Source: Saccharofermentans sp. (GTDB lineage Bacteria; Bacillota; Clostridia; Saccharofermentanales; Saccharofermentanaceae). Taken from it: a stretch of DNA of 64,000 nucleotides. The notes below the pieces were generated by a model, which searched no databases, had not been told where the DNA came from, and was given only the letters and a program-made list of their open reading frames with translations. The stretch covers positions 2,084 through 66,083 of the forward strand of contig JAKSRK010000002.1 of assembly GCA_024403655.1 (NCBI GenBank), read 5' to 3'. Positions 1 through 64,000 of this stretch are shown one piece after another. The translations under genes were made by a program, and so were the position numbers. How positions within the stretch are numbered: the stretch's first letter is position 1; each line of letters starts with the position of its first letter.

Positions 1-337
1 ATTTACGCATGCAGGACTTGGTTGCATTTAAGATATTAATCTCATCTATGGTCTGAGCGTCAACTTCGCATATGGCATAACAGAGAGCCTTTTCCTTAAT
101 CTCTTCAAAAAGAGCTTCTCTTTTCTTCTCTGACAGCTTCTTAGAATCATCGAGTCCGAGTATCTTAACATTCGGATTGAGGATACAAGCCGCAGCGACT
201 ACAGGACCTGCAAGAGGTCCTCTTCCCGCTTCGTCAATTCCTGCTACCGCCTTAAATCCGGAAGCATATGCTTCTTTCTCATAAGCGGATAATTCTTCGT
301 ATTTTGCTTCAAGCTGTTCTGTAGTAAGTCTTGCCAT
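1..337 (-). CDS. rnhB: Ribonuclease HII (5' part; runs off the window)
   Basis: Manual translation from ATG at 337: [67 protein letters not shown] is the RNase HII signature. It follows rbgA, as is typical in Firmicutes. Confidence 0.93.
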
Positions 338-340
338 ATA

Positions 341-1219
341 TCACTCCGGCTTATCAGGACTTTCCAGTGTAATCCTGCCTATTCTTCCACTTCTTAAATC
401 ATCAAGAAGCATTCTTGCAAATCTCTCTTCATCTACACGGCCGCCGCTCATAATGCAGCCCTTGCCCTTACCCATCTGAAGGAATCTGTCGTACTCATCA
501 CCGCTAGTATCAAGGTAATCTTCCTCAATACCATAACGATCGCTCATGCAGGAAGGATAAAGCTTCCAAAGAAGATTACATACTTCATATGCTACTTCCA
601 AAGTATCTGCTACTTCATTCTTAATCGCACCCGTGGCGGTAAGAACAAGCTGACTTCTCTTGGTTGCAATCTTAGGCCAGAGAACACCCGGCATATCCAT
701 AAGATCGAGCTTACCGTCTGTTCTGATCCACTTAACGCTTCTTGTAACTCCGGGCTTATTACCGGTGATTGCTGCCTTACGACCTGCAATACCGTTAATC
801 AAAGTAGACTTACCTGTATTGGGAACACCTACAACTAGCACCTTAATAGTACGTCCCTTCATGCCCTTGGCTTCAGCCCTGGCAATAACGTCTCCGCATA
901 ACTCTTCAGTAACCTGATAAAGCTTATCAAGGCCCTTCTTGCGGTTCGCTTCCAACGGAACTGCAGCTATCCCCTTATTCTTAAAATAAGATATCCATTT
1001 ATCTGTCTGAACGGGATCAGCAAGATCTGCTTTATTCAGAATAATGACGCGAGGCTTTTTCCCAACAAGTCTGTCCAGCTCGGGATTACGGCTAGAGAAA
1101 GGAATGCGGGCATCGCAAGTCTCAAAGACACAATCTACTTTCTTAAGATTCTCCTCAGTCTCATTGAGAGCCTTTCTCATGTGACCCGGGAACCAGTTTA
1201 TACTTTTAATCTCATCCAT
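341..1219 (-). CDS. rbgA: Ribosome biogenesis GTPase A (YlqF)
   Basis: INWFPGHM N-terminus, DARIP, NKADL, GVPNTGKS, DMPG: circularly permuted GTPase motifs. Confidence 0.95.
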   Translation of the reverse strand: MDEIKSINWFPGHMRKALNETEENLKKVDCVFETCDARIPFSSRNPELDRLVGKKPRVIILNKADLADPVQTDKWISYFKNKGIAAVPLEANRKKGLDKLYQVTEELCGDVIARAEAKGMKGRTIKVLVVGVPNTGKSTLINGIAGRKAAITGNKPGVTRSVKWIRTDGKLDLMDMPGVLWPKIATKRSQLVLTATGAIKNEVADTLEVAYEVCNLLWKLYPSCMSDRYGIEEDYLDTSGDEYDRFLQMGKGKGCIMSGGRVDEERFARMLLDDLRSGRIGRITLESPDKPE

Positions 1220-1241
1220 CTATTTAACCTCTCTGCAACCT

Positions 1242-2666
1242 TTATATAAGCCTCCAGGCTTTGGGGTAAAGGTTCTTAATACTGCCGTCCGGAGCTAATT
1301 TGCCGAATCCTAACGGATACTTACCGGCAGTAATCACTATATAACCCTTCTTCTTAAGCTGAGCCTTCTCTTCAGGAGAAGCAACTATAGTCTCACCCTT
1401 AAGGTATCTTGTAAGTCTTGAATCATCACGTGCAATACTTATAAAGGAGTCTTCCCTTATCATCTCTCTTGTAAGTGTAAGTGCAAGAGAATGCGAAGGC
1501 ACAAAAAGCCTCTCTGTTGAAGTGCACTTTATCTCACCGGGGAAAAGGCCGAGCTTAACTGTCTTTAAGCCGTTAAAGAGCCTTTCGGGCACAGGCAGTA
1601 TATGAACCTTGTCCTTATGAAGAATGAAGTTCCCCTTAAATACGGAAGTATCCTTAAGAATCTCCTTAAGAAAACTCTCGTAGGCATCCTTCGACCTTGA
1701 GAAAGCGTAGTTATCGTTCCTCTTATTCCTGTAGGAAGGAATCTTATCAAGTTCGATAGTCTCTACTTCAGCGTCCTCGCTCTTTTTAAGATGCACGCAG
1801 AAATGTCCGTCACCCTTATTTAAGTGAGGCCAAATTCTCATGAAGCCTTCTTCGCTATGTGTTATACCCTCTACTTCACTGTGGGGAATAATCGTATAGT
1901 AAGGGTGCTCCTTAATAAACTCTCTTATTCTCTCCTCGTCTTCTCCTTCAAAGAAAGTGCAGGTAGAGTAAACAATCTCTCCTCCTGCCTTAAGCATCTT
2001 GTCAGCATTATTGAGGATATCAATCTGCATAGGAATACATGTATCAGGCCCAAACTTCTCCCAGCTTTTTACTGCATTGGGATCACGTCTGAACATACCT
2101 TCTCCCGAACAGGGTACATCAAGTACAATCTTGTCAAAAAAGCCTTTAAAGACTTCTGCAAGCCTTGAAGGAGTCTCGTTTAAGATAACGGCATTGGGAA
2201 TGCCCATTCTCTCAATATTACGAAGCAAAGCCTTGGCTCTGTTCTCGTTAATCTCATTTGCTATAAGAAGGCCTTCACCCTGAAGATCTTCTCCCAAACG
2301 GCATGCTTTGCCTCCCGGGGCGGCACACATATCAAGAACATATTCTCCCGGCTTAGCTGCAGCAATCTGTGCGGGAAGCATAGCGGAAGGCTCCTGAGGA
2401 TAGTAAACGCCACTATGGTAGTAAGGATCGTTACCTGAAGATTCACTGTTGGTATAAAAGCCGGAATCGCACCAGGATACAGGATTCTCTTCCTCTCCGA
2501 GGTCGGACAATACATCCTTATATTCTTCTTCTGAAACCTTGTTTCTGTTGATTCTTATTCCCTTTAAGGGTTCGCTGTCAAAGCTCTCAAAAAAGCCCTC
2601 AGAAGATATGTTATTCTCCTGAAAGAATTTGAGCATTCTTTCTTCAAAGCTTACCGGAAGTTTCAT
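1242..2666 (-). CDS. RsmF/NOL1/NOP2-family rRNA cytosine-C5 methyltransferase
   Basis: QEPSAM, VLDMCAAPGGK, DVPCSGEGMFR, YSTCT motifs; C-terminal IKNLYPKAWR typical of RsmF-like proteins. Confidence 0.92.
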   Translation of the reverse strand: MKLPVSFEERMLKFFQENNISSEGFFESFDSEPLKGIRINRNKVSEEEYKDVLSDLGEEENPVSWCDSGFYTNSESSGNDPYYHSGVYYPQEPSAMLPAQIAAAKPGEYVLDMCAAPGGKACRLGEDLQGEGLLIANEINENRAKALLRNIERMGIPNAVILNETPSRLAEVFKGFFDKIVLDVPCSGEGMFRRDPNAVKSWEKFGPDTCIPMQIDILNNADKMLKAGGEIVYSTCTFFEGEDEERIREFIKEHPYYTIIPHSEVEGITHSEEGFMRIWPHLNKGDGHFCVHLKKSEDAEVETIELDKIPSYRNKRNDNYAFSRSKDAYESFLKEILKDTSVFKGNFILHKDKVHILPVPERLFNGLKTVKLGLFPGEIKCTSTERLFVPSHSLALTLTREMIREDSFISIARDDSRLTRYLKGETIVASPEEKAQLKKKGYIVITAGKYPLGFGKLAPDGSIKNLYPKAWRLI

Positions 2667-4372
2667 AATTCAAGAAAAGAGCAAATGCTGTAAGCAAGCT
2701 TCTTTATTACGCCTGTATCGAAAGGAGACTCGAGTCCCGCCTTAGTAATAAGGTTAAGGAAAGTATCCGTTCCGCCTGCTTCGCAAAGAAGATTGTACTT
2801 GGAAAGCGCGCTCTTCATATCCTTTCTGGATTCATCCCAAAGCTGCAGAGCACAGATATGCGCAAGGCAGTAATCTATGTAGTAGAAAGGCGTTGTAAAG
2901 ATATGATCCTTCTTCATCCAGGCACCGCCCATCTCATGGAAAGGCATCTTATCGCCATAGTCATTAAAGGGCTGGTATTTCTTCTCAAGTTCCTTCCAAG
3001 CTTCATGTCTCTGCTCGGGTGTTAATTCGGGATTGTCATACACGATATGCTGGAACTCGTCTACCATACATCCGTAAGGCATAAAGAGCAGAGCCTGTGT
3101 CATGTGAAGTTCACAGTACTGTGATGCCTTATCACCGTAGAACATATTCATGTAAGGATAAGACAGGAATTCCATCGCGGTAGAATGTATCTCGCAAGTC
3201 TCAAGCGTAGGCGAAAGACACTCTACAAAAGGAGACACCTCTGCACTCTTAATAGCCGCATATGCGTGTCCACCTTCGTGAACAATTGTAGCTACGTCAT
3301 CTGCAGTACCGTTACCGTTCATGAAGATAAAAGGAATAGCATAATCTTCAAGGTACATGCAGTATCCGCCCGTGGACTTATTCTTACGTGCAAGAAGGTC
3401 AGTAAAGCCGTGCTCTGACAAAACATCGAAGAAGCTCGGGACAGTACCAAATATCTCACTGAAGAAGTTGCCTGCAACTCTCTCGTAGCCTTCTCCGGGA
3501 ACATTGGGAACGGGATTACCGTTCTTAAACAAAGTCGGAAGATCCCAGTATCTTAAGTTCTCAAGATCAAGTCTGTCCTTTTGAAGATTTCTTATCTGCT
3601 CAGTAATGGGCACTATATACTTTAAAATGTCGTCACGGAAAGACTTAACCATCTCGGGAGTATAGTCGTATCTTTCCATTCTCTTATAACCAAGCTCGGT
3701 AAAATTGTTGTAGCCGAGCTTTCTTGCAGCAGTAGTTCTGACCTTTACAAGATCATCGTAAATCTTATCGAAAGTCTCTTTTTTGTCCTGATAGTACTTA
3801 TCAAGAGCGATATGAGCTTCCCTTCTTACCTTACGGTCCGTAGACTCGAGGTAAGGATTAAGCATGGAAAGATTAAGTGTCTCGCCCTTAAACTCTATCT
3901 CAGCCTCCGACTGTATCTGAGAATAATCATTCTCAAGTGAGGACTCAGTAGTAAGATCGTCAATTATCTCCTTGGAGATAGTCTCCTTCTGGTTAACGGC
4001 CTTCTTAAAGATCATCTCACCGTACTTCTCTTTAAGCTGATCTGCACAGGGGCAGTTCAAAAGACTGGTAAGAACGGCTGCAGATAATTCGCTTACTGTG
4101 GCAAAAGCCTCATCGAAGAATTCGAGCTCATCAGAATAAAAATCGTTAGAAGTATCTACATCATGAAGGATATTACAGAGAGCATATGCCGTATCAAAAG
4201 CAGACTGCTTCTTCTCATACTCAAGTATGATGTCCGAAGCCTGCTCCGGATCCTTACAGGTCATGAGCTTAAGTCTTACTTCCTTAACGTATTCGGTAAG
4301 TTCCTCTACGCTGGGTCTTACATACTCAATATCTTTAAAATCAGGCATTTGCCCTGCCAAATAATCCTGCAT
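2663..4372 (-). CDS. M3 family oligoendopeptidase (PepF-like)
   Basis: HEGGHA (HExxH), ExxS motif (EIHSTAME), PFYYIDY. Confidence 0.9.
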   Translation of the reverse strand: MQDYLAGQMPDFKDIEYVRPSVEELTEYVKEVRLKLMTCKDPEQASDIILEYEKKQSAFDTAYALCNILHDVDTSNDFYSDELEFFDEAFATVSELSAAVLTSLLNCPCADQLKEKYGEMIFKKAVNQKETISKEIIDDLTTESSLENDYSQIQSEAEIEFKGETLNLSMLNPYLESTDRKVRREAHIALDKYYQDKKETFDKIYDDLVKVRTTAARKLGYNNFTELGYKRMERYDYTPEMVKSFRDDILKYIVPITEQIRNLQKDRLDLENLRYWDLPTLFKNGNPVPNVPGEGYERVAGNFFSEIFGTVPSFFDVLSEHGFTDLLARKNKSTGGYCMYLEDYAIPFIFMNGNGTADDVATIVHEGGHAYAAIKSAEVSPFVECLSPTLETCEIHSTAMEFLSYPYMNMFYGDKASQYCELHMTQALLFMPYGCMVDEFQHIVYDNPELTPEQRHEAWKELEKKYQPFNDYGDKMPFHEMGGAWMKKDHIFTTPFYYIDYCLAHICALQLWDESRKDMKSALSKYNLLCEAGGTDTFLNLITKAGLESPFDTGVIKKLAYSICSFLEL

Positions 4373-4377
4373 GTTAA

Positions 4378-6108
4378 TTACATCCTTTCGACAACGCCGA
4401 TTCCGAGAAGATCAAGACCTGACTTAAGTGTATCCGCTACAGCCTCGCAAAGAGCAAGTCTTGCTACCTTCTGCTCCTCACTGTCAGCATTCAGGATGCT
4501 TGAATTGTTGTAGAAACGGTTGAAGCTTCTTGCTACGAGTGCGATCTGACGAGAGATCATGAAAGGCTCGTTAGAAGCAGCAGCCTTCTTAACACTGTCA
4601 GGGAAATCAGCCACTGTTCTGATTACGTTATATTCTTCATCGCTTGTAAGAAGAGCAATCTTATCGTTGTCCTTAGCGGGAACGATTCCCTGCTCCTGTG
4701 CCTTACGAAGAATTGACTTAATACGTGCATATGTATACATAAGGTAAGGTGCAGTATCACCCTCGAAGTCGAGCATCTCTTCCCATGAGAAGACGATATC
4801 CCTCTCTCTTCCGGACTTAACATAAGTATATATAACTGCTCCGATACCTACCTTCTCGGCAATCTCATCGATCTGCTCGGCAGTCATGTCCTGACCTCTT
4901 GCCTTGGAGTTCTCTTCGATAACTTCACGTGTCTTTGCAACTGCTTCGTTAAGGAGATCTTCAAGAAGAACAATATTACCGTCACGTGTGGAGAACTTCA
5001 TATTCTTGAACTTTACAAGACCGAATCCGACGTGAACGCAGTTATCAGAGTAATCAAAGCCTGCCTTCTTCATTACGGAGAATACCTGCTTGAAGTGAAG
5101 TGCCTGAGGAGTACCTACAACGTAGATATTCTTATCGAAATGATAGTTCTCGTATCTGTAAAGGATTGCTGCAATATCTCTTGTGGCGTAAATTGTAGTT
5201 CCGTCACTCTTGAGGATGATACAGGGAGGTACACCGTACTCTTCGAGGTCAACTACCTGTGCACCTTCACTCTCTACAAGGAGTCCCTTATTCTTGAGCA
5301 TCTCTGCTACTTCATCGGACATCTTTGCATAGTAAGACTCACCATTATAGTTATCGAACTCCATGCCCATTCTCTTATAAAGCTTGTCAAATACAACAAG
5401 GGACATGTCACGGAACTTCTTCCAGAGAGCAACCTCTTCTTCCTGACCTTCTTCAAGCTTCTTGAAATTCTCACGAGCGCTGTCAGTCAAAGAAGGATCG
5501 TTCTTCTCTTCTTCATGGAACTTAACGTAGATACGAAGAAGCTCGGTGATGGGATCTTCATTAAGAGCCGCTTCATCACCCCAGAGTCTGTAAGCGGTAA
5601 TAAGCTTACCGAACTGAGTACCGTAGTCACCTAAGTGATTCATACGAATTACTTTATATCCGAGCTTAGTATAAATCTTGGAAAGTGAATTACCGAGAAT
5701 TGTGGTAAATGCATGACCTACATGGAAAGGCTTGGCGATATTGGGAGAAGAATACTCAACAATAACGTTCTTGCCGTCTCCTTCCTTGCAAGAACCGTAG
5801 CTGTCGCCTGCTTCAAGTACAGATGATACCGTAGCAGTTGCAAGGCAGCTTCTGTCGATGAAGAAATTTACATAAGGACCTACGTTCTTGGCACTGATAG
5901 CAGTAAGAGAATTAAGTCTCTCGTCAGATATGATATCTGATGCAATCATGGGAGGAGCCTTGCGCAAAGTCTTGGCAAGTGTGAAACAGGGGAAGGCATA
6001 ATCTCCCATCTCCACCTGAGGCGGTATCTCGATAAGCTTTGTAATCTGCTCTGTATCAAGACCTGTTATTTCTGAAAGTTTCAAGGCAATTTCGCTTTTA
6101 TAATCCAT
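4378..6108 (-). CDS. argS: Arginine--tRNA ligase
   Basis: EYSSPNIAKPFHVGH (HIGH-like), GDYGTQFG, KFSTRDG, FEGDTAPYLMY, C-terminal VVERM. Start placed at ATG 6108 behind GGAGGAG. Confidence 0.96.
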   Translation of the reverse strand: MDYKSEIALKLSEITGLDTEQITKLIEIPPQVEMGDYAFPCFTLAKTLRKAPPMIASDIISDERLNSLTAISAKNVGPYVNFFIDRSCLATATVSSVLEAGDSYGSCKEGDGKNVIVEYSSPNIAKPFHVGHAFTTILGNSLSKIYTKLGYKVIRMNHLGDYGTQFGKLITAYRLWGDEAALNEDPITELLRIYVKFHEEEKNDPSLTDSARENFKKLEEGQEEEVALWKKFRDMSLVVFDKLYKRMGMEFDNYNGESYYAKMSDEVAEMLKNKGLLVESEGAQVVDLEEYGVPPCIILKSDGTTIYATRDIAAILYRYENYHFDKNIYVVGTPQALHFKQVFSVMKKAGFDYSDNCVHVGFGLVKFKNMKFSTRDGNIVLLEDLLNEAVAKTREVIEENSKARGQDMTAEQIDEIAEKVGIGAVIYTYVKSGRERDIVFSWEEMLDFEGDTAPYLMYTYARIKSILRKAQEQGIVPAKDNDKIALLTSDEEYNVIRTVADFPDSVKKAAASNEPFMISRQIALVARSFNRFYNNSSILNADSEEQKVARLALCEAVADTLKSGLDLLGIGVVERM

Positions 6109-6219
6109 CTTTCTCCTCCATATAAAACAAATGTTATGCAACTTTATATTTTTTTACTTCATGATTATATCCTAATTTGTAGTACAATAAATAAGATTTT
6201 TGCTTAAGAAGAGGTTTTT

Positions 6220-7185
6220 ATGTCGATATTTTTGGCTATAGCAGCCGCATCGGTGCTGTCTTTTGTACTTACATTTCTGTGCATGAAGTTCCTTCCCCTC
6301 GGAGCTAAACTCTTAGGACATGACAGAGGCAGACTCTATGCTGCCGGTTCTGAAGTCAATATCGGTAAACCCACTGGCGTTGGTATCTATTTTACAAGCA
6401 TCGCTGTCCTGATTTCACTTATATTCTCATTCTCGGGAATCGGCTACTTTCTTATAATGTTGCTCGTACTTATGTCTATGCTTTTCGGCTTCCTTGACGA
6501 CAGATCAAAGAATCCTTGGGGCGAATATATAAAGGGTGCAATTGATTTTGCCATTGCCATTGCTGCAGCAGCAGTATTCATCTTTACTTACGGAACAACG
6601 GTCTGCATCGGACTTACAGGAACCGAATTCGACATTCCCGCTCCCGTTTTCTTTATCCTTGCTGTTATCCTCAACATCGTATCAGTTAATGCTACCAATG
6701 CCACAGACGGTGTTGACGGACTGTCAGGTACACTTACCTGCCTTACTATAGTTACCTTCATGGCAACTGCTTTTATCAACGGAACACTTACTTCAGAAGG
6801 TGCAATAAGAGGTTTTATTCTTATATTCGCTCTTATCGCCTACCTGATTTTTAACTTCAATCCCAGTAAGGTCCTTATGGGAGATGCCGGATCAAGATCT
6901 ATCGGCTTCTTTATCGCCTTCTATGCAATGTATTTAAAGATACCTTTTGCATTCCTTATAATCTGTCTTCCCTTCCTTATCGACGGTGGTCTTTCCATCC
7001 TTAAGATTACTATAGGACGACTTACCAAGAAGAAGATAATCATCTTAAAGAATGTAACTACTCCTATTCACGATCATCTTAAGAAGCGTATGGGATTCTC
7101 AGTCAAGAAGACATGGGCTACTATAGTCATCTGTGCAGCATTGATTGATACAATCTATCTGCTAGTCACTGCTTTACTTCACTGA
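6220..7185 (+). CDS. MraY/WecA-like glycosyltransferase family 4 membrane protein
   Basis: Multiple TM segments; KPTGVG, GFLDD, NATDGVDGL, MGDAGS, PIHDH motifs. Confidence 0.8.
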   Translation: MSIFLAIAAASVLSFVLTFLCMKFLPLGAKLLGHDRGRLYAAGSEVNIGKPTGVGIYFTSIAVLISLIFSFSGIGYFLIMLLVLMSMLFGFLDDRSKNPWGEYIKGAIDFAIAIAAAAVFIFTYGTTVCIGLTGTEFDIPAPVFFILAVILNIVSVNATNATDGVDGLSGTLTCLTIVTFMATAFINGTLTSEGAIRGFILIFALIAYLIFNFNPSKVLMGDAGSRSIGFFIAFYAMYLKIPFAFLIICLPFLIDGGLSILKITIGRLTKKKIIILKNVTTPIHDHLKKRMGFSVKKTWATIVICAALIDTIYLLVTALLH

Positions 7186-7285
7186 TTTATATAGCAAATC
7201 TCCGATTCGGATTTTGCACGAGCAGCTGGTATCCAATTCTATTCTTCGGGTATAGTCTTTTAACATAAACTCTATTATCTAAATA

Positions 7286-7325
7286 AAAGCCATCGCGAAA
7301 CAGATTTCTGCTTCGCGATGGCTTT
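7286..7325. terminator. Bidirectional intrinsic terminator between convergent genes
   Basis: AAAGCCATCGCGAA / TTCGCGATGGCTTT inverted repeat. Confidence 0.75.
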
Positions 7326-7353
7326 GTAATTTGTCTAAAATTAATTGTTCTAA

Positions 7354-8283
7354 TTACTCTGAGAAGAGTGGTGTTGAGAAGTATCTCTCAGCAGTGTCAG
7401 GAAGAACAGTTACCACAGTCTTTCCTTTACCAAGTTTCTTAGCGAGCTTGATAGCTGCTGCTACGTTAGTGCCGCTAGAGATACCACACATAAGACCTTC
7501 TTCTTTTGCAAGGCGCTTGGATGTATTGAGAGCTTCTTCATCTGTGATGATGTAAACTTCATCGTAGATGTTCTGGTTAAGGATATCTGGGATGATACCA
7601 TCGCCGATGCCCATCTGGAGATGTGTTCCAATTGTTCCACCAGCAAGAATAGCGGCATTCTCAGGCTCTACTGCCCAAATCTCGATATCTGGATTCTGAG
7701 CCTTCAATACTTCACCGATACCTGTGATTGTTCCGCCTGTTCCGATACCTGAGCAGAAACCATGGATTGGACCGGCAACCTGTTCCATAATCTCTAATGC
7801 TGTGTGATTTTTGTGAGCCATAATGTTGTCTCTATTAGCGAACTGCTGTGGAACGAAAATATTAGGGTTCTTCTCCTGCATCTTTAATGCTGTCTTGAGA
7901 CATTCGTCGATACAAGCACCGATGTCACCAGCATCGTGAATGAGCTTTACTTCTGCACCGTAGTGACGAACGAGTTTACGACGTTCTTCACTAACTGAAT
8001 CAGGCATGATGATTATTGTTCTGTAACCTTTAACTGCGCCAACTAATGCAAGACCAATCCCCTGGTTACCGGATGTTGGCTCAACGATGATGCTATCTTT
8101 GTTGAGGAGACCTCGCTGCTCTGCTTCGAGTATCATGTTAAGAGCTGTTCTTGTCTTGATAGAACCGCCCACATTAACACCTTCGAATTTAACTAGAATC
8201 TGTGCTGAATCTTCGTCAACCATTCTGTTAAGACGAATCATTGGTGTGTGGCCTACTGCTTCTAGGATATTGTTGTAAATCAT
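7354..8283 (-). CDS. cysK: Cysteine synthase A (PLP-dependent)
   Basis: VKFEGVNVGGSIKTR (PLP lysine), EPTSGNQG, GIGTGGTITG, GISSG, PDTAERYFST. Confidence 0.9.
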   Translation of the reverse strand: MIYNNILEAVGHTPMIRLNRMVDEDSAQILVKFEGVNVGGSIKTRTALNMILEAEQRGLLNKDSIIVEPTSGNQGIGLALVGAVKGYRTIIIMPDSVSEERRKLVRHYGAEVKLIHDAGDIGACIDECLKTALKMQEKNPNIFVPQQFANRDNIMAHKNHTALEIMEQVAGPIHGFCSGIGTGGTITGIGEVLKAQNPDIEIWAVEPENAAILAGGTIGTHLQMGIGDGIIPDILNQNIYDEVYIITDEEALNTSKRLAKEEGLMCGISSGTNVAAAIKLAKKLGKGKTVVTVLPDTAERYFSTPLFSE

Positions 8284-8461
8284 AGGAAACTCCTTTTAGT
8301 TACTTGTTATTTTATCTAGCGTGTCTGACAAGTTTGTTTATCTTAAGACTTGTTAAGTCAGAAAAATTGCTGGTTCAGAAAATACCTTCGATATTGATAT
8401 TTACTAATTGAAAATAATATACGTTTTTCATTATTTTTCCTAGTATTTTGATAGTAATTAA

Positions 8462-8493
8462 AACACCCATGCCTTTCATCAGACATGGGTGTT
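8462..8493 (-). terminator. Probable terminator after the TerY-P operon
   Basis: AACACCCATG / CATGGGTGTT inverted repeat just past the stop at 8519. Confidence 0.6.
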
Positions 8494-8518
8494 AAATAAT
8501 CAGGTTATATAAAATCAA

Positions 8519-9157
8519 TTAAAGGAATTCGCTGAAGTCATCCATTGTCTCTTCGTCAGAAGCAAGAGAAGGTCCTTCTTCTTCAAGCTTATAACCGGCA
8601 CTCATCTTCTTAACGTCAGCCTTCTGCTTTACTGTATCGGCATACTCGTTTGCAGATTTTGCCTCTTCTTCAGCCTTCTTAAGAGCCTTTCGAGCAAGAC
8701 TTTCTTCCAGATTCTTCTGCTGCTGAAGTCTTCTTTCCTCTCTTGCGGCCTGCTTGGCTGCTTCCTCAGCTTCAGCCTTCTTCTGCTCTTCGACAATACG
8801 CTCAAACTCTTCTTTGTCTTCGTCAGACAGTCTCTCAACAGCAGTCTCTCTCAAGTTATCCAAAGTCTCAGGAGCAGAAACGGCACTATTGAGAATAGCC
8901 TGCATCTTACGCTTACTCTCTTCCTGAGCCTTAGCTTCTTCGACAGATACCTGCATGCCAAGCTTATTAAGTTCGTCAGCCATCTCGCCATGGGCCGGCT
9001 GCATAACCGGATGATTATTTCCGGGAGCATGCGCAGCTTGCAACTCAACGTCCTCTACACCAGCTTTATTAAAGTCGGATGCTGCATCAAGTATAGTCTT
9101 AAGATCAGGTGTGGGAACACCCGGTAAAACTTCGTATTTCTTGCGGTCGCGCTTCAT
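8519..9157 (-). CDS. Hypothetical acidic coiled-coil protein (last gene of the TerY-P operon)
   Basis: 212-aa ORF 19 bp downstream of the PP2C stop; E/K/A-rich helical C-half; host-like codon style. Confidence 0.7.
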   Translation of the reverse strand: MKRDRKKYEVLPGVPTPDLKTILDAASDFNKAGVEDVELQAAHAPGNNHPVMQPAHGEMADELNKLGMQVSVEEAKAQEESKRKMQAILNSAVSAPETLDNLRETAVERLSDEDKEEFERIVEEQKKAEAEEAAKQAAREERRLQQQKNLEESLARKALKKAEEEAKSANEYADTVKQKADVKKMSAGYKLEEEGPSLASDEETMDDFSEFL

Positions 9158-9176
9158 CTTACCCTTCTTCTCCTAT

Positions 9177-10268
9177 TTATACCTTTATATATAACTTCAG
9201 AATAAGCCACAATATAGCAATTAATTCCATTATTACAATAATCCACATAAGAATGGATGACTTTTTGATTACAGGTGTAACTGCAATCTTCTCAGACTCG
9301 CTTTCCTTGGTAGCATCTGTATCCGTGTCACCTGTCTTCTTAACGGGTTTGTCTTCTTCCTTCAAGATAACAGGAGCATTAGCGGCAGCCTCAACAATAA
9401 TCTTTCTGGCTCTTTTGACATCCGCTACAAGGCTTGTCTGCAGATCCTTAAATGTCTCCGTAGCTCTCTCAAAAGCTGCTGCACTGTTAGGAAGAGACTT
9501 AGGATCCGGTGCCTTGGTGCCTCCAAAGTAGATAACACCGAATGAAGAGTCATCGCTGTTATTGGAAGCACCTACAATAAACTTCTCAATTATGTTCTTA
9601 AGTTCAGCTTCTGCCTTAGCTCTTCCTGCAGCAAGTGTATCAGCCATTCTTGCTACAACAGGCTTAATAAGGCCGCTGTTCTCATCGTAAACGCTGTCCT
9701 GAACACCGTCAGTCATAAGCGCAATCGCATGTACATTATCCGTAGTAGTCTTAATAAGTCTCAGATAATCTGCAGCGTGATTTGCTGTTACAAAGTATGT
9801 AGACGAAGAAGAAGCACCATTCTGAGGCATTGTTAGAGGCGACATACCTGAAGGTGTAACCTTAACAATAAGTCCGTCTCCGATATGACCCACAAGCATT
9901 CTTCTGTCTTTGACGGCACAGAAAAGAAGCGTACAGGAAAGCCTTTCGATAGAATCGAGCTTGTGCTCTACAATTAGGTCTGCAAACTTTACATGCAAAG
10001 CAGCAATAATAAGGCTTCGAACCGCTGCCTCCCTGTTCTCGTTATAAAGAGCATCGAAATGCTCCGTCAACAGCTTGGCAATAGTATCTGCGGCAGCAGC
10101 AGAACCGAATCTGGCGTGGGTATATTGCTTACTTCCCGCACCGTCGGCAACGACAACGACATTAACTCCGTTTGCCGTTAAAGCAACAGAAGCATCTTCA
10201 CAGGCAACTCCGCGCTGTCTGTGCTTTTGTCCTATTACAGTTACTGCAGCTACATTAATATCAACCAT
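9177..10268 (-). CDS. PP2C-family phosphatase (TerY-P type) with C-terminal TM helix
   Basis: GQKH..CEDA, VVADGAGS, GHIGDG, LMTDG, SDDSS metal-binding motifs; hydrophobic tail ILMWIIVIMELIAILWLIL. Confidence 0.9.
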   Translation of the reverse strand: MVDINVAAVTVIGQKHRQRGVACEDASVALTANGVNVVVVADGAGSKQYTHARFGSAAAADTIAKLLTEHFDALYNENREAAVRSLIIAALHVKFADLIVEHKLDSIERLSCTLLFCAVKDRRMLVGHIGDGLIVKVTPSGMSPLTMPQNGASSSSTYFVTANHAADYLRLIKTTTDNVHAIALMTDGVQDSVYDENSGLIKPVVARMADTLAAGRAKAEAELKNIIEKFIVGASNNSDDSSFGVIYFGGTKAPDPKSLPNSAAAFERATETFKDLQTSLVADVKRARKIIVEAAANAPVILKEEDKPVKKTGDTDTDATKESESEKIAVTPVIKKSSILMWIIVIMELIAILWLILKLYIKV

Positions 10269-10270
10269 TT

Positions 10271-10993
10271 TTACTCTTCCATGAACTTAAAGAAATCGTC
10301 TACGTCTACTGATTCACCCTCAGGCTCTGTATTAAGGTTATAAAGAGCGTCATCCGACATACCCGAAGATACGATGGAAGATGAGGAAGAACCGAGGAAT
10401 TCAAAGAGCTTACCAAAATCAGCTGAAGAAACTGAGATGGGCTCTTCTCTCTTCAAAGAAACTCTCTTAAGGATTTCGAAGTCTACGCTGGATCCAACAC
10501 CGATATTAAAGACAACAAGCTTGTCTTCACTCTCAAGCTCGTTGCAGGCCTTGATGGCAAGTTCCATATTAGCCATTGAGTTGGGGCCCTGAGGAGCACC
10601 GTCTGTAATTACAACGAGCCAGGGCTGGTAATACTTAATACCTAATTCCTTATAGCCTTCCTTTCTGGCGTTCAAAAGCTCAAGAGAGGTAAGAATACCT
10701 TCACCGATAGGTGTAAGTGTTGTGGATGCGGATATCTCAGGAAGTCCCTCATCTCTGATCTTACCGAAAGGCATTACGATCTCTACGGAAGAACCGAATG
10801 TAACGATTGCTATATCTGTAGCAGACTTTGTATCATCGTTAGCCTTAATGGATGCGATGAAATTAGATAGTCCCATATTGAGCTGCTTAATGGGATTTCC
10901 CATCATGGAACCAGATGTATCGAGACAGAAACAGATGGGAAGTCTCCTCTTTGTACTGTTACTGAAATCTGATGCATTAAAATTTTCAGACAT
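10271..10993 (-). CDS. TerY-type von Willebrand factor A domain protein
   Basis: RRLPICFCLDTSGSM (MIDAS DxSxS), IVTFG, TPIG, PWLVVITDGAP. Start ATG 10993 behind GGAGG. Confidence 0.9.
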   Translation of the reverse strand: MSENFNASDFSNSTKRRLPICFCLDTSGSMMGNPIKQLNMGLSNFIASIKANDDTKSATDIAIVTFGSSVEIVMPFGKIRDEGLPEISASTTLTPIGEGILTSLELLNARKEGYKELGIKYYQPWLVVITDGAPQGPNSMANMELAIKACNELESEDKLVVFNIGVGSSVDFEILKRVSLKREEPISVSSADFGKLFEFLGSSSSSIVSSGMSDDALYNLNTEPEGESVDVDDFFKFMEE

Positions 10994-11015
10994 GTCTCTA
11001 TCCTCCGTTTCTGGG

Positions 11016-12719
11016 TCAGTTAAACAGTCCACGTTTGAACTTGCCGAACAGACCTGAATTGTCTTTTTTCTTATCATTATCTGAAGGTGCTTTTACACCT
11101 TCCTGCTTGGGAACATAAGCTCCGCTTGATTTTGCGGCTGTTCCGGACAGATTGGGTTTACTTGTAGCAAGAAGGTCACTTTGTGCTGAATTGTTATTCA
11201 CAGGAACAAAAGGACCCTTGGAAAAACTTCTGGGTTTTAAGAAGTCATTGGAATTAACCGCAGCTTCAGGGACTGCAGTCTTGTAATCCATCTTCGGGAA
11301 TACTTTATATGCTTCCTCGTCATCGAACTGATGAGCTGACAGCATGGACTTATACTGAAGTAATGCGTCATACCACTCGACGGTCTCATATCTGAAACCT
11401 TCCTTGAATACTCTATAAAGCATCTCTCTTATCTTCTCAGGAAGATATTCCCAGATGTGGTCATAACCGCCTACAGGAATATGTTCATTAGATGCATTAT
11501 CAAGATCATACGGGAAATTCATCGAGATAATCTCTTCACGAAGAGTCTCAGCTCCCCTACGTGTAGCATAAGGATGAAGACCGCAGAACAAGACTGAGAA
11601 TACAAGCATCGCAATGGAATAGTCTTCATCTTCAAGCGTTCTTAAGAAGCCTGAGAAGTTCTTGCCCCAGAGTCTCGGATCAGTAAAGTCCTCTGTTCCA
11701 ACGGGACAAGGAAGATTATCTACCTGACATGAGTCCATATCTATAAGATAAATCGAAGAAGAATTGTTCAGGAGTGCATTCTTAAGCTGAATATCACCGG
11801 CGATAATATTGTTAAGATGCAGATAGATATACTTCTCAAGAAGGTCTATCAGTGTCTGAACAACATCATCTCTCTTCCACTGAGGGAAGTTGCCAAGCAT
11901 TGCATCCGGTCCGTCAAAGACATTGCCCAGAGTCTTACCTCTACCAATCATCATTGTATAACCTACCGGAACGCCTCTGTAAAAGAGCAAATCCTGAGGC
12001 CAGCAGATACCTACACTCTTAATTCCCATTGATACCATCTTGGTAAGCTTACTCCAGCGAAGGGGAGTAATAACACCCTTATGGTAAATCTTGGCAACAA
12101 TCTTGGGATCATCGGTATTAAATACCATGCCCTCTGCACCATTACTGATTCTCTTAGACAATTCAATCTTCCTGTCATTGCTGGTAACAACGGTATCACC
12201 AACATTACAGTATATGGGTACATCAAGATATTTGTTCTGAGAAGCAAGAGGACTGATTTCAGGTGCCTTATATCCGTCTACAAGACCGCTGAGTCCTTCA
12301 TAAACCTCATATTCATGTGAATCAAAAAGGATTATGTCACATGCAAATGCAGGCTTCTTCTCGATAAGTCTTTTAACAAAAACGGAATCTGAAGTGGCAA
12401 GTATTACTACATCGGGAAGGCTGGCAATAGAACTGATAAAATCGCAAGTCTCTACTGTCTGTACGGAATGGAGCTTCTTCTTAGGCAATAAAACGCCGCA
12501 AAACTCCTTCATTGCAAGCGCAACATGAGAATTCCTGTCATCAGCCTGATGAAGGACACAATAATGCAGGAGCTTAAAAGCCCTGCTTACATATACATCC
12601 TGATCGTATGCTTCAATACACTCCAGAAGTTCGTTAAAAAACGTTGTATTACCGAACGCCTGAATCAATGAATGATCAACGACCAATGATTTATACTTGC
12701 CTAAAAATTCCAATCCCAT
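11016..12719 (-). CDS. TerY-P-type Ser/Thr protein kinase with an N-terminal PIN-like region
   Basis: GAEG loop, VAKIYH, WPQD, GDIQLKN catalytic loop, IDMDS (DFG equivalent). Start uncertain: the frame is open to 12842, but that part overlaps the lysA terminator. Confidence 0.85.
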   Translation of the reverse strand: MGLEFLGKYKSLVVDHSLIQAFGNTTFFNELLECIEAYDQDVYVSRAFKLLHYCVLHQADDRNSHVALAMKEFCGVLLPKKKLHSVQTVETCDFISSIASLPDVVILATSDSVFVKRLIEKKPAFACDIILFDSHEYEVYEGLSGLVDGYKAPEISPLASQNKYLDVPIYCNVGDTVVTSNDRKIELSKRISNGAEGMVFNTDDPKIVAKIYHKGVITPLRWSKLTKMVSMGIKSVGICWPQDLLFYRGVPVGYTMMIGRGKTLGNVFDGPDAMLGNFPQWKRDDVVQTLIDLLEKYIYLHLNNIIAGDIQLKNALLNNSSSIYLIDMDSCQVDNLPCPVGTEDFTDPRLWGKNFSGFLRTLEDEDYSIAMLVFSVLFCGLHPYATRRGAETLREEIISMNFPYDLDNASNEHIPVGGYDHIWEYLPEKIREMLYRVFKEGFRYETVEWYDALLQYKSMLSAHQFDDEEAYKVFPKMDYKTAVPEAAVNSNDFLKPRSFSKGPFVPVNNNSAQSDLLATSKPNLSGTAAKSSGAYVPKQEGVKAPSDNDKKKDNSGLFGKFKRGLFN

Positions 12720-12809
12720 ACATAAACATTTTAGTATTATTTGCATATAAAGGCAATGAACTTTGTCATATTTGTGGCAAAAATGTGGTAAGGAATTTGA
12801 TATAAAAAA

Positions 12810-12839
12810 CCCCGATGTAATATCAAAACTACATCGGGG
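12810..12839 (-). terminator. lysA terminator
   Basis: CCCCGATGTA / TACATCGGGG stem followed by a T6 tract on the minus strand. Confidence 0.75.
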
Positions 12840-12857
12840 CAAATACGTTCTTAAAAA

Positions 12858-14108
12858 TCAGATATCAAAGCCTCTGAGAAGGTCTTCGTAAGTATCTTTT
12901 CTTCTAATAAGCTTACAGCTTCCGTCAGCCATAATCATTACCTCAGCGGGGCGAAGTCTCTGATTATAATTTGAAGCCATAGCATAACCGTAAGAACCTG
13001 AATCAAGTACGCAAACAAGATCGCCAGTCTTGATTACAGGAATATCTCTTTCCTTAGCGATAATATCACCGGACTCACAGATATTTCCTGTAACTGTAAC
13101 TACTTCTCTGTCACCTTCATAAACGGGCTTACCGTCTCTTAATACCTCAACGTCATGCCATGAACCGTAAAGTGTAGGTCTTGCAAGGATATTCATTCCG
13201 ATATCCGTACCTGCAAACTTCTTATCGGCATTAGTCTTAACTGCATGAACACGTCCGAGAAGAACGCCGCCTTCACATGTTGTATATCTGCCGGGCTCTG
13301 TCTTGAACAAAGGAGTATATCCAGCTTCCTTTACAAAATCGTCAAGGATAAGCTCAAGCTTCTTAGTGAATGACTCAAAGTCAAAAGGCTGCTCATCTTC
13401 AGATACCTTGTGATAAGGAACACCATATCCGCCGCCAAAGTCGATAAACTTAAGATTATCGAACTTCTCAGCCATATGAAGAAGATTCTTAACAGCCTGA
13501 AGGAAAGGCTCGGGATCCATGAAAAGAGATCCTACATGCTGGTTGATACCCACAACCTTAAGGTCGTACTTCTTTGCAATCTCAAAGATATTGTCAATCT
13601 GATCGTCAGTAATGGCAAACTTTGTATTCTTACCTGCTGTTACAACCTTCTCATGGTGACCTGCACCAACACCGGGATTAAGTCTTACAGCACACTCAGA
13701 GCCGGGGAAATTCTTACCGAAGAGCTCTAACTGATCTATAGAATCAAGACTTACCATAATCTTATTATCAACGGCAAACTTCAATTCATCTACTGCTACA
13801 TTATTAGGAACGAAGAAGATTCTCTCTGCAGGGAAACCTGCCTTGAAGAGGAGTCTCATCTCACCTTCACTCATTGCATCTGCATTAAGGCCTTCCTCAA
13901 GTGCCATCTTAAGAATAGTAAGATTGGAATTGGCCTTCATGGAGAAATTAGCTGTATAAGGATACTTTGTGATGATATTCTTCAGAGTCCTCATTGACTG
14001 TCTGATAATATCCTCGTTATATACATACAAGGGTGTGCCGTATTCGGCTGCAAGCTTCTCAGGGTCGTTTCCGGCAAAGAAATCGACCTTCTCAATAAAT
14101 GATTTCAT
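12858..14108 (-). CDS. lysA: Diaminopimelate decarboxylase
   Basis: YGTPLYVY, FSMKAN (PLP lysine), HVGS, IDFGGG, EPGR, GNICESGD, GAYG-like GSYG, YNQR. Confidence 0.93.
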   Translation of the reverse strand: MKSFIEKVDFFAGNDPEKLAAEYGTPLYVYNEDIIRQSMRTLKNIITKYPYTANFSMKANSNLTILKMALEEGLNADAMSEGEMRLLFKAGFPAERIFFVPNNVAVDELKFAVDNKIMVSLDSIDQLELFGKNFPGSECAVRLNPGVGAGHHEKVVTAGKNTKFAITDDQIDNIFEIAKKYDLKVVGINQHVGSLFMDPEPFLQAVKNLLHMAEKFDNLKFIDFGGGYGVPYHKVSEDEQPFDFESFTKKLELILDDFVKEAGYTPLFKTEPGRYTTCEGGVLLGRVHAVKTNADKKFAGTDIGMNILARPTLYGSWHDVEVLRDGKPVYEGDREVVTVTGNICESGDIIAKERDIPVIKTGDLVCVLDSGSYGYAMASNYNQRLRPAEVMIMADGSCKLIRRKDTYEDLLRGFDI

Positions 14109-14131
14109 TGTTACCTCCGTGTCCGGGAAAA

Positions 14132-15916
14132 TTAATATATTCCCACAAGTCTCATTAAAAATTTGGCATTAGACTCGTGCGACACGCCATTGTGCAGCTT
14201 ATAGTCAAATAATATACCTTCATCATTATACTTCTCACTAAAGTGATAATAAACAACAGTTTTTACAGTTTCCGTAACTTTGTCACAGAGTGCATAATCA
14301 TGAGTAGTCATAAGGCCCATTATGTGTGCTTTAGACAAATTCTGTATTACCTTGAGAGCACCTTCAGTTCTGTCGGCGGAATTAGTTCCTCTGAAAATCT
14401 CATCTATAAGGAAAAGCAAAGGTCTGTCTTCCTTACCGGCTTCGACTATTTTTGCAATTCTCACAAGCTCGGCTCTGAATGTACTCATCTGTTCTTCAAT
14501 GCTGTCCATTATTCTCATTGAAGTCATGACACGCATCTTCCCTGTCTTTACATAAGAAGCAGGAACAGGTGCACCTGTATAGGCAAGAATACAAACTATT
14601 CCGATAGTTCTAATCAAAGTTGTCTTACCGGACATATTTGAACCTGTAATAAGAGCTGTACCGTTTGAGAGAGTAATTGAATTGGAGACTGCCTTAGAAG
14701 GATTAAGCAAAGGATGTGTTATATCTTTTCCTTCAAAACTTACATCCGGAGTAACCTCAGGGAAAGTACTCTCTCTTGATACGATACCAACAACGCTAAG
14801 GCACATCAGAACTTCAATCTGAGAGATTTTCTCAAGGTAGTCTTCAATCTCCTTACCATGTTCCCTGGCCCAGGACAAAAGCTTATCAGCACAGAAGAGA
14901 TCGTACTGGAAGAAAGCATTAATAATAAGTGCGAACAAGGGCTGTGAACGTACGCTTATAAGAGTACATACGGAAGACAGCTGTGCAAAAACATCAGATG
15001 CTTTTCCCTCTTCTCCTTCTCTTTTTAAAAGTTCGTTCAAAAGATCGCTCTTAAGCTCCTGCCTTTCGACAAGTTCATACAAAGAAGCAAAGCCTTCAAC
15101 CTGCTTTTTAAGTGAAGAAGCAAAGTTAAAACGTGACTTATACTTACCTGTCAGGAAGAAAGAAATCAAAAGATTAATTAAAGCAACTCCAACGGCAATC
15201 GCTCCCCAAATTCTGCTTCCCATAAACAGAAGCAGAAGCGGAACAAGCCATAACAGAGGAATAAACTTATACAAAAGCCTTAACTTGGGAGAGAAAGACT
15301 CCTCGGAAGAGCAGAAATTTGCTAGTATGCTTGGGCTCTTATCCATATTCTTCTCTATGGATAAAGCTTCGAACTCCTGGAGGAATTCCTTCTTCTGCAT
15401 CAGCTCTTCGCAGGCTTTCTGCCTCTGCCTAATATTCTCGTGTGAATTAAAGCCCAAAAGCTCCTTGGCAAAAGCATTTCGTCCCAGATAGGATTGAGAA
15501 ATATTGTAAAGATTATAAAGAGAAACGTCTCCGAATATATCAAGGTCAAAAGCATAGTCATGCTCTCTTATATCAATCTCAGGAGCAACATTTTTAAGCT
15601 TACTGAAATCCCCCTCAATTCTGGCTATATATCTGTCGTTAATCTCCTTAAGTATAAGAAGATGCTCGTAAACAGCCTTACTCTTCTCATGCTTAAAACA
15701 AAAATAAATAAAGATAGCGAAAGGCACAACGGCAGCAACCAGCAACGGAAGTCTTAATCCGCTTTTAACAAAAGATGCTATAACGCAAATTACTGCCAGT
15801 GAGAAAAAAACAAGCCGCAGAGTACTTAGTCTGCGGTTCTTATCTTCGGCCTGAGCTATCTTACCAGACATCATCTCGGCTCTATTATTAAAATATTCAA
15901 TATCTGAATTCATCAA
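14132..15916 (-). CDS. Membrane-anchored MutS-related ATPase (domain V only)
   Basis: N-terminal TM helices; ITGSNMSGKTT, IDEIFRGTN, TTHD. Confidence 0.88.
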   Translation of the reverse strand: MMNSDIEYFNNRAEMMSGKIAQAEDKNRRLSTLRLVFFSLAVICVIASFVKSGLRLPLLVAAVVPFAIFIYFCFKHEKSKAVYEHLLILKEINDRYIARIEGDFSKLKNVAPEIDIREHDYAFDLDIFGDVSLYNLYNISQSYLGRNAFAKELLGFNSHENIRQRQKACEELMQKKEFLQEFEALSIEKNMDKSPSILANFCSSEESFSPKLRLLYKFIPLLWLVPLLLLFMGSRIWGAIAVGVALINLLISFFLTGKYKSRFNFASSLKKQVEGFASLYELVERQELKSDLLNELLKREGEEGKASDVFAQLSSVCTLISVRSQPLFALIINAFFQYDLFCADKLLSWAREHGKEIEDYLEKISQIEVLMCLSVVGIVSRESTFPEVTPDVSFEGKDITHPLLNPSKAVSNSITLSNGTALITGSNMSGKTTLIRTIGIVCILAYTGAPVPASYVKTGKMRVMTSMRIMDSIEEQMSTFRAELVRIAKIVEAGKEDRPLLFLIDEIFRGTNSADRTEGALKVIQNLSKAHIMGLMTTHDYALCDKVTETVKTVVYYHFSEKYNDEGILFDYKLHNGVSHESNAKFLMRLVGIY

Positions 15917-16782
15917 TTCTTTTCCTTAGCTTTGGCCCTTAGAAGTGCTCTTTGTTCGCGAGCAATATTCTTGGCAATAAGCTTATCATCTTTCTTAATC
16001 TGCTCAGCGGTTCTTCTTCTCGGGATAGCCGCATCAAGAACTGCACCGATACTATCGTGTATCGTAAGCTTCGCAGACAAATCCAGATAAGTGGAACTCT
16101 TATTGATTATAACAACTTTATCATGTTTGACAAACTGAGAGAAAGTAGCTGCAGGATAAACTGTAAGAGAAGTACCACCAATAATAAGAAGATCACACTT
16201 CTTAAGAGATTTAATAGCAGCATCTACTCTGTCATGTTCAAGATTCTCTTCATATAAAGTGATGTCGGGACGAACGATTCCACCGCATCTGTCGCAGTGA
16301 GGAATACCCTCAGTCGCAACAATATATTCAAGGCTGAACTTCTTACCGCAGTCCATGCAGTGATTACGGAAGACAGATCCGTGAAGTTCGATTGTCTTCT
16401 TGGAACCTGCATCCTGATGAAGCTTATCAATATTCTGAGTAATAATAGCAGAGAGTCTTCCTCTCTTCTCAAGTCTTACAAGAGCCTTATGAGCCTTATT
16501 GGGCTTCGCATCCGGATACAAAAGCTTCCTTCTGTAGAAGTCATAGAACTCATCGGGATGTTCCATAAAGAATGAATGTGAAATGATATCGACAGGACGA
16601 TACTTAAGACCGCTCTCCTGATTATAGATACCGTCACCGGATCTGAAATCGGGAATACCGCTCTCTGTAGACACACCGGCACCGCCTAAGAAAACAATTC
16701 TCTCAGACTCTTCAATAAGATCGCGAAGCTGCTTAATCTTATTCTCTCTGGCACCCTGATATCGGTCTAATCTAGTCTCCAC
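15913..16782 (-). CDS. cobB: NAD-dependent protein deacylase (Sir2/CobB family)
   Basis: GGAGVSTESGIPDFR, TQNID, HGS, two CxxC Zn motifs, GTSL. Confidence 0.9.
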   Translation of the reverse strand: METRLDRYQGARENKIKQLRDLIEESERIVFLGGAGVSTESGIPDFRSGDGIYNQESGLKYRPVDIISHSFFMEHPDEFYDFYRRKLLYPDAKPNKAHKALVRLEKRGRLSAIITQNIDKLHQDAGSKKTIELHGSVFRNHCMDCGKKFSLEYIVATEGIPHCDRCGGIVRPDITLYEENLEHDRVDAAIKSLKKCDLLIIGGTSLTVYPAATFSQFVKHDKVVIINKSSTYLDLSAKLTIHDSIGAVLDAAIPRRRTAEQIKKDDKLIAKNIAREQRALLRAKAKEKN

Positions 16783-16804
16783 TTATCAATCCTTTTACTC
16801 TTAA

Positions 16805-17257
16805 TTAAATACCGTGAATCATTCCGTGATCCATGTGATCGATATGATCGCAGTCAGCATCGAATGCACCTGATGCACCAAACATTTCCTTACCGAGAAC
16901 TCTCTTCTCATCACGCTCTTTCTCTACAATATTCGAAAGAGCCTTTGCAACTCTCTCAGAATCCTTAACATTCTTAATCTCAAGTTGGGGAGTTGTCTTA
17001 TCGGCTGTTACTAGAACGATAGTACCTACTCCGAAAATCTTCTGGAACAAAGATCTCTTGTGCTGAATATCAAGAACTCTGTAAAAGAGAAGCTCATTAT
17101 TTACATTGTTCAGAAATCCTGTCTTGATATAGAACTTGTTCTGATCAAAACTGTACCTTGTAAAAGAAATAGGCAATCCAAGGTATCGCTTCCTGTCAGC
17201 CCAAAGAATCGGCTCACTATCTATATACTGCGATAATCTGTCAACCGGCTTTGCCAT
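16805..17257 (-). CDS. Bacterial PH-domain (bPH_2-like) protein
   Basis: FTRYSF..KTGFL..ELLFYRVLD..RSLFQKIFGVGTI pattern. Confidence 0.75.
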   Translation of the reverse strand: MAKPVDRLSQYIDSEPILWADRKRYLGLPISFTRYSFDQNKFYIKTGFLNNVNNELLFYRVLDIQHKRSLFQKIFGVGTIVLVTADKTTPQLEIKNVKDSERVAKALSNIVEKERDEKRVLGKEMFGASGAFDADCDHIDHMDHGMIHGI

Positions 17258-17363
17258 ACTCTTCCTCCAAACAAATGAATATTACACTAGATTACAATTT
17301 ACATTATATGGGTTTTTGGTTTTTCAATCTATACCAAAGGCAAAGTGACATATATTTTTAACA

Positions 17364-19247
17364 TTAGACAGGTTCCTGTTCCTCGCCGGATGGCTCATCC
17401 GATTCAGGATCCAGAACAAGTGATACATCAAATAGTCTGGAAAGGTCCTGATTCCTCAGTGATGAATCACTGATCATGGTTCTGTCATAGTAAAGATAAT
17501 TGCTTCCGTATATGTAGTAAGGATTAGATCCCATTCCGAAGAATATTCTGAATCCATTCTCCTTTAAGTACTCTGCTCTCTCGTCAGTACCATAAATATA
17601 ATTACCGCCGGGATATACAATCATATGAACCGGACCTGTAAGACTTCCTATCTGATCAAGCCACTTCTCAGTATCTGCAACTATTGTATCCATGTCGGAT
17701 TCATAGGCATTTAACTGTCCATATGTTGAAGATGCAAACTTCCAGCCTGTGTCGAGAAGAACATTAACAATCTCGCTTACTGTTGCTCTGTTAGATTCAA
17801 TATCACTTTCAGAGAACTGAACGCTAGGTCTACCTGCTGCTGCAAGAGCATTATTCCTGTCATCAATCTCATCTTCGCTGATAACATAACCAAAGCAGGA
17901 TTCATAGCCGCACAATGAGATAACACCCTTTGCTCCGTCAAAAGAAAAGTCGGGATGCTCCTCGATAAAAGCATCAAGAACACCGATTGCTTCAGCTTCT
18001 CTGGATACAATTGTCTGTCCGTTGCTGTCCATATACTCGCCGCAGACCTGTCCCTGATCGTTAATAACAAGTCGCTCGCAGCAGCCGTAAATATAGTTGC
18101 TTGCAGTATAGTCGAAGGTATCAAGAACCAGAACCACAGGCTTTTTGCCCTCAGGAACTGTGAGATAAACCTCAGTGATAAATGACTCTTCTGAAAGGTC
18201 AGCCATGGTCTCTGCATCTACAAGAACATAGTCGTTTGCATAGAGTTGCTCAAGCATTCTTCTGAACTCAGAAGAGGTAAGCATATAGTCCGTATCAGAT
18301 CCCGGGGAACTGATATCAGCTATAAGTGTTCTGACACAAAGAACTTCTACAGTTCCTCTGTAGGACTCTGTCGCAGTTGTATTTCTGGTAGCTTCAAGAA
18401 GGTCGCTGTTGATTCTCTGATCATCAGGGAAAATAATTGCCATATCCGAGAAAAGATCCTCAGCGGAATAGTAACGGTAACGTGCAAGCATATGCTCACC
18501 TTCTGTAAGCATCGGCTCATACATCGTCTCCTTTATCTCGACAATTCTCCTTTGGGAGAAATCATAAACGAAGCCTGAATAGTTCTCGCTGACCTGCGTA
18601 TATGTCTGTACGGCGCGTACATAATCTTCCGACAGATATGCACTCTCAGCCGACTGTACATCACCTCGAGCCATCTCAATATACTCTATCTCCATAAGAA
18701 GCGGAGAAGCAGATGCTGAGACATTACCTATCTGGGACATCTGATCAAAGATAAAGATAACATCCGGCTTTTCAACCGTTCCCAGAAGGAAATCTTCGCA
18801 AAGATCGTGAAGCCACTGGGATATTCTCGATGAAGTAAGTTCCTCCATCTCATTCATGAACTCAATATCTTCGGCTGTAGGTTCATATCTCTCGTTGCAC
18901 ATGGCGTCTTCAATGGTTCGAAGTCTCGCATCGACTTCATTCTCCATTGCAGTCATGGCTTCAATCTCGGATTGCAGTTCATCCATCTTATCAGGATCTG
19001 CGGCCACAACCTTATCGTGAACAGACCTGTAAATTTCCAATGCCTCGTCGTAATCACCTATATCCAGAGCACGAACGAATTCGGGAAGAACAGACTCTTC
19101 CTTCTTATTGGCTTTCTTAACCCAGATAGTTCCTGCTGCAAGAACAAAAACCATAATGAGGCACAAAATGGCGCAAACCGTATATCCGATATTGGATTTA
19201 CGGTTGCTGTCATAACTGTCGTAAATCTGCCCCGAAGCTCTTCTCAT
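17364..19247 (-). CDS. Membrane-anchored polysaccharide-deacetylase-like protein
   Basis: N-terminal TM; C-terminal KKPVVLVLD, FASSTYG, VYPGG NodB-like fold with degenerate metal motifs. Confidence 0.6.
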   Translation of the reverse strand: MRRASGQIYDSYDSNRKSNIGYTVCAILCLIMVFVLAAGTIWVKKANKKEESVLPEFVRALDIGDYDEALEIYRSVHDKVVAADPDKMDELQSEIEAMTAMENEVDARLRTIEDAMCNERYEPTAEDIEFMNEMEELTSSRISQWLHDLCEDFLLGTVEKPDVIFIFDQMSQIGNVSASASPLLMEIEYIEMARGDVQSAESAYLSEDYVRAVQTYTQVSENYSGFVYDFSQRRIVEIKETMYEPMLTEGEHMLARYRYYSAEDLFSDMAIIFPDDQRINSDLLEATRNTTATESYRGTVEVLCVRTLIADISSPGSDTDYMLTSSEFRRMLEQLYANDYVLVDAETMADLSEESFITEVYLTVPEGKKPVVLVLDTFDYTASNYIYGCCERLVINDQGQVCGEYMDSNGQTIVSREAEAIGVLDAFIEEHPDFSFDGAKGVISLCGYESCFGYVISEDEIDDRNNALAAAGRPSVQFSESDIESNRATVSEIVNVLLDTGWKFASSTYGQLNAYESDMDTIVADTEKWLDQIGSLTGPVHMIVYPGGNYIYGTDERAEYLKENGFRIFFGMGSNPYYIYGSNYLYYDRTMISDSSLRNQDLSRLFDVSLVLDPESDEPSGEEQEPV

Positions 19248-21502
19248 CAGATATCAAGTCCGATCTGCTTATTCTCAAAGGAATCTTCCTTGATGTAGTA
19301 ACCGATCGCCGGAATTCTTCTGATTCTGTAGTACTCAGGATCATTGATTCCTATTTCAGAGAGACGGGCAATCTCAACAAGCTGTGAGCCTCTCTTGGAT
19401 ACGAGAAGCTGAACACCCTGAGTTGTTCTTGTCGTCTTAAGAGGAATAAGTGAAGCCTGGAATACGGCAGCCTTATTAAGGTCAGATCTTGCAACAAGAT
19501 CCGGATCCTCATCATCTGCAAGCCACATGAAGGATACAGCCTCGGACTTATCCGAGAATGCATTAACAAGCTTCTTTCTGTTGAGCTTCGTCTCATACAC
19601 ATTAACCGGGAACAATGCGGCCTTACCGTTATTAAATCCGATAAGGAATCTTCCCTTATAGTCGGAAGTTACATGCATGAACAAAATCTTCTCGCCATCT
19701 TCAAGCTGAAGTTCACTTCCAAGATAAGAACCGAATTCTGAAGGCTTGGTATCAGCAAACTCATATGTCTTGGCTTTATAAACATTACACTTATCAGAGA
19801 AGAAGAGAATCTCACTCTTGTTCTCGGCTTCGATATCCATGAATATCTCGTCATCGTCCTTAATCTTAAGCTCATTTGAACGATTAAGGCTTGCGGTTGT
19901 AATCTTCTTAAGGTAGCCGTGTCTTGTAAGCATAAGATGAACTCTGTACTCAGGAATATTCTCTGTAGCTACATAAGTCTGTACGCTCTCCTGCATTACA
20001 AGCTCAGATCTTCTGGGTTGTGCATACTTCTTGGAAACATCTTCAAGAGTCTGAGCAATAATCTTGTCGATTCTCTTGGGCTTGGCAAGAATATCTTCTA
20101 TGTCGGCAATATCCTTCTCAAGCTTCTCACGGTCTGAAACCCTGTTGAGAATATACTGCTTATTGATATTACGCAACTTAAGTTCAGCTACATACTCAGC
20201 CTGAATCTTATCAATTCCAAAGCCTGACATAAGGTTAGGAACTACATCTTCCTCAAGTTCAGTATGTCTGATTATGCTGATAGCCTTATCGATATCAAGA
20301 AGGATTTTCTCAAGACCTGAAAGGAGGTGAAGTCTGTCCTTCTTCTTTCCGAGGTCATATCTGTACTCTCTTGCAAGGCACTCTCTTCTCCAGATAAGCC
20401 ACTCGTTGATAATACCCTTAACACCCAATACTCTGGGATAACCGTTAATCAGAATATTAAAGTTACAAGAGAATGTATCCTGAAGCTTGGTAAAGCGGAA
20501 AAGCTTTGTCATAAGAGCTTCATGGTCTGTGCCTCTTTTGCAGTCGATTGTAATCTTAAGACCGTCAAGGTCGGTCTCATCTCTTATATCGTTAATCTCC
20601 TTAGCCTTACCCTGCTTAACGATATCGGCAATATTGTCGATTATCGCATCAGAACTTGTAGAATAAGGAATCTCCGTAATCTCGATAAGGTTATTCTTCT
20701 TATCAACCGTATACTTACTTCTTATTACTATGGAACCTCTACCGGATTCGTAGATATTTCTCATAGCATTTTTATCATAAAGAATCTGTCCGCCGCCGGA
20801 AAAATCTGGTGCGGGCATTACTTCAAGAATATCAAAATCAGGATCTTTAAGATAAGCGATAGTAGCATCACATACCTCTTTCAGATTGAAAGAACAGATA
20901 TTGGATGCCATACCAACGGCAATACCCTGATTGTTGTTAACAAGAACTGACGGGAAAGTAGCAGGAAGAAGTACAGGCTCCTTCAAAGTACCGTCATAGT
21001 TGTCAGCCATATCAACGGCATCCTTATCAATACCCTTGAAAAGCTCCTCACAAATCTTCTCAAGTCGAACTTCAGTATATCTCGATGCAGCATACTGCAT
21101 ATCTCTTGAATACTGCTTACCGAAGTTACCCTTGGAATCTACATAAGGATGAAGAAGTGCTTCATTACCTCTGGTAAGTCTTACCATTGTCTCGTAAATA
21201 GCCTGGTCGCCGTGAGGATTAAGCTTCATGGTCTGACCTACGACATTGGCGGACTTAGTTCTGTTGCCGTTCAAAAGCCCCATCTTATACATCGTATAGA
21301 GAAGCTTTCTGTGTGAAGGCTTAAATCCGTCAATCTCAGGAATAGCACGAGATACGATGACACTCATCGCATAAGGCATGTAGTTAATTTCAAGCGTCTC
21401 AGTAATAGGCTGTACTTCCGGTTCTCTGTCGGGAATGGAATTATCAGTAAGCCTTGCTTTAAGCGAACTGCTGTTTACGTCTTTATCTTTCTTCTTAGGC
21501 AT
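19247..21502 (-). CDS. Type IIA topoisomerase subunit A (GyrA/ParC family; probably the topo IV-like paralog)
   Basis: RAIPEIDGFKP, PHGD, AASRYTE (catalytic Tyr), APDFSGG; divergent C-terminal pinwheel. Confidence 0.9.
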   Translation of the reverse strand: MPKKKDKDVNSSSLKARLTDNSIPDREPEVQPITETLEINYMPYAMSVIVSRAIPEIDGFKPSHRKLLYTMYKMGLLNGNRTKSANVVGQTMKLNPHGDQAIYETMVRLTRGNEALLHPYVDSKGNFGKQYSRDMQYAASRYTEVRLEKICEELFKGIDKDAVDMADNYDGTLKEPVLLPATFPSVLVNNNQGIAVGMASNICSFNLKEVCDATIAYLKDPDFDILEVMPAPDFSGGGQILYDKNAMRNIYESGRGSIVIRSKYTVDKKNNLIEITEIPYSTSSDAIIDNIADIVKQGKAKEINDIRDETDLDGLKITIDCKRGTDHEALMTKLFRFTKLQDTFSCNFNILINGYPRVLGVKGIINEWLIWRRECLAREYRYDLGKKKDRLHLLSGLEKILLDIDKAISIIRHTELEEDVVPNLMSGFGIDKIQAEYVAELKLRNINKQYILNRVSDREKLEKDIADIEDILAKPKRIDKIIAQTLEDVSKKYAQPRRSELVMQESVQTYVATENIPEYRVHLMLTRHGYLKKITTASLNRSNELKIKDDDEIFMDIEAENKSEILFFSDKCNVYKAKTYEFADTKPSEFGSYLGSELQLEDGEKILFMHVTSDYKGRFLIGFNNGKAALFPVNVYETKLNRKKLVNAFSDKSEAVSFMWLADDEDPDLVARSDLNKAAVFQASLIPLKTTRTTQGVQLLVSKRGSQLVEIARLSEIGINDPEYYRIRRIPAIGYYIKEDSFENKQIGLDI

Positions 21503-21526
21503 TTCTAGTAACTCTCTTCTTTATCT

Positions 21527-23524
21527 TTATCCTACATCAAGCATGTCGAGGTAGAGATGTCCGTCTTCTTCGATATGCTGCTTTCTTCCCTGAAGATTAT
21601 CTCCAAGAAGAAGATCGAATATCTCGGAAGTCTTCTTGGCATCTTCGGGAGATACCTTAATAAGACGTCTTGTCTTGGGATTCATGGTTGTCTGCCACAT
21701 CATCTCAGGCTCATTCTCACCAAGACCCTTGGATCTTTGAAGAGTGATATTGGCATTCTCACCGAGCTTTGCAAGTATCTCAACCTTCTCCTTCTCATTA
21801 AAGGCGAAGTAAGTCTCTTCTCCTGCATTCTTCCCCTTCTTATGCAAAGTAATCTCAAAAAGAGGAGACTCGGCTATATATACGTAGCCCTTCTCAATCA
21901 GAGTGGGCATAAGGCGATAAATCATCGCAAGTATGAGCGTTCTGATCTGGAATCCGTCGACATCGGCATCGGTACAGATTACAACCTTATTCCATCTCAG
22001 CATATCAAGGTTAAAGGCACTCATGTCCTTACTGTGCTTATTGGAAATCTCAACACCGCAGCCCAGTACCTTAACAAGATCAGTAATGATCTCACTCTTA
22101 AATATTGTCGCATAATCAGCCTTAAGACAGTTTAGTATCTTACCTCTGACGGGCATTACTCCCTGGAATTCGGCATCTCTTCCGAGCTTAACGGAACCCA
22201 AAGCGGAATCACCCTCTACTATGTAAAGCTCACGCTTATCTGTATCCTTGGATCTGCAGTCTACGAACTTCTTGATTCTGTTATTGATATCAATCTTACC
22301 TGAGAGCTGCTTCTTGATATTGATTCTGGTCTTCTCTGCATTCTCACGTGATCTCTTATTAACAAGAACCTGCTCGACAACCTTATCACCAAGAGCCTTA
22401 TTCTCAATAAACCATATCTCAAGATGCTTTCTGATAAGATCAGTCATGAATTCCTGAATGAACTTGTTATTAATAGCTTTCTTGGTCTGATTCTCATAAG
22501 AAGTCTGAGTAGAGAAGGTACTCGAGATAAGAATAAGAGAGTCCTGAACATCCTCGAACTTAATCTTGGATTCGTTGGACTTATACTTGTCTCTTGCCTT
22601 AATCTGCTTATCTATCTCACTTACAAAAGCACTCTTAACAGCCTTATCGGGAGATCCTCCGTGCTCAAGGAAGCTGGAGTTATGGAAATACTGAAGATCG
22701 TTTACAGTATTATTAAAGCAGAATGCAACCTCAGCCTTTACCTTATAAATAGGACGATCCTCTGCATCACGTCCCTTCTCCTCACCGTCAAAGTAGTAAG
22801 TCTCGGTAAAGCCCTTCATGTCATTTAATTCATCGCAGTATCCCTTAATACCATCCGGGCAGAAGAAAGATTCTTCAGAACCGCTTATCTCATCCTTAAG
22901 GATAAATTCAATACCGCCGTTAACAACGGACTGCTTCTTAACGATATCCTGAAGCCTTTCGAAAGGAATAACGGTGTCGGTAAATACCTCAGGGTCGGGC
23001 TTCCATCTCTGGATAGTACCCGTTCTGTTGAATCTGTAGGGTTCCTTTATAAGCTCGCCTACAGGCTCACCCTTCTTAAAGGAAAGTGAATACTTTGTCT
23101 TATCACGCATAACAGTTACTTCGAAGAATTCAGAAGAATACTGTGTAGCGCAGGCACCAAGACCGTTAAGACCAAGTGAATACTCGTAGTCACCGAGGGA
23201 ATTATTGTCGTACTTGGCACCGGCATAAAGCTCGCAGTAAACAAGCTCCCAGTTGTATCTCTCTTCCTTGGGATTGTAGTCCAAGGGTATTCCTCGACCG
23301 AAGTCCTCTACCTGTAAAGAACCGTCCTTGAACCTTGTTACTATAATCTGCTTACCGTGGCCTTCTCTCGCCTCATCTATAGAATTCGAAAGGATCTCGA
23401 AGAAAGAATGAATACATCCTTCAAGATCGTCGGAGCCGAAGATAACCGCAGGTCTCTTTCTGACTCTGTCAGCACCTTTAAGCATTGATATACTGTCGTT
23501 GCCGTAATCTGACTTTCTTGCCAT
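21527..23524 (-). CDS. Type IIA topoisomerase subunit B (GyrB/ParE family)
   Basis: VRKRP, EILSNSIDE, DFGRGIP, EGDSA, RGKILN, TDADVDG, KGLGE. Confidence 0.92.
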   Translation of the reverse strand: MARKSDYGNDSISMLKGADRVRKRPAVIFGSDDLEGCIHSFFEILSNSIDEAREGHGKQIIVTRFKDGSLQVEDFGRGIPLDYNPKEERYNWELVYCELYAGAKYDNNSLGDYEYSLGLNGLGACATQYSSEFFEVTVMRDKTKYSLSFKKGEPVGELIKEPYRFNRTGTIQRWKPDPEVFTDTVIPFERLQDIVKKQSVVNGGIEFILKDEISGSEESFFCPDGIKGYCDELNDMKGFTETYYFDGEEKGRDAEDRPIYKVKAEVAFCFNNTVNDLQYFHNSSFLEHGGSPDKAVKSAFVSEIDKQIKARDKYKSNESKIKFEDVQDSLILISSTFSTQTSYENQTKKAINNKFIQEFMTDLIRKHLEIWFIENKALGDKVVEQVLVNKRSRENAEKTRINIKKQLSGKIDINNRIKKFVDCRSKDTDKRELYIVEGDSALGSVKLGRDAEFQGVMPVRGKILNCLKADYATIFKSEIITDLVKVLGCGVEISNKHSKDMSAFNLDMLRWNKVVICTDADVDGFQIRTLILAMIYRLMPTLIEKGYVYIAESPLFEITLHKKGKNAGEETYFAFNEKEKVEILAKLGENANITLQRSKGLGENEPEMMWQTTMNPKTRRLIKVSPEDAKKTSEIFDLLLGDNLQGRKQHIEEDGHLYLDMLDVG

Positions 23525-23659
23525 AATTACCCCCATATTTACTTATACGTCATTGTATTATAACAATAGCTTGTGTTAAATCAAAAACGAAGATTTGTTC
23601 GTAATATGCACAAAAATCAAGGCTGCGGACAAATAAAAACCACAGCCTTAATCAATTAA

Positions 23660-24922
23660 TCAAGTTCTGTAACTGCCGTTAATCTTTACATAATCATAAG
23701 AGAAGTCGCATGTGAACATTCTGTCATAAGCATCTCCCTCATGAAGAGTAATAGATACATAGATCTCATCTCTCTTAAGTCTCTCAAGAGCTTCATCCTC
23801 ATCGAAAGGAAGAGCAACGCCGTCCTTGTATACTTCAAGGCCGCTTAAAGAGATATCTACCTTCTCAGGATCAAACTGAGCTCCGGAATATCCTACAGCA
23901 GTAAGAATTCTTCCGCAGTTAGCATCCATTCCGAAGAAAGCTGTCTTACAAAGAGGGGATCTTGCTACAGCTGTAACGATAAGCTTTGCATCGTCAGCAT
24001 CCTTAGCTCCGTTAACTTCAATCTCAACGAACTTTGTAGCACCCTCACCGTCTGCAGCAAGCATCCTGGCGATATCGTAAGCAAGACTCTCAAGAGCCTC
24101 CTCAAAGATCTGAAGATCCTCAGAATCCTTATCAATCTTTGCTCCGGATGCTCCGTTAGCCATGATTACTACCATATCACAAACGGAAGTATCGCCATCT
24201 ACACTAACTCTGTTGAAAGTATGTGCAACCGCCTTCTTAAGGCTGTTCTGAAGAATATCCTTATCGATATCTGCATCTGTTGTAAAAATACCGATCATGG
24301 TAGCAAGGTTGGGATGAATCATTCCGGATCCCTTTGCCATACCAGCAATAGTAATCTCCTGACCATTCTGAAGAGTAATTCTTGCTGCTACTTCCTTGGG
24401 AACAGTATCAGTAGTCATCATTGCATACTCAGCATAGTGAGATGTCTTGGCTTCATTAGTAAGTCCGTCAACAAGTTCAGGAACCTTGGCAATAATCTTC
24501 TCAGAAGGAAGTCTTGTTCCGATAACACCTGTTGAAGCAGTAAGCACTTCATCAGAACTGCATCCGAGCTTGGAAGCTACAGCCTTTGCAACTTCTTCAG
24601 CATCCTCTTCACCTACCTTACCGACAGCAGCATTTGCATTCTTGCTGTTGACGATCATGGCACGCATCTTGCCGCCCATATCAATCTTCTTAATACTTCT
24701 TGTAAGAGAATGACCCTTAACAAGGTTAGATGTATATACACCTGCAACTGTAGCAGGAACATCAGACTCAACGAGAGCCACATCAAGTACAAGTGACTTC
24801 TCGAGATCGGGATTTACATTAGCAGCATTAGACTTAAGACCTGCAACAACACCGTTTGCCTTAAAGCCCTTAGGTAATGCGATATAAGCTTCTTCAATAA
24901 GATTGATTTCTTTGTTGTCCAT
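23660..24922 (-). CDS. argJ: Bifunctional ornithine acetyltransferase/N-acetylglutamate synthase
   Basis: ASTGVIG, MMTTDT, KGSGMIHPNLATM, DGDTS, DGEGATK, DANCGR, YVKINGSYRT. Confidence 0.95.
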   Translation of the reverse strand: MDNKEINLIEEAYIALPKGFKANGVVAGLKSNAANVNPDLEKSLVLDVALVESDVPATVAGVYTSNLVKGHSLTRSIKKIDMGGKMRAMIVNSKNANAAVGKVGEEDAEEVAKAVASKLGCSSDEVLTASTGVIGTRLPSEKIIAKVPELVDGLTNEAKTSHYAEYAMMTTDTVPKEVAARITLQNGQEITIAGMAKGSGMIHPNLATMIGIFTTDADIDKDILQNSLKKAVAHTFNRVSVDGDTSVCDMVVIMANGASGAKIDKDSEDLQIFEEALESLAYDIARMLAADGEGATKFVEIEVNGAKDADDAKLIVTAVARSPLCKTAFFGMDANCGRILTAVGYSGAQFDPEKVDISLSGLEVYKDGVALPFDEDEALERLKRDEIYVSITLHEGDAYDRMFTCDFSYDYVKINGSYRT

Positions 24923-25038
24923 AATTAACCGCCCAATACATATAATTATTGTTCGCTCTATTCTACTATTCGAACATCTCTTTTTCAAACCAATATATGG
25001 ACATAAAAAAACACCGGATTCTATCCGGTGTTACTTTC

Positions 25039-25115
25039 TGGTGAGCCATGGGGGACTCGAACCTCCGACCCACAGCTTAGAAGGCTGTTGCTCTATCCAG
25101 CTGAGCTAATGACCC
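25039..25115 (-). tRNA. tRNA-Arg(TCT)
   Basis: Reverse complement folds as a cloverleaf; anticodon loop CTTCTAA; GTTCGAG T-loop; ends in CCA. Confidence 0.95.
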
Positions 25116-25121
25116 AAAAAG

Positions 25122-25195
25122 TGGAGCGGGTGATGGGAATCGAACCCACGTGGTCAGTTTGGAAGACTGAAGTTCTACCATTGAACTACACCCGC
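25122..25195 (-). tRNA. tRNA-Gly(TCC)
   Basis: GCGGGTG/CACCCGC acceptor stem, loop CTTCCAA, ends TCCA. Confidence 0.95.
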
Positions 25196-25236
25196 ATATT
25201 GCACTCCGTGTATGCGTCTTTTTCAAACGCCTAAGT

Positions 25237-25265
25237 ATAATACACTAAGAGCGATTACATGTCTA
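25237..25265 (-). promoter_or_regulatory. Sigma-A promoter of the tRNA-Gly/Arg pair
   Basis: TAGACA-17 bp-TATTAT on the minus strand. Confidence 0.65.
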
Positions 25266-25349
25266 GAAGTATTTTCAAAAATATTTCGATATTTTTTATG
25301 TCATGCACCGAGGGCCTGATATCGCTATATTCAGAACACTTCCCAGCCC

Positions 25350-25790
25350 TTAAGCAGACTGTGTATCAGTAAGATAAGTACCTGAGATATAGAAACCGTC
25401 AGATGTCTTATACCAACCGTCACTTGTAACTGCTACAACAACTACAGGCTGATTTCTTGACAATGTTCCAACTATTTCATAATCAACACTCGGGCCGCTT
25501 CTGATTCTTAAGAACTCACCTGCTGTAACTCCCGCATACTTTGTTGTAGGAGAATCGAACTCAGTCTCTGACCATGTAACACTGATAGTGTTGCTCTCAA
25601 GAGGACCTGACCATACAGGGATTGAAGAAGTTGTAGCCGCTGTAGTCTCAACAGGGATAGGTGTAGGAGCTGCATCTGTCTCCTCTGAAGGCTTAGCATC
25701 CTTCTTCTTTTTACCGCAGGCAGCCATGCTCATAAGCATAACAGCTGCAAGTGATATACAAAGTATCTTAGTGATAGTATTTCTCTTCAT
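25350..25790 (-). CDS. Lipoprotein with C-terminal SH3b domain
   Basis: Lipobox MAAC; LRIRSGPS..YEIVGTL..DGWY..GFYISGTYL. Confidence 0.8.
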   Translation of the reverse strand: MKRNTITKILCISLAAVMLMSMAACGKKKKDAKPSEETDAAPTPIPVETTAATTSSIPVWSGPLESNTISVTWSETEFDSPTTKYAGVTAGEFLRIRSGPSVDYEIVGTLSRNQPVVVVAVTSDGWYKTSDGFYISGTYLTDTQSA

Positions 25791-25862
25791 TGTGACCTCC
25801 AACAGATCAACTCACATATATTTACATCTAATTATCGCATAAAAATTTTTTCAATCAAATAT

Positions 25863-26456
25863 TTATCGTAAAGAGTCTTCTAATATATAAAACGATACGT
25901 GATCTCTCCACTTCCCGTTTATATGCATATACGATTTACGAAGTCCCTCTTCTGTAAAGCCGGCCTTCCTTATAAGGTTTAATGATCTCTCATTCTCCGG
26001 AAGGATAAAAGCTTCTATTCTGTGCATCTTAAGTTCTTTTACAAGGAGAGAACATGCCGCCAGTAAAGCTTCCTTCATATAACCGTTACCGGTATAGTCT
26101 TTATCCAGATGGTAACCTACTGCACAACTCATCATGCCTCCGTAAGCAATATTGAAGAAAGACACCCTTCCAATCACTTTATCCGGATTATCTTTAAGAC
26201 TTATCCATAAAGGCACTACTCTTCCCGCCTTATATTCGGCTTCGTCATAGCGCATATACCGTTTTTGTGTTTTAAGCTGATAGTAATTGTCATTATGAGT
26301 CTGACTCCACTGCTGGTGAAAGTTTTTATTCCTTACAAAATAATCCGTTACTTCAGGAGCACAACTCTTCTTAAGCACCGCTAAACGGAGCCTGTCAGTT
26401 ACTATTGCAAACAATTCCTTACCGGGTCTGTTAAAGTCTATTTCGTACATATTCAT
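25863..26456 (-). CDS. RimJ/RimL-type GNAT N-acetyltransferase
   Basis: VGYHLD..YTGNGYMKEAL, RIEAFILPENERS, GFTEEG..YMHINGKWRDH. Confidence 0.88.
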   Translation of the reverse strand: MNMYEIDFNRPGKELFAIVTDRLRLAVLKKSCAPEVTDYFVRNKNFHQQWSQTHNDNYYQLKTQKRYMRYDEAEYKAGRVVPLWISLKDNPDKVIGRVSFFNIAYGGMMSCAVGYHLDKDYTGNGYMKEALLAACSLLVKELKMHRIEAFILPENERSLNLIRKAGFTEEGLRKSYMHINGKWRDHVSFYILEDSLR

Positions 26457-26486
26457 AGTATTGCACTTAATTTCTGAAAAATAAAC

Positions 26487-26515
26487 TTGACTTTAACTTC
26501 CCTTACCCATATAAT
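26487..26515 (+). promoter_or_regulatory. Near-consensus sigma-A promoter of the His-Gln-Lys tRNA operon
   Basis: TTGACT-17 bp-TATAAT. Confidence 0.8.
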
Positions 26516-26561
26516 CTTTCATGCTGAGCGGGTAAAGCCCGATGCTTATCACTTGTATCAT

Positions 26562-26639
26562 GGTGGGATTAGTTCAGTTGGTTAGAGCGCCAGTTTGTGG
26601 CACTGGAAGTCATGGGTTCGAATCCCATATCCCACCCCA
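26562..26639 (+). tRNA. tRNA-His(GTG)
   Basis: G-1 plus GTGGGAT/ATCCCAC stem, C73, anticodon GTG, CCA. Confidence 0.95.
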
Positions 26640-26676
26640 CTTTTTTCTTACCCTAACAAGGACTTGTTTTTGTCAC

Positions 26677-26751
26677 TGGGGTGTAGCCAAGGGGTAAGGC
26701 ACGGGTCTTTGACTCCCGCACTCGTAGGTTCAAATCCTGCCACCCCAGCCA
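26677..26751 (+). tRNA. tRNA-Gln(TTG)
   Basis: TGGGGTG/CACCCCA stem, loop CTTTGAC, CCA. Confidence 0.94.
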
Positions 26752-26754
26752 TAT

Positions 26755-26830
26755 GATCCATTAGCTCAGTCGGTAGAGCACTTGACTTTTAATCAAGGGG
26801 CCTGGGGTTCGAACCCCCAATGGGTCACCA
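26755..26830 (+). tRNA. tRNA-Lys(TTT), ICE integration target
   Basis: Cloverleaf with loop CTTTTAA; ends ACCA. Confidence 0.95.
26783..26830 (+). repeat. attL: 48-bp direct repeat (3' half of tRNA-Lys)
   Basis: TGACTTTTAATCAAGGGGCCTGGGGTTCGAACCCCCAATGGGTCACCA, identical at 62775-62822. Confidence 0.95.
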
Positions 26831-26839
26831 CACTTATGT

Positions 26840-26863
26840 ACAGCGTCCGATGGGCGCTGTTTT
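26840..26863. terminator. ICE-supplied terminator between tRNA-Lys and the integrase
   Basis: ACAGCGTCC / GGGCGCTGT stem plus T tract. Confidence 0.65.
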
Positions 26864-26870
26864 AACATCT

Positions 26871-28037
26871 TTATTTCACATCTTCCAGAACACCGTTAAT
26901 TGCCTCTAGCAACCTTTTACCTGATTCTGTAGCTAATAATTTTTCAAGATTCGCCAGAGATTCATTTGAATTCTCTTTCAAATTAATTTTAGCATTCTTG
27001 TTATTATTGTAAAAACTTTCTTCAATTAAATCAGCATTATTCATTCGATCTTCATCGATAATACGTGAATAAACATCAGTAATCATCTTAATTGTCGCAT
27101 GTCCTGAATCACCTTGAACCGCCTTAAGATTACCGTTAGTGAGTTTCAACTTGTATGTTACACTTGTATGCCGTAAAGAATGAAAACATACTTTAGGAAG
27201 ATTATTCTCTTGAATAAACATTTGAAACAATTTGGATATTCTTCTCGGTTCAATCGGTGTTCCGGTTCTAGAGCAAAAAACTAAATTGTTATCCTCGAAA
27301 TTCACATTGGACTTCTTATAGTTCCCGAGAATTTCATAATGTTCTCTTAGCATCCCAACCAAAGTATTAGGAATATATACCTTCCTTACACTAGATTCAG
27401 TCTTAGGTTTTTTCATAACAAGAATAGATTTACTATTTTTAGTTTTCTGGCTAAAAATTTTATATACATCTCTTCCGTTAAGTTCATAGTATGCTTCCAT
27501 CTCTACTCGCTGCAAAATTCTATCTATATAGAGATATGGTCTATTTGTGTTCAAGTAAACTCTATCCCACTCTAGTGCCAGTATTTCTCCAAGTCTTAAA
27601 GTAGATGAAAAAGCAATATTCATTGCAAGTTTTAAGTTTGGATCCATGCAGAGTTCATTTGCTTCCTTAAGAACATCAATAGTCCAAATATCACGTGGTT
27701 TTAATTGTTCTTTAGGTCGAATTGCATTTTCGACAGGATTCTCCTTTATAAGCTTCCAAATCAATGCTCTCTTGAAAGCACTGTTAAGAAGTTTATGAAT
27801 CAACTTAATTGTATTAGGAGAACAGTTCTCTCTTAGCTGAGATGGAGATGGTACATCAAGCAATTTAACATAAAACTCTTCAATGAATTTTGTAGTTACT
27901 TTCTCAATTTGCTCTTCACCGATATAAGGCTTTATGTACGTTCTGTAGTGCCTTAAATTCAAAGAATAGGTTGAATATGTCCAAATTGATTTTCCGTAGA
28001 TTTCTATAAAATCATAAAGTAGTTCATTAATAGTCAT
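26871..28037 (-). CDS. int: Tyrosine recombinase/integrase
   Basis: LRLGEI (Arg I), KPKT, FHSLRH (HxxR), GH, DVY (catalytic Tyr); abuts attL. Confidence 0.93.
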   Translation of the reverse strand: MTINELLYDFIEIYGKSIWTYSTYSLNLRHYRTYIKPYIGEEQIEKVTTKFIEEFYVKLLDVPSPSQLRENCSPNTIKLIHKLLNSAFKRALIWKLIKENPVENAIRPKEQLKPRDIWTIDVLKEANELCMDPNLKLAMNIAFSSTLRLGEILALEWDRVYLNTNRPYLYIDRILQRVEMEAYYELNGRDVYKIFSQKTKNSKSILVMKKPKTESSVRKVYIPNTLVGMLREHYEILGNYKKSNVNFEDNNLVFCSRTGTPIEPRRISKLFQMFIQENNLPKVCFHSLRHTSVTYKLKLTNGNLKAVQGDSGHATIKMITDVYSRIIDEDRMNNADLIEESFYNNNKNAKINLKENSNESLANLEKLLATESGKRLLEAINGVLEDVK

Positions 28038-28143
28038 GTTAGTTATTACCTTTGCGTTTTTGTGAAAATAACTTACTGAGATAAATGATTCAAGGATGGA
28101 AAATTATTCTTGCATCCTTGACAATCACTGAAAAATAAGCATC

Positions 28144-28211
28144 TAACTTCGTTAGGATTCGAACCTAAAGCTCCGAACAATTCAGATATGTTGCCTTTAC
28201 ACCACGAAGTT
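28144..28211 (-). ncRNA. tRNA-like cloverleaf (pseudo-tRNA) with shortened anticodon loop and no encoded CCA
   Basis: AACTTCG-TG-GTGT AAAGGCA ACAT-A-TCTGA ATTGT TCGGA-GCT-TTAGG TTCGAAT CCTAA-CGAAGTT-A, folded by hand. Confidence 0.75.
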
Positions 28212-28550
28212 ATATAACAGAGGAACAAGCAAGCCTGCCCCCCTGCATATTATTAAGGTTTAAAACTCGCTCAGCCGATAGTAGCTTGTATCGCACATGA
28301 GTCTAACATCTCTTATGGTGGGGAGCTTCTCTCCATACGTGATCCCCTTTCTAAGGGGGTTAGGACTAAGAAGGAGTATCATTATGAGTTCATGGTTCTT
28401 CGCACACAAGGGTGCTACCCTGTTTTATTGGATTTATTCGGCTCTCATTCTTTTCCGCTTAAGTTCTACGACAAATACTTGGATTCAACCTTGATATACA
28501 AGGCAGAATGGTCACAGCCAACCAACACTGCTTCCCATGAATATAAAGTA
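28212..28550 (-). ncRNA. Candidate structured ncRNA upstream of the tRNA-like element
   Basis: No convincing long ORF; many nested helices found by hand (TTGGCT/AGCCGA, CATTCT/AGAATG, CCTTG/CAAGG, AGGGT/ACCCT, CCCCT/AGGGG, TATGG/CCATA, ACAAGC/GCTTGT). Confidence 0.35.
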
Positions 28551-28741
28551 CTGAGCAAGTGTTATATTAGATTGTCAAGGAACGTTCGAGTTCTCAAAAA
28601 TCATAGTTTTCGGAAAATAGCAGAAACAACAAATGGAAGGTAACATTTTGTAGACCTTCCATTAAACTTGCTTGAAATAATCTTTATATCACTATATAAT
28701 ATTTTTGATAAAGAGCTTTCACAAACTATAGTTTGTGAGAT

Positions 28742-29338
28742 TTACGTTTCGTTTTCCTCGATTTCTTCCTTGTATCTATAGTAAGTCGCAAGACCTATTC
28801 CCATAGCAGCACTAGCTTCTTTAACAGACATTTTACCTTCTTCAACTTGTTTAAGAAATCGCTTAAATGTTTCTGGTTTCACTTTACGCGAACGCCCAAA
28901 TTTAACCCCTCTAGCCAGAGCAGATTCTACACCCTGTCTTGTTCGCTGCAAGATTTTCTGTCTTTCTAATTCAGCACAATATCCAAGAATCGTTAATGTA
29001 ACATCCGCCAAGAATTTACCTGACAAGTCCTGTTTATCCCTGGTATCAAGCAAAGGCATATCTAAAACGATAATATCTATCTTCTTTTCTTTAGTTAGAA
29101 TCTGCCACTGTTCCTGTATCTCGATATAGTCACGTCCAAGACGATCTATAGAATACAGATAAAGACAATCGCCTGGCTTAATTTTCCTCATCAGCTTTTG
29201 CCATTCGGTACGGCAAAAGTCTTTGCCTGACTGGTGTTCCTCATATATTCGCATCTCAATACCGAGAGCTTCCATAGCATCCCTCTGTCGATCCGTATTT
29301 TGATGATTGGTGCTAACTCTTATATAGCCATAATTCAT
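28742..29338 (-). CDS. Small serine recombinase (resolvase/invertase) with C-terminal HTH
   Basis: YGYIRVST, SGKD..R, SIDRLGR, ER..I..R..G..A..GVKFGR, GIGLATYYRY. Confidence 0.92.
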   Translation of the reverse strand: MNYGYIRVSTNHQNTDRQRDAMEALGIEMRIYEEHQSGKDFCRTEWQKLMRKIKPGDCLYLYSIDRLGRDYIEIQEQWQILTKEKKIDIIVLDMPLLDTRDKQDLSGKFLADVTLTILGYCAELERQKILQRTRQGVESALARGVKFGRSRKVKPETFKRFLKQVEEGKMSVKEASAAMGIGLATYYRYKEEIEENET

Positions 29339-29389
29339 AAAAATCATCTCCGTTTCTTAACATTATCTTTGATTAATATAGTACATTCA

Positions 29390-31297
29390 TTAGACAGAAG
29401 CATTATATGAATCATACTGTTCCTGACTTATACTTCCACCACTCTCCAATATGCCTATTATTTCCCATGCTATATTCAGCATATTCTGGGGTACAGGATT
29501 ATTCTCCAAAGCTGCTGAAGCTATCGTATTATTACCGTCCACAGGAGCTATCCACATGTATTCTTCGCAAATACCTAAATCTATCGAAGTCAATTCAGCT
29601 GCAGTTAATTCTTCAGGATAAGCAGGTATGCAAAAACCCCATATAGCTGCTTCAGGATATTGTCTCCAATTGGTGACTCGACGCACCTGATCACTAGAAT
29701 TTCCTTCTAAAGTTATAAGATATCCTGTACTAGCATCATAAGATTCAACTATTCCGATATGCGATAAAGCGGAATGATTATCGTCCCATTCCCAAATAAC
29801 CAACCATCCAGGTTGAGGTTCAATAGTCGTTTGATAAGCTGTGTTCTGATACGTATATATGAATTCTCCAGGGTTATTCTCATTGTTAAACCATTCATAA
29901 TAGTAAACACAATCAATCAGGCAAGGAATAACTCCTGAATCAATATAACCATTCTGATCAGCACACCAGGAAACGAAGCAAGCACACCATGGAAAACGAT
30001 ATCCACTTCCGTTGGTATACCAATTACAGTAAGGTTCCCAACCATTTCCAACCTGTTGAGTTGCCACATCTATCATTCCAATGCCTGTACCTGTCTCAAT
30101 CATGCTCTCCAAAGAAGAGAACGATTCATCATATTGCGGATCCAGATAGTCAGCAAGAGCTGCTAATTCAGTATCATTAAAGCCTAATAGTGCAGCTACA
30201 ACATACGGATCAGGATGATAGCATAAAACCAAGAAACCATATGCGAATGTCAATCCTTCTGTCTGATAAGGTACTTCTGTAATAATGTATCTGAGTTCAA
30301 ATGGGGTTTCAAACTCATAGTAACTATTAAAGTCATAGCATACACAATTGCTTGCCCAAAACACTTCGGAAAAGTACTGATACGTATCACTGCCACTAGT
30401 GAACGTATTCTTATTATCAATATCTTTATCAGATACATATGCATAATAAAGCGATATAACATTTCTCCAAGGAATATCACCATTTAATACATATGGGTAG
30501 CACCAGCCTTCATCAATAAGTTCATCAGCATATATCTCAGCTCCGTTTATAACACTATTCTTATACATAGTTCTATGTTCACGACATACTTCCTGTAAAG
30601 AGAACGAATTACTAGAGTCCCAGAACGGCGTAGAAGGTACATATTTTGTTGCTGCCGAGCTACTAAAAAGCATAACAATTAGCATTTCTATCATCATCAC
30701 TATGGACATAACACCAACGACAGCAGCTTTTATTAGTGATGTTTTACTTTTAGGAATTACTGCAGTAGGCTTCACAGGATTTTTAGCAACGCTCTTATTT
30801 GTCTTAAAGAATCGCTCGATAAAGTTAGAATTCTGACTCCCTAGAAGTCTGTTATTCTCTACATTTTGTCTCACAGCAGCCATTCTAAGCTGATCGTTAT
30901 AATAGGACGAACTTGATGTTGGAGCCGTAGTTCCTTTGGGACTACTGACAATATGTCTTTGAATATTAGTTGAACCTTGATTCTCCTTTGGCTTTACTTC
31001 GGTTTTCTTACGCTTTTTACTTCGTGCCAAGTTGGCGCGAAGTTGCTGCGTTTTTGTTATGACTACATCCTGTGTTTTTTCTTTAACTATTGATGATACC
31101 GTTTCTGTCGTTAAACGGACAACTTTCTGATCCTGTTCATCATCCTGTCCAGACTCATCCATGCCTACATCAGCAATAGCTTTAACAGGCAAGTTAAAGT
31201 CGTCGATAGTTCTCTTGAATTTACGTTCGCGAGAAAATTCTCGATTAATAACTTTCTTATCAAATCTTTTCTTGTGATCTATAATCTTCATTTCCAA
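29390..31297 (-). CDS. CHAP-domain peptidoglycan hydrolase (VirB1 analogue)
   Basis: One TM segment; PWCACFVSWCA and HIGIVE..EGNS CHAP motifs; follows virB4. Confidence 0.85.
   Translation of the reverse strand: MEMKIIDHKKRFDKKVINREFSRERKFKRTIDDFNLPVKAIADVGMDESGQDDEQDQKVVRLTTETVSSIVKEKTQDVVITKTQQLRANLARSKKRKKTEVKPKENQGSTNIQRHIVSSPKGTTAPTSSSSYYNDQLRMAAVRQNVENNRLLGSQNSNFIERFFKTNKSVAKNPVKPTAVIPKSKTSLIKAAVVGVMSIVMMIEMLIVMLFSSSAATKYVPSTPFWDSSNSFSLQEVCREHRTMYKNSVINGAEIYADELIDEGWCYPYVLNGDIPWRNVISLYYAYVSDKDIDNKNTFTSGSDTYQYFSEVFWASNCVCYDFNSYYEFETPFELRYIITEVPYQTEGLTFAYGFLVLCYHPDPYVVAALLGFNDTELAALADYLDPQYDESFSSLESMIETGTGIGMIDVATQQVGNGWEPYCNWYTNGSGYRFPWCACFVSWCADQNGYIDSGVIPCLIDCVYYYEWFNNENNPGEFIYTYQNTAYQTTIEPQPGWLVIWEWDDNHSALSHIGIVESYDASTGYLITLEGNSSDQVRRVTNWRQYPEAAIWGFCIPAYPEELTAAELTSIDLGICEEYMWIAPVDGNNTIASAALENNPVPQNMLNIAWEIIGILESGGSISQEQYDSYNASV
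31018..31044. repeat. 27-bp ICE palindrome, copy 1 (inside the CHAP CDS)
   Basis: TACTTCGTGCCAAGTTGGCGCGAAGTT. Confidence 0.9.
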
Positions 31298-33647
31298 AGA
31301 TACCTTCGTTCTTCTTTGTTGAGAAAAGTTTATATATCAACGTTTTCTCAGGAATTACATTTGAGAAAGGTATATATACATCACCATACTTTAGTAATCC
31401 TGCGCCCTTTTCAGATTTGTCGAGCCATTTTGTATTCTCTTCGGATAAGTTATAAAACTCCTTGAGTGCCATTAGATCAACATCAGATTGGCTGGTCATG
31501 AATGTTACTTCAGAGTTAGCTAACATATTCGTAGTGATTTCATTCGTCATAAAACATTTTGCGTTTTGACTAATTGCATTAGGCATTCCGCTTCTTTTAC
31601 GCCACTGACGATATGCATTATCGAAGAATGTAGCTGTATTCGGATTAGATAAAAGAACCTGAGCCTCATCGAAGTCAATATATGTACTGCCTCCGTTTTC
31701 CCAATTTAGAGTAACCATATTGATTACTGCATCTGTAAGAACAAAAAGTGCTATAGGTTTTTCTATTTCTCTTAAGCCAAATAGATTAAATATCGTAATA
31801 CGCTTGCTATACATATCTACTGTAGATTCTTCAGCATATGTATTAAATGAACCTAGAGTAAACATTTCTAATTTCAGAGCCAATTGTCTTGCCTCTGCTT
31901 CTTCCTGTTGCGTAATAATTCTATGAAGCACACATAAAGTTGGCATTTCGCCTGTCTCAGAATAATTCTCATATGTTAATCTGACACATCTATCCAAAAT
32001 AGATCTCTCTTCAAGAGTAATAGGATGTTCAGGATCAGCCTGATTCAGAAGCGTCATAACGAACTGAGATTTTATACTAACTGGATTACTATTCTCATCA
32101 GTGCCATAATTCTTGACCATTTCCATACAGTTAATTTTATCTTTACCTGAACCAAGATTAACTACAGATACAAGCTCAGGACATAGATACTGATACAAAA
32201 CGGAGTATTCCCCTTCAGGATCAACAATTATATATTTATTATCTGTCTTCATGATTCTTTGAAGCTGGATCCATTTAATCAGCATAGATTTACCGCCGCC
32301 TGGCTTACCTACCATTACAGCGGACTGATTGATAAGATTTTCAAAATTAGGTACAACAAAATTTCTCGATATCTTGTTTTCGCCAATATGAACTCCACCT
32401 CTTTCAAGAAGATCAATACATTTAAATGGAGTTAATACAGATAAAGAAGATGTATTAAGTAATCTCATCTGTTTTACTCGCCATGCTCCATAAGGTAAAC
32501 AGGTGTTAAACACGTCAAACTGTTGCTGCGTAGCAACATCCAACTGGGCATTTGAACCTGAAGTTGATTTAACAGCCTTTTTAAGACTTCCTGTAATCTT
32601 ATCAAGTTCTTCTTTTGAATCGGCTATTATAACCATTGTTATGCATGCTGTAAGCATACGCTCATCGTTATTATGGATATCATCATCCCACTCACGGCAT
32701 GCAGCCTGTTCATTAAGTCTTTGTGCCGGGGGTACAGCTGTTATATCCTTTTGTCTTTCTTTCCAATCCTGAATTTTAGAATCTGCACTATCAGATTTAC
32801 TTCTAAGAAGTCGATCAGCTTCGTCAACAGGAACAGGTATTATATCTATAGAAAGCAGCATTCTATTAGATACATCTGTTAATGTCGATACAAATGAGTC
32901 TCTAAGTACATTCGCCCAGGAGATAAGATACAAAGAACGAACATACTTATCGTCGTCGATTATGATGTGATCACGTTTCCTTTTAATATGTGTTGGTGCC
33001 ACATAGTTTTTAAAATCATTACCAAAATAAGGACTTGTCGGATCTATATCTGGACGATACTCATCACCTTGATGGAAGAAGCTATGGAGAATAAATAGTC
33101 TTTCTTTGCTGTCTATTTCTTGTAATGAGGAACCCATTTCTTCAAGAGCTGATTTGAGATCATCATATAGTCTATTAAAGAACTTCTCGGCTTCAGTGAT
33201 ATTATCTCTTTTGATAGCTACAGTTATATATTTGTCCTGAAGTATTCCTCTGACTTTCTCAGTTTTTGTATCAATGATTTTATTGAAATCATAACCCGCC
33301 TGTACAAGCATCTTGTTTTCAGGATATCGCTCAGGTTCAAGATATAATCCTACGTCCAGATCTTTTGGATCAATAGGACGATTGTATACTGTTATCTTAG
33401 TTATAGCTTCAGGATCTAATGTATTGATAATCCCTGACCACTTAACACATATATCTGTTCTATTATCATAACTTGATACCATATAGTTAAGGTCAGTAAA
33501 CTTAAAGCTTTTGGTATAACGGTTATCTACCAAAAATATACCGCTTGCACCGTAAATTGCCTGTATAGGAATAAGATCCTGAGTCGTAGCAGGAACTTTA
33601 TATCTAACTTTACCTTCTTGTATTCGCTCTTTTAAAACATCAAGCAT
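31260..33647 (-). CDS. VirB4-like conjugation ATPase
   Basis: TAQDLIP-like start (TTQDLIP), GKPGGGKS, IIVDPEGEY, DFDEAQ, RKRSG..ISQN. Confidence 0.92.
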   Translation of the reverse strand: MLDVLKERIQEGKVRYKVPATTQDLIPIQAIYGASGIFLVDNRYTKSFKFTDLNYMVSSYDNRTDICVKWSGIINTLDPEAITKITVYNRPIDPKDLDVGLYLEPERYPENKMLVQAGYDFNKIIDTKTEKVRGILQDKYITVAIKRDNITEAEKFFNRLYDDLKSALEEMGSSLQEIDSKERLFILHSFFHQGDEYRPDIDPTSPYFGNDFKNYVAPTHIKRKRDHIIIDDDKYVRSLYLISWANVLRDSFVSTLTDVSNRMLLSIDIIPVPVDEADRLLRSKSDSADSKIQDWKERQKDITAVPPAQRLNEQAACREWDDDIHNNDERMLTACITMVIIADSKEELDKITGSLKKAVKSTSGSNAQLDVATQQQFDVFNTCLPYGAWRVKQMRLLNTSSLSVLTPFKCIDLLERGGVHIGENKISRNFVVPNFENLINQSAVMVGKPGGGKSMLIKWIQLQRIMKTDNKYIIVDPEGEYSVLYQYLCPELVSVVNLGSGKDKINCMEMVKNYGTDENSNPVSIKSQFVMTLLNQADPEHPITLEERSILDRCVRLTYENYSETGEMPTLCVLHRIITQQEEAEARQLALKLEMFTLGSFNTYAEESTVDMYSKRITIFNLFGLREIEKPIALFVLTDAVINMVTLNWENGGSTYIDFDEAQVLLSNPNTATFFDNAYRQWRKRSGMPNAISQNAKCFMTNEITTNMLANSEVTFMTSQSDVDLMALKEFYNLSEENTKWLDKSEKGAGLLKYGDVYIPFSNVIPEKTLIYKLFSTKKNEGIFGNEDYRSQEKI

Positions 33648-34035
33648 CTTCGGATTCCTCCTGTATTTTAACTATTTGGGATTCTCTAACTTTGGCAATC
33701 ACCTCTTCTGGTGGCATATCATGTTTGCAAAATTCCTTTGGGAGAAGCATATTCCTAAGAATCATTGGAATGTATTCTTCAGCATTTAAGCCTTTATATG
33801 GGAGAAAGCCAATTATTCCAATTGGAGTCGCAATTATCATTGTAATTAGCAACCTTAGAATCTCAGGGATATCAAATACTACATTTCCTAATATATAAAA
33901 ACCGAGAAATGCAGCCATTATCAATATAGATGCTATCAGCTGTCTAAGAGTCAGTCCTCTAAACCAATCCGCTTTAATCTTCCTGATATCGGTTGGAACC
34001 CTTACTTCAACAGGTTTCATGTTATTTCCTCCCAC
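33640..34035 (-). CDS. PrgI-family (VirB3-like) membrane protein
   Basis: VPTDIRKIKA..GLTLRQL, two TM segments, directly upstream of virB4. Confidence 0.85.
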   Translation of the reverse strand: MGGNNMKPVEVRVPTDIRKIKADWFRGLTLRQLIASILIMAAFLGFYILGNVVFDIPEILRLLITMIIATPIGIIGFLPYKGLNAEEYIPMILRNMLLPKEFCKHDMPPEEVIAKVRESQIVKIQEESEDA

Positions 34036-34043
34036 GACAAAAT

Positions 34044-34070
34044 AGCGGTGGCAGCTAGGCTACCACCGCT
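34044..34070 (-). terminator. Hairpin between virD4 and prgI
   Basis: AGCGGTGGCAGC / GCTACCACCGCT followed by ATTTT on the minus strand. Confidence 0.55.
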
Positions 34071-34105
34071 TAAGATATTCATATGGATATAATTCATATC
34101 ATCAC

Positions 34106-35983
34106 TCATTTCCTTTTCCTTCTTGAAGTTTTTCTAGGATTAGCTGCTTCATACAAAAACTGCTCACCTGTCATCATGCGAGCTTTAGGCATAAACGATT
34201 TAGATTCCTCTATATAATCAAGCCAAACAATAGATGTATCTTCAGATATTTTTTCAATCTCTTTAGTTTTTTGAATAAAAGTTGGAGATTCATATCCAAT
34301 ATCACCTATTTTTATCTTATATCTCATAGCATTACCACCAGATATAGTAGTAAGCTTTGCTCTTGGGTGTTTAGTCGGATCATATTTTTTATCTAATATC
34401 GCTGGTGTATTCTTGATAAACAGCAGACACTCATCAGGCTGCATAGTTCGAATCTGAGCGACTGTCATTACTTTTAAGGAAGCTGTAGATACATTTTTTG
34501 AACTACTTCCCGAAGAACCTTTTGTCTCTCCAAAGGATTCAACATTGATAGTCTCTTCTCCCATCATATCTGAGAAATACTGCATTGTATCCTTAGATTG
34601 TGTTCCGAGGAAAAGAATCTCATCTGCAGATTCCTGAAATGTCTTTCCTGACTTGCCAAAAGTAGTCTCCAACTGATTTAAAGACTGCAAGAACATCATG
34701 ATACCAATTCCACGTTTACGCGCTGTACTCCATATACCGTCAAATCCTTCAGGAGCAGCTACATTAGCAACCTCATCCATCAGGAAGAGAGTATACTCAG
34801 GAAGTCTTCTTGAATCATTCTTGTGAACGACATCAGCACAACGGTACAGCTCATCAAATAATGATGTGTAAAGCATAGAACATATAAAGTTCAATGATTT
34901 ATCGCGTTCAGGAATAATCATGAATAAAGCAGTCTTACGTTCACCAGTCTCAGAAAGTTCCATAGTATCCATCTGAGTAAGATTAGCAATCGCAGGATCG
35001 TTGAACTTAGATAGATGTGCCGATAAAGACTGAATAATTGATTTTACGGTCTTGGCTGGACCGAGCATTGACTCTTTCCAATAAGATAAAGCCGGATGCA
35101 TAGGATTTCTCTTCTCAAGATCTTCCATATACAAATGTAAAGGTGATTTATAATCTTCATCATCTTCTCTAACATCACATTGATGAAACAGATACATAAG
35201 AGTATTGAAGTTCTTCTCATCAGGAGGACACTCGTAATAAACAACAAACATTAAAGCTTTTAACAAGCCTTCAGCCATTGGATCAAAGAACGGATCAGGT
35301 TTAGAATCAGGAGGAGAAGTATTCTTGAACAAAGATGTAGCAAGAGAAGAAATATCTTCATCCTTCCTGAGATAAACAAAAGGGTTATAAAAATCACTCT
35401 TTTCAGGCTCTTTCAGATTAAGAATCTTTATTACATATCCATTTTCCTCAAGCATTTTACCTGTTGTTTCTAAAAGATCGCCAGCTGGATCAAGGACGAT
35501 ATATGAACCTATCATTTGCATCAGAATAGGTGCAAGAACAAATCTTGATTTACCTGAACCCATTGAGCCAAGCACTAATGCTGCAATCGTTTTCCTGACT
35601 ACTTTGTCGTTATAATACATTTTTACATTTTTAGTAAAAATAACATTCTTGAAGTAATCTTTATGACTTAACTGTTTACCAATTTTTTTAGGATCACCAA
35701 GCTGTTGATCACCCCGATCTCGTCCTCGCCTAAATCCCATCTGATCTAAAGCTTTGACATAAAGGAGCATCCAGAATATCAATATGGATACTATTATTGC
35801 TGGAATCGTAGCATCACAGTATATTAATGTTGTATAGTCGTTAAGAAGATTAAGCACAGCTGAAATAGATCTAAACTGTTCAAACGATATTACAGGCGAT
35901 AAAAGAAAAGCCAGGTATGCTATCGGGAATGCTCCTACGATACCTATCGTAAGATACATTCTTTTCTCTGTTTTATTATTCAC
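34106..35983 (-). CDS. VirD4/TraG-like type IV coupling protein
   Basis: N-terminal TMs; GSMGSGKS, VLDPAG, YNPF, MDEVAN, QSLNQL. Confidence 0.92.
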   Translation of the reverse strand: MNNKTEKRMYLTIGIVGAFPIAYLAFLLSPVISFEQFRSISAVLNLLNDYTTLIYCDATIPAIIVSILIFWMLLYVKALDQMGFRRGRDRGDQQLGDPKKIGKQLSHKDYFKNVIFTKNVKMYYNDKVVRKTIAALVLGSMGSGKSRFVLAPILMQMIGSYIVLDPAGDLLETTGKMLEENGYVIKILNLKEPEKSDFYNPFVYLRKDEDISSLATSLFKNTSPPDSKPDPFFDPMAEGLLKALMFVVYYECPPDEKNFNTLMYLFHQCDVREDDEDYKSPLHLYMEDLEKRNPMHPALSYWKESMLGPAKTVKSIIQSLSAHLSKFNDPAIANLTQMDTMELSETGERKTALFMIIPERDKSLNFICSMLYTSLFDELYRCADVVHKNDSRRLPEYTLFLMDEVANVAAPEGFDGIWSTARKRGIGIMMFLQSLNQLETTFGKSGKTFQESADEILFLGTQSKDTMQYFSDMMGEETINVESFGETKGSSGSSSKNVSTASLKVMTVAQIRTMQPDECLLFIKNTPAILDKKYDPTKHPRAKLTTISGGNAMRYKIKIGDIGYESPTFIQKTKEIEKISEDTSIVWLDYIEESKSFMPKARMMTGEQFLYEAANPRKTSRRKRK

Positions 35984-35997
35984 GCTTTATCCTTTCT

Positions 35998-36024
35998 AAC
36001 TTCTCGCCAAGTTGGCACGAAGTT
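35998..36024. repeat. 27-bp ICE palindrome, copy 2 (virB6/virD4 junction)
   Basis: AACTTCTCGCCAAGTTGGCACGAAGTT. Confidence 0.92.
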
Positions 36025-36027
36025 ACA

Positions 36028-36927
36028 TTACATATTAAATTTCTCTTTAATGAGAGTTCTTGTACCAAATACCATGAGAGCAAAAAACACTACTTTCAGG
36101 AGCATCATTATAAAGAACTGCCACATAGCAAATCCTGTAAACCAACTTGAAACATCCGTCCACAATCCATCGAGATCAAATACATCGGTCCCCATGAATG
36201 CAGCAAAAATATACAGCACACAAGTAAGTGCAACTCCGAAAAGGCAGTCACCAGCAAAACCTTTTATATAGGTTATTCCCATGTGCGATGTTTTTTCACT
36301 GCCAAAAAAGCACAAACCTATAGGAGCAAGCGATACTTCAACAAGTATGCGAAGAAATCTAGCCAGTAAATAAATATAAATAGCTGCTCCTATCAAAAGA
36401 ACAGCTATGCAAGAAATCAGCAAAAATAGCAGCGTTGGCGTTTTTGCAAACTGCATACTTATCAACTTTGCTATCCCACCAAATATATCTAGCAAAGACA
36501 AGTCACTAGTGTCAAAATCTAGAAAATCTTCAATTAAATCGTTAACAGCATCAGTAAACGTAATATGAAGATTTTCAGCAACAAGCGTTCTGTTAATAAG
36601 CGTTATCATGCCAATTGAGACATCCCAAAACCATATCATGATAGAAGTGCTGTAATGTACTGCTACGTTGGCAACAATATATCTTAAACTATGACCAACA
36701 AGTTTAGAGGGTTTAATCTCATGAACATTCTCTAACGATTGAGCTAGACCATATAAGAAGAATATCAAACAAAACGATTGTCCAACTGCAACCAAAGCTG
36801 AATTAATAGATGATACTATTGAATACACCTCAGGATAGGTATTCTCAATATCCCATTCCAAGAGAGAAATCACATTATCAGCAAAAAAGTTCCACATTGC
36901 CGTGACGAATTCTACAAATTCACCCAT
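36028..36927 (-). CDS. VirB6/TrbL-like polytopic T4SS membrane protein
   Basis: About 5-6 TM segments; RFLRILVEVSLAPI..F..SEKT..G..YIK pattern; position upstream of virD4. Confidence 0.75.
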   Translation of the reverse strand: MGEFVEFVTAMWNFFADNVISLLEWDIENTYPEVYSIVSSINSALVAVGQSFCLIFFLYGLAQSLENVHEIKPSKLVGHSLRYIVANVAVHYSTSIMIWFWDVSIGMITLINRTLVAENLHITFTDAVNDLIEDFLDFDTSDLSLLDIFGGIAKLISMQFAKTPTLLFLLISCIAVLLIGAAIYIYLLARFLRILVEVSLAPIGLCFFGSEKTSHMGITYIKGFAGDCLFGVALTCVLYIFAAFMGTDVFDLDGLWTDVSSWFTGFAMWQFFIMMLLKVVFFALMVFGTRTLIKEKFNM

Positions 36928-36932
36928 TATTA

Positions 36933-37841
36933 TTACCTTTCTCTGTTCTCTAACCCATTAGCAATAGTTCTTGCTTGACGTCGAGCTTCTTCACGAACCT
37001 TAGCTTCTTGCTCGTATTTTGCAAAGGACTGTTTAAAGCTTTTATTTTGCTTCTTATTATTCTCCTGATTAAGACTTATCGCCTGTTTCATTGGATCGGG
37101 CAAACCGTCTTGTGAGTTTATAAAATCCGTCTTTGAAGCTTCCTGAACTGTCAAATTCTCCTTTTCCTCCAACGAGTCTGGGTTTACTATTTCCTGATAA
37201 GCGATTAAATTCGGCTCTGAAAGATCTTTTGTTAGCTTCTGTTCCTTCAGAGCTTCGGGAAAATTTGCTTCTTTATCCTCGTTAGAATTAGAATGTTCCG
37301 ATGTCTTATTCGACTTAATCACATCAGAATTCTTCTGCTCAACTTTATCTTCTCGTTCTATCTCAGCTTTGGAGCCTTCAGGATTTTGAACTTTTTCCAT
37401 ATTGGTATGAAGCTTATGTTCATACTGCTCGAACCTCTTAGTACTAGACTGTTCAAGACTATATTCAATTAGTCCAAGTCTTTTACAGTATTCCTGGATA
37501 ACAGATGATAGCTTTTTATCGAATACAAGCAGTTTATTATTAGAAATATCATCTGAAACTACATATATCGGAATTCCTGCCTTAGATAACGGATCTAGTA
37601 ATTTTTGAGCATCTTCTTTATTCAGAGTAATCGCTCCAGGCTCTTTACCATCTTTTAAAAAAGCTTCACACGGATTCTTTTTATAGTACTGCTGCATTTT
37701 TTCCGCTTCAGACATTTTCTCGCGCTCGGCAGCATATTTTGCAACTATATCCATCATCACTCTTGAAGATGATTTTACAACTGTAGTTACCCCATCAACC
37801 ATTAATCTCATAGCATATGAGCCAACCTGTTCTTCAAGCAT
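36933..37841 (-). CDS. PcfB/DUF3801-like conjugation accessory protein
   Basis: MLEEQVGS..RLMVDG N-terminus, charged C-terminus, position upstream of T4SS genes. Confidence 0.5.
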   Translation of the reverse strand: MLEEQVGSYAMRLMVDGVTTVVKSSSRVMMDIVAKYAAEREKMSEAEKMQQYYKKNPCEAFLKDGKEPGAITLNKEDAQKLLDPLSKAGIPIYVVSDDISNNKLLVFDKKLSSVIQEYCKRLGLIEYSLEQSSTKRFEQYEHKLHTNMEKVQNPEGSKAEIEREDKVEQKNSDVIKSNKTSEHSNSNEDKEANFPEALKEQKLTKDLSEPNLIAYQEIVNPDSLEEKENLTVQEASKTDFINSQDGLPDPMKQAISLNQENNKKQNKSFKQSFAKYEQEAKVREEARRQARTIANGLENRER

Positions 37842-37846
37842 TTAGA

Positions 37847-39121
37847 TCACCTCTCATCTCTGGTATTTATCTTTCTATCCTGATATTGAATCTGCGGTGG
37901 TACATCCTGAATTAACTCACCATCCATAATCATCTTGATACACTTAGCAATGTCTCCAGGTGCTCTAAGATGTGAAATGCGATTTTTCTTCCATGTACCC
38001 TTGGTTCCGTTTATAGAGTTATAAAGTTTAATACCCTTTGCTGGCGGATCCCAGGAATTAAGATTAATCGTATAATCATCCAGTAAATAGTCTTTCTCGG
38101 TTATTCCACCTCTTATTGCTGCACCCTTATCGGATCCACAAGGAACGAAGATTCTATTTTGATCATCAAGCCACGGCATATGCTTATCAAGCCAGGCATT
38201 TTTCTCTGCTAATGCGTACTTACTATCAGTCAGTACAGCTGACAAAATATGGACTTCTACGTCTGGATTAAGCTGCTTAAAAAGTTTAATCGCATCGATA
38301 ACATTTTGGTTCGGTTTAAGATTCATGAAATAATTCTTTTCATATAATCTCTCCAAAGTATCAACAGGTTTGAATTCGGCAACCGTCCCATCCATATCCA
38401 CGAACAATCTTGTCTTTCTCTCTCCGGTATTGATATGCTCCGGTATTTTCTCGAACTTCTTAATAAGCTCCGGACTAACCTTTTCAGGATCCAATTTGAT
38501 TTCAGCTGGAATTATATCTTTAAAATGCTCATAGGCACTTCTGTAGACATCCTCATTAACCTGGCCAGAAAAGTAAGCCTGAAGCTCATGTATCCATTCA
38601 TCGATGAATTCCTCTTTATCTTCGTATTTGTCGTTCCACCACATATCAGAAAACGACTCAAACAGCTCATAATTCTTCTCAATGAGATCGCTCCAATTAG
38701 CTTCTACTTCGCTGAAATGTATGCTTTCTACAGAAGTAATATAGGTATTAGATACCATTAGGTCATAGAATTTACTGTAATAGTTGGTATTATTTTCAAA
38801 ATCTATCTGTACACATGAGATGGATGCGTTATAATCGACATCTACAACGTTTAGATTTCCGCCTGATACTGTAAGCATATCTTTTACAGATACTACGATT
38901 GGATCAGGTTCACGGAGAAGTTCTTTCCAATTAGGTATAGTCGATAAGCTCCCCATATTACCGCTATTCATAAGATCCGCTACAATGCCCGAGAATTTAC
39001 CTTTTCTAGCCTGTGATAATAGCTCCTTACTAATTTTATCCTGAAGTTCAGGCGGCAAATCACTAATCTTTGTCTCGTCTGTCATCCCACTTATATAACC
39101 GTTGTAATTAACTTTTGCCAT
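37847..39121 (-). CDS. Multidomain protein with C-terminal HAD 5'(3')-deoxyribonucleotidase (NT5C-like) domain
   Basis: LFVDMDGTVAEF, ILSA, EKNAWL, LLDDY. Confidence 0.7.
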   Translation of the reverse strand: MAKVNYNGYISGMTDETKISDLPPELQDKISKELLSQARKGKFSGIVADLMNSGNMGSLSTIPNWKELLREPDPIVVSVKDMLTVSGGNLNVVDVDYNASISCVQIDFENNTNYYSKFYDLMVSNTYITSVESIHFSEVEANWSDLIEKNYELFESFSDMWWNDKYEDKEEFIDEWIHELQAYFSGQVNEDVYRSAYEHFKDIIPAEIKLDPEKVSPELIKKFEKIPEHINTGERKTRLFVDMDGTVAEFKPVDTLERLYEKNYFMNLKPNQNVIDAIKLFKQLNPDVEVHILSAVLTDSKYALAEKNAWLDKHMPWLDDQNRIFVPCGSDKGAAIRGGITEKDYLLDDYTINLNSWDPPAKGIKLYNSINGTKGTWKKNRISHLRAPGDIAKCIKMIMDGELIQDVPPQIQYQDRKINTRDER

Positions 39122-39123
39122 CC

Positions 39124-40470
39124 TCAATACCTCTCTTTATTTTGAACTGAATATTTATCTTTTGACATCTGTGGTGATCTGCGATTGTGATTAAGTATGT
39201 AATCGCAATAGGAAATCTCTTTCTCAAGCTTCTTCTTTTCAGCTTTTTTAAAATCAGGATTCGTACTCTTGTCAGATTTAATTTCTACAAGTTCACGATG
39301 AAGCTTTATTTTTATTGCTGAAACATCATTAATAGACTTGATATCATTCTTTAGAATGAAACAGGATACTCCAGATATTAACTGAAGTTCCTTATACGCT
39401 GCTTTACCATCTGCAGATAGAGTATTTCTGTTAGAATTCTGCTCAAGTTCCTTTTTATACTTGAAGTATTTATAGAAGAAATAACTATGTACTTTTCTGC
39501 CATCGACATAATAACCTCGGTGCCGACGGTATAATTTAACACTATTTATTTTCAGTCTATATATCTTCTTGGGAGTTTTTAGCTGATATCTGACATATTC
39601 TCGGTTAAGCACTTGCTTATCGTATTCGGGATCAGAAAGCCTACGATATATATCTTCTATATCATATCCATCATAACGATTTAGGTTACAAAATCGGTAA
39701 AATCTACGCTTACCATTCTTATCATATGCATCAGGCGGAGATAATGCAGGGAATTTATATCTTGATCCAACCTTAAGTTGATAGCCTTTATCTTGAAGGA
39801 TGATGTATATATCATCCAGTGATATCGAATCAACAATTGCTGCATCAACATCTCTACATATACGTTCTCGCGTATACGGCTGACCAGCTTCTCTGTTTTT
39901 CAGCCAATTCTTAGTTCCAACTTGACTAGGTTCCTCGATAATAGACAGACCATGTTCAAGACAAATCTCGTCAGATGTTCTACGCATCAAATCATAATCT
40001 TCAGGAGAATTATAGAATTTATACCCATCAGCAATAGATACGGAATTAATCACAAAATGATTATGTACGTGGCCTGTATTAACATGTGTTGCTACAACGA
40101 CCTGAAAGCGATCTCCCCAAATCCGCTGAGCAAGTTCGACACCTATAGCATGAGCTTCTGAAGGTTCAACTTCATCTGCAGCAAATGATTGATATCCATG
40201 ATAACACTGTCTACCTTTGTCTTTATGGTAAATATCTTTAGTCTCCTGGAAGTACCACGCAGCTTCTTCAGGAGAATCAACAGCAACACCACCAATACCA
40301 GAGATGAGGAATGCCTTTTCATCACGTTCAGAAATAGAGAACTCACCCTGTCCATTCATATCAAGATGAAAATCTTTCCAATTACTAGAGTCCGTTTTCT
40401 CAGGATTCATAACATAAGATATACATTTATAAACAGTATTCTTATACGACCATAGGGATGTAACAGCCAT
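39124..40470 (-). CDS. MOBP-type relaxase
   Basis: YVMNPEKT (catalytic Tyr region), YHGYQSF, ATHVNTGHVHNHFVINSV (3H motif). Confidence 0.92.
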   Translation of the reverse strand: MAVTSLWSYKNTVYKCISYVMNPEKTDSSNWKDFHLDMNGQGEFSISERDEKAFLISGIGGVAVDSPEEAAWYFQETKDIYHKDKGRQCYHGYQSFAADEVEPSEAHAIGVELAQRIWGDRFQVVVATHVNTGHVHNHFVINSVSIADGYKFYNSPEDYDLMRRTSDEICLEHGLSIIEEPSQVGTKNWLKNREAGQPYTRERICRDVDAAIVDSISLDDIYIILQDKGYQLKVGSRYKFPALSPPDAYDKNGKRRFYRFCNLNRYDGYDIEDIYRRLSDPEYDKQVLNREYVRYQLKTPKKIYRLKINSVKLYRRHRGYYVDGRKVHSYFFYKYFKYKKELEQNSNRNTLSADGKAAYKELQLISGVSCFILKNDIKSINDVSAIKIKLHRELVEIKSDKSTNPDFKKAEKKKLEKEISYCDYILNHNRRSPQMSKDKYSVQNKERY

Positions 40471-40482
40471 ATTTCCTCCAAC

Positions 40483-40520
40483 AAAAAAGCACCCGATTTC
40501 TCAGGTGCTTCAGTAGTGTT
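40483..40520 (-). repeat. 38-bp terminator-containing segment duplicated at 55658-55695
   Basis: AAAAAAGCACCCGATTTCTCAGGTGCTTCAGTAGTGTT, exact in both places. Confidence 0.9.
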
Positions 40521-40523
40521 TTT

Positions 40524-40550
40524 AACTTTGCGACAAGTCGGTAAAATGTT
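40524..40550. repeat. 27-bp ICE palindrome, copy 3 (degenerate)
   Basis: AACTTTGCGACAAGTCGGTAAAATGTT; same position relative to the duplicated terminator as copy 9. Confidence 0.65.
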
Positions 40551-40551
40551 C

Positions 40552-40983
40552 TTATAACTTGTCAGGATAATATTCTAATCCAAATTCCCGGCAGATATCA
40601 TCAACCACAATTTCTTCTCCCGATATTAAAGAACTATCAACTGTCCTAGCTATAGACTCAAATGGTACTTTATCGACTAATTCAGAACTAGAATAAGGGG
40701 TAACATAGTAAAGGTATCTATATATAAATCCCACATATCCTGCCAAATCAAAATCCGAAACATCACACTTTTTTAGTTTACCCTCGATTTCAGGAAGAAT
40801 AAAATCCATGCATTCTATAGGCGTTTCAAACTGATAACGAGAATATTCCGTATCAAAGGCTTCAGCACAGAATTCTGATTTCAAAAAAGCATTTGAAAAA
40901 TCCTCAATGGAATATCCTAATTTAGCAGCATATTTATATATTCTTTTTTGTGTGCCACAGATTTTCAATTCGATACGATCCAT
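40552..40983 (-). CDS. Hypothetical protein, partner of the DUF3990-like gene (candidate antitoxin)
   Basis: 143-aa acidic helical ORF 9 bp downstream of the DUF3990-like gene. Confidence 0.6.
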   Translation of the reverse strand: MDRIELKICGTQKRIYKYAAKLGYSIEDFSNAFLKSEFCAEAFDTEYSRYQFETPIECMDFILPEIEGKLKKCDVSDFDLAGYVGFIYRYLYYVTPYSSSELVDKVPFESIARTVDSSLISGEEIVVDDICREFGLEYYPDKL

Positions 40984-40992
40984 AACTACTTC

Positions 40993-41658
40993 TTACCTTT
41001 CTCTTGACTGTTTCTCGCGGTTAAGTTCTTCCCGAACAATCTCATCAAGATACCTACCTTTTCCTCTTGTATTGCGAATGGCTTGATCTACTGCATCAAG
41101 AGCAATCCTTCGAGACTCTTTTGCATGTCGTTGTGCTTCTTCGAGCTCGACACCCTGAAGTTTCATACAACTAACAACTTCAATCTTAGAACAAGCATAT
41201 TCAGTTTTAGCAACATATTGAAAGCCGTAATTTACAGACTGAAGACATTCAATCAGAGCTACATCTGTCATTCCATAACTAGCAAAACGCTCTAAAGCAT
41301 CAAGCATTCTATCATCAGCAATCTTACCAACTACAACATCATAATGATTCAGCTTGTTTCTCCACCTTTTAGCGAGCTTAAGCTTATTGAACTCGTCACA
41401 ATACCGTCTATTAGAAAGGACTCCATTAAGCCAATTATTTCCATCCAATACTAAAATACGTTCATCAGGAATCTCCGATAGCTTCAAACGAAGAGTATAT
41501 AAAACTGGTTCTCTTTTTTCAGAAACAAGAGACGACGCTTGCATTTTATCGCTCCCCATATAGAAGCCTTTACCAAAATCACAAGACTCTCGACTCTCTG
41601 GCTGAATATCCCCTATAATTCCACCACGCGAACCATGATAAAGAATAATATCATCCAT
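40993..41658 (-). CDS. DUF3990-like protein (ADP-ribosyltransferase-like LYHGS..DFGKGFY signature)
   Basis: ILYHGS, DFGKGFY, W..NR, YDVVVGKIADDR, GFQY motifs recognised from memory of the family. Confidence 0.7.
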   Translation of the reverse strand: MDDIILYHGSRGGIIGDIQPESRESCDFGKGFYMGSDKMQASSLVSEKREPVLYTLRLKLSEIPDERILVLDGNNWLNGVLSNRRYCDEFNKLKLAKRWRNKLNHYDVVVGKIADDRMLDALERFASYGMTDVALIECLQSVNYGFQYVAKTEYACSKIEVVSCMKLQGVELEEAQRHAKESRRIALDAVDQAIRNTRGKGRYLDEIVREELNREKQSRER

Positions 41659-42031
41659 TATTTCTATTCCTTTCTGTTAACTCTACGCCAAGTTGGCACG
41701 AAGAAATACTTTCGTAACTTCTTTTCTCTTTAACTAACGTTATGACTTCTTTAAGTTCATCTGTAGTTTCTTTAAGTTTAAGTTCATCCATAATGATTCC
41801 GTGAGAATTGGCAACAGCAGCGATTTGATTAAGGTTATTACCGATCCTCATCAGCTGTCGGACTTCTTCTCGCATCTCCTTCGTCATCGGCGGTGGAACC
41901 TTGCCATCTCGAATCAGATGTCGTATAACGTCGGATGCGGTCAGCTCAGACTTATCCGCAAGCTTTTGAAGTCGGGTATAATCCTTGTCAGATAGTCTGA
42001 TTCGAATGGATTTATTCATTTTTTCTCTCAT
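41651..42031 (-). CDS. MobC relaxosome accessory protein (RHH)
   Basis: SIRIRLS..Y..L..LA..S.LT.SDVIR RHH plus LMRIGNNLNQIA MobC signature. Confidence 0.88.
   Translation of the reverse strand: MREKMNKSIRIRLSDKDYTRLQKLADKSELTASDVIRHLIRDGKVPPPMTKEMREEVRQLMRIGNNLNQIAAVANSHGIIMDELKLKETTDELKEVITLVKEKRSYESISSCQLGVELTERNRNNG
41679..41705. repeat. 27-bp ICE palindrome, copy 4 (3' end of mobC, before the DUF3990 SD)
   Basis: AACTCTACGCCAAGTTGGCACGAAGAA. Confidence 0.85.
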
Positions 42032-42049
42032 AACATACCCTTCCATTTT

Positions 42050-42076
42050 AACTTCGTGCCAACTTGGCACGAAGTT
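42050..42076. repeat. 27-bp ICE palindrome, copy 5 (perfect)
   Basis: AACTTCGTGCCAACTTGGCACGAAGTT. Confidence 0.95.
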
Positions 42077-42077
42077 A

Positions 42078-42269
42078 TCAGTGCTCAAATTCTCTTCTTT
42101 GTTCATTTGACAGATCAGCCGGTGGAACGATCGGCAAACTGCAATATCTGATCAAATATCGTATTGTACTCGAAGCGGTAAAACCGTTCGCAGCTGCCAG
42201 TTTCTGCAGACGATTAAACTCACACTCGGACATTCTGAAATGAAGTCTACGGCTAAGTTGTTCCTTCAT
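42078..42269 (-). CDS. Small RHH protein, paralog of the MobC N-terminal domain
   Basis: SD AGAGGT; RLHFRMSECEFNRLQKLAAANGFTASSTIRYLIR aligns with MobC. Confidence 0.7.
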   Translation of the reverse strand: MKEQLSRRLHFRMSECEFNRLQKLAAANGFTASSTIRYLIRYCSLPIVPPADLSNEQRREFEH

Positions 42270-42279
42270 ATGTCACCTC

Positions 42280-42420
42280 TAGCCCTGAGGGCTTTTCTCT
42301 TTTATTATACATCCCGAAACGAAAATTCGTCTCGGCGAGCAACGAATTTGTATCCACAATATGGATACAAATCATATTTAGGGCTTTGCCCTAAGACCCA
42401 TACTTTGACATCCGTCAAAG
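42280..42420. other. Candidate oriT
   Basis: Intergenic region upstream of the RHH/mobC/relaxase genes with hairpins AATTCGT/ACGAATT, ATTTGTATCC/GGATACAAAT and TAGGGC-TTT-GCCCTA. The nic site was not identified. Confidence 0.45.
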
Positions 42421-42421
42421 A

Positions 42422-43882
42422 TCATCTGCTCTCCCTTCGGATCGATTTATCGTTTTTCTTGGTCGGGAGATTACCTTCTGCAGCTCGATAAGAACGGAGA
42501 TATTCATTGTAATCTTTGGTCAAAATCTGTTCTCCGTTTTTGATTTTTTCTCTGCCGTCGATATCAACAGCAGGTATCGCTGGTGATAAATACACAACCG
42601 CTTCGATACCTTTATCTTCGAGATATTCTTTTATCTTTTTTGCATTAACGGGCCCCGCCGCCTTGTCCTCACCTACCTTTTTTACAACATCATAATCATT
42701 GTCGAGACAGATGAAAACCTTATTGATGTCAGGACGAGAATTAAGAAAATTATCTAGGGCAACTGTTGAAACACCACCTAAGGAAAGATAGTTCGCAAGC
42801 TCATCTTCAGGGTATTTTTCTTTAACAATATCCATATAACTAAATGCATCCATAGGAGTTTCAAAGAGAAACAATCTACTTGAGTTAGGATTTTCATGTC
42901 TCCATGAAAATTCCTTTGAAGAGTTCTCAGCTTCACCTTTAAACGGCTTCCTAGTAGTATCACTGTTACAGTGATATTTATCCCAGGTTTCCCAAAGTTC
43001 ACGTTTATACGCATACCTTATCTGACCTTCAGGATCCTTTCCTGGAACAACCATGTTATACCGTGGATTCTTTAATTCAACGGTATTGCCATCTTTATCA
43101 ATATAAGATTTTATTTCAGTCTCATACACATAACCTTCTTTGATCAACCAACGAACAAACTTATCACTTAATCCGCGGGTTAATGTTAAATAGGAATATA
43201 CATGCTTATTAGTATTATTCTTTTCAGGAGCTATGAAATCTTTACTTGTAGCAACTACTACAGCCTTTTCAGGCAAGCCTTTACCAAAGGCTTCACTTAT
43301 ATATTCTCTTGTAGCATCATCAGCATTATCAAGTAGAAGCTGATACAGCTCCGCAACGGAACCAACACTATTCCACAATGGCTCAGAAATACCACCAGGC
43401 TTAATCTGTCTTATCTGTTCCTTAGTAAGCAATGATAGATCCGCAGCTGAAAAGAATTTTGTATTAGACAACTTTCTCTCTTTTCGACTATTCTCTTGAA
43501 TTTTACTTTCCTGAAGATGTTCTTCCCAAGACTGAGAAGGAACACCGTAAACTGCCAAATGAATCTCTTCGTAAATTTTCATGCGGTCGGCTTTGGTAAT
43601 ATCCTGATATCCACAATAATCTCGAAGAAATTCATAAGCGTAATAGCAGCCTTTTTTACCTGATGCCCAATGTTTAAATCCGTTGGTCGTAATACTTACT
43701 GTATCGTGAGAAGCACCGTCATAGTCACAGGTATATATCGGCTCACCTGTTTTCTTATCGTACTTCCCTGTATCGTATGCGCGATATGCTCCCTTACCTG
43801 AAGTAAGGTAATCGTAGACAGATACTTTGGAAGCTCTATCTATCTCTTCTTTTGTATAGAAATACCTTGTTGTATCTGACAT
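42422..43882 (-). CDS. DUF3991/Toprim-domain protein (putative ICE primase-like)
   Basis: YLTLTRGL, LFLFETPMDAFSY, LSLGGVS, ICLDND, KDYNEYL. Confidence 0.75.
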   Translation of the reverse strand: MSDTTRYFYTKEEIDRASKVSVYDYLTSGKGAYRAYDTGKYDKKTGEPIYTCDYDGASHDTVSITTNGFKHWASGKKGCYYAYEFLRDYCGYQDITKADRMKIYEEIHLAVYGVPSQSWEEHLQESKIQENSRKERKLSNTKFFSAADLSLLTKEQIRQIKPGGISEPLWNSVGSVAELYQLLLDNADDATREYISEAFGKGLPEKAVVVATSKDFIAPEKNNTNKHVYSYLTLTRGLSDKFVRWLIKEGYVYETEIKSYIDKDGNTVELKNPRYNMVVPGKDPEGQIRYAYKRELWETWDKYHCNSDTTRKPFKGEAENSSKEFSWRHENPNSSRLFLFETPMDAFSYMDIVKEKYPEDELANYLSLGGVSTVALDNFLNSRPDINKVFICLDNDYDVVKKVGEDKAAGPVNAKKIKEYLEDKGIEAVVYLSPAIPAVDIDGREKIKNGEQILTKDYNEYLRSYRAAEGNLPTKKNDKSIRRESR

Positions 43883-43897
43883 ATTTAACTTCCTTTC

Positions 43898-43924
43898 TAC
43901 TTTGCGCCAAGTTGGCGCGAAGTT
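43898..43924. repeat. 27-bp ICE palindrome, copy 6 (overlaps the TAA of the upstream gene)
   Basis: TACTTTGCGCCAAGTTGGCGCGAAGTT. Confidence 0.92.
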
Positions 43925-44750
43925 AGTTGTCGGGACGATTTAGAAACAGTCTCTTTGCAACATCGTTCATTGAAGTCATAAATTCCTCCACGAAAGTTAT
44001 CGATGTAGTCTTTGCTACCATTAATACTGACTTAAGAGGTTTCCCATATGAGATATATCTCCCTAACTCTAGTCCCAATGCAGTTTTGATATCTGGATGA
44101 ATCTCAAAACCAAGCTTGTAACATACAGCTACAGTTGTGCTGCAAGCCTTAAAGTTTGCATCATCAGCATTGTTATTTGTTAGTAGCGTATGAATATACG
44201 AATAGATATACATAGATAAATTCGTGCCATCATCATCTGGTTCGACCTTATGTGTTTTATATGACTTAGATACCAAATCATCAAAGGCTAGACAGCATAA
44301 AGTGATAGGATATTTTTGACGGACTCCAGGACGACAATTCGTTTGAGAGACATCAAATGTATAATAGGACTTAAAAACAAAACTTTGTTTGACCTCGTTA
44401 TTCTCAACATAAGTACCTGTCGATACTCTTTTACGAAGAAGAATACCTTCAGAATTCTTCTTGATGCTTACCTTTTGTTTTTTCCATTCATCGAATGTCT
44501 TTATAGTAGAAGCTTCAGGGCACTGAGCATAAAGCAAGATGTTATTGGACAAAGATAACCTTTCGAATCGTCCAATAATATCGAGACACTTGAGAAGTTC
44601 CTGCGGATCAGTACTACATCTGCAGTATGCATCTTCTTCAAGCTGTTTCATAAGCTGCTTGCGTTCTTCGTCCTGTTTCTTAAGATAAGCATGTTGCTCT
44701 TCCTTGGTGAGCTTACTGAACTCCATGATATCGTGTTCATTTTCAGCCAT
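43923..44750 (-). CDS. ArdC-N-like ssDNA-binding domain protein
   Basis: RFERLSLSNNILLYAQCPEASTIKTFDEWKK..IKK..GI..F..YYTFDVSQT. Confidence 0.65.
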   Translation of the reverse strand: MAENEHDIMEFSKLTKEEQHAYLKKQDEERKQLMKQLEEDAYCRCSTDPQELLKCLDIIGRFERLSLSNNILLYAQCPEASTIKTFDEWKKQKVSIKKNSEGILLRKRVSTGTYVENNEVKQSFVFKSYYTFDVSQTNCRPGVRQKYPITLCCLAFDDLVSKSYKTHKVEPDDDGTNLSMYIYSYIHTLLTNNNADDANFKACSTTVAVCYKLGFEIHPDIKTALGLELGRYISYGKPLKSVLMVAKTTSITFVEEFMTSMNDVAKRLFLNRPDN

Positions 44751-44761
44751 ATAAAAACTCC

Positions 44762-45073
44762 TTATCGACGTCCAGCGATAAACAGTGCTATGGCTCCAGC
44801 AAACATTACGATTGCACCGCCAAAAGCTGATTTAAGTGCAGTCTTTTTTTCGTGAGGACTCTGCTCACTCCAAGCAAAGCCAAACATTACGATAGAAACA
44901 ACAAGCCAGATGAATCCAATTCCAGTACAAAGGCTAGCTATAAGTGTAGCCAATCTATTAATTGGCTCATCAAGCTCAGAGATACCTGTATCAGATATGT
45001 TAATATCGTCGTCAGCCATGAGCATGAAGATTCTTGAAGAAAGACTGTAATAAGTATTAATAAGTGAATGCAT
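44762..45073 (-). CDS. Small two-TM pilin-like (VirB2/Maff2-type) protein
   Basis: 103 aa with two hydrophobic helices separated by SEQSPHEKKTALK. Confidence 0.5.
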   Translation of the reverse strand: MHSLINTYYSLSSRIFMLMADDDINISDTGISELDEPINRLATLIASLCTGIGFIWLVVSIVMFGFAWSEQSPHEKKTALKSAFGGAIVMFAGAIALFIAGRR

Positions 45074-45149
45074 ATTGTATAATCTCCTTTAAAGTAAGAT
45101 AAGAGCTGCCCCAAACGAAGCAGCTCCTATCTTTTGTCCAATTCGTATC

Positions 45150-45176
45150 AGCTTCGTGCCAATTTGGCGCGAAGTT
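45150..45176. repeat. 27-bp ICE palindrome, copy 7
   Basis: AGCTTCGTGCCAATTTGGCGCGAAGTT, 2 bp after the stop at 45179. Confidence 0.92.
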
Positions 45177-45178
45177 GA

Positions 45179-46168
45179 TTAACGTTCAAGCCCTCTATCC
45201 TTGTTCTGAGTCTTATCGTGTTCAATACCATCGTGAGCGATTGCAAGAGTTTTGCTATTCTTATCATAAGCATAGACACTATTAGACAAAAATTCCTTTG
45301 AATCAAGAACTTCTTTATTTACATCAGCAACGGTAGCAGCAAGGAAATTCAAATCACACTCACTCTTGGGTACGATTAGAACTTCATTAACTGAAGACGG
45401 AAGAACATATACGGGACCTAACTTATCAGTTATTTTATCCATTATAGAAGAATTCGCAGCCAAAGCTGCGCCGAAATTTCCACGTTCATTACTCAAAACG
45501 AAGAGAGGTGAAAGATAATCCGAAACTACAATTGGTTCAACATCCTCGAGAAGATTTGTTTTAGAATTTTCATTCATAATAGCAGCTAATGCCGCATCCT
45601 GAATGTTCATGAATGAAATCGGTCTTTCAGATATATTCTGCATAGCAACATCATGGAGCGTCTTCTTATCAACACCCCACGTATTCATAAGATCATCAGT
45701 CACTACAACGCTAGAAACACCATCTCTATCTTCATGAATAATCATTTGATATACAACTGATAAATCTGCGACATTCTCATGCGGCTTGTTCATGAGATAA
45801 TCCTTATTGATATCCGAATTAATAAGTCGTGTTGTGAGTCGAGTCTTAGCAAACTCCCAAGATAGTAGGTCATTCTTGTTAGCCATAACATGAGGTTCAG
45901 ATGCGTTCATACGAATATCAGCTAGACTGTCTAGTATATAGTCCATATCTTTACCGTTTTGAAACTGCTCATATGCTTCAGTCAAATTAAGCAACGGAGT
46001 AACCGACATAGTTTCTGAAGGATCCCTGATGATCAAAGCGTCATACTGAATACCAACTTTAGAAATAGATTCAAACTTCATGTCATGATTCTCATACTCT
46101 GCAGAAAGAAACTCCTTGATATGATCTTTAACATAGTCCTTAAATGCCTCATAGCTTAATTCTGGCAT
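45179..46168 (-). CDS. DUF5688-like protein common in Clostridia ICEs
   Basis: LINSDINKDYL..PH..ADL.VVY..LHDVAMQN..LFVLSN..FGAA..VYVLPSSVNEVLIVP..LSNSVY.YD. Confidence 0.65.
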   Translation of the reverse strand: MPELSYEAFKDYVKDHIKEFLSAEYENHDMKFESISKVGIQYDALIIRDPSETMSVTPLLNLTEAYEQFQNGKDMDYILDSLADIRMNASEPHVMANKNDLLSWEFAKTRLTTRLINSDINKDYLMNKPHENVADLSVVYQMIIHEDRDGVSSVVVTDDLMNTWGVDKKTLHDVAMQNISERPISFMNIQDAALAAIMNENSKTNLLEDVEPIVVSDYLSPLFVLSNERGNFGAALAANSSIMDKITDKLGPVYVLPSSVNEVLIVPKSECDLNFLAATVADVNKEVLDSKEFLSNSVYAYDKNSKTLAIAHDGIEHDKTQNKDRGLER

Positions 46169-46169
46169 A

Positions 46170-46313
46170 TTACTTATCCCCCTTCTTAATTGCTTCCACA
46201 TACTTGTTCATGCGTCCTGCATCCACGGATGCAGCTTCTGATGTGATGACGATCTTCTGAGATCCTACATCTACGATAAAGTCCTGAGACTTCTTAGTGT
46301 TAGTCTGATTCAT
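46170..46313 (-). CDS. 47-aa hypothetical protein (not in the ORF track)
   Basis: SD AAGGAGG; MNQTNTKKSQDFIVDVGSQKIVITSEAASVDAGRMNKYVEAIKKGDK; stop is 1 bp before the next ATG. Confidence 0.55.
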   Translation of the reverse strand: MNQTNTKKSQDFIVDVGSQKIVITSEAASVDAGRMNKYVEAIKKGDK

Positions 46314-46443
46314 AAAAGAATCCTCCTTGGAAATTTATTTATTAATAAAGCGTCACCGACACTTGATTAACCGATTTTGATACAAATAAAAAGAACGCCA
46401 ACCGACGTTCCTTTGTTTTATCTCTCATAGATGAACTTCATAA

Positions 46444-46941
46444 TCAATTGAATAGCTTGGCGTACCTTGTATTAGGAGCTATGCTAAGAGGAACCGCATA
46501 TCCTTCATCTAATATCTTTTTATTTAGCATTATTAACTCATCTTCATCGTAATAGTAAACATATGCCAGGAGTCGATCATAAGCGTCAATTTTTTCTTGA
46601 TCGAACTCAAGATAAACCTCATCAATACCAGCCAAAAGTTCAGATACATAATCTGATGCAGCATGACCTTCAGGTGTATTCCTTGATTCATCAGGATGAA
46701 CACTTTCAGGAGCATTGATTCCTATAAGTCTGACAGTCTGTTCTTCGCCATCAAGTATTACTACGATAGTGTCTCCGTCTACTACTCTTACAAATTCAGC
46801 TGCAACAGTTGTCGGAGCTATATCATCTACACAAATCTCTTTGTACTTATGAACCCCTACAAGCATTATTAGTATTCCTGCAAGAAGATAACACAAAGTA
46901 TTAAAAGCCTTCTCTAACGTCTTTCGTCTAATCGTTAGCAT
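46444..46941 (-). CDS. Thermonuclease (SNase) family, membrane-anchored
   Basis: N-terminal TM; RVVDGDTI, VRLIGINAPES, DAYDRLLAYVY. Start codon uncertain. Confidence 0.85.
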   Translation of the reverse strand: MLTIRRKTLEKAFNTLCYLLAGILIMLVGVHKYKEICVDDIAPTTVAAEFVRVVDGDTIVVILDGEEQTVRLIGINAPESVHPDESRNTPEGHAASDYVSELLAGIDEVYLEFDQEKIDAYDRLLAYVYYYDEDELIMLNKKILDEGYAVPLSIAPNTRYAKLFN

Positions 46942-47118
46942 GACTATACTGAAATCTCCTTTCTGAATACTATAATTCAGCACTCAAAAATGCTCACAAA
47001 CAACAGCTTGTGAGCACTATCAGTGTTGAATATAAACTTTAGCAGCAAGGGAAGTTGCAAATTGACTATAAATTAGGTAATTAAAATAGTTTTCTTCCCT
47101 TGGCTGCCTCTTGTTAAA

Positions 47119-50100
47119 TCATTCTAACACGCTTTTTTCTTCCTTACGTCTGACGAAATAAAATACTGCAATACCAGTACCAACTGTCAAAAGACTAATA
47201 CCAATAGCAGGCAATACCATTGATACAACTTCACCAGTTGAAGGGGTTGCTCTCTTTTCAATAGTAACAGTCTGATTATCATCATTAATATTTTCATGAG
47301 TAATAATAATCGTAGTTATTTCTGTCTGATTACCATTATCATCAACAGCTGTTGATACAAGGTAAAGACGTTCAAATACGACTAATTTATCATTATTGTT
47401 AAGTGATGTACCATTAAAGGTAAATGTTACTGTTACTTCACCATTAGCTTCATTTGGTGTAAAGCGAACTGTGCTTGTAACTGCATTATCACCGTTTCTA
47501 AAGACTTCGCCAGTATTTCTGTTCATCAATGTTCCAACGAGTTCATATGTCTGGCCAGGAACAAGATTCTCATAGGCAACAACATCATTAAGGGTGACAG
47601 TCTCAGAAGGATTAAATACCTTTCTTCCGTCTACTGTTGCTGTAGTTCCCATATTGGGAACTTCAACTGTCTGATTCTCATCATTGATGTCTGCATGGAT
47701 CCAAACAGTTGTACCTGATGTACTAATAGACTCAAAAGCAACAAGATCCTTACCTACAAGAGAAGCTGTGTCAATGTTTTCGAATACGACATTAACTGTT
47801 CCAGATGTTGCTGTAGCTGTAAATGTAGTAGTTGCAGTAATCACTCTACCGTTAGCGTCACGAAGCTCTGTAGGCTGCTCTTCACCATTCTTAATCATAA
47901 TAGTTCCTGTAACGGTGTAAGACTTACCTACTTCAAGTCCCTCATATTCAACTACGTCTGTAAGCGATACAGATGAATCTGCAGGTGCTACATGTGTACC
48001 TGTTGCAGTACCCATGAATGTAGTAGCTCCGGAAGGTGGTGTGATTGTCTGATTCTCATCATTGATGTCGTGATGAACACCAACATGTACTCTGCCGTTA
48101 GCTGTCTGTCTGTAAAGGTCCTCGAAACAAACGATTGTCTTACCAGACTCCCAAGCAAGAGTATTGATTGTCAAAGGCACTTCAATCATGCCTGTTGTCT
48201 CTTCAGCTGTGAATATAACTGTATTAGTTACGATATTGCCATTAGCATCTCTTAAAGGCTCTCCTGTTGCCTTGTCGTATACAACAGCAACAGACTCATA
48301 AGTCTGACCTACGATAAGACCGTTATAAGATACATGGTCGATAAATGTTGCCTCTTCTGCATATACAAGCATATGAGAAGATTCACTAATTGAAAGGAAC
48401 TCTGTTCCTGTAATTGCATTACCGTCAACGAATATGCCAGCTGTAGTATCAAGAACAGTGTAATCAATGTTATCAAGGACTACATCGAGATGTCCGGGAA
48501 CAATTTCAAAATAGTAATTATTAGGATCTATTTCATATCCATCGGGAGCAATAAGCTCTCTAACAATATACTTCTGAATAGGAAGATCGGAGAGTATATA
48601 TATTCCGTCACCGTCTTCATCTGTAATCTGAGCAAATGCTGTATCGATTGTAGGATCGAAAGCATTATTTCCGTCTACATCAACATATACTGCAAATACA
48701 GCTCCTGTTAATGCGTCACCTGTCTGGTCGTCCTGCTTCTCGATTGTAAGACTACCGGATGTCATTACGTTATTAACAATCGGCTCATCTGTCCAATCTG
48801 CTACAAGTGATGAAGTAAAGGAAGATTCATCTCTTGTTGAACTTACTTCTCTACCATCATCGATAGTAGCTGTTATATCTCCCGTATTGGGATTCCATGT
48901 AATTACTACAGTATGAACTGTATCATCAAGTTCACACTCAACATCCACCCAAGAATTACCATAAAGAACCTGATCAGCAGCTGCTGTCTCTTTTACATAG
49001 AGAGTAATTACCTGATCTTCATCTGTAATTCTAAGTTCTGCATCAAAAGAACCGCTGAATGTATAGATTCCGTTATTAGAAGAATCTGTCATTGTACCAA
49101 CAACATCAGTACAATCTTCATCGGAGTAAACAGTAAACTCTGCGCCACGAGCATCTCTACCCATATCGTCAATCTTTGCAAGCTCGAATGAGTAATCAGC
49201 TGTCATATAAGGCGAGTTTACAATAGGATTACTAGTCCAATCTGCGTCAAGAGTTGTAGTAAAAGATGAAGCAGATCTTGTAGCTGTAATCGTATTATCA
49301 GCATCCATTGTAGCTGTCATGCTACCAGTTGCAGGATTCCAACTAATTGCTACTGCATGAACAGTATCATCAAGACCACACTCAACATTTACCCAAGTGT
49401 TATCGTAAAGAATCTGTGTTGCAGCTGCTGTCTCTCTTACATAAAGAGTAACATTCTGATCTGCTGTAGTAGTTCTAAGCTGGTCTGCAAATGTTCCACT
49501 GTAGGTATAGATTCCGTTATTAGAAGAATCTGTCATTGTACCAACAGCATTAGTACAAGCTGAATCAGAGTAAACAGTAAATACTGCTCCTCTTGCTGAT
49601 CTACCTGTATCATCTACCTTTGCAATCTCAAAGGAATAACTTGCGTTCATGTAAGGAACATTTACTGTATTTCCATTAGAAGTACCGAATGAGATATCTG
49701 CATGAGTAAGTCTTCTTGCAGCATTTCTTGTAGCTGTTCCACCATTAGAACCACTTGCAGTCCAAGTCATCTCACCTGTCTGGCGATTAAGAGATGTAGT
49801 AATGGTAAATGTTGTTGCTGAATTATCAGCAAATGTAGCATTCTGCCAAGTACCGTTAATGCTAACTCTTGTAGCGGGACTGGTCTCAACAACCGTGAAG
49901 TTACGATTGATTGTTGAAGTAATAGGATTACCTGCTAAGTCAGTGTCAAAATAGTCGTCACCATCATCAGCAAAATATGTTGTAGGTACATTAATAGTAT
50001 AGTGTCCAGGATTTGCAGAATCACTCATAGTACCAAAAACAGAACCGTCTGAGTTGTATACAGTAAATGTAGCACCACTTGCAAGGTTGCCCTGATCGTC

Positions 50101-51174
50101 TACCTTTACAGTTGACAAAGAAACATCTGCTCTATATCGTTCTCTTTCATCGATTGCATTGAAAGCAGCATATCTCACAGGACGAGTTGCAGTTGCGGAA
50201 ATACAAAGCTGATCGTTAGCTCCAGAAGGTCTCCAAAGCTGTACATCGTTAAGTGCATAGTATCCACCAGTGATAGTTTCAGCATTAACCCCCCACTGAA
50301 GATCCCAACCCATAACTACAGTCTGACCAAATGAATTTTGAGTAAGTGTAAAATCCGAGTCAGATCTATTTACAATATAGTTTGTATTGGAACTAAAACT
50401 GTAATTACTAGGATTATATTCAGGTCCATAGTTGTATCCGAAATGGAAAGTATATGTAGAACCATCGAAATCTACGCTTGTCTGACTATTTGCATGAGCA
50501 ATAGCTTCTGCCGGCGAATCGTAGAGTGTAATTCCACTACCATTCCAACTAACACGGTCAGAACGATGCTCATAATCCGTAAGTCTCGCTCTAAGCTCAT
50601 TAATAGCCTGCTGAACAGGATCGTTAGGATCAGGAGAGTGATGGAATGTCTGATTATTAACAGCCTCCCAAATCAGTGCCTGAGTAGCAACATACTTTAC
50701 GTAGTTACCATTACCGAGATTAGCTCCGGAAGTGTAAATATTAATATCGTATACACCCCAACCGTTCTCACCGTTATAACCTACCGTATAGATAATACCA
50801 ACGGCATCTCTTACGGTATGACCTGCCATAGAGCCAACAGTAACAATATTATCGTTACCATAAGTCTCTCGTGTAGCCCCCTCACCATTTTCAAGATGTC
50901 TTCCCTGTTCAATACAATATACAGGGATGTAATGACCGTTACCGTCAATTACAGCTTTAGCGTTAGCATGGTAACGAGGACCATTATAGTCAACATAAAG
51001 TTGAATATTACTGTCTTGCGGTGCCAAAGCTATTGAGCCATCATAGCCCCAATTCTCGCCCCAAGCGTTAACGAAATTGCTAAAAGGAGCAATCGCTATT
51101 ACTGCAGCTGTCAAAGCAGCAATGATATGCTTTGACTTTTTCCTTATACTTCTGAAAAACTTCATAAAGTACAA
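47119..51174 (-). CDS. Large cell-wall-anchored adhesin: thioester (TED) domain, SpaA/Cna-B-type Ig stalk, VaFE-like repeats
   Basis: Signal peptide; YCIEQG and TQALIW; ~140-aa internal duplication; repeated ..VAFES/VFER..H.DINDENQT; PSTG sorting motif, TM and basic tail. Confidence 0.85.
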   Translation of the reverse strand: MYFMKFFRSIRKKSKHIIAALTAAVIAIAPFSNFVNAWGENWGYDGSIALAPQDSNIQLYVDYNGPRYHANAKAVIDGNGHYIPVYCIEQGRHLENGEGATRETYGNDNIVTVGSMAGHTVRDAVGIIYTVGYNGENGWGVYDINIYTSGANLGNGNYVKYVATQALIWEAVNNQTFHHSPDPNDPVQQAINELRARLTDYEHRSDRVSWNGSGITLYDSPAEAIAHANSQTSVDFDGSTYTFHFGYNYGPEYNPSNYSFSSNTNYIVNRSDSDFTLTQNSFGQTVVMGWDLQWGVNAETITGGYYALNDVQLWRPSGANDQLCISATATRPVRYAAFNAIDERERYRADVSLSTVKVDDQGNLASGATFTVYNSDGSVFGTMSDSANPGHYTINVPTTYFADDGDDYFDTDLAGNPITSTINRNFTVVETSPATRVSINGTWQNATFADNSATTFTITTSLNRQTGEMTWTASGSNGGTATRNAARRLTHADISFGTSNGNTVNVPYMNASYSFEIAKVDDTGRSARGAVFTVYSDSACTNAVGTMTDSSNNGIYTYSGTFADQLRTTTADQNVTLYVRETAAATQILYDNTWVNVECGLDDTVHAVAISWNPATGSMTATMDADNTITATRSASSFTTTLDADWTSNPIVNSPYMTADYSFELAKIDDMGRDARGAEFTVYSDEDCTDVVGTMTDSSNNGIYTFSGSFDAELRITDEDQVITLYVKETAAADQVLYGNSWVDVECELDDTVHTVVITWNPNTGDITATIDDGREVSSTRDESSFTSSLVADWTDEPIVNNVMTSGSLTIEKQDDQTGDALTGAVFAVYVDVDGNNAFDPTIDTAFAQITDEDGDGIYILSDLPIQKYIVRELIAPDGYEIDPNNYYFEIVPGHLDVVLDNIDYTVLDTTAGIFVDGNAITGTEFLSISESSHMLVYAEEATFIDHVSYNGLIVGQTYESVAVVYDKATGEPLRDANGNIVTNTVIFTAEETTGMIEVPLTINTLAWESGKTIVCFEDLYRQTANGRVHVGVHHDINDENQTITPPSGATTFMGTATGTHVAPADSSVSLTDVVEYEGLEVGKSYTVTGTIMIKNGEEQPTELRDANGRVITATTTFTATATSGTVNVVFENIDTASLVGKDLVAFESISTSGTTVWIHADINDENQTVEVPNMGTTATVDGRKVFNPSETVTLNDVVAYENLVPGQTYELVGTLMNRNTGEVFRNGDNAVTSTVRFTPNEANGEVTVTFTFNGTSLNNNDKLVVFERLYLVSTAVDDNGNQTEITTIIITHENINDDNQTVTIEKRATPSTGEVVSMVLPAIGISLLTVGTGIAVFYFVRRKEEKSVLE

Positions 51175-51370
51175 TTCCTTCCTTTCTTATGTGATAAATT
51201 AAAAAGGAATCCAATTAAGGATTCCTTTGCTAACAAAAAGTAAGTAAATAAAAAGGGATGGTCGCGTCCTCTATACACAAGTAATTGTTCCTTTCTATTT
51301 TTCTCCAAAAACAAAGGATCCCGTTTCCGAGATCCAATGTTTTTTATATGGCAACAATTTCAGATATTAG

Positions 51371-52876
51371 TTAAACCCAAACAACTCCATTGATAGTAGC
51401 AGAACCTGCTGCCATCCAAGAATTGCTACTATAATCGTATTCCATACGCTGAAAACCAACAGAATACAAATAGTCCTGATAAGTGTCAGTCCAAATTGCT
51501 CTATGACCAGGAGAATTTAACAATCTGGTGTAAACATCCGTAGCATTAGTTCCACTTGCAAGATTCTCATCCATAGGGTAAGGACTACCACTTTGACCAT
51601 TAGGTCTTATATGTCCCCAAACAACCGTTGCTTCAGCAGCTCTTAGTCTAAAAGTATTGATTGCTTCCTGAGATACACCACTTGTAAGATACGGCTGTAA
51701 GCCTAATGTGTTTACTCGATAATTGTTAATCATGTTATCAAGCTCAGACATATCAACATAGTATCCATAAATTCTCTGTGTCTGTCCGTTACCCATATCA
51801 ATATCAATGATTTCATAGCCGTTAGCTCTTGCAGAAGCATCAATATCAAATGCTGCTGACGGAGTAGAGGGAGTTACAGGACTAGGAGCCGGAGCAGGAG
51901 CAGGTGCAGTTGTTTCATAGAAACAATTTGATGTACTACCAGGAGCAGCGGATCCAACAGGAAGTATTAGTACCTCAATACCTTCGAGTCTGTATCCATA
52001 TCCGGCACTACCACAAGGAGCACCGTCCTTTGCCCAACCTGTCCAACCAAAGTTCTGTACGTGTGTTCTATACCACACATTGTAGCTACCTGAATTACTA
52101 CCATTAAGAGAAATTTCAATAGCTTCAAGTCTCAAACTCTGTCCTTCTGTACCGGACATTGCTCCATTGGATACCCAACCTTGCCAACCAATGTTCTGTA
52201 CGTGTGTCTTGTACTGGATACCTACACCGGAGATATTAGATGAAATCTTTATACCTTCAAGTCTAAGGCTCTGCCCTGTTGTACCAGACATAACACCATC
52301 GGTTACATTTGACTGCCAACCAATGTTCTGAACGTGAGTATTATATGTAACAAATGTAGGAGAAGCACCTGCCGGTACTACTCTAATCTCAATGCCTTCA
52401 AGTCTTAAGCTCTGACCTTCTGTACCAGCCATTGCTCCATCCTTAACCCAAGACATCCAACCGATATTCTGTACGTGTACTCTATAGTAAATATCGTAGT
52501 TAGAGGCATTACTACCTGTAAGCTCAATCTTGACACCCTCAAGTCTTAAAGATCTACCTTCTGTACCGGACATTGCTCCGTTGGATACCCAACCTTGCCA
52601 ACCATCATTCTGAACATGAGTCTTGTATCTAACACCTAAGTTCTGACCTGAGACATTAACCTTCAATCCCTCAAGTCTTAAACTCTGTCCTTCTGTACCG
52701 GACATTGCTCCATTAGATACACTTGTCTGCCAACCAACATTCTGTACGTGTGTACTGTAAGATACACTTACGTCGGTATTAGAAGCAGCCATGACGTTCT
52801 GGGGCAACACAAAAAGCATAAGAAGAATTGAAAGCACAACTGTTATGCTTGTAATCCTTATATTTTTATTCTTCAT
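51371..52876 (-). CDS. Secreted protein with six ChW (clostridial hydrophobic W) repeats and a C-terminal CAP/SCP domain
   Basis: Repeated Y.THVQN.GWQ..V..GAMSGTEGQSLRLEG; HIRPNG, ENLA, NSPGHRA. Confidence 0.85.
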   Translation of the reverse strand: MKNKNIRITSITVVLSILLMLFVLPQNVMAASNTDVSVSYSTHVQNVGWQTSVSNGAMSGTEGQSLRLEGLKVNVSGQNLGVRYKTHVQNDGWQGWVSNGAMSGTEGRSLRLEGVKIELTGSNASNYDIYYRVHVQNIGWMSWVKDGAMAGTEGQSLRLEGIEIRVVPAGASPTFVTYNTHVQNIGWQSNVTDGVMSGTTGQSLRLEGIKISSNISGVGIQYKTHVQNIGWQGWVSNGAMSGTEGQSLRLEAIEISLNGSNSGSYNVWYRTHVQNFGWTGWAKDGAPCGSAGYGYRLEGIEVLILPVGSAAPGSTSNCFYETTAPAPAPAPSPVTPSTPSAAFDIDASARANGYEIIDIDMGNGQTQRIYGYYVDMSELDNMINNYRVNTLGLQPYLTSGVSQEAINTFRLRAAEATVVWGHIRPNGQSGSPYPMDENLASGTNATDVYTRLLNSPGHRAIWTDTYQDYLYSVGFQRMEYDYSSNSWMAAGSATINGVVWV

Positions 52877-53108
52877 CTTGTATCTCCTTGAAATCAATAC
52901 CACTATCAAAGTTCTTCATTATGAAATCACAATACTTAATCAAGCGTTCTTGAAACTTATAATCTTTGTATTGCTGATATGAAATTAATATTGCACCATC
53001 ATACGGACTCTTTCTGTTAGTTATTCTAACAGCTTCTCGATTAGATGCTGCAAGCTCATAATATTGTCTCAGCTGTTCCCTAAATTCTGTTAAGTTCACT
53101 TCTTTCAT
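52866..53108 (-). CDS. Phd/YefM-family antitoxin
   Basis: MKEVNLTEFREQL...V.ITNR....AILISY pattern; own SD and promoter. Confidence 0.75.
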   Translation of the reverse strand: MKEVNLTEFREQLRQYYELAASNREAVRITNRKSPYDGAILISYQQYKDYKFQERLIKYCDFIMKNFDSGIDFKEIQDEE

Positions 53109-53147
53109 AATGATAATCTCCTTTGCTAAATATAGTTATCTAGCAAT

Positions 53148-53175
53148 ATTATAACACTTCTGTACAGTTAATCAA
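53148..53175 (-). promoter_or_regulatory. Promoter of the Phd-like gene
   Basis: TTGATT-16 bp-TATAAT with an extended -10 TG; GTACAGTT direct repeats nearby. Confidence 0.55.
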
Positions 53176-53212
53176 TTCTATCAGTACAGTTGCGGAGATC
53201 CACTTTAAATCC

Positions 53213-54010
53213 TTAAGACCCACATATGCCACAAGGAACATACTCTTCAGCAATCATAGAACTGTGATTACCTTCTATGATAATCTGATTTTCAACAGGA
53301 ACATTCATAAGCTCATCACAGAATGGTACATGGAATGTACGCGATTGAATATCAACTATATATCCTATTGTTGTTTCAGTAGGTACTACGGGTTCAGGTG
53401 TTGGAGTTGCTGTCGGTGTAGTAGCAGTAGTTTCAGTCTCAGATGTTACGGTAGTCTCTGTAGCATTGGGATAAAGCTCAACATACTCAGTATCGTTTAT
53501 CTCCGCAACTACAATAACGTCTCCACACTGAACCTCTACTCGACTCCATTCCTTATATGATAAATAAACAATTAATCCGTTATATGATCTTCCTGGATTG
53601 ATGGAAACAGATCTAAACAAAAGGTTATTATCTACAACCCAAGGGTAGTCTACATAGTTTTGCTCAATTGCTTTCTGATTATCGAGATAACCTGAAATCG
53701 AATCTCCTATAGATACATATACTGATGCATCCGTATTATTCGTGTATGTAACATCGCATACTACATAGAAATAATCCGCATCGTGAAAATTCTTGATGCT
53801 ATTCACGCAAAAGGTAAAATCCTCTGTTTCAACTTCATCTCCTATATCGTAGTAAAGTTGACTCTCTTCCGTTTCATCAGATCCATCAACTTCTACTGAA
53901 GATGAGTCAGAATCTATGACATCCTCAGCTTTCTTAATCTTGCAGCTTGAAGCGAAGCCGCAGAATACAATTCCAGAAAGCATCACACATGCTATCTTTT
54001 TTAATTTCAT
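53213..54010 (-). CDS. Lipoprotein with an Ig-like middle domain and a C-terminal Ada-like Zn motif
   Basis: Lipobox ASSC; T/P linker; FHVPFC...CGIC. Start ATG 54010 behind GAAAGGAG. Confidence 0.65.
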   Translation of the reverse strand: MKLKKIACVMLSGIVFCGFASSCKIKKAEDVIDSDSSSVEVDGSDETEESQLYYDIGDEVETEDFTFCVNSIKNFHDADYFYVVCDVTYTNNTDASVYVSIGDSISGYLDNQKAIEQNYVDYPWVVDNNLLFRSVSINPGRSYNGLIVYLSYKEWSRVEVQCGDVIVVAEINDTEYVELYPNATETTVTSETETTATTPTATPTPEPVVPTETTIGYIVDIQSRTFHVPFCDELMNVPVENQIIIEGNHSSMIAEEYVPCGICGS

Positions 54011-54023
54011 AGTTACTCCTTTC

Positions 54024-54050
54024 AACTTCTCGCCAAGTTGGCGCGAAGTT
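54024..54050. repeat. 27-bp ICE palindrome, copy 8
   Basis: AACTTCTCGCCAAGTTGGCGCGAAGTT. Confidence 0.93.
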
Positions 54051-54051
54051 A

Positions 54052-55098
54052 TCAATGCTCAAATTCTCGTTCGATTTTCTTTGGTTTCTTTTTGACTACA
54101 TCAAGAGAAGGAGCATCTTGATCAAGCTGTTTATCTTTTTGCTTGAACTCCGCTTTTTCCATGATGTACTCTTCGATACCCGTTGCAACATCGATTGCTT
54201 TAAAGAGTTCTTCTGGCTCTTTTTCTAGTACCTCAATCCAAGACTGTATATATGCTGCATGATTATTTACATGCTGCTCATCCAATCCTAGGCCAAACTC
54301 AGCACAGATAAAAGACGAAGCAATCTCAGCTCTAAGTTCTTCTTTAGCATAAGTGATATTACCAAAGCCATCATTATTTACAAGTGTGTCACGATTTAAC
54401 CTTGAAGAATGTCCTGTAGCATGACATAACTCATGAAGCTGAGTTGAATAGTAATACTCAGGAGATTTAAACGCTCCGCTAGGTGGAATTACTACGGTAT
54501 CTTTTGTAGGCGAATAATATGCTCTGGAACCTTCTTCTATATAATTGACACCCATATTCTCAATGATCTTGCCGATTCTAACATCAGCATCTATCGAATT
54601 CTCTTTTAGGTGTTCCAATTCAGGATCAGGCTCAAGTCCGTTAATGATATCGCCATTAAACACATAATAGTTTCTCCAAGGACGGATATAGCAGTTCTTA
54701 GGATTGATTTCATCGTTATTGACCAGCTTCTTGTAGTCCTCAAACGAGATCATCTTCTTAAGTTCTGAAGAATAAACACCATAATATGTAATAGGCACTC
54801 CCATTCCCTTCGCTTCGTCCTTGAACATTTGACCAGTAATATTATGCTTTTCGCGATAATCTTTAATCTGATTAAATGTCATCCATCTTCTATCGCTCCA
54901 TCCTGCATCCGCAGCTACTATAGCCAGAAGCAATGCATTCTTTCCCTTATAGGCTCTATTGGTTATTCCGTTCCTGTTTCCTGAGAGATTCTTCCAACCT
55001 TTAATCCAGGGAAGTTCATCTTCTTTAAGACAGCTGATATATTTATCAATCAGCATTTGTTTTGTTTTATCCTTTTCAAAATTACTCTTCGTCGGCAT
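54052..55098 (-). CDS. ArdC-family antirestriction protein (ArdC-N plus zincin-like MPTase)
   Basis: LPWIKGW, Y.GKN.LLL, RWMTFNQI, VFN, AYYSP..D.VVIP, HELCHATGH (HExxH), YAKEELRAE. Confidence 0.9.
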   Translation of the reverse strand: MPTKSNFEKDKTKQMLIDKYISCLKEDELPWIKGWKNLSGNRNGITNRAYKGKNALLLAIVAADAGWSDRRWMTFNQIKDYREKHNITGQMFKDEAKGMGVPITYYGVYSSELKKMISFEDYKKLVNNDEINPKNCYIRPWRNYYVFNGDIINGLEPDPELEHLKENSIDADVRIGKIIENMGVNYIEEGSRAYYSPTKDTVVIPPSGAFKSPEYYYSTQLHELCHATGHSSRLNRDTLVNNDGFGNITYAKEELRAEIASSFICAEFGLGLDEQHVNNHAAYIQSWIEVLEKEPEELFKAIDVATGIEEYIMEKAEFKQKDKQLDQDAPSLDVVKKKPKKIEREFEH

Positions 55099-55645
55099 AT
55101 TCAACAAGCTCTCCTTCCCCTAATTCCATCTCGATATCTTCTGTAAAGATATCTTCAGCTGCAATACCATTAAGCTTTGCAAATTCATTAAGATCTTCAC
55201 TGTGAATAACCATTTTTAAAACCTCCTGTGAATCTGATAAATCTATCGGCTCAACTTCGTGCCTACCGTAATAGAATTCATATTTCAATTTATTATGCGA
55301 GGGATATAAGAAGTCACCTACCGCACCAAGCTTAACCTTATACCCTAGCCTGTTCCATTCTTCTTCTAACCGTAGATTAACTGTATCGATATCAGTTCTA
55401 AACTCCGTTCCATAACTAGTCATAAGTGGAAGAACTTTACCCAAGGAATTTCTGTTCTGAATTCGTGTGAAACCGATTGGAGACAAAGAAGCATTGTATC
55501 CAATCAAACAAAATATCGGCTCTCTTGTTTCTGGATCCCTATAAAAACCCCACGATACATATGAAAATGTATGATTTCTATTCTGAATCACCCCGGTATC
55601 TCTCCAAAACTTCAGATTACCTATATGCACAATCTCATATTTCAT
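55082..55645 (-). CDS. Hypothetical protein
   Basis: ORF with SD GGAGA; no recognisable motif. Confidence 0.6.
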   Translation of the reverse strand: MKYEIVHIGNLKFWRDTGVIQNRNHTFSYVSWGFYRDPETREPIFCLIGYNASLSPIGFTRIQNRNSLGKVLPLMTSYGTEFRTDIDTVNLRLEEEWNRLGYKVKLGAVGDFLYPSHNKLKYEFYYGRHEVEPIDLSDSQEVLKMVIHSEDLNEFAKLNGIAAEDIFTEDIEMELGEGELVEYADEE

Positions 55646-55657
55646 TTTATCTCCCAT

Positions 55658-55695
55658 AAAAAAGCACCCGATTTCTCAGGTGCTTCAGTAGTGTT
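55658..55695 (-). repeat. 38-bp terminator-containing segment duplicated at 40483-40520
   Basis: AAGCACC/GGTGCTT hairpin plus T6 on the minus strand. Confidence 0.9.
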
Positions 55696-55698
55696 CTT

Positions 55699-55725
55699 AA
55701 CTTCGCGCCAACTTGGCACGAAGTT
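55699..55725. repeat. 27-bp ICE palindrome, copy 9
   Basis: AACTTCGCGCCAACTTGGCACGAAGTT. Confidence 0.95.
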
Positions 55726-55727
55726 CC

Positions 55728-56594
55728 TTAACGCTCGATTTCTCGGTCTTTTGCCTTAGTTCTTTCCTTATCAAGTTTTTTCACACACTCTCTTGTTGCT
55801 TCAAGTATTTTGATCTGCGCCTTATATTCTTCAATAATGGACTCTTTAAAGATCCTCAAGAATGAACTAGGATCAGCTTTAACCTGCCAATCTTCAAGGG
55901 CTCCGTTATATTCACCCTTGGCAGATGCCTTAATAGTTATCTGCGGATAGCCGAATGAAACTAACATGGCATTCATTATGTTGCGTCCGGTTCGCCCGTT
56001 ACAATCAATAAAAGGATGTATACGCTCAAACATAGCATGAAACGCAGCAATCTTAACCAACGGATGATTCGGACAATTATTAAACTGATAAACGAGATCC
56101 GCCATACACTCTCTAATATAGAAAGCATCTACAGGCGCAGTCATGGAACCTTTAATAATTGCCGGAGACATACGATATACGCCTCTAGTTCGAGGTTGAC
56201 AATCAAGAGCAGTCCTCTGATGAGTATCTTTTATATATTCTTCGGTAAGCTGCGGATACTCAGATATCGTTTCGACTGCATAACTACATCCCTCAAAACA
56301 ACCTTTGGCAGCAAATATATCTCTAAGTTTGCTGTCAGGACGATGTGGAGGGAATTCACCGTCAAGAACCAATGCCGTATCCCCAAGACTTAATGTGCTT
56401 CCTTCTAAAGAATTAGAGTTATATACAAATCTGACTTTGAAGTCTTCTTCGTAACTCTGAAGACCATCAAGATCCGTTTCATTAAAGGGCTTTAAACTTT
56501 CGTATTTAGCTTTAAGCTCCTCAACCTCATCGAAATAGTCAAAGGCCACCGAAGTATTGAATGCTTGATATAACTGTTCTCCAACTTCACTCAT
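55728..56594 (-). CDS. Fic-family protein (class II, N-terminal inhibitory motif)
   Basis: HPFIDCNGRTGR signature variant; SNSLEG fits (S/T)xxxE(G/N). Confidence 0.9.
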   Translation of the reverse strand: MSEVGEQLYQAFNTSVAFDYFDEVEELKAKYESLKPFNETDLDGLQSYEEDFKVRFVYNSNSLEGSTLSLGDTALVLDGEFPPHRPDSKLRDIFAAKGCFEGCSYAVETISEYPQLTEEYIKDTHQRTALDCQPRTRGVYRMSPAIIKGSMTAPVDAFYIRECMADLVYQFNNCPNHPLVKIAAFHAMFERIHPFIDCNGRTGRNIMNAMLVSFGYPQITIKASAKGEYNGALEDWQVKADPSSFLRIFKESIIEEYKAQIKILEATRECVKKLDKERTKAKDREIER

Positions 56595-56654
56595 AACAGG
56601 CTCCTTTATCCTTCACATGTTGCGATTATAGCATTTATATCTATTATAAAGAAT

Positions 56655-56681
56655 AACTTCGCGCCAAATTGGCGAGAAGTT
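56655..56681. repeat. 27-bp ICE palindrome, copy 10
   Basis: AACTTCGCGCCAAATTGGCGAGAAGTT, adjacent to an extended -10 (TGCTATAAT, 56625-56633 minus) upstream of fic. Confidence 0.93.
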
Positions 56682-56683
56682 AA

Positions 56684-57010
56684 TTAACGTTCGATACCTT
56701 TATCTTTAGTCTTAGGCTGCTTAGTAGATTTTATGTGATTCACTATAGTATTCAATTCTTGTTCCATCATCATGCCTCGCTAGTTGTTCTTGAAAATATA
56801 CTTTCTGTACGGAAGTCTTTTGCCATTGGATGTTTCTTGTTCAGGTCGGATATAACCGATTACTGAGTTATTGCTTGAGAGACCAACTAAACAAGAAATG
56901 TATTCTTTACAGTTCGGATCAAAATATTTACCATCAGCTACATAGTCAAACCCTTTATAGCAGCTATGCTTTGGAAAACCTATTTGGATGATTGAATTCT
57001 TTATTCTCAT
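56684..57010 (-). pseudogene. Probable pseudogene: no SD, internal in-frame TAG
   Basis: The frame continues past TAG (56780-56782) as RGMMMEQELNTIVNHIKSTKQPKTKDKGIER-stop, the same tail style as neighbouring genes. Confidence 0.6.
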
Positions 57011-57047
57011 AGTTCGTGCCAACTTCGCGCCAAGTTGGCACGAAGTT
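57010..57047. repeat. 27-bp ICE palindrome, copy 11 (extended by an extra 11-bp period)
   Basis: TAGTT-CGTGCC-AACTT-CGCGCC-AAGTT-GGCACG-AAGTT. Confidence 0.92.
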
Positions 57048-57408
57048 ATCTTTCTAATCCTCTATACTTATGTTTTACAGATTCTTTTTCAGTTTCACCT
57101 TTTAAACGTTGGTTTTGTTCAACTTCTTCCTGAACCTTCAAACGAGTTAATCTTTCATTCAGATTGTGAAGATTTTCAAAACTTGAATCAGTTACCACCT
57201 GCGAAAGCTTATCCAAATATAGTCTCATATCAGAACCAAATTCAGTTTTCTGTTTCATTGCAAACAGAAGCTTATATAAATTCTGCAATTTAGAATCATA
57301 CTCTAAAGTTAATTTTGTAGCTTCTGAAATACTCAAGTCATCTTTTGCTATTTCATTTACATTTTCTTGAAGAACAGTTTTTAAAAGCTCATAAAATTCT
57401 TCGTCCAT
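57046..57408 (-). CDS. Hypothetical helical protein
   Basis: SD AAAGGAG; ends KYRGLER. Confidence 0.65.
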   Translation of the reverse strand: MDEEFYELLKTVLQENVNEIAKDDLSISEATKLTLEYDSKLQNLYKLLFAMKQKTEFGSDMRLYLDKLSQVVTDSSFENLHNLNERLTRLKVQEEVEQNQRLKGETEKESVKHKYRGLER

Positions 57409-57422
57409 CTTGCATCTCCTTT

Positions 57423-57449
57423 CTCGCTGCGCCAACTTGGCGCGAACTT
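57423..57449. repeat. 27-bp ICE palindrome, copy 12 (one arm degenerate)
   Basis: CTCGCTGCGCCAACTTGGCGCGAACTT. Confidence 0.8.
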
Positions 57450-59337
57450 ATCTTTCCATTCCCTGATTGCGATTTATATGATGAACTGGAGCTGTTTTTC
57501 TTTCTCCGGCTGATAACAGTTCCATGCTATATTTTTTAAGATCAGAATCCTTAACCGGATATGAGTATTTAAGAATTGCTTTGAACTTACCATCTGGATC
57601 TGTACCTTGATAAAGCAGATTCTCCATAGGTTGCATACCATATCCAAAAGAGTGATGTATCCCATATACATATGCGTTGTCGTATTCGTTACTTTTAAAA
57701 TGATCATAATAACCATTGAGACTTTCAGATATAACCATAGGCTTTTCTATTCCTTTCATTACATCCCTAACATGTTTATGCCATCTTTTGATAAATTCTG
57801 TTTGGGCTGCATTATGAATCGGCCTGTTATATGCTAAAAATTTTTGTTTTATTGTTGATCCATCCGGAGACAATTCAATTGTAACAAGTGAAGTATTGGG
57901 AGTTCTTTTTTCCCTCATAACAAATATTAGTGATGTACCAGAAAGGATTCTGTGGTAATAGCTTGCAACACAATTATGCTGTTGATTAGCTTCATTTAAT
58001 AAATCCTCATGGCTTCGTATTCCACGAATAAAGAATAAATCCTCTTCATAATCATACTTACGCAAGTTATCAGTAGCATTTTTTTCTTTAAGTTTATCCG
58101 CTGCGTTTCGGTTAACAGATGAAGCTATTCTATAATTTCGTGAAACTACATCGTGTTCTCTTTTAAGGGAATCTCCATCAATCTTTGGTTTAATATTCAG
58201 GGACTGACATTGTCTTAAATAATCATCGATTAATATTAATGCTTCATCAGTACCAATTGCTTCATACATATCTACTCGTTGTAAATAAGTCATTAATGAA
58301 GGGAACGTGAATACTTGCTTATTTTCATATTTTCTTCCAAGGATACTGGAAATCTGATCTAGCTGTTTTTTGGAGAGTCTTGCATCATAAGCAAGCTGTA
58401 TTTCATTGTTACCTAGCCTTCCAAACTTATCCATCTTCCTGTAGTTATCCCAAACAAATATATCTGCTTCTGATTTTAAAACTTTGCACACCACTTGCGA
58501 TGTTTTAAAAATGTTTTTCAATTTTCCAGGATTATCAAGTCTTTTTATTAATCGATTGTAACTATCCAACTTACCCTGATCCAACTCTGAATTCTTATTT
58601 AATGGCTTGATGGCAGCTACATATTTCTCTGCAAACAGATAACCAGCTTTAATCAAACTTTCAAGTTCCGGTGCAGCCAGGATTGTCAACGGTTCAGGAT
58701 CTATTAATCCTTTATACCCATTTTCCTTATATCTTTCATCAAAAAAATATTTATAGGTCCAAGGTTTAACCTCTTTTAAAATGTCTAACAATTCATCATT
58801 TGTTTGATAGCATCCTATACATTTTTCATGAAAGCGTTCATTTATTTTCCAATCTGATTTTTCACATATACTAATAGTTCTACTTACTCGATCTAAATCA
58901 AGCTTAACGTATGCTTCCCAAACTCGTGAGTTTTCATCTACATAGTAGATATAGTACGGTTCTGTATTACTAATAGTTCTTAAATCATTATAGGCATTGT
59001 ACCAACGTGATTTTATAGGTAATGTGTAATCATCATTATTTTGATGAGTGATATTGTTTCCAAGCACTTTTAAATCACAAAAAACCCCAAAAATTTCTAA
59101 ATCACTGAATAAATCAACCTTATTCCACATTTCTTTGATATCAGGATTTAAAACTGGCTTTTCAACCTTTTTTGCTTCTTTTTTCTTTGGAGCATCTACG
59201 ATCTTAGGAACGCTTTCGGAAGTAATACTTTTATCATTCAAAATTACAGGTTTTCTATCAAGTGTTACTGCAATCTCTTCTTCCGCTATTTTAATGAGTT
59301 CATCAAATGTAATCTGGTTAGATTCATCAGCTGCCAT
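57448..59337 (-). CDS. PcfJ-like domain protein
   Basis: DDYLR..L..EHD, DLLNEANQQHNCVASY..I..R...P..SLVTIEL. Confidence 0.8.
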   Translation of the reverse strand: MAADESNQITFDELIKIAEEEIAVTLDRKPVILNDKSITSESVPKIVDAPKKKEAKKVEKPVLNPDIKEMWNKVDLFSDLEIFGVFCDLKVLGNNITHQNNDDYTLPIKSRWYNAYNDLRTISNTEPYYIYYVDENSRVWEAYVKLDLDRVSRTISICEKSDWKINERFHEKCIGCYQTNDELLDILKEVKPWTYKYFFDERYKENGYKGLIDPEPLTILAAPELESLIKAGYLFAEKYVAAIKPLNKNSELDQGKLDSYNRLIKRLDNPGKLKNIFKTSQVVCKVLKSEADIFVWDNYRKMDKFGRLGNNEIQLAYDARLSKKQLDQISSILGRKYENKQVFTFPSLMTYLQRVDMYEAIGTDEALILIDDYLRQCQSLNIKPKIDGDSLKREHDVVSRNYRIASSVNRNAADKLKEKNATDNLRKYDYEEDLFFIRGIRSHEDLLNEANQQHNCVASYYHRILSGTSLIFVMREKRTPNTSLVTIELSPDGSTIKQKFLAYNRPIHNAAQTEFIKRWHKHVRDVMKGIEKPMVISESLNGYYDHFKSNEYDNAYVYGIHHSFGYGMQPMENLLYQGTDPDGKFKAILKYSYPVKDSDLKKYSMELLSAGERKTAPVHHINRNQGMER

Positions 59338-59357
59338 ATCAAATTCCTCTTTTCTTG

Positions 59358-59666
59358 CTATGCTACAGTACTTGGATAACAGTTTTTCATGGTTTCTCTG
59401 TACTGTTCGTCTGAGTCCATTTGTGTCTCCTGATACATAGTCAAATATTGAATTGTAATGAAGCTATCCGTCTTTGTTGCGTGACAGACATTTGATAATG
59501 AAGCGAAGCATTTTTCAGCTTCAACTAATTCTGTATCTTCAAACTCATATCCCAAAACAATTTCTTCATCATTTTGGTTGTTATAAAGAAGTTCTTCGAA
59601 ATCATCAGCATTAAGGGAACTAAATACTCCATCAACATCTGTTTTTATCACTTCTAACCTAATCAT
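59358..59666 (-). CDS. Hypothetical acidic protein
   Basis: 102-aa ORF with SD AAAGGG directly after a palindrome copy. Confidence 0.6.
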   Translation of the reverse strand: MIRLEVIKTDVDGVFSSLNADDFEELLYNNQNDEEIVLGYEFEDTELVEAEKCFASLSNVCHATKTDSFITIQYLTMYQETQMDSDEQYRETMKNCYPSTVA

Positions 59667-59679
59667 AATTAATCCCTTT

Positions 59680-59706
59680 CACTTTACGCCGATTTGGCTA
59701 AATGTT
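59680..59706. repeat. 27-bp ICE palindrome, copy 13 (degenerate)
   Basis: CACTTTACGCCGATTTGGCTAAATGTT, 8 bp from copy 14. Confidence 0.55.
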
Positions 59707-59714
59707 TTGCAATA

Positions 59715-59741
59715 AACTTTGCGCCAACTTGGCGAGAAGTT
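59715..59741. repeat. 27-bp ICE palindrome, copy 14
   Basis: AACTTTGCGCCAACTTGGCGAGAAGTT. Confidence 0.92.
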
Positions 59742-59745
59742 CTTG

Positions 59746-60780
59746 TTATACAGAATTGATTCCTACTTCGCTAAATAAATCAAAGATTGCATCAGAGTAT
59801 TCATTTTCTGCATCGTTCATTATTAACGTTTCTTCGGGTTTAATGTAACTGTCAGCTTTTATTCCTGCTTCAGCTCCAGTCTTAAGCACGTTACGTTTTG
59901 TAGAAGACTGCTCTTTTCTGTAAGCACATTTATTAGCTTCATGCTGCTTCTGCATATAAACTGTAGCTTCATCAGTAGAAGTAATTCCTGACTCAAACCA
60001 CTCTGTAAGAGTCGCGTCAACGTGCTTAAGTTGAAGCTTATCTTTTCTAAACAAGTTGTCCTGGATAGCAAGTCTAATGAGATCCAATGAGCAGTTCATA
60101 CTTTTCCATTTATTGACGAAATATTTGCCGGATAACGAAATATCCTTTTCGTCAAAAACTGAAGAAATGATATCAGCGGTGGCAGCGGTCTCAGAAAAAC
60201 AGCTTTCTTCTGAAATATCACTTACTTTAAGTTTAGTACTACTACCACTACTATTAGTCTTATTCTTTTTAGTATTATTTATATCAGTCTTATTTGCTCC
60301 CAAATTTTGGGACTCTTGATTCACAAATAATGGGATTCCAGAATCCCAAATTTTGGGATTCCGGACTCCCAAATTTTGGGATTCCGGAAGAACCGTTGAT
60401 TTTATTGAGTTTTCAGAAGATTCTGTTTCTATTTCATCAGTAAAATCCTTAACGTAGATCTTATCCGGACGATTTAATCCTTGTTTAATCTTCTCAACAA
60501 GACCTATAGAAACAAGTTCTTGCATCAATTTTGTTACTGTATTTTTTGAACATCCTAAATCTTCTATTATTTCATTGTTGGTGTAGTAAATATAAACATG
60601 ATTGTTATCATCTATCCAACCGTTTCTAATCGATAGACTAGCACGATCCATAAGAAGAGAATATAGAAGTTTAGCGTCTGTACTAATCTTCTTAAACTTT
60701 GGATCTTTCACCAATTGTTTAGGAATAACAAAATAAGAATAGCTGGTAGATTTTTCTAAACTTAAATAATTAAACTTCAT
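59746..60780 (-). CDS. repA: RepA_N-family replication initiator with C-terminal DnaD/DnaB_2-like domain
   Basis: FVIPKQL..AKLLYSLLMDRASLS..NGWIDD..YIYY...ELVSIGLVEKIKQGLNRPDKIYV. Confidence 0.9.
   Translation of the reverse strand: MKFNYLSLEKSTSYSYFVIPKQLVKDPKFKKISTDAKLLYSLLMDRASLSIRNGWIDDNNHVYIYYTNNEIIEDLGCSKNTVTKLMQELVSIGLVEKIKQGLNRPDKIYVKDFTDEIETESSENSIKSTVLPESQNLGVRNPKIWDSGIPLFVNQESQNLGANKTDINNTKKNKTNSSGSSTKLKVSDISEESCFSETAATADIISSVFDEKDISLSGKYFVNKWKSMNCSLDLIRLAIQDNLFRKDKLQLKHVDATLTEWFESGITSTDEATVYMQKQHEANKCAYRKEQSSTKRNVLKTGAEAGIKADSYIKPEETLIMNDAENEYSDAIFDLFSEVGINSV
60298..60381. repeat. Intragenic repA iterons (candidate oriV)
   Basis: Three copies of palindromic TCCCAAATTTTGGGA (60298, 60344, 60367) encoding SQNLG repeats. 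RepA_N origins are known to lie within repA. Confidence 0.8.
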
Positions 60781-60810
60781 ATGACTTCCCTTCTTATATT
60801 ACGACAAGCA

Positions 60811-60837
60811 AACTTCGCGCCAACTTGGCGCAAAGTT
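60811..60837. repeat. 27-bp ICE palindrome, copy 15 (parB/repA junction)
   Basis: AACTTCGCGCCAACTTGGCGCAAAGTT. Confidence 0.93.
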
Positions 60838-60848
60838 GCTAATTACTA

Positions 60849-61751
60849 TCAATCACCTGCATACGCCTTTAATGCTGCTATGATGTATTCCTCTACGTCT
60901 TTATTTGTTTGAAGTCTTGAGGGGAGATAAGAAACTATTCTTTCCCTCTTGATTTTGTATTGTTCCTTCTGATTTCCCTTCAGTTGATTCATTAACGCAT
61001 CAACTGACTCGATGGTTAATTCACCTGCTTCAAACTGTCTCCTTAGTTCCTGAGCCTGATGAATAGACGGATAAGACTGTTTTTCATCAATGGATTTAAA
61101 CACTATCTCCTGAGCTTCAGACGATAGATAAGAAAGTTCAACGGCTGCGTTAAAACTGATAGTTCCTTCATCTACTAATGTCTGAAAATCTTTGTTAAGC
61201 TCATTTAATCGAAGATATCTGTTTATATTTCTTGCAGAATCTCCAAATATTCTTGTCAGATTCTCATTGGTCATACCATCTGCTTTTTTGCCCTGGTGAA
61301 CCGTAGCATTATGTACTCTTTGGTATGTTCTCGCTTTCTCCATATAAGAAATATCAGGACGAGCGATATTTGTTTCAGCCATCTGAATATCTGCTTCATC
61401 GTCAGTTAAATTTCTAACGATAACCTTCATCTTATTAAAACCATTTATTTCAAGAGCATGTCTAGTCTGATGCCCTTTAATGATTTCATATCTGCCATCT
61501 TCATAAGGAGAAGGTCTTACAATGCCAGGAGTAATCTGACCATGCAAATGAACTGAATGAATTAACTCTTGCATTTCTGGATGATCATCCGGCCTAATAT
61601 CGAACGTATGATGCTTATAATCATCAAGAAGATCAATATCCACCGTGATTATCTCTTCTGCTGAGCCGTTACGCATATCTTCACTTGAGAAGAAATCATC
61701 CATAGAAGTCTTTGCTAAAAGCTTATTTTTAATACCCAGTGTATTAGACAT
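60849..61751 (-). CDS. parB: ParB/RepB/Spo0J-family protein
   Basis: LIHSV..HGQITPGIVR..GRYEII.GH, ADIQMAETNIAR, RNINRYLRL HTH region. Confidence 0.88.
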   Translation of the reverse strand: MSNTLGIKNKLLAKTSMDDFFSSEDMRNGSAEEIITVDIDLLDDYKHHTFDIRPDDHPEMQELIHSVHLHGQITPGIVRPSPYEDGRYEIIKGHQTRHALEINGFNKMKVIVRNLTDDEADIQMAETNIARPDISYMEKARTYQRVHNATVHQGKKADGMTNENLTRIFGDSARNINRYLRLNELNKDFQTLVDEGTISFNAAVELSYLSSEAQEIVFKSIDEKQSYPSIHQAQELRRQFEAGELTIESVDALMNQLKGNQKEQYKIKRERIVSYLPSRLQTNKDVEEYIIAALKAYAGD

Positions 61752-62535
61752 TATCAATTACCTCCTTTGTGAATTTCTTATAGGCAATTGAACCCTTACA
61801 CTTAGGAGCATACTTATATACGCTTATCCCCTTAGGCGGAGCCTTTGCTACATGAGCACTCTTAGGAATCTGTGTATCAAATATTCTGATGTTATCTCCA
61901 AATACTTCGCTAACTGATTCTATGATTTCTCTATTGAGCATGAATTTTGATTCGACTATAGTAAAGAGAATTCCAGCAATACTGAGCTTGGGATTGATCC
62001 TTCTCTTAATCCTCTTGATCGTCTCGATAAGCTGCACAAGACCAAGTGAAGCAAAATATTCAGGTTGAATAGGGATGATTACATCATCTGCAGCTACCAG
62101 AATATTCTGCATAAGCATAGTCAAAGAGGGCAGTCCATCTATGATTACATAGTCATATTCTTCAATGCCTATAAAGTCGTATAAAAATCTCTTCAAAGTT
62201 GTTTCCCTTGACATAGCAGTTACTAAAGCAGCTTCAGTAGCAGCCAGTGTGATATTAGCTGGAATCAGATCAACACCTTCCTCATGAGAAAGAATGAACT
62301 GTGCAGATACATCAAGATTTTCTGTATTATCTGATGACATAGCCAAATTCAATCCTTCTGCAAGAGAATACTCAAAGTCATAGTATCCTAAAGCCTGAGT
62401 CGTATTTCCTTGCGGATCAGCATCGACGATAAGGACTTTATATCCTTCTTTAACGAGTCCAATTCCAAGATTGACTGTAGTGGTAGTTTTAGCAACTCCA
62501 CCCTTCTGATTACAAATTGCGATTACTTTTTTCAT
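61744..62535 (-). CDS. parA: ParA/Soj-family ATPase
   Basis: NQKGGVAKTTT, DADPQGN, DYVIID.LPSL, IPIQPE. Confidence 0.93.
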   Translation of the reverse strand: MKKVIAICNQKGGVAKTTTTVNLGIGLVKEGYKVLIVDADPQGNTTQALGYYDFEYSLAEGLNLAMSSDNTENLDVSAQFILSHEEGVDLIPANITLAATEAALVTAMSRETTLKRFLYDFIGIEEYDYVIIDGLPSLTMLMQNILVAADDVIIPIQPEYFASLGLVQLIETIKRIKRRINPKLSIAGILFTIVESKFMLNREIIESVSEVFGDNIRIFDTQIPKSAHVAKAPPKGISVYKYAPKCKGSIAYKKFTKEVIDNV

Positions 62536-62674
62536 TTGCGTTTTTTCCTTTCCTATGCACCTTTAGGTACATAAAGCACCGCTTCGACCAATTCCACTTG
62601 CTTAGCAAAAACGCAAATGAAAAAGAACTAAGCAAGTCTTCGCCGAAACGGCTCTTTATGTATCTACTTGCTAG
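62528..62674 (-). promoter_or_regulatory. Structured parA leader with an anti-start-codon segment
   Basis: 18-bp inverted repeat 62528-62545/62607-62624 covers the ATG; 10-bp inverted repeat 62596-62605/62628-62637; 9-bp inverted repeat 62568-62576/62654-62662. Confidence 0.65.
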
Positions 62675-62774
62675 TAAGGAGATAAAATAATTGCAATAAA
62701 AAAAGACATCTTTTAAAGATGTCTTTAATAACTAAATGATCGAGAAATGTCATGCTGAAAATTAAATCAGCATG

Positions 62775-62822
62775 TGACTTTTAATCAAGGGGCCTGGGGT
62801 TCGAACCCCCAATGGGTCACCA
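62775..62822 (+). repeat. attR: 48-bp direct repeat (3' half of tRNA-Lys)
   Basis: Identical to 26783-26830. Confidence 0.95.
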
Positions 62823-62831
62823 GAATATTCA

Positions 62832-62859
62832 AGAGGAGATCAAATGATCTCCTCTTTTT
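62832..62859 (+). terminator. Original tRNA-operon terminator displaced by the ICE (probably bidirectional)
   Basis: AGAGGAGATC / GATCTCCTCT plus T tract, 9 bp after attR. Confidence 0.75.
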
Positions 62860-62870
62860 GTATTCTTATA

Positions 62871-63860
62871 TTATGTGGTCGAAGTAGCTGCAGCGGTTGA
62901 AGATGCAATGCAGGCACATATACATGCCGCCATTACTACTTCCTGAGTAACTATAGCTGTTACTGATGCTGTTACAACATTTGTAATTGATTCAGCCTGA
63001 TTACCGATTGAATTACTTACTACTCCACAGGCAAACATGGTTCTTAAGGACTTACCTACTCCTGAGAGGCCACCAAAGATCTTACAGGATGACAGATACT
63101 TTTCTACTTCCGCTATTTCTGCTGCAAGTTCAGAAGCATCCTTTTCCAATGCTGCCTTTACAAGCGGAGCAAGAATTGCGACAGAGCTATATCCACTAAG
63201 CTTAAGCTTTCTCTTCTTAAGTTCATCCACTATAGCAAGGACCTTACTACACTTCAGGTCACAAGCTTCGTCATATATGGCAAGAAGCGAACACAATGTA
63301 AGAAGATCATTATGGTCGAAGAAATTTGGCTTTAGTATCTTATAGCAGTTCTGAGCTTCAGCTGTGAGTTCTTCAGGGCTCTTACCCGACAAAGCCATTA
63401 TTGCATATGTAGCAGAATCCTCTGAAGAAGAATAGAAGAAATGCTCTTTCTTCATGAGCTTATAGATTTTGCTCATCTCATCTACTACAAGCTCAGCATC
63501 CTTACCTGAATCTTCTATGATTATCGCTGCAAGAGCGGAATATTCATTTCCCCAAAACTTATTCTTAACGATCTTATATATCGCATTTATATTATCTATC
63601 TTCTTCTCGGGAGAGTTGCTCTTATATACAGACGCAGTTGTAATTATGCGGGTAGCACTTGCTCCGAGTGCGGAGAATAATCCGGTCTTACTGCTTACAA
63701 GCTTCTTACATGCCTTAGCTCTGTCTATATCATAATTCACATCTGACATTGCTGATGCAAATGCTGCTGATTCCAGGCTTCCGCATAAGGTAAATACTCT
63801 TGATGCGTTCTTTGCATTCTCTGCAAGTATCTGTGCGTTTCTTAAAGTAATATCATTCAT
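62871..63860 (-). CDS. DUF4003-like hypothetical protein (chromosomal)
   Basis: 329 aa helical protein with an Ala/Cys/Ser-rich hydrophobic C-terminus; host-like codon style. Confidence 0.6.
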   Translation of the reverse strand: MNDITLRNAQILAENAKNASRVFTLCGSLESAAFASAMSDVNYDIDRAKACKKLVSSKTGLFSALGASATRIITTASVYKSNSPEKKIDNINAIYKIVKNKFWGNEYSALAAIIIEDSGKDAELVVDEMSKIYKLMKKEHFFYSSSEDSATYAIMALSGKSPEELTAEAQNCYKILKPNFFDHNDLLTLCSLLAIYDEACDLKCSKVLAIVDELKKRKLKLSGYSSVAILAPLVKAALEKDASELAAEIAEVEKYLSSCKIFGGLSGVGKSLRTMFACGVVSNSIGNQAESITNVVTASVTAIVTQEVVMAACICACIASSTAAATSTT

Positions 63861-63954
63861 TTCTAATCTATTCCTTTCGCTGTTATGAATTCATCTTAAC
63901 AGTCATGGTTAAAGGAAATGCTAATCCAAATAAATGATTTCTTTAAGAAAACAT

Positions 63955-63984
63955 AAAAAAGGAAGCTCTCGCGAGAGCTTCCTT
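63955..63984 (-). terminator. Terminator of a gene beyond the window
   Basis: AAGGAAGCTCTC / GAGAGCTTCCTT plus T tract on the minus strand. Confidence 0.7.
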
Positions 63985-64000
63985 AATAGTTCTGTTATTC

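Follow-up and report, generated by a model that had tools for sequence, protein, structure and literature searches.

Why should the leader of an integrase gene on a mobile element contain an RNA that folds like a transfer RNA? The question is raised by a 64,000-nucleotide stretch of DNA, referred to here as the window, from a Clostridia-type bacterium of low GC content whose 2.1-Mb assembly is 97.8% complete. The window contains a 36-kb element that is bracketed by a 54-nt direct repeat corresponding to the 3' part of tRNA-Lys(UUU) (family D10). The host gene for this tRNA, called by ARAGORN and by Rfam, lies on the plus strand at 26755-26830 and its last 54 nt (26777-26830) form attL; attR, a plus-strand copy of the same 3' part with 96% identity, marks the far end of the element at 62769-62822. 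The element is a Clostridia-type ICE. Its cargo comprises VirB4, VirD4, PrgI, a relaxase of the MobA/VirD2 type, a NikA/MobC accessory protein, a CHAP hydrolase and a pilin-like protein, and its ORFs of at least 90 aa lie nearly all on the minus strand, as does every gene that was identified. The last gene of the ICE, adjoining tRNA-Lys, encodes a tyrosine integrase of 388 aa (int; 26871-28037, minus strand, ATG at 28037) with Pfam Phage_integrase and SAM-like domains. A gene for a small serine recombinase of the resolvase/invertase type (28742-29347, minus strand; Pfam Resolvase, 96.9 bits) lies upstream, separated from int by a non-coding leader region of about 700 nt that has no conserved ORF. 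Two hix-like sites fall within this region, at 28590-28739. The gene order CHAP - resolvase - gap - int is common to three related loci (L012, L014 and L123).

The tRNA-like element occupies 68 nt of the minus strand of this leader (28144-28211). It stands 106 nt upstream of int with a hairpin in between, in agreement with the roughly 107 bp and the adjacent hairpin described in a sequence-only reading of the window. The cloverleaf is the minimum free-energy (MFE) fold of the element. It has a 7-bp acceptor stem (AACUUCG/CGAAGUU, at 28211-28205 and 28151-28145), a D arm (GUGU-AAAGGCA-ACAU) with GG in its loop, an anticodon-like arm with a 5-bp stem and a 5-nt loop (UCUGA-AUUGU-UCGGA), a variable region of 3 nt and a T arm (UUAGG-UUCGAAU-CCUAA), and the discriminator A at 28144 is followed by GAU without a CCA. 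The T arm, the D-loop GG, the short anticodon and variable loops and the lack of CCA that the earlier reading had listed were all found at that place, by sequence and by folding. Scoring against known tRNAs, which had been suggested as a check, gave a divided answer: the Rfam tRNA model (RF00005, run with permissive filters) scored the element at 40.9 bits (gathering threshold 29; E 4e-7) and the copy in L014 at 40.5 bits, but the window element was not detected by Rfam with default filters or by ARAGORN, which labels the L014 copy 'tRNA-???' with a 2-nt anticodon. Across the 2.1 Mb of the genome the element was the single convincing tRNA-shaped structure without an ARAGORN call, and a loose minihelix pattern run over both strands gave about nine other matches, all of them chance-like. 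No reading frame is conserved across the element, and a candidate small ORF running through it was dropped for that reason; nor was any sigma-70-like promoter found between the element and int. The fold is specific to the transcribed strand because it contains G.U pairs.

The integrase is rare. Among 5.8 billion proteins searched, its nearest relatives were 44-51% identical, and its relatives overall spanned 34-51% identity. Three ICE lineages with the order CHAP - resolvase - leader - tRNA-like element - int were recovered: the window type with its variant L126; a wolf-gut type (L014/L061 and L013/L062, with the variants L127 and L128); and a third comprising L122-L125, represented in our comparisons by L123. 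The leader of L123 is 82% identical to that of the window over 693 nt, and this nucleotide similarity ends at a hairpin (28091-28120) between the element and int; the L123 integrase groups with that of L014 (68% identity, versus 44% to the window). Five distinct full-length sequences from the three lineages made up the covariation set. All 105 of the 105 base-pair cells in these sequences are occupied by standard pairs, and 8 of the 21 pairs, namely pairs 1 and 2 of the acceptor, 2-4 of the anticodon stem and 1-3 of the T stem, have changed on both sides. No shuffled control attained the observed pairing or covariation score, sliding the partners against each other reduced pairing to 30-52%, and RNAalifold recovered the cloverleaf de novo from the homologues. 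Close variants differ at unpaired positions only, and the sixteen stem substitutions that separate lineages whose integrases are 44% identical preserve pairing in every case. The D arm, the D-loop GG and the T loop are invariant across the full-length copies, while the anticodon loop drifts in both sequence and length (5-6 nt: AUUGU, ACUGU, GCCUAU and GAAUAU). A 7-nt loop with U33, a 3-nt anticodon and a purine at position 37 is absent from all of these copies. The description of the element as a tRNA mimic with an intact elbow is thus upheld, and we consider it very probable that this is a real, conserved tRNA-like RNA. The comparisons indicate that it is under selection for structure and that it is neither a decoder nor a decaying tRNA, the latter because pairing has been kept with compensatory changes across lineages.

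The element appears to be confined to a narrow set of loci. On our model R1 the homologues L014, L123, L126 and L127 score 82-96 bits and genuine tRNAs 54 bits at most, and when R1 was run on 20 int-related loci, 30 loci with a pemK motif, 143 genomes of the family and 150 of the class it found no members beyond the three lineages. An integrase-based locus search gave nothing in genome contigs and one distant match in metagenome contigs. DNA BLAST of the leader against the 143 family genomes returned a weak pemK-motif match and nothing else. An exact D arm plus T loop pattern found only genuine tRNA genes in genome and viral contigs, mostly of the phage tRNA-Met/Trp/Gln types, and a leader-derived pattern gave only chance matches in viral contigs. 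Contigs L057-L060 end just past the resolvase gene, short of the position of the element, and L011, with an integrase fragment 96% identical to that of the window, is uninformative, having only the 3' part of int in common with it. Locus L005 (integrase 51% identical) was considered as a homologue lacking the T arm and then dropped, its upstream region consisting of a TTGACA-17-TAGTAT promoter with no tRNA-like element.

Two more distant elements at the same position are reduced to a closing stem and a T arm. In L012, whose integrase is 51% identical, the anticodon arm is missing; in L006, at 43%, the D arm is missing as well. Their T loops read UUCGACU or UUCGAUU. MAFFT was unable to align these reduced forms, which were compared by script instead. 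L006 resembles the L014 form, and the MFE fold of L012 departs from a plain minihelix. What all five loci (window, L014, L123, L012 and L006) have in common is a coaxial minihelix of acceptor and T arm with its T loop, and covariation is seen in both stems. They also agree in what precedes it. In the window the 5' leader UUAUAU (28212-28217, minus strand) stands directly before +1, and a UUAUAY spacer (TTATAY in the DNA) is found in five of the five loci. The AUAY at -4 to -1 fits the A-Y-A-Y consensus of the host's own pre-tRNA leaders, in which, among 31 host tRNA genes, A is found at -4 in 20, Y at -3 in 24, A at -2 in 19 and Y at -1 in 24. Before the spacer comes a stable hairpin (28218-28246, minus strand; predicted 13-bp stem), flagged as terminator-like, that ends 6 nt before the element; a hairpin of unrelated sequence ends 6-7 nt before the element in each of the five loci. 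On the other side, between the element and int, the hairpin at 28091-28120 (minus strand; arms CAAGGATG/CATCCTTG, in the form CAAGGAUG...CAUCCUUG) forms the 5' boundary of the int module. Its 5' arm UGUCAAGGAUGC is kept in the window, L005, L012, L014 and L123, and in L012 and L005 a T-run follows, giving it the look of an intrinsic terminator.

The leader between the serine recombinase gene and int measures roughly 340-700 nt and begins with a second RNA feature, a pemK-type motif (RF02913; 28293-28385, minus strand). Read 5' to 3', the layout is pemK-type motif, about 45 nt, stable hairpin, UUAUAY, tRNA-like element, conserved hairpin and int. The motif is nearly invariant between the window and L014 leaders, where it scores 32.3 and 33.7 bits, both just below the gathering threshold of 34.8; the related int loci L007 and L009 score 53.5 and 43.1 bits. 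We read a conserved 5' box of the motif, ATAATGATAC, as a possible -10 element; 17 nt before it stands TTGTGT or TTATGT. The motif was found before genes of mobile genetic elements (MGEs) in 34 of the 150 Clostridia genomes sampled, and the genes that follow it in the loci fetched encode large serine recombinases, ParA, a sigma-70 region-4 protein, PemK toxins and Xis of the Tn916 type. These contexts show the Rfam "pemK" motif to be a leader that serves recombination and maintenance genes of mobile elements quite generally in Clostridia. The main text of the paper associated with the motif (Weinberg et al. 2017; PMC5737381) does not discuss it. The tRNA-like element occurs in none of the 30 pemK-motif loci fetched; the motif forms the 5' part of the int leader in the window and is a separate element.

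What might a non-decoding cloverleaf do in this position? The constant part of the module is its 7 + 5 bp stack and T loop, and it is on just such a structure that RNase P and the CCA-adding enzyme depend in their substrates. The host has an RNase P RNA of type A (274 bits). No RNase Z was found in the host above the family cut-off, and CCA is encoded in 32 of the 32 host tRNA genes found. The earlier proposal of an RNase P/Z processing signal can accordingly be divided: its RNase P half is plausible, with the minihelix kept and UUAUAY fitting the host consensus, and its RNase Z half is weakened. The explanation that we favour, tentatively and at somewhat less than an even chance, is that the element works in cis, as a module of the int leader at which RNase P cleaves. 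Leader and int would form one transcript, in which host RNase P would treat the module as a pre-tRNA, recognising the minihelix of closing stem and T arm, the elbow of T loop and D loop, and the host-like leader. One cut, between U28212 and A28211, would yield two RNAs: a pemK-motif leader whose last part is hairpin-UUAUAU-3', and an int mRNA headed by the folded tRNA-like structure. With no RNase Z found at the family cut-off, precise cleavage on the 3' side is improbable, and since the element also lacks a CCA we expect no mature tRNA to be released; the tRNA-like part would remain attached to the int mRNA or undergo imprecise trimming. In this way the stability and level of the integrase mRNA would be set without regard to the leader upstream. 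Several observations count against the RNase P module, the missing RNase Z among them. The element does not have the 3' RCCA that RNase P of type A makes use of; its +1/72 pair, which is A-U, U-A or G.U among the copies, is not the usual G-C; the MFE fold of L012, as noted, is not that of a plain minihelix; and the upstream hairpin with its U-rich tail could be an attenuator, at which many transcripts would stop before reaching the element. Selection is shown, in the only three full-length lineages recovered, and the RNase P role is a prediction.

The acceptor stem has a second peculiarity. A 27-bp palindrome is repeated throughout the ICE, in 13-15 copies between 31011 and 60838. A perfect copy at 42050-42076 reads AACTTCG-YGCCAANTTGGCR-CGAAGTT, and the same consensus is found in L061/L062 and L123; other copies start near 31018, 35998, 41679, 43898, 45150, 54024, 55699, 56655, 57021, 57423, 59715 and 60811. 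The outer arms of the consensus, T-AACTTCG...CGAAGTT-A, are the acceptor stem plus its flanking T and A, so that the identity pointed out in the sequence-only reading holds in the window. AACTTCG is paired with CGAAGTT within 150 nt only in the tRNA-like element and in three perfect palindromes. Among homologous ICEs, the stem largely follows the repeat in one lineage and departs from it in another. The palindrome arms are kept in all three lineages, with nine copies in the L014/L061 ICE. L123 has the acceptor GACUUCG/CGAAGUU and the wolf-gut L014 has UGCUUUG/CGAAGCA; the match to the arms falls from 7/7 + 7/7 in the window through 6/7 + 7/7 in L123 to 4/7 + 5/7 in L014. The palindrome itself evolves in a different manner from the element. 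Uncompensated broken pairs are present in 13 of the 21 copies, both C-G and T-A are seen at one position only, and the centre GCCAANTTGGC is invariant in 21 of 21 copies, with the outer arms forming the most variable part. In this the copies behave like a DNA site composed of two half-sites. The centre GCCAANTTGGC is absent from 28144-28211. The element and the palindrome are under different constraint, and a common RNA-level reader is therefore unlikely. In view of the different acceptor in a palindrome-keeping ICE (L014), the broken pairs and the missing centre, neither the suggestion that one factor recognises both nor that of a bipartite version of the repeat site is supported. The identity of acceptor stem and palindrome arms most likely reflects no functional coupling. 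Shared ancestry or a weak DNA-level role may lie behind it, given that the match recurs in a second lineage (L123).

Several other explanations have to be weighed against RNase P cleavage. Were the locus a DNA-level site, a palindrome-binding protein, such as a putative ParB-like protein of the ICE encoded at 60849-61757, would read the acceptor strands TAACTTCG and CGAAGTTA as the two halves of a split site, and a factor that marks every operon would also touch the int leader. The match of 8 + 8 nt in the window, and of 7 + 7 of these 8 + 8 in L123, whose ICE also has the palindrome, would fit such a site, a given 7-mer being expected by chance at about 1e-4. We nevertheless think it improbable: the L014/L061 ICE combines its nine palindromes with the acceptor TGCTTTG/CGAAGCA, the half-sites would be 52 bp apart, the sequence of the element lacks the invariant centre and matches the most variable part of the palindrome, and its stems change in a compensatory manner that half-sites in DNA would not require. 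Still less credence can be given to a scheme of punctuation across the ICE in which a 35-kb polycistronic transcript is cut into gene-sized stable mRNAs by host RNase P or by some other reader of acceptor stems, with the tRNA-like element as the full-length founder and the palindromes as minihelix mimics at the points of cutting. As RNA, the palindrome would form a 12-bp stem made up of the 7 bp identical to the acceptor and 5 bp more, the length of the tRNA acceptor/T-arm stack, and its copies, mostly with a U before and a purine after, lie just before ribosome-binding sites. It is just as hard to see the element as a neutral pseudo-tRNA, the relic of a former att site or of a captured tRNA gene, that has yet to decay. 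Integrative elements that target tRNA genes often carry tRNA fragments, this ICE and its relatives integrate into tRNA genes, and ARAGORN rejects the window element. However, the element copies neither the target tRNA-Lys nor any other host tRNA (matches to host tRNAs are confined to the T loop, and no host parent was found), it possesses the 5' acceptor strand that att remnants lack, and the relic idea is largely refuted by covariation, the substitutions in its stems having all preserved pairing. A pseudo-att site was rejected as a candidate, the true att repeats being those at 26777-26830 and 62769-62822, and the sequences show no covariation between the T arm of the element and that of the att-site tRNA. 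The notion of an unusual tRNA that works in translation can draw on a score above the Rfam tRNA gathering threshold and on the 'tRNA-???' call for L014, but we regard it as scarcely credible when the 5-6-nt loop has no conserved anticodon, U33 or R37, L012 and L006 have no anticodon arm, no CCA is present (the host tRNAs found all encode one) and the identity positions of the acceptor vary.

Two further readings grant that the structure is selected and differ over its purpose; we judge each of them to be unlikely, and about equally so. The element could be a decoy or sponge, free or carried on the mRNA, that uses its elbow or acceptor stem to bind, without being decoded, a protein that recognises tRNA (such as a toxin, a defence nuclease, a modification enzyme or the CCA-adding enzyme), and so protects the ICE or tunes a host pathway. 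An elbow of D-loop GG and T loop that is invariant in the full-length copies while the anticodon loop drifts freely is in keeping with this, as is the presence of a PemK/MazF endoribonuclease gene after the leader motif in L007, L009 and L072, at the position where the window ICE has its tRNA-like element. Against it, the module is still kept in the reduced forms of L012 and L006, which we count as having no elbow, and one copy within an mRNA leader would make a weak sponge. The more particular proposal of a decoy for anticodon nucleases or for T-box sensors is weakened by the unconserved loop, which makes anticodon nucleases unlikely targets, by the loss of the arm in two relatives and by the lack of an NCCA. 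Alternatively, the element might be a structural part of the int leader with no involvement of RNase P, acting either as a folded block that shields the int mRNA from 5' exonucleases or, with the flanking hairpins, as part of an attenuator, its tRNA shape inherited from a captured tRNA gene. Conserved hairpins do stand on both sides, the downstream one terminator-like in L012 and L005 and the upstream one flagged as such. The real tRNAs that best match model R1 are tRNA-Lys(UUU) of same-genus tRNA arrays (45-54 bits, versus 82-96 for members), which suggests descent from a real tRNA, and the D arm is that of the small-D-loop tRNAs common in the tRNA arrays of phages and MGEs. A generic block, however, needs neither an invariant UUCGA T loop, nor a stack of 7 bp + 5 bp, nor an AUAY leader, all of which persist across loci that are otherwise unalignable.

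The cleavage module that we favour can be set beside several known systems. Mimics of tRNA that recruit tRNA-processing enzymes are found in plant viruses, in mammalian long non-coding RNAs and in a few bacterial operons. With canonical tRNA (RF00005) the element shares the full cloverleaf, the 7 + 5 bp stack, the T loop UUCGAAU, the D-loop GG and a host-like 5' leader, and phage genes of the tRNA-Trp/Gln type have a D arm identical to its own; it differs in its unconserved anticodon loop of 5-6 nt without U33 or R37, in its lack of CCA and in its location within an mRNA leader. The mascRNA (MALAT1) and MEN-beta modules (RF01684) are likewise tRNA mimics with a shortened anticodon region inside a longer transcript, and there too the RNase P cut, here a proposed one, defines the 3' end of the upstream RNA. 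They are, however, eukaryotic and have no sequence relationship to the element (on the RF01684 model L014 scores 24.8 bits, below the gathering threshold of 42.5, and the window gives no match), and the part downstream of the window element is mRNA, whereas mascRNA is released by RNase Z and CCA-tailed, in contrast to a host with no RNase Z above the cut-off. RNase P is also reported (Alifano 1994; Li and Altman 2003) to cleave bacterial polycistronic mRNAs and tRNA-mRNA co-transcripts, among them the tRNA-containing operons of E. coli. As proposed for the window, RNase P action on mRNA there alters the fate of the downstream cistron, but those sites are real tRNAs or folds with a loose likeness to tRNA, and the window element is a dedicated, conserved, non-decoding cloverleaf on a mobile element. 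The tRNA fragments at attL and attR resemble it in being tRNA-derived sequence near the integrase of a tRNA-targeting element; unlike them, it has both acceptor strands, is unrelated to tRNA-Lys, is structurally selected and lies away from the true att repeats. In the literature that we searched there was no report of a dedicated non-decoding cloverleaf kept by selection in the leader of an ICE integrase gene.

Our comparisons indicate that the leader of this ICE integrase gene contains a real, selected, non-decoding tRNA mimic, for which processing by RNase P is the best-supported of the candidate mechanisms. If RNase P does cut at this site, the module may find use in Gram-positive synthetic biology as a compact, naturally occurring insulator for RNA processing, and the mobile element would tie the expression of its integrase, and hence its excision and integration, to a core enzyme of its host.

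The Rfam 'pemK' motif, which lies at window positions 28293-28385 and recurs at loci L063-L092, is a general leader for mobile-element genes in the Clostridia. It is present in 34 of 150 genomes of that class, and the genes that follow it encode large serine recombinases, ParA, a sigma-70 region-4 protein, PemK toxins and Tn916 Xis. The conserved 5' box of the motif, ATAATGATAC, resembles the -10 element of a promoter.

Two near-palindromic sites were also seen directly after the serine recombinase gene, in window positions 28590-28739. Site 1 (TCACAAACTATAGTTTGTGA, at about 28716-28739) and site 2 (TTCCGAAAACTATGATTTTTGAGAA, at about 28590-28618) are separated by approximately 120 bp that carry a strong plus-strand promoter, TTGAAA-17-TATAAT (28672-28700, matching at 11 of 12 positions), directed away from the integrase gene int. 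The version of site 2 in the wolf-gut relative L014 resembles the hixL site of Hin. Two independent metagenome contigs, L058 and L060, both stop exactly at the centre of site 1. The segment may be an invertible promoter that switches the int leader, but all of the longer contigs examined share one orientation.

The hairpin UGUCAAGGAUGC, at about window position 28112, marks a module boundary when the window is compared with L123:9200-10010, a locus of the third ICE lineage. Up to the hairpin the two leaders are 82% identical, the tRNA-like element included; past it the integrases are only 44% identical, while that of L123 is 68% identical to the integrase of L014. From this comparison the hairpin would seem to be the point at which integrase cassettes are exchanged. 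Metagenome contig L011 (positions 1-1484) aligns with the window integrase only over 27018-27740, where nucleotide identity is 99%, and its sequence upstream of that match is unrelated to the window; either its integrase is recombinant or truncated, or the contig is chimeric. In the 35-kb wolf-gut scaffold (L013:4150-4640; L062:11150-11640), int precedes the 3' fragment of a tRNA, tRNA-Asp, tRNA-Phe and a terminator, with the parA-parB end of an ICE directly past the terminator; the element seems to have been assembled here in tandem or across a circular junction. The 501-kb scaffold has the same tRNAs and then host genes.

Copies of the 27-bp palindrome (window 31011-60838) precede minus-strand ribosome-binding sites by a few nucleotides. 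Across three ICEs the arm mismatches are uncompensated in 13 of 21 copies and the centre, GCCAANTTGGC, is invariant, which is the pattern of a DNA operator bound by a protein, or of a parS-like site, and not that of an RNA hairpin.

In the host genome CCA is encoded in all 32 tRNA genes found, the RNase P RNA is of type A, and no RNase Z reached the NCBIfam cut-off (best score 30.8 bits vs 293). Three genomes of the same genus have a 68-nt element within their tRNA gene arrays (L119:686-753, L120:2068-2135 and L121:727-794), with tRNA-Arg on one side, tRNA-Ile or tRNA-Tyr on the other and normal spacers of 3-5 nt. This element, which was not called by ARAGORN and fell below the Rfam tRNA threshold, has the acceptor stem GCUUCCG/CGGAAGC, the T arm CUGAG-UUCGAGU-CUCAG and a mini anticodon arm of 3 bp and 5 nt, and it lacks CCA. 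The genus may carry non-decoding tRNA-like genes more widely.

Follow-up and report, generated by a model that had tools for sequence, protein, structure and literature searches.

A 27-bp palindrome dispersed over a Saccharofermentans ICE: probable binding sites for the element's own ParB-family protein

The window analysed here, 64,000 nt of a draft-genome contig from Saccharofermentans sp. (JAKSRK010000002.1), contains an ICE with a tyrosine integrase gene (26871..28037, minus strand) at one edge, adjoining three tRNA genes (26563-26827, plus strand), and at the opposite edge parA (61744..62535, minus strand), encoding a Walker-type ATPase, the partner of ParB. Next to it lies a parB homologue (60849..61751, minus strand) with ParB_N and HTH_ParB domains and the recognition helix GDS-A-RNINRYLRL. 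Between 31.0 and 60.8 kb there are 15 copies (13 good and two degenerate) of a 27-bp palindrome built of two 13-nt arms around one free centre base, and the motif is present at all 15 coordinates given in a preliminary description of this DNA. That description had also remarked on a variable centre base and recurring AAnTT boxes; indeed, G, C, A and T all occur at the centre, and the boxes stand at positions 1, 12 and 23. Allowing up to three mismatches, the consensus finds 11 copies, against none in 100 dinucleotide shuffles. There is no copy beyond the integrase gene, and when all 124 contigs of the draft genome (2.15 Mb) were scanned with a PWM, copies turned up solely within the ICE, on the window's contig, which extends to the entire genome the earlier impression that the chromosomal flanks are free of them. 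A reading as a generic REP element, common throughout the host chromosome, was rejected on this result. Among 301 genomes from this order, just three have the motif, no Rfam family matched it, and a literature search found no published description of it.

A layout of stop codon, palindrome, SD sequence and start codon had been proposed as typical, and it holds for 11 of the 15 copies, which begin 0–4 nt after a stop codon; an SD sequence directly follows most. It fails for copy 31018..31044 (11/13 pairs; half-sites GCG|GTG in the sense direction), which lies about 215 nt from the stop of VirB4 with a CHAP hydrolase gene on its other side, and for the degenerate copy 41679..41705, which is located within the 3' end of the mobC/nikA ORF, where it is read ..SSCQLGVE.., and is followed by the SD and start of a DUF3990 gene. 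Copy 35998..36024 (11/13 pairs) begins 3 nt after the stop of a 299-aa ORF and directly precedes the SD and GTG start of VirD4. Copies 43898..43924, 57021..57047 and 57423..57449 overlap the TAA stops of the ArdC-N-like, DUF7339 and PcfJ genes, respectively; the first is followed by the SD and ATG of a DUF3991-Toprim gene, the second has an extra 11-nt half-site in front (57010..57020), and the third, which has a degenerate outer arm, leads into the SD and ATG of the DUF7339 gene. The stop of a DUF5688 gene lies 2 nt before copy 45150..45176, copy 54024..54050 stands 1 nt past the ArdC stop and ahead of the SD and ATG of a DUF4352 lipoprotein gene, and the RepA_N stop lies 4 nt before copy 59715..59741, from which a degenerate copy (59680..59706; PWM 14 bits), followed by the SD and ATG of a 102-aa ORF, is 8 nt distant. 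Copy 60811..60837, 11 nt past the parB stop and upstream of repA_N, is also present in L128, whose ParB is 96% identical. Copy 56655..56681 immediately precedes a conserved promoter-like element for Fic, with an extended −10 box (TGnTATAAT; 56625..56633, minus strand) 21 nt downstream of the copy, which was read from the sequence and had been missed by a two-hexamer promoter scan. The degenerate copy 40524..40550 (16 bits) begins 1 nt after the stop of a 143-aa ORF, and copy 55699..55725 lies 2 nt past the Fic stop, with an intrinsic terminator next after it (55661-55686, minus strand); these two copies have about 45 nt in common, terminator included. An 18-nt upstream tail is common to copies 54024 and 42050..42076. 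The latter (GTG|GTG), with the stop of a 63-aa ORF 1 nt before it and the mobC start a short way downstream, is the sole perfect palindrome (13/13 pairs) among the 13 good copies, the remainder having 11–12 of 13 pairs.

Junctions without a copy read GAA-AGG-TAA-N5-9-ATG, and the placing of the copies between stop and SD follows from such compactness, since the gap after the stop is the only free place. The half-sites at positions 6–8 in the window are GCG (13), GTG (8) and TCG (4), and their pairing matches independent assortment, as expected from the earlier claim that the halves vary without covariation; across elements, however, that claim fails, and the arms covary strongly. Of 120 loci that carry the motif, drawn from gut and rumen Bacillota and spanning unrelated Clostridia and Bacilli, about 100 have it as a single copy within a parB homologue, always in the same frame and at the same place just 5' of the HTH, where it encodes ..QGxRxDL-TS-x-Q-(V/L)-G-x-K... 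Five ParB relatives picked by protein alone have a 27-nt quasi-palindrome at this place, with the same outer arms and with an inner 7 nt that differ and yet are compensated, and 27 of 45 unique internal sites, spanning six half-site classes, are perfect at positions 3–13. Throughout the 120 loci it is parB that co-occurs with the motif; neither resolvase nor the window's integrase type does so. IME-like loci contain arrays of at least 20 perfect palindromes with differing inner sequences, sharing only the centre CAA-N-TTG and the outer arms, and a single ParB specificity cannot explain such arrays.

The palindrome-encoded loop and the HTH are the hypervariable part of otherwise conserved proteins: in a clade of ParBs 85% identical elsewhere, the 32-aa loop plus HTH stretch is just 51% identical. 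Half-site positions 7–8 are predicted by residue X of the motif (D/E)S-X-R.., with Ala corresponding to G(T/C) in 48/54 half-sites, Glu or Gln to TC in 31/32, and Ser or Thr to TT in 9/10. When the loop and HTH cassette was masked for tree building, eight independent pairs resulted, and the site followed X in a mean of 7.9 of the 8 and never the reverse (sign test, p ~0.008). In alignment with solved ParB/Noc structures (matches 4UMK, 6SDK and 7OL9), X falls at the first residues of the recognition helix. Because the internal site lies less than 100 bp from the recognition helix, this covariation could have arisen by joint transfer of a single recombining segment and not by co-adaptation, a caveat that only three cases, with unlinked dispersed sites, escape. 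In the window, where X is Ala, 21 of 26 half-sites are G(C/T) and 4 of 26 are of the TC class; in Granulicatella balaenopterae X is Glu and all 14 copies are TC; and in the related ICE contig L140 X is Ala and all are GTG.

Four of the window's junctions, those of 54024, 55699, 56655 and 60811, bear perfect copies in L140 (L140:6518, 4829, 3870 and 1954, respectively). The orthologous sites are identical at 70/81 positions and their flanks at 333/501 (about 66–71%), the site differences being confined to positions 1, 6–8, 20–22 or the centre. With flanks diverged by approximately 29–34%, the three to four orthologous sites show a single change in their 20 core positions, and so nearly unchanged a core argues that purifying selection has persisted in one lineage at least, and probably in both. 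The L140 copies are uniform, and its ParB has an intact GHRR motif and the internal site. It had been suggested that gene order might change exactly at the repeats, and one such case was found: a 4.4-kb block of nucleotide homology with L140 has its left end exactly at copy 56655, where 40/84 positions are identical upstream and 72/80 downstream (the 80-nt flank holding the extended −10 box, thus 90% identical), and gene content from parB to this copy is completely different. This breakpoint makes a secondary role as a module junction possible. At three of the four orthologous junctions, however, homologous DNA lies on both sides, so that most copies are not breakpoints.

Judged from sequence, the palindromes are probably dsDNA binding sites, of parS or operator type, for the ICE's own ParB-family protein. 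The linkage of site and parB (in the window, the copy directly after parB at 60811), their covariation, the conservation of the sites and their restriction to the element point in this direction, and from them we infer physical binding and an effect downstream. An earlier suggestion of a dimeric dsDNA-binding protein, ParB or RHH, thus gains support and is narrowed to ParB by the parB-internal sites, their co-diversification with the recognition helix and the conservation at L140 junctions. In the mechanism that we propose, most Clostridia and Bacilli ICEs and IMEs of this large family would have one site, written in frame in parB upstream of the HTH, and a sub-lineage including the window ICE would have placed extra copies in short intercistronic gaps right after stop codons. 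Each site would dock one ParB dimer, one monomer per 13-nt arm, with arm positions 2–5 and 9–13 constant and read by all family members, and positions 6–8 providing specificity through the start of the recognition helix. The approximately 15 ParB–DNA complexes may mark the element for ParA-driven maintenance, control the long co-directional operons in a KorB-like manner, or both. Perfect compensation at positions where no reading by a protein is required would be compatible with a hairpin or cruciform as well. In the window ParB itself, the internal site and the palindrome-encoded loop seen in its relatives are missing, and GHQTRHA replaces the canonical CTP motif GERRxRA; the protein appears to have lost CTP binding and would probably be a static, site-bound protein, not a sliding clamp. 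It stands on a long unsupported branch, so that its specificity is extrapolated.

A palindromic centromere site embedded in the coding region of the gene for its cognate ParB is familiar from the Bacillus subtilis chromosome, where parS lies in spo0J/parB, and the specificity of ParB and Noc proteins resides in a few residues in or near the recognition helix. The window's relatives resemble B. subtilis in both respects, although the family site is 27 bp rather than 16 bp and occupies a dedicated loop abutting the 5' side of the segment that encodes the HTH, and the window ParB has lost it. Because the loop site adjoins the HTH, site and reader form one ~100-bp hypervariable cassette that differs between otherwise 85%-identical ParBs. 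A functional analogy only is offered by the stoperators of mycobacteriophage L5, reportedly described by Brown et al. in 1997, which are said to be 13-bp asymmetric, orientation-dependent sites for the phage repressor at which bound protein can block elongating RNA polymerase. They too are many copies of one site in the narrow spaces that separate co-directional genes on a mobile element; the window sites, in contrast, are symmetric and ParB-linked. KorB of the IncP-1 plasmid RK2 is a CTP-dependent sliding clamp locked by KorA or TrbA, and its operator OB is a 13-bp palindrome (McLean et al., 2025, PMC11790492). As in RK2, a conjugative element encodes a ParB-family protein beside a ParA-type ATPase and bears a single kind of short palindrome, repeated about a dozen times over its whole length and in some cases far from promoters, and the combination of partition and global gene control in one protein, found for KorB, is proposed for the window ParB by analogy. 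The palindrome network is most likely a Gram-positive counterpart of the RK2 KorB operator network. It differs in that the site is 27 bp long with constant outer arms and centre, the ParB is without the GERRxR arginines, no KorA-like partner was identified, most copies are intercistronic and directly after stops whereas OB lies mostly in promoter regions, and the host is Gram-positive and the element an integrated ICE. In the BisD/bisS system of the Gram-negative ICEclc, BisD, a CTP clamp, works with BisC to activate transcription (Antar et al., 2025, PMC12409273). Control of transfer genes at a distance from specific sites by an ICE-encoded ParB-like protein is likewise what we would propose for the window, but bisS is unrelated to the window sites in sequence, number and architecture, and the window showed no BisC homologue. 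ParT of the Streptomyces plasmid SCP2 is CTP-independent, has no CTPase domain and loads at one 18-bp parS, yet diffuses along DNA (Sukhoverkov et al., 2025, PMC12260392). The window ParB, as read from its sequence, would be a similar partition protein of a conjugative element without a functional CTPase motif; it differs in keeping the ParB_N fold with a degenerate motif and in facing about 15 sites.

Instead of ParB docking sites, the copies might be junctions of module exchange, at which recombination between the 27-bp repeats of different elements, homologous or catalysed by the ICE's resolvase or integrase, assembles the ICE from single- or few-gene units, any ParB binding being secondary. 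The end of the L140 homology block at 56655 is consistent with this, as are the DUF3990 gene and its 143-aa partner, which are bracketed by the degenerate copies 41679 and 40524 and split mobC from the relaxase gene (adjacent in the relatives L059, L096 and L142), the recurrence of copy-plus-flank modules (40524/55699; 42050/54024), and the hybrid half-sites, the expected remnant of dyad exchange between different site classes. Nevertheless, we consider exchange unlikely: it does not account for the co-occurrence with parB rather than with a recombinase, and the single breakpoint examined is at a copy abutting a conserved promoter, itself enough to end a conserved block. Tyrosine recombinases need a 6–8-bp crossover spacer and serine recombinases make a central 2-bp staggered cut in a site of even length, whereas the arms here abut around a single base. 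Cassette sites of lox or attC type, raised in the preliminary description, were also not supported as the primary function, the spacer being 1 nt and IntI absent. A role as single-strand hairpins, either intercistronic RNA stem–loops (for stabilization, processing or translation coupling) or hairpins of transferred ssDNA (for priming or protein loading), would agree with the GC-rich stem of 11–13 pairs, the location of the copies, after a stop codon and ahead of the SD, at most junctions in the window and in Granulicatella alike, the full compensation of inner bases across elements, the structural appearance of the dense IME-like arrays of different perfect palindromes, and the DUF3991-Toprim primase-like protein that the ICE encodes. 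It is nonetheless improbable, and mRNA-processing hairpins as the primary function, an earlier proposal, were set aside. Neither strand is favoured by sense-strand T.G versus C.A mismatches (12 versus 9 in internal sites; 7 versus 6 in the window); the AA/TT beside the centre cannot pair in a hairpin and yet is invariant, the signature of a two-fold symmetric duplex site; without a U tract the copies are not intrinsic terminators; Rfam gave no match; the stop/SD geometry is accounted for by compact junctions; and RNA and ssDNA models leave unexplained the single copy in the parB coding region of most elements.

ParB docking, then, is the reading that we prefer, and it must also be set against decay. 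The imperfect window copies and their TC half-sites could be signs of relaxed selection, or of a system in decay whose ParB is crippled, and in the extreme the copies would be functionless relics that served an ancestral canonical ParB, as in L140, and now drift, since neither the CTP motif nor the internal site survives in the resident ParB. The contrast between the uniform, perfect copies and intact GHRR ParB of L140 and the heterogeneous copies and loop-less GHQTRHA ParB of the window is in keeping with this, as are the three to four clearly degenerate copies (40524, 41679, 57423 and 59680). We regard it as very unlikely, given the one change in 20 core positions of orthologous sites within far more diverged flanks. 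Moreover, the variable positions remain in classes tolerated by Ala-type ParBs, hybrid GCG|GTG sites occurring internally in L020, L026 and L112, and the parB ORF is intact, with a 96% identical copy in another sample.

The 27-nt palindrome, composed of two 13-nt arms (consensus AACTTCGCGCCAA) around one free centre base, is a genuine feature of the window: the 15 copies claimed in the preliminary description all carry the motif where they were placed, and 11 of them have three or fewer mismatches to the consensus, compared with none in 100 dinucleotide-preserving shuffles. Copy 42050 (copies are named by their start coordinate) is the sole perfect palindrome; the others pair at 11–12 of 13 arm positions, and copies 40524, 41679, 57423 and 59680 are degenerate. 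No target-site duplications were seen around the window copies. A position-weight scan of the 2.15-Mb draft genome (124 contigs, 43% G+C) found copies on the window's contig only, at 31.0–60.8 kb, and none outside the integrative and conjugative element (ICE), so that the absence of copies first noted for the chromosomal flanks extends to the whole draft. The motif is carried by three of 301 genomes of the same order.

A degenerate-motif scan of one genome per species returned at least 120 stretches, those listed coming from Lachnospiraceae, Oscillospiraceae, Ruminococcaceae, Erysipelotrichaceae and Bacilli. About 100 of these hold a single copy inside a homologue of the window ParB (60849–61751, minus strand), to which they are 28–40% identical, and the usual neighbourhood among the stretches listed is ParA–ParB–RepA_N or MobC–relaxase–ParB. 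Among the matches listed, this internal site is read in one constant frame, as ..QGxRxDL-TS-x-Q-(V/L)-G-x-K.., and directly precedes the helix–turn–helix; 27 of 45 unique internal sites are perfect at positions 3–13, and six half-site classes, named by arm positions 6–8 or 7–8, can be told apart. Both arms covary, as do the encoded residues (SCQVGTK, SRQVGEK, SCQVGKK, LRQVGAK). Because this set was ascertained by the motif itself, five ParB relatives picked by protein similarity alone were added, and all five have a 27-nt quasi-palindrome at the same place in parB, with the same outer arms (AACTTC/GAAGTY) and an inner 7 nt that differs and is compensated. Comparison of internal with dispersed copies, i.e. 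those away from parB, gave no convincing flank homology. One ParB of a conserved clade, P0005, is missing exactly the nine palindrome-encoded residues (..QGQRS-KSRSNEE..), as if the palindrome had been deleted precisely, which would show the loop that it encodes to be dispensable for an intact reading frame.

The protein and its site appear to have diversified together. Between loop classes of 115 closely related ParBs, identity is 85% outside, and 51% inside, a 32-residue stretch covering the loop encoded by the palindrome, the helix after it and the recognition helix. In the motif-bearing set, half-site positions 7–8 are predicted by residue X in the start of the recognition helix, (D/E)S-X-R: G(T/C) where X is Ala (48 of 54 half-sites), TC for Glu or Gln (31/32), TT for Ser or Thr (9/10) and GT for Pro (4/4). 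X aligns with the first recognition-helix residues of the solved ParB, Spo0J and Noc structures. A tree with the cassette masked provided eight phylogenetically independent pairs with unlike X; on average 7.9 of these had a site class changing in step with X, and none changed in the opposite sense (sign test about 0.008). Fewer than 100 bp separate the internal site from the helix codons, and recombination may move both together; covariation alone is therefore no proof of read-out. Free of this co-transfer caveat are three elements with copies away from parB. The window ParB has Ala as X (GDS-A-RNINRYLRL), and 21 of 26 half-sites are G(C/T) and four TC. Granulicatella balaenopterae DSM 15827, in which X is Glu, has 14 TC-class copies on four contigs, abutting Shine–Dalgarno sequences. 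In a contig of a related ICE, L140, X is Ala and the copies are uniformly of the GTG class. On these sequence comparisons we regard it as likely that the copies are docking sites for ParB.

The window ParB is a derived member of its family. It matches Pfam ParB_N (1.4e-9) and HTH_ParB (3.7e-8), with phmmer values of 5.5e-11 and weaker against solved ParB/Spo0J/Noc chains, and its start is overlapped by the gene for ParA (61744–62535, minus strand; AAA_31, 3.4e-53, and CbiA). Like type Ia ParABS systems, then, the locus combines a ParB_N and HTH ParB with an adjacent Walker-type ParA and a palindrome beside the par operon, copy 60811 being located 11 nt past parB. Unlike them, it lacks GERRxRA with the box II arginines: the window protein reads GHQTRHA where solved ParB and Noc read GERRLRA, GERRWRA or GERRFRA, and its relatives read GHRR. 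The nine-residue palindrome-encoded loop is also absent. The nearest relatives are 96% identical and come from a 3.4-kb contig, also with a copy after parB, the next being at most 39% identical; a metagenome scan with the window ParB found no relative. We infer from these features that the protein probably forms no CTP-gated sliding clamp and acts as a site-bound protein. As both the window and Granulicatella combine a loop-less ParB and a degenerate motif with dispersed sites, it was considered whether copies had multiplied to compensate for lost CTP-driven spreading; this was rejected, since copies occupy the same junctions in L140, whose ParB has an intact GHRR and an internal site.

L140, located via a Fic homologue 84% identical to that of the window, encodes ParA, ParB, a 490-aa protein, Fic, a 187-aa protein, ArdC, DUF4352, Phd and ChW. 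Its ParB is canonical, with GHRR and the internal site, and its perfect copies after parB, before Fic, after Fic and after ArdC match window positions 60811, 56655, 55699 and 54024. Nucleotide homology extends over 4.4 kb at 71% identity, and where flanks could be aligned, at three junctions, 70 of 81 site positions are identical as against 333 of 501 flank positions. Differences between the sites are confined to position 1, positions 6–8 and 20–22 and the centre, which argues for purifying selection on the constant core, and dispersal of the copies is older than the changes in the window ParB. Relative to L140 the ICE is a mosaic of 52289–56687 and 56688–62600: as proteins, Fic and ArdC are 81–84% identical, ParA 56% and ParB 40%, and the one 490-aa protein stands in place of RepA_N, PcfJ and DUF7339.

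From 26.8 to 62.5 kb every gene is on the minus strand, in a Firmicutes-type ICE of 36–38% G+C. From the low-coordinate end it carries an integrase beside three tRNA genes and then a resolvase; CHAP hydrolase, VirB4, PrgI and VirD4; relaxase, DUF3990 and MobC/NikA; DUF3991-Toprim, ArdC-N, a pilin-like protein, DUF5688 and SNase; a thioester/LPXTG adhesin, a ChW protein and Phd; ArdC metallopeptidase, Fic, DUF7339 and PcfJ; and RepA_N, ParB and ParA. The tRNA genes (26563–26827, plus strand) directly adjoin the integrase, and integration probably targets this region. In the gap between integrase and resolvase (28293–28385, minus strand) lies a match to the Rfam pemK RNA motif just under threshold (32.3 bits, gathering score 34.8, E 0.03).

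Eleven copies start 0–4 nt past a stop codon, in most cases with a Shine–Dalgarno sequence directly next; copy 41679 lies within the end of mobC, and copy 31018 about 215 nt from the VirB4 stop. The same terminator comes after copies 40524 and 55699, and a conserved extended −10 element after copy 56655; a consensus promoter scan gave fewer matches than in shuffles and so carries no weight either way. Junctions lacking a copy read GAA-AGG-TAA-N5-9-ATG, with the next gene's Shine–Dalgarno sequence embedded as Glu-Arg-stop; at 36927–36940, 37841–37850, 40983–41000 and 39124–39130, for example, GAA/GAG-AGG-stop is followed by the next start 2–9 nt on. Copy-bearing junctions keep Glu-Arg-stop, followed by the palindrome and a new Shine–Dalgarno sequence. 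We attribute the position of the copies to the gap after the stop being the only free place in compact operons. A C-terminal ER occurs in 7 of 34 ORFs translated from 26.8–63.9 kb (33 of the ICE and one flanking gene), because the next gene's Shine–Dalgarno sequence is read as Glu-Arg or as a relic of this. The copy-free GAA-AGG-TAA ends led us to reject the notion that ..(G/E)-hydrophobic-E-R/H tails are part of the repeat or a T4SS signal; the tails are best explained as leftovers of the compact junction that received a copy and a new Shine–Dalgarno sequence. The ICE contains two instances of a module of about 65 nt in which the palindrome is joined to an intrinsic terminator (GCACCTGAGAAATCGGGTGC plus a T run), one after the 143-aa ORF (40486–40550) and one after Fic (55661–55725); a further one follows Fic in L140 (4829–4910).

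The preliminary description had likened the palindrome to lox, to attC and REP elements and to mRNA hairpins, and none of these likenesses stood up to the tests. Serine recombinases require an even-length site, cut with a 2-bp stagger, and tyrosine recombinases a 6–8-bp spacer. The arms here are 1 nt apart, rather than being the inverted 11–13-bp arms around an asymmetric 6–8-bp spacer of a lox/FRT-type core site, and the resemblance to loxP covers about 10 nt of the outer arm only. Among the at least 120 loci listed, neither type of recombinase co-occurs with the motif elsewhere, and the sites go with parB, not with the integrase. Integron attC sites are sequence-diverse imperfect palindromes with R''/L''/L'/R' boxes, accompanied by IntI and arrayed after attI/Pc, whereas the window copies are near-identical and element-limited, without IntI, the sole tyrosine recombinase being a phage-type integrase beside the tRNA genes. 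REP/BIME elements number hundreds of chromosomal copies, often with a RAYT transposase; confinement to the ICE, and to so few genomes of the order, speaks against a generic chromosomal repeat. Confirmation of the ParB reading would remove the attractive but mistaken lox/attC reading.

That the copies act as RNA or single-strand hairpins is improbable: the symmetry reaches the AA/TT beside the single centre base, which cannot pair in a hairpin. An intrinsic terminator or structured RNA was likewise rejected: on the sense strand the copies lack a following U tract, T.G mismatches are about as frequent there as C.A (12 vs 9 in internal sites, 7 vs 6 in the window), and Rfam has no family on the palindrome. 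Simple duplex binding does not account for the full compensation at varying positions, nor for IME-like loci in which at least 20 distinct perfect palindromes occur. The IME-like loci (L096:1400–2900 and L059:4200–5050, ordered Fic, array, MobC, relaxase) carry dense noncoding arrays of at least 20 different perfect palindromes with a 1-nt centre, all CAA-N-TTG and often with AACTTC/GAAGTT arms, the inner sequence being individual and compensated; the arrays could bring together sites for numerous ParB specificities, so as to hitch-hike on whichever helper ICE is present, or else be structural, as hairpins.

If the copies are ParB docking sites, bound sites would tag the element, once excised and replicating by RepA_N, for maintenance driven by ParA, or regulate the co-directional operons, or both, a downstream effect suggested by analogy with KorB/OB (PMC11790492), BisD (PMC12409273) and CTP-independent ParT (PMC12260392). 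Gene control is hinted at by copy 56655, which abuts the conserved promoter. Shared with the KorB/OB network are the ten or more dispersed copies of one palindrome, here 15 over 30 kb, with none on the host chromosome; in that network sites lie at promoters and the repressor ParB has a clamp-locking partner (KorA/TrbA). Here copy 56655 abuts a promoter, the other copies are intercistronic, and Pfam annotation identified no KorA-like partner. It is also tempting to speculate, although we think it rather improbable that all parts hold jointly, that the parB-internal site and helix codons form a hypervariable specificity cassette of about 100 bp, that the some 15 intercistronic copies serve the derived window ParB as a network of fixed operators or roadblocks, and that the copies double as module-exchange junctions. 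The cassette, with its site directly before the recognition-helix codons, would diversify between otherwise near-identical elements, perhaps as a built-in escape from incompatibility, and the window ParB, having lost internal site and CTP arginines, would read the copies statically and not as places where a sliding clamp loads.

ICEs are major vehicles of gene flow in gut and rumen Clostridia and, to our knowledge, their control circuits are almost unstudied; our literature search found no published description of the motif or of ParB sites on Clostridia ICEs. If correct, our reading would give these ICEs a KorB-like system in which one ParB and its cognate sites join maintenance, gene control and perhaps module exchange. 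The rule relating helix residue to half-site would predict which ParB reads which element, and would help to annotate metagenomes for ICE boundaries and compatibility groups. Having lost the CTP motif and kept dispersed sites, the window is a natural variant that bears on ParB function without CTP-driven sliding.

Module exchange may be a secondary role of the copies. Rearrangement at the repeats between homologues, proposed earlier as a check, is seen at copy 56655, with which the left boundary of the block homologous to L140 coincides exactly (40/84 identical in the upstream flank, 72/80 in the downstream one), but not at the other three of the four orthologous junctions, which are not breakpoints; both results come from one comparison. 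Copy-plus-flank modules recur, and the DUF3990 gene and its 143-aa partner (40552–41658), bracketed by the two most degenerate copies, split mobC from the relaxase, genes which are adjacent in L059, L096 and L142. L140 has no homologous DNA upstream of the copy 56655 junction, where the window (56684–56780) holds a tail, ..KQPKTKDKGIER-stop, before the copy, without an ORF of at least 50 codons; the tail resembles a vestigial gene end.

Follow-up and report, generated by a model that had tools for sequence, protein, structure and literature searches.

The C-terminal tails shared by many ICE proteins in the window, the stretch of 64,000 nucleotides of Saccharofermentans sp. DNA that was analysed, were found to be two different things. 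In one group, class A, the Glu-Arg end results from in-frame translation of the following gene's Shine-Dalgarno (SD) site. The other, class B, is a candidate tag by which the VirD4-type coupling protein would dock or transfer its bearers, and the palindrome that adjoins it is probably a separate feature. This two-class account as a whole is held with about even confidence.

Results

Survey of the tails

An earlier note had proposed one shared basic 'ER/EH-stop' export tag on about twelve proteins. All twelve quoted tails were present in the sequence, at the gene ends given (Table 1), and inspection of the ORF ends bore out the absence of the tail from VirB4, VirB6-like, PrgI-like, ParA, ParB and RepA proteins; VirD4 likewise had no ER/EH tail. 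The tail-bearers were all predicted to be soluble, and the tail was absent from all ICE proteins in which a TM or signal segment was predicted. E-[RH]-stop was enriched in the ICE, ending 8/33 of its ORFs of at least 80 aa and 9/1826 of the ORFs elsewhere in the 2.1-Mb genome (Fisher p = 8.7e-11). The pattern [GE][LIMF]E[RH]-stop was found in 5/33 and 0/1826, respectively.

The proposal required revision in other respects. Most of the tails did end in ER or EH, but in the relaxase (KER-Y) the ER is not terminal and the Toprim protein ended SIRRESR. 'Basic' was an overstatement: over their last 20 residues the tail-bearers have a net charge of only -2 to +4. Nor do the tails form one set of about twelve: four are in-frame SD sites, and the Toprim tail, SIHRESR in L135, was lost in the farther relative L123 (SHDCRSL). 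A shared tag, lineage-specific, held up for seven soluble proteins (class B) and not for class A or Toprim.

Table 1. Coordinates of tails and associated features in the window
Feature	Position	Strand	Remarks
Direct repeat, left copy, ICE boundary	26777..26830		54 nt (tRNA 3' end); family D16, 96% identical to 62769-62822
Direct repeat, right copy, ICE boundary	62769..62822		family D16
VirD4-type coupling protein, presumed receptor	34106..35983	-	PF02534, PF12696, PF10412; own tail RKTSRRKRK
Class A, 302-aa protein, ...GLENRER-stop	36933..36965	-	GAA-AGG = next gene's SD; ATG 8 nt past AGG
Class A, NT5C-like, 426 aa, ...INTRDER-stop	37847..37879	-	GAG-AGG = next gene's SD
Relaxase, ...QNKERY-stop	39124..39156	-	GAG-AGG = next gene's SD; ER not terminal
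Class A, DUF3990, ...REKQSRER-stop	40993..41025	-	GAA-AGG 12 nt upstream of next ATG
Toprim/DUF3991, ...SIRRESR-stop	42422..42454	-	not ER/EH form
Class B, 63-aa protein, ...EQRREFEH-stop	42078..42110	-	palindrome core 3 nt past stop
Class B, DUF5688 protein, ...TQNKDRGLER-stop	45179..45211	-	palindrome 4 nt past stop
Class B, ArdC-like (ArdcN + MPTase), ...KKIEREFEH-stop	54052..54084	-	palindrome 3 nt past stop
Class B, Fic protein, ...TKAKDREIER-stop	55728..55760	-	palindrome 4 nt past stop
Gene with in-frame TAG (80 aa + TAG + 31 aa), ...PKTKDKGIER-stop	56684..57022	-	palindrome 4 nt past stop
Class B, 129-aa DUF7339-like, ...VKHKYRGLER-stop	57046..57078	-	stop TAA = first triplet of extended palindrome
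Class B, PcfJ-like, ...HINRNQGMER-stop	57448..57480	-	stop abuts degenerate palindrome
Palindrome core CTTCGCGCCAA-N-TTGGCGCGAAG, thirteen copies	31020..60835		starts 31020, 36000, 41681, 42052, 43900, 45152, 54026, 55701, 56657, 57012, 57425, 59717, 60813
ParB-like protein, presumed palindrome binder	60849..61757	-	ends KAYAGD, without tail; no internal palindrome

Class A

The class A members (the proteins at 36933 and 37847, the relaxase and DUF3990) are four tightly coupled genes in which ER is encoded by GA[AG]AGG, the SD hexamer of the next gene. The Arg codon was AGG, 7-12 nt upstream of the next start, in every tail of this class in the window (4/4) and in L123 (3/3). The ER is a by-product. 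In the close relative L135 the peptide differs but the DNA motif is retained. The L135 orthologue of 36933 ended GLEHEKG with GAGAAAGGG retained in a different frame and GAGAAAGG still in place, and the NT5C orthologue, 92% identical, ended REERQ with GAGGAGAGG retained. The relaxase orthologues in L123 and L135 ended SKER; the relatives offered no DUF3990 orthologue for comparison. All of the GA[AG]AGG sites inside gene ends (5/5) were in the E-R frame, expected by chance about 1 time in 81, so class A could conceivably have a peptide role as well.

Class B and its bearers

The class B consensus was [KR]-x-[KRQ]-[GE]-[LIMF]-E-[RH]-stop, and its bearers were seven soluble accessory proteins: the 63-aa protein, DUF5688, ArdC-like, Fic, the 56684 pseudogene, DUF7339-like and PcfJ-like. 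The final residue was His, not Arg, in two of the families. The tail has been added to these proteins and is not characteristic of their families. It was found in 3/31 DUF5688 homologues (98, 57 and 37% identity; the other 28 lacked it) and in 2/76 Fic homologues (those at 100% and 84% identity), and was missing from near PcfJ representatives, the nearest of which (54% identity) ended VEVSVDV; 74/150 representatives of the PcfJ family were Ala-ending. Orthologues of the 63-aa protein in L123 and L135 ended REFEH, and those of the ArdC-like protein in L123 and L132 ended LELEH followed by the palindrome. The L124 tail had an additional residue past Arg (GLERE). In the AF2 model the Fic tail forms the last part of a helix, residues 243-287, that is predicted with confidence (pLDDT about 88), and does not lie in a disordered segment.

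Over the last 7 codons of 8 tails (5 gene families, 3 elements), pS was 0.85 and pN 0.21, a pN/pS of 0.25 that is biased downward in that the tails were picked by likeness. Codon variation was 0.53 at the third position versus 0.18 at the second, Arg being CGT or AGA and Leu CTT or TTA (CTG in L124), and the BLOSUM score per residue was 2.4 in frame, falling to 0.7 and 0.0 when the two alternative frames were read. Because synonymous changes were many and the residues were kept, class B would appear to be a short peptide tag under selection at the protein level. Divergent cassettes carry the tail along with them: DUF5688 is about 60% identical between L123 and L124, yet it is tagged in both, with very different codons. 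The tail is probably independent of the palindrome, since a 262-aa Fic-like protein in L135 ended SRGIER with no palindrome after it.

The palindrome

Seven of the stops, the number given in the earlier note, were followed by the palindrome core, at a spacing of 0-11 nt (42078, 45179, 54052, 55728, 56684, 57046 and 57448). The palindrome is 27 bp long and every class B stop in the window adjoined one (7/11 versus 0/23, p = 6e-5), so there may be some DNA-level linkage between the two. Degenerate copies were located at 40517 and 59673, and there were no copies of the core elsewhere in the genome. Four to six palindromes followed untagged gene ends (KFNM, RPDN, INSV and YAGD; DYSF and KNHG in L132), and the same palindrome was found inside parB in 90 other elements. 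The half-sites varied independently, as expected of a dimer-bound double-stranded DNA site, and the stem mismatches (8 G-U-compatible versus 9 C-A) had no sense-strand bias. The palindrome is predicted to be the parS-like ParB site of the family, a feature separate from the tail, and here it apparently also marks cassette-exchange junctions. The SD of the next gene lay directly past its 3' arm. Repeat families D6 and D7 reached 25-37 nt from the palindrome into tail-coding sequence, and the L123 Fic and DUF5688 tails matched exactly along 21 nt, suggestive of gene conversion.

Arginine-ending tails in other Clostridia elements

Distinct tails were counted family-wide at 117 loci of other Clostridia elements. 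Arg-ending tails made up 30/32 of those of PF03432 relaxases, 5/6 of MobA/MobL relaxases, 51/70 of ParB and 20/23 of ParA, with all six Arg codons in use across the families. The counts were low or zero for serine recombinases (0/41), RepA (2/22), ALP (0/14) and MobC (0/13). In other lineages the same families of proteins have a different tail in common; an acidic-hydrophobic one was present on 8/26 proteins of L127, including SSB, Rep, ArdC-primase and DUF5688, with no palindrome behind it.

Discussion

Proposed function

The class B tag is on soluble accessory proteins and would be the local form of the terminal-arginine tail found in many related conjugative and mobilisable elements of Clostridia, where relaxases, ParA and ParB carry it. 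This pattern is compatible with an address label for the coupling protein or the T4SS. The likeliest function is docking of the bearers onto the VirD4-type coupling protein, which would bring them to the mating channel and possibly pass them into the recipient, and the cassette junctions at palindromes would let elements exchange cargo genes that are already tagged. The presence of a VirD4-type coupling protein in the element counts for docking, as do two published precedents, the passage of ParA, ParB, SSB and PsiB through an F-plasmid T4SS (PMC8406263) and the acquired tail common to three tfs3 proteins (PMC5536186). Several observations count against it, 1) the tails are weakly basic (-2 to +4), unlike Agrobacterium signals, 2) the Fic tail is modelled in a confident helix, 3) the window relaxase ends KER-Y and the window ParA and ParB have no tail, 4) two families end in His and the L124 tail in GLERE and 5) in the window the class B tail is always beside a palindrome.

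A genuine peptide tag could have a different partner, either as a degradation tag limiting the lifetime of early-acting or toxic cargo or as a handle for the ParA/ParB partition complex or another ICE hub protein, with no export. Peptide selection is silent on which partner is involved, Arg-ending tails occur on ParA and ParB of related elements, and in the window a ParB site adjoins each of the class B tails. Ala-Ala or hydrophobic-Ala ends, which are similar to known C-terminal protease tags, are present on half of the PcfJ representatives. However, ParA and ParB are stable maintenance proteins, on which a degradation tag would be odd, and those of the window do without the tail, which is therefore not needed for partition here. 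Moreover, the tail is on relaxases of two unrelated families, and relaxase, ParA-like and ParB-like proteins are known to share the coupling protein as a partner (PMC8406263). Another partner is considered unlikely.

It is decidedly doubtful that all of the tails are DNA by-products with no peptide role, SD sites in class A and, in class B, a module of tail-coding stretch, stop and palindrome that spreads by recombination and lends its reading frame to any upstream gene. Class A is demonstrably SD-derived, the class B tails of the window all abut the palindrome, which is a recombination boundary, the D6/D7 repeats extend into the coding tails, the two L123 tails share their 21 nt, and the shared tail of tfs3 was likewise proposed as a recombination site (PMC5536186). 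Such a module is difficult to reconcile with synonymous sites near saturation and retained residues, with the different codons of the tagged L123 and L124 cassettes, with SRGIER in L135 lacking a palindrome, with the palindromes behind untagged gene ends or with the L127 shared tails, which have no repeat. Alternatively, the tail might act in translation. The palindrome would form an mRNA hairpin, and the final residues together with the stop, situated at its foot, would tune termination, ribosome stalling or coupling to the next cistron. This would suit the 0-6 nt from stop to palindrome and the SD right past the 3' arm. Such a role seems highly improbable, given the unbiased stem mismatches, the dimer-site pattern of the half-sites, the same palindrome inside parB elsewhere and the L135 tail without one.

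Comparison with known systems

The putative docking tag can be compared with several T4SS substrates. Bartonella VbhT is a Fic toxin with a BID domain of about 100 residues, a charged tail and a separate antitoxin, delivered by a conjugative T4SS (PMC5675462). The window Fic is likewise encoded on a conjugative element with a putative C-terminal delivery signal. However, a domain search found no BID domain in it, and the analogy with a VbhT toxin drawn in the earlier note is loose because the class II-type inhibitory S-x-x-x-E-G motif is internal to the Fic protein.

The Agrobacterium VirB/VirD4 substrates VirF, VirE2 and VirE3 have a C-terminal Arg-rich transport signal (reviewed in PMC10025392), and a hydrophobic residue at -3 or -4 has been described for signals of this type (PMC5536186). 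The extreme C-terminus of soluble proteins, the arginine and the presence of a VirD4-type coupling protein are common to both, whereas the Agrobacterium signals are a cluster of positive charge within about 20-50 residues and those of this Gram-positive element a single Arg or His after Glu, near-neutral. [quoted passage not shown] ParA and ParB are also among the Arg-tailed classes of the related Clostridia elements, although in the window they lack the tail.

The closest published case is the tfs3 ICE of Helicobacter pylori, in which CtkA, PZ39 and Fic share an acquired C-terminal tail of 27 residues ending KRRR, whose deletion abolished a T4SS-dependent phenotype. It was interpreted as a signal for T4SS secretion, and a second possible role, as a site of recombination giving rise to cassette variation, was put forward too (PMC5536186). 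Unlike that of the Gram-negative tfs3, the tail described here has 7-10 residues, a hydrophobic-E-R/H end, weak charge and a flanking ParB-site palindrome. As in tfs3, unrelated accessory proteins of one ICE, including Fic, carry an acquired tail that is missing from most of their homologues elsewhere.

Tails in the ICE and in the rest of the genome

The window carries an ICE of 36 kb, bounded by directly repeated copies of a tRNA 3' end and with all of its genes on the minus strand. Pfam searches agreed with the gene names proposed in the earlier note: a VirD4-type coupling protein (PF02534), a VirB4-like ATPase, a CHAP hydrolase, a MobA/VirD2 relaxase, DUF3990, Toprim/DUF3991, DUF5688, ArdC-like, Fic, DUF7339-like and PcfJ-like proteins, an LPXTG adhesin and RepA. 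ParA and ParB were recognised from homologous proteins.

All of the C-terminal tails that the note had quoted, and had taken for a basic export tag shared by about 12 proteins, were present in the sequence. When ORFs were counted with a simple ORF caller and the remainder of the 2.1-Mb genome was used as the comparison set, E-[RH]-stop closed 8 of 33 ICE ORFs vs 9 of 1826 elsewhere (Fisher p = 8.7e-11), and [GE][LIMF]E[RH]-stop closed 5 of 33 vs 0 of 1826, an enrichment that ruled out chance or composition as the source of the tails. The tail-bearing proteins had no hydrophobic segments, and those ICE proteins that have a TM or a signal segment all lacked a tail. The tails were not strongly basic, the net charge over the last 20 residues being -2 to +4, and the Toprim tail, SIRRESR (SIHRESR in L135 and SHDCRSL in L123, two related elements), was not of the ER/EH form. 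The proposed set of exported proteins was reduced from twelve to seven that are tagged: the Toprim tail drops out, and the four tails designated class A are Shine-Dalgarno (SD) sites that happen to be read in frame; the remaining seven are designated class B.

Positions of the features discussed (window coordinates unless a locus is named)
Feature	Position	Strand	Remark
ICE-bounding direct repeat	26777-26830 and 62769-62822		tRNA 3' end, 54 nt
Palindrome copies between genes	31020-60835		dispersed
Palindrome copy within an ORF	31011-31045	-	in frame
VirD4-type coupling protein	34106-35983	-	
C-terminus of coupling protein	34106-34150	-	RKTSRRKRK
302-aa protein	36933	-	class A
NT5C-like protein	37847	-	class A
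Relaxase	39124	-	class A
mobC-relaxase gap	40483-41705		L123:14412-14588; L135:7800-8588
DUF3990 protein	40993	-	class A
63-aa protein	42078	-	class B, E-H
DUF5688 protein	45179	-	class B, E-R
ArdC-like protein	54052	-	class B, E-H
Fic protein	55728-56594	-	class B, E-R
56684 gene	56684-57022	-	class B, E-R
DUF7339-like protein	57046	-	class B, E-R
PcfJ-like protein	57448	-	class B, E-R
DUF5688 cassette pair	L124:2840-3150; L123:10728-11048		compared
Locus with acidic-hydrophobic tails	L127:7632-15680		

Class A tails

The comparison drew on three related elements, L123 (DUF5688 57% identical), L132 (Fic 84%) and L135 (NT5C-like 92%). In all four class A genes the E-R codons were GAA or GAG followed by AGG, reading RER in the 302-aa and DUF3990 proteins, DER in the NT5C-like protein and KER-Y in the relaxase, and the stop came next, except in the relaxase, where one codon, TAT, intervened. 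The distance from AGG to the next ATG was 8, 8, 8 and 12 nt for the 302-aa, NT5C-like, relaxase and DUF3990 genes, respectively, and 7-9 nt in the L123 orthologues, which retained ER with the arginine again encoded by AGG. The same motif, GA[AG]AGG(A), also served as the ribosome-binding site used after the palindromes of the ICE. The L135 orthologue of the 302-aa protein ended GLEHEKG (GAG-AAA-GGG-TAA, that is, GAGAAAGGG TAA read as EKG), while the NT5C-like protein of L135 ended REERQ (GAG-GAG-AGG-CAA-TAA, or GAGGAGAGG CAA TAA read as ERQ). Similarly, GAGAGG-TAT-TGA in the window relaxase gave KERY and the L123 relaxase was KER-stop. The purine motif thus stayed where the next gene needed it as the residues and the terminal position changed, so that the class A tail is the SD site of the translationally coupled next gene, read in frame.

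A caveat is that all five such SD motifs inside gene ends fell in the E-R frame. For this reason, and because the relaxases of other elements end in Arg, the relaxase tail may carry both features, an SD site and an Arg-type tail. No homologues of the 302-aa protein were found in 399 genomes of the class. As a point of practical caution, wherever similar tails are found, true tags will need to be told apart from ribosome-binding sites read in frame.

Class B tails

The class B tails were the final 7-10 residues of proteins without TM segments, and they had a single terminal Arg or His and, at positions -5 and -7, one or two Lys/Arg. The arginine was encoded by CGT or AGA and the terminal histidine by CAC or CAT, and a palindrome came next; as had been noted for seven stops, the palindrome core lay within 0-11 nt of each. 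The same tail occurred on seven proteins: the 63-aa protein, the candidate pseudogene at 56684 and five others that belong to distinct Pfam families or to none. The main motif was [KR]-x-[KRQ]-[GE]-[LIM]-E-R. The second form, E-[FL]-E-H, in the ArdC-like and 63-aa proteins, was retained in L123, L132 and L135.

Codons were compared in eight tails (DUF5688, Fic, 56684 gene, DUF7339-like and PcfJ-like) from the window, L123 and L132. Across the seven terminal codons, pS was 0.85 and pN was 0.21, a test biased by the choice of the tails for their likeness, and variation was 0.53 at third positions vs 0.18 at second positions. Synonymous codons were exchanged freely for Arg (CGT/AGA), Leu (CTT/TTA) and Gly (GGG/GGA/GGT), and the other two frames showed no peptide likeness. 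Near-saturated synonymous sites with retained residues are unlike a drifting DNA repeat and indicate that class B is conserved as protein sequence.

The class B tail is an add-on to the protein families that bear it. It was present in 3 of 31 DUF5688 homologues (98, 57 and 37% identity) and lacking in the other 28, including those at 41-45% identity; of 76 Fic homologues, 74 were without it, the two exceptions being those with 100% and 84% identity. The nearest PcfJ representatives, the closest of them 54% identical, had no class B tail. Two Fic homologues were rejected as distant carriers of the tag: P0046 ends DLER, but the codons are GAG-AGG before another SD site and there is no palindrome, and P0042 ends EHEH in an unrelated context.

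A disordered tail was sought in an AF2 model of the Fic protein, the one protein modelled, in which the tail was instead the end of a long helix, residues 243-287 (pLDDT 94 overall, 88 in the last block). The same chain has the canonical HPFxDGNGRxGR and the invariant S60-x-x-x-E64-G65 inhibitory motif, from which the protein is predicted to be of the auto-inhibited class II type, not a toxin with a separate antitoxin. The 56684 gene comprises 80 aa, a TAG codon and 31 aa in one frame and has kept its KDKGIER tail; it is either a pseudogene of recent origin or a pair of small ORFs.

The palindrome as a putative ParB site

Good copies of the core of the 27-bp palindrome, CTTCGCGCCAA-N-TTGGCGCGAAG, numbered 13 in the ICE, and the rest of the genome contained none. 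A search of 40 host relatives did not find the palindrome, which makes the element foreign to this sample of the genus, and a scan of one genome per species showed it to be widespread in Clostridia MAGs. A homologue of the ICE ParB (PF02195) was encoded by 91 of the 117 loci found through the palindrome, and 90 of the 97 palindromes in those loci sat within parB near residue 160. In these 90 other Clostridia elements (L007-L122) the palindrome falls in the HTH region and reads LRAKLARS. This arrangement can be likened to that in Bacillus subtilis, which has one parS inside spo0J. The window ParB has no internal palindrome and the ICE has 13-15 dispersed copies between genes, so arranged that the palindrome looks like a parS-type site that left parB and multiplied between genes in the window lineage. 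One copy lies in a long ORF upstream of the CHAP domain and reads QQLRANLARSKKRKK, the peptide register that the palindrome has within the parB genes of other elements.

Two explanations that link the tail to the palindrome were considered. If a sense-strand RNA hairpin constrained the tail, the stem mismatches should favor that strand; the G-U-compatible mismatches were without strand bias (8 vs 9) and the half-sites varied independently, a pattern that fits a double-stranded site for a dimer over an RNA hairpin. Alternatively, tail and palindrome could have been copied together from the 3' end of parB, which was rejected because the palindrome in other elements is far from the ParB tail. ParB is the presumed binder of this site.

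In two other elements, L124 and L123, identity was about 60% through the DUF5688 gene and 100% from the palindrome onward, a jump that marks the palindrome as a recombination breakpoint for cassette exchange. Both divergent cassettes were tagged (GLERE and KGIER, respectively) with very different codons. Hydrophobic-E-[RH]-stop occurred at 7 of 11 gene ends with a palindrome in the window vs 0 of 23 without (p = 6e-5). The association was obligatory in neither direction; untagged ends KFNM, RPDN, INSV and YAGD in the window and DYSF and KNHG in L132 preceded palindromes, and the 262-aa Fic-like protein of L135 ended SRGIER with no palindrome behind it. The simplest reading is that both features are part of exchangeable cargo cassettes, with the tag on the gene side and the putative ParB site on the junction. 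The mobC-relaxase gap is a hot spot for cassettes; in the window it is occupied by DUF3990 with a 143-aa partner and in L135 by the gene of the Fic-like SRGIER protein, and in L123 it is empty.

Tails across related elements

The ORFs of the 117 loci were clustered, the representatives were named by Pfam and distinct tails were counted. Arginine was terminal in 30 of 32 tails of PF03432 relaxases (17 E-R), 5 of 6 of MobA/MobL relaxases, 51 of 70 of ParB (29 E-R) and 20 of 23 of ParA, and in the control families in 0 of 41 serine recombinases, 2 of 22 RepA, 0 of 14 actin-like proteins and 0 of 13 MobC/NikA. The residue at -2 in these Arg-ending tails was mostly E, then A or S, in relaxases and ParB, and V or L in ParA. 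All six Arg codons were used across the relaxase, ParB and ParA families, so the Arg ends are not an SD effect. E-[RH] ended 7.4% of the ORFs in the 117 loci vs 0.5% in the host genome.

Other lineages had other shared tails on the same protein families. In L127, 8 of 26 proteins, including SSB, Rep, an ArdC-primase fusion and DUF5688, ended acidic-hydrophobic-acidic-hydrophobic with a hydrophobic-D/E-I/V/L finish, and no repeat followed their stops. The tails of the NT5C family fell into Arg, G-x-F-L and W-E-M/E-I classes. The PcfJ family showed a third kind of recurring end, a terminal Ala, in 74 of 150 representatives (P0228-P0377), mostly as Ala-Ala or hydrophobic-Ala.

A possible role in transfer

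Among published substrates, relaxases are the canonical ones. The ICE encodes a VirD4-type coupling protein, and seven of its soluble accessory proteins bear a lineage-specific C-terminal tag on which selection has acted as a peptide; many elements with the same putative ParB site have related Arg-ending tails on their relaxases, ParA and ParB. The coupling protein is the most likely common partner of the tagged proteins, as published substrates and C-terminal signals of relaxases, F-plasmid proteins, VirB/VirD4 and tfs3 suggest, and would then take them to the mating channel, perhaps into the recipient. ParA, ParB, SSB and PsiB of the F plasmid cross in a manner dependent on the coupling protein and relaxosome (PMC8406263). 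In VirB/VirD4 substrates the known C-terminal signals contain arginine, and a hydrophobic residue stands at -3 or -4 (PMC10025392; PMC5536186); class B is similarly placed at the extreme C-terminus of proteins without TM segments, whereas a signal of that type would be expected to be unstructured and solvent exposed and the Fic tail was helical in the AF2 model.

The closest published parallel is the acquired C-terminal tail common to CtkA, PZ39 and Fic of tfs3, an ICE of Helicobacter pylori, whose removal abolishes a T4SS-dependent effect (PMC5536186). As in class B, one tail is found on unrelated accessory proteins and homologues outside the lineage lack it; the tfs3 tail, however, has 27 residues and ends KRRR, while class B ends hydrophobic-E-R/H with no KRRR. 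The literature searched contained neither an account of such a signal from Gram-positive conjugation nor a paper joining a C-terminal arginine with a relaxase. Several observations count against the coupling protein as partner, 1) the weak charge of the tails, 2) the helical model of the Fic tail, 3) the Tyr-capped window relaxase and 4) the untagged window ParA and ParB.

The earlier observation stands and its interpretation is supported in part, export of the tagged proteins being plausible. A fuller reading, offered tentatively and considered rather doubtful, is that the hydrophobic-Glu-Arg/His end is the signal recognised by a Gram-positive conjugative coupling protein, that at least six cargo proteins (ArdC-like, Fic, PcfJ-like, DUF5688, DUF7339-like and the 63-aa protein) are injected with the DNA, and that tag and palindrome form a portable cassette end. 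Related elements could then swap cargo genes already addressed to the transfer machine. For Gram-positive conjugation systems no defined translocation signal is known. If the tag is such a signal, the proteins that elements of gut Clostridia send into recipients, anti-restriction and Fic proteins and unknown families among them, would be predictable from seven residues, the movement of accessory genes between elements as ready-made cassettes would be explained, and there would be a handle on substrate recognition by the coupling protein. The window itself contributed two variants, G/E-hydrophobic-E-R and E-hydrophobic-E-H, the distinction between SD artefacts and tags, and the tie to dispersed palindromes serving as cassette boundaries.

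The C-terminus of the coupling protein was itself strongly basic, a character conserved in the lineage (ARKRKK in L123 and YSRRKRK in L135).

Follow-up and report, generated by a model that had tools for sequence, protein, structure and literature searches.

In the window, by which we mean the whole 64,000-nt stretch of DNA analysed here, the approximately 150 nt upstream of parA probably constitute a cis-regulatory RNA leader on the parA(-parB) mRNA that, as far as sequence can tell, gates translation initiation. The leader is a conserved structured RNA leader of a small clade of rumen Oscillospiraceae ICEs that had previously been uncatalogued. It is most likely a translational gate for partition genes.

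The leader belongs to an ICE inserted in a tRNA-Lys gene, with the following main features:

26777-62822: ICE of ~36 kb in tRNA-Lys, with all genes on the minus strand, bounded by a direct repeat
26755-26830: intact tRNA-Lys gene, adjoined by the integrase; parA lies at the opposite end
62769-62822, plus strand: attR, the displaced 3' part of tRNA-Lys, a repeat of 26777-26830 that marks the ICE end
61744-62535, minus strand: parA, encoding a short Walker-type ParA of 263 aa, with its ATG at 62535-62533
60849-61751, minus strand: parB, encoding ParB_N and HTH_ParB, with its own GGAGG and an ATG that overlaps the end of parA by 8 nt

The direct repeat of the tRNA-Lys 3' part (26777-26830 and 62769-62822) is 54 nt long and 96% identical. 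The ICE encodes a tyrosine integrase, a serine recombinase, a CHAP-domain protein, VirB4-like, PrgI and VirD4-like proteins, a MobA/VirD2 relaxase, an ArdC-like protein, Fic and a PcfJ-like protein, and its far end encodes RepA_N, ParB and ParA. The parA leader starts ~100 nt inward of attR and, lying between attR and parA, is the first feature within the far boundary of the ICE. Because parA and parB overlap by 8 nt, a gate on parA would probably extend to parB. The first-pass annotation had proposed a gate on an entire parA-parB-repA operon. The pairing at the parA start is indeed conserved, but repA_N lies 1.7 kb downstream of the leader, has its own Shine-Dalgarno sequence (SD) and is preceded by a 27-bp palindrome, so any effect of the leader on repA would be indirect.

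The leader itself comprises the following parts:

62702-62726, minus strand: intrinsic-terminator-like hairpin (11-bp stem, then a T run), lying ~35 nt upstream of the leader hairpin
62666-62674, minus strand: CTAGCAAGT, alternative partner of the apical-stem 5' arm, from the sequence and a constrained fold Y
62639-62666, minus strand: 5' arm (A) of the long hairpin X, helix H1, from the inverted repeat, folds and alignment
62628-62637, minus strand: 5' arm (B) of the apical 10-bp stem, H2, from the inverted repeat
62607-62624, minus strand: anti-TIR loop segment, 18 nt perfectly complementary to the parA start (duplex -19.7 kcal/mol)
62596-62605, minus strand: 3' arm (B') of the apical stem, H2, from the inverted repeat
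62564-62591, minus strand: 3' arm (A') of hairpin X, whose 3' half (62566-62575) alternatively pairs with segment C
62552-62561, minus strand: segment C (GGTGCATAGG), alternative partner of A' in helix H3 (10 bp including 3 G.U)
62547-62553, minus strand: parA Shine-Dalgarno-like GGAAAGG, of which GAAAG is kept in all leaders
62528-62545, minus strand: translation initiation region (TIR) arm, -10 to +8 around the ATG, the target of the loop segment

The 18-nt complement to the parA start described in the first-pass annotation is present (62607-62624 against 62528-62545, 100% complementary), as is the perfect 10-bp stem that displays it in a 22-nt loop (62596-62605 and 62628-62637). This stem caps the outer inverted repeat (62564-62591 and 62639-62666), which spans 28 nt and is 79% complementary, while segment C sits immediately 5' of the parA SD and overlaps it by two bases. 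Two further pairings proposed at that stage exist in the window sequence but did not extend to its relatives when their folds were judged by eye: that of CTAGCAAGT with the apical-stem 5' arm (6 + 3 bp, interrupted by one bulge) was not evident in homologues, and an outer 9-bp helix was not seen conserved in the other leaders.

Both the loop/start complementarity and the hairpin exceed chance. The sense RNA of the leader folds at -56 kcal/mol, compared with -35.6 +/- 4.1 kcal/mol for 200 shuffles (z = -5.0), and 300 shuffled versions of the upstream region contained perfect complements to the start region of at most 12 nt, the longest in each averaging 6.7 nt. Elsewhere in the window, the 18-mer, the 10-mer and the stem motif have no meaningful additional copies, and long-range complementarity of the leader to the other ICE end or to the chromosomal flank was not above shuffles. 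Directly upstream of the integrase ATG, positions 28044-28061 of the minus strand share AAAAACGCAAA, an 11-nt match, with the parA start region. By its sequence the loop segment may in principle also pair upstream of int, and the match is perhaps due to chance in AT-rich DNA.

The exact ParA protein of the window recurs on several metagenome contigs, where the leader is nearly the same, these copies differing by single-base substitutions (one at 62750) and by changes in T-run length. Two of them, L043 and L045, carry T4 instead of T5 in the loop T run at 62607-62611, which leaves a complement of 17 rather than 18 nt. The next relatives have ParA proteins 51-57% identical to that of the window and form a small clade set apart by score. 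In total we compared seven distinct leaders: that of the window (WIN), L048, L049 and L050 from metagenome contigs (as are L051 to L053), and L026, L027 and L028 from three genomes of one rumen Oscillospiraceae genus. L026 is identical to L065/L066 from Ruminococcaceae bacterium YRB3002 (GCA_900099715.1), and L027 and L028 are near-identical to L062 and L061, respectively.

Outside this clade, the leader was not found at the ParA homologues P0018, P0124 and P0125, and the leaders of ~60 further ParA homologues showed start-region complementarity of only 4-8 nt. A ParA search of genome and metagenome contigs returned only distant ParAs (37-44% identity) that lack the leader, and a DNA search of 61 relatives and of plasmids matched the parA coding start only and nothing in the leader. 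The leader motif pattern was absent beyond the genus itself from 301 genomes of the order and 401 of the class; three matches in the class search look spurious, and the control with a reversed pattern returned 4. Scanning viral contigs with a 14-mer yielded chance matches only. Comparison with Rfam 15 gave only chance-level matches, far below gathering, for window positions 61000-64000 at E <= 1, and only tRNAs for six homologous loci at the gathering threshold. We found no description of the parA leader in the literature.

Across the seven leaders, a segment complementary to the parA initiation region lies at -94 to -69 from the ATG, always in a 16-22-nt hairpin loop. The complement measures 18 nt in WIN, 17 in L050, 15 in L048, 14 in L027 and 13 in L049, and, counting G.U pairs, 10-11 nt in L028 and 10 nt in L026, with loop/TIR duplex energies of -10 to -25 kcal/mol. 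Its target always falls within -16 to +15, covering the SD in some leaders and the AUG plus first codons in others. The paired sequences themselves differ among leaders, with 4-12 positions in common. Since the pairing has been kept in seven diverged leaders despite these different sequences, we conclude from the comparison that the pairing of the loop with the parA initiation region is under selection.

The hairpin that displays this loop also covaries. In a MAFFT alignment, 96% of cells in the 22 aligned pairs of H1 are paired, and 11 of the 22 pairs show compensatory changes. For the whole structure 91.7% of cells are paired, with compensatory changes in 15 of 27 pairs. None of 500 shuffles reached the observed level of covariation, and slid controls were 35-42% paired; as the seven leaders are few and related the shuffle statistics are optimistic, but the contrast with the slid controls is independent of relatedness. 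The check for covariation in homologues suggested in the first-pass annotation therefore came out in favor of the structure, through both H1 and the complement retained in all seven leaders. The cells of H1 that are not Watson-Crick comprise 17 G.U in six columns and no A.C, and in six of the seven leaders the sense strand gives a more stable fold than the antisense strand, also with DNA parameters. Wobble of this kind, with G.U present and A.C absent, points to a sense RNA rather than to a double-stranded DNA site or a template strand.

Helix H3, which pairs the 3' arm with segment C, measures 9-11 bp in six leaders by a scan and was identified by inspection in L028. In all, 89.6% of its cells are paired and three pairs show compensatory changes, a level reached by 16 of 500 shuffles; strong sequence conservation in this region makes the support weaker than that for H1. 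L027 and L048 each show joint change of the 5' arm, the 3' arm and segment C, and in the window a G.U pair takes up the change.

The leader can accordingly adopt two folds. Fold X consists of H1 and H2 and leaves both the loop and the initiation region free, whereas fold Y consists of the loop/TIR helix enclosing H3. The leader thus holds mutually exclusive pairings, one of which sequesters the initiation region. The full 18-bp loop/TIR helix and a closed 10-bp apical stem should be sterically incompatible, while a partial pseudoknot of about one turn could coexist with the stem. By energies computed for nested folds, X is ahead of Y by 1-10 kcal/mol in five of the six full leaders. Fold Y is better by 15-20 kcal/mol in L048, where the 5' arm is at the same time the 3' half of a tRNA terminator, which accounts for the preference. 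When the 5' end is shortened into the 5' arm, every leader shifts to Y. The idea that the region is a switchable RNA structure able to sequester the parA start is therefore borne out by the retained loop/TIR pairing, the alternative partner of the 3' arm and the G.U bias.

Because the pairing always falls on the ribosome-binding region and the structure is biased toward the sense RNA, we favor a cis-acting translational gate on parA; that the acting molecule is the mRNA and the effect is on translation we infer, as we do the default state and the trigger. In this model, fold X would show a 10-18-nt complement of the parA SD/AUG in the 16-22-nt apical loop of a long imperfect hairpin. Segment C, adjacent to the SD, would then take the 3' arm from the 5' arm to form H3, and the freed loop segment would zip onto the initiation region and block the 30S subunit, giving fold Y. 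With the displayed loop capturing the initiation region during transcription, the message would be largely silent by default. Relief would come when the anti-TIR segment is caged, bound or cut away; candidate routes are cutting of the long stem by RNase III and a protein or RNA keeping the leader in fold X. Such a gate would silence transcripts that enter the first operon of the element from the neighboring tRNA or the chromosome, and would keep ParA/ParB at a low, controllable level.

A largely repressed default is the state we favor, for several reasons: the anti-TIR segment is on display in a loop, where capture would be fast; its complementarity to the start region is long and perfect; segment C acts as a built-in opener of the long stem; and the leader sits where outside transcription enters, with a co-oriented tRNA directly upstream in three homologues. 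These intact tRNA genes lie 155-305 nt upstream of parA (L048, 3773-3846; L027, 1179-1252; L050, 2124-2197), an arrangement that fits a need to neutralise incoming transcription. The leader of L026 lies behind two small co-oriented genes, ~680 bp from the element boundary, and here too transcription would be expected to arrive from upstream. On the other side, the nested energies favor X, with a free initiation region, in five of six leaders, so the default could be ON rather than OFF.

Consensus scans detected no sigma-70-like promoter upstream of the hairpin in any of six leaders, and none between the loop segment and the SD. As for the trigger, we looked for and did not find an antisense promoter, a leader peptide or a known ligand-binding motif, and no small ORF is conserved in the seven leaders. 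Antisense control from the plus strand, raised in the first-pass annotation, finds no backing in these scans: a consistent sigma-70-like promoter was absent from all six leaders, although a weak or atypical one could escape a consensus scan.

A more elaborate possibility, which we regard as fairly unlikely, is that the leader works as an RNA sensor of excision state or copy number. In one version the fold would depend on the preceding RNA, which would be chromosomal or tRNA read-through in the integrated element and int read-through across attP in the circular form; in the other, the displayed loop would act in trans on other copies of the message. If true, this would tie ParA/ParB synthesis and plasmid-like maintenance of the ICE to the state or dosage of the element with no protein regulator involved.

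The conserved region could instead act as DNA, with the hairpin as a by-product. An ~11-bp motif, RGRTGYATAAKG, occurs in two direct copies and one inverted copy (5' arm, 3' arm and segment C), and these copies, or the 18-bp inverted repeat, could be operators for ParB or another repressor, or arm-type sites for Int/Xis, that is, the integrase or excisionase acting near att. The lower stem is strongly conserved in sequence, with seven invariant pairs, in WIN, L027, L048 and L050 the att core is 100-250 bp from the element end, inverted repeats bound by dimers covary too, and autoregulation of par operons usually operates at the DNA level. Against this, double-stranded DNA has no reason for the one-strand wobble seen in H1, and the stem extends and covaries well past the RGRTGYATAAKG motif, which is not enriched elsewhere in the ICE. 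The location of the leader is fixed relative to the parA ATG and not to att, as L026 illustrates, and the loop complement always targets the SD/AUG, as a DNA site need not do. A separate dispersed operator candidate, the 27-bp palindrome, is moreover present in 15 copies, none of them in the leader. We therefore consider a DNA-binding site unlikely as the basis of the conservation.

Less probable again is that the hairpin functions as a single-stranded DNA element of the transferred strand, either as a Frpo-like promoter for early expression of parA in the recipient or as a single-strand origin (sso) from which synthesis of the complementary strand is primed; the first-pass annotation had listed a single-strand promoter or origin as its alternative. 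The long imperfect hairpin does fold when either strand is treated as DNA (z -5.4 and -4.0), an ordinary promoter was not detected upstream of parA, and the co-oriented ICE genes with an anti-restriction ardC downstream resemble plasmid leading regions (PMC11541004), where Frpo-type ssDNA promoters occur upstream of co-oriented genes of the establishment type (PMC11541004, PMC9849209). Like these, the parA stem forms a long imperfect hairpin that precedes such genes in a conjugative element. Neither arm, however, has a -35/-10 pair on either strand consistently across six leaders, the loop sequences contain no ssoA-type CS-6 (TAGCGT/TAGCGA), and the better-pairing strand of the stem is the sense strand, the non-template strand, which cannot serve as template for parA. 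Neither role, moreover, accounts for a hairpin loop with a covarying complement of the ribosome-binding region, so this alternative is disfavored.

Least credible, to the point of being very improbable, is an invertible DNA switch in which the 18-bp inverted repeats flanking 61 bp are flipped by the serine recombinase (28742-29347) to uncouple parA from its SD: the ICE does have perfect inverted repeats beside the start codon and a small resolvase/invertase-like gene, but the window and four independent metagenome assemblies that span the whole leader show a single orientation, the repeats of L026 and L028 are imperfect as DNA, with G.T positions, the repeat in L048, L027 and L049 includes the SD so that inversion would leave the initiation region unchanged, and 61 bp is very short for synapsis.

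The translational gate that we prefer has relatives among known systems. In IS10 and IS50, fold-back pairing inhibits transposase translation, and in IS10 the complement is missing from transcripts that start at the element's own promoter. The parA leader resembles these in that the first gene of a mobile element is shielded by an upstream complement of its ribosome-binding site at the boundary where outside transcription enters. It departs from IS10 in that a consensus scan found no promoter downstream of the loop segment, and in that the complement occupies the loop of a long hairpin that covaries and has a further, alternative helix. In the pSK41 and pT181 leaders, alternative pairings decide whether the initiator ribosome-binding site or a terminator forms, under antisense-RNA control. 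The parA leader shares the alternative pairings, and the pSK41 initiator is a RepA_N protein like that of the ICE; the parA leader, unlike theirs, precedes parA and not rep, has no detected countertranscript promoter, and forms no terminator in either fold.

In the IncI-alpha (ColIb-P9)/IncB repZ-repA systems, a pseudoknot activates translation and needs a leader peptide and an antisense RNA. Here too a hairpin loop pairs with a distal sequence near the ribosome-binding site, but the parA leader has no conserved leader peptide, and its loop pairs across the SD/AUG itself and should therefore inhibit rather than activate. Finally, RNase III unmasks occluded ribosome-binding sites in the E. coli adhE and phage lambda N leaders, and the parA leader likewise places an occluded initiation region downstream of a long, imperfectly paired stem of 35-42 bp. 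By analogy, RNase III cleavage would remove the anti-TIR segment and leave H3 as a 5' hairpin on the message.

Control of the partition and replication modules of ICEs is generally ascribed to DNA-binding repressors. An RNA gate on ParA/ParB translation, if true, would add a post-transcriptional layer to the control of silent integration versus plasmid-like maintenance. An anti-initiation loop carried on a long covarying hairpin with a built-in strand-exchange partner is an unusual architecture, and the parA leader offers a compact model for RNA switches without an obvious ligand.

Several other repeats were identified in the ICE. The RepA_N gene contains four tandem 23-bp repeats (TCCCAAATTTTGGGAYTCCRGAM-like) at 60298-60389; in other RepA_N replicons the origin iterons are located within the rep gene, and by analogy these repeats look like iterons of an origin inside the gene. 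The 27-bp palindrome (consensus AACTTCGCGCCAAGTTGGCGCGAAGTT) is distributed across the ICE from 31011 to 60838, mostly directly upstream of gene starts (for example at 54017-54051, 57014-57048 and 60804-60838), and may represent a dispersed operator or centromere for a ParB/KorB-like protein, or intercistronic RNA hairpins. An 84-nt intergenic block containing a gene start, a terminator-like hairpin and a copy of the palindrome is duplicated with 83% identity at 40468-40551 and 55643-55726, before two different genes. Lastly, the 512-aa gene at 51371-52909 contains 6-7 tandem repeats of ~132-141 nt at 51971-52773, and its product is presumably a repeat-domain surface protein.
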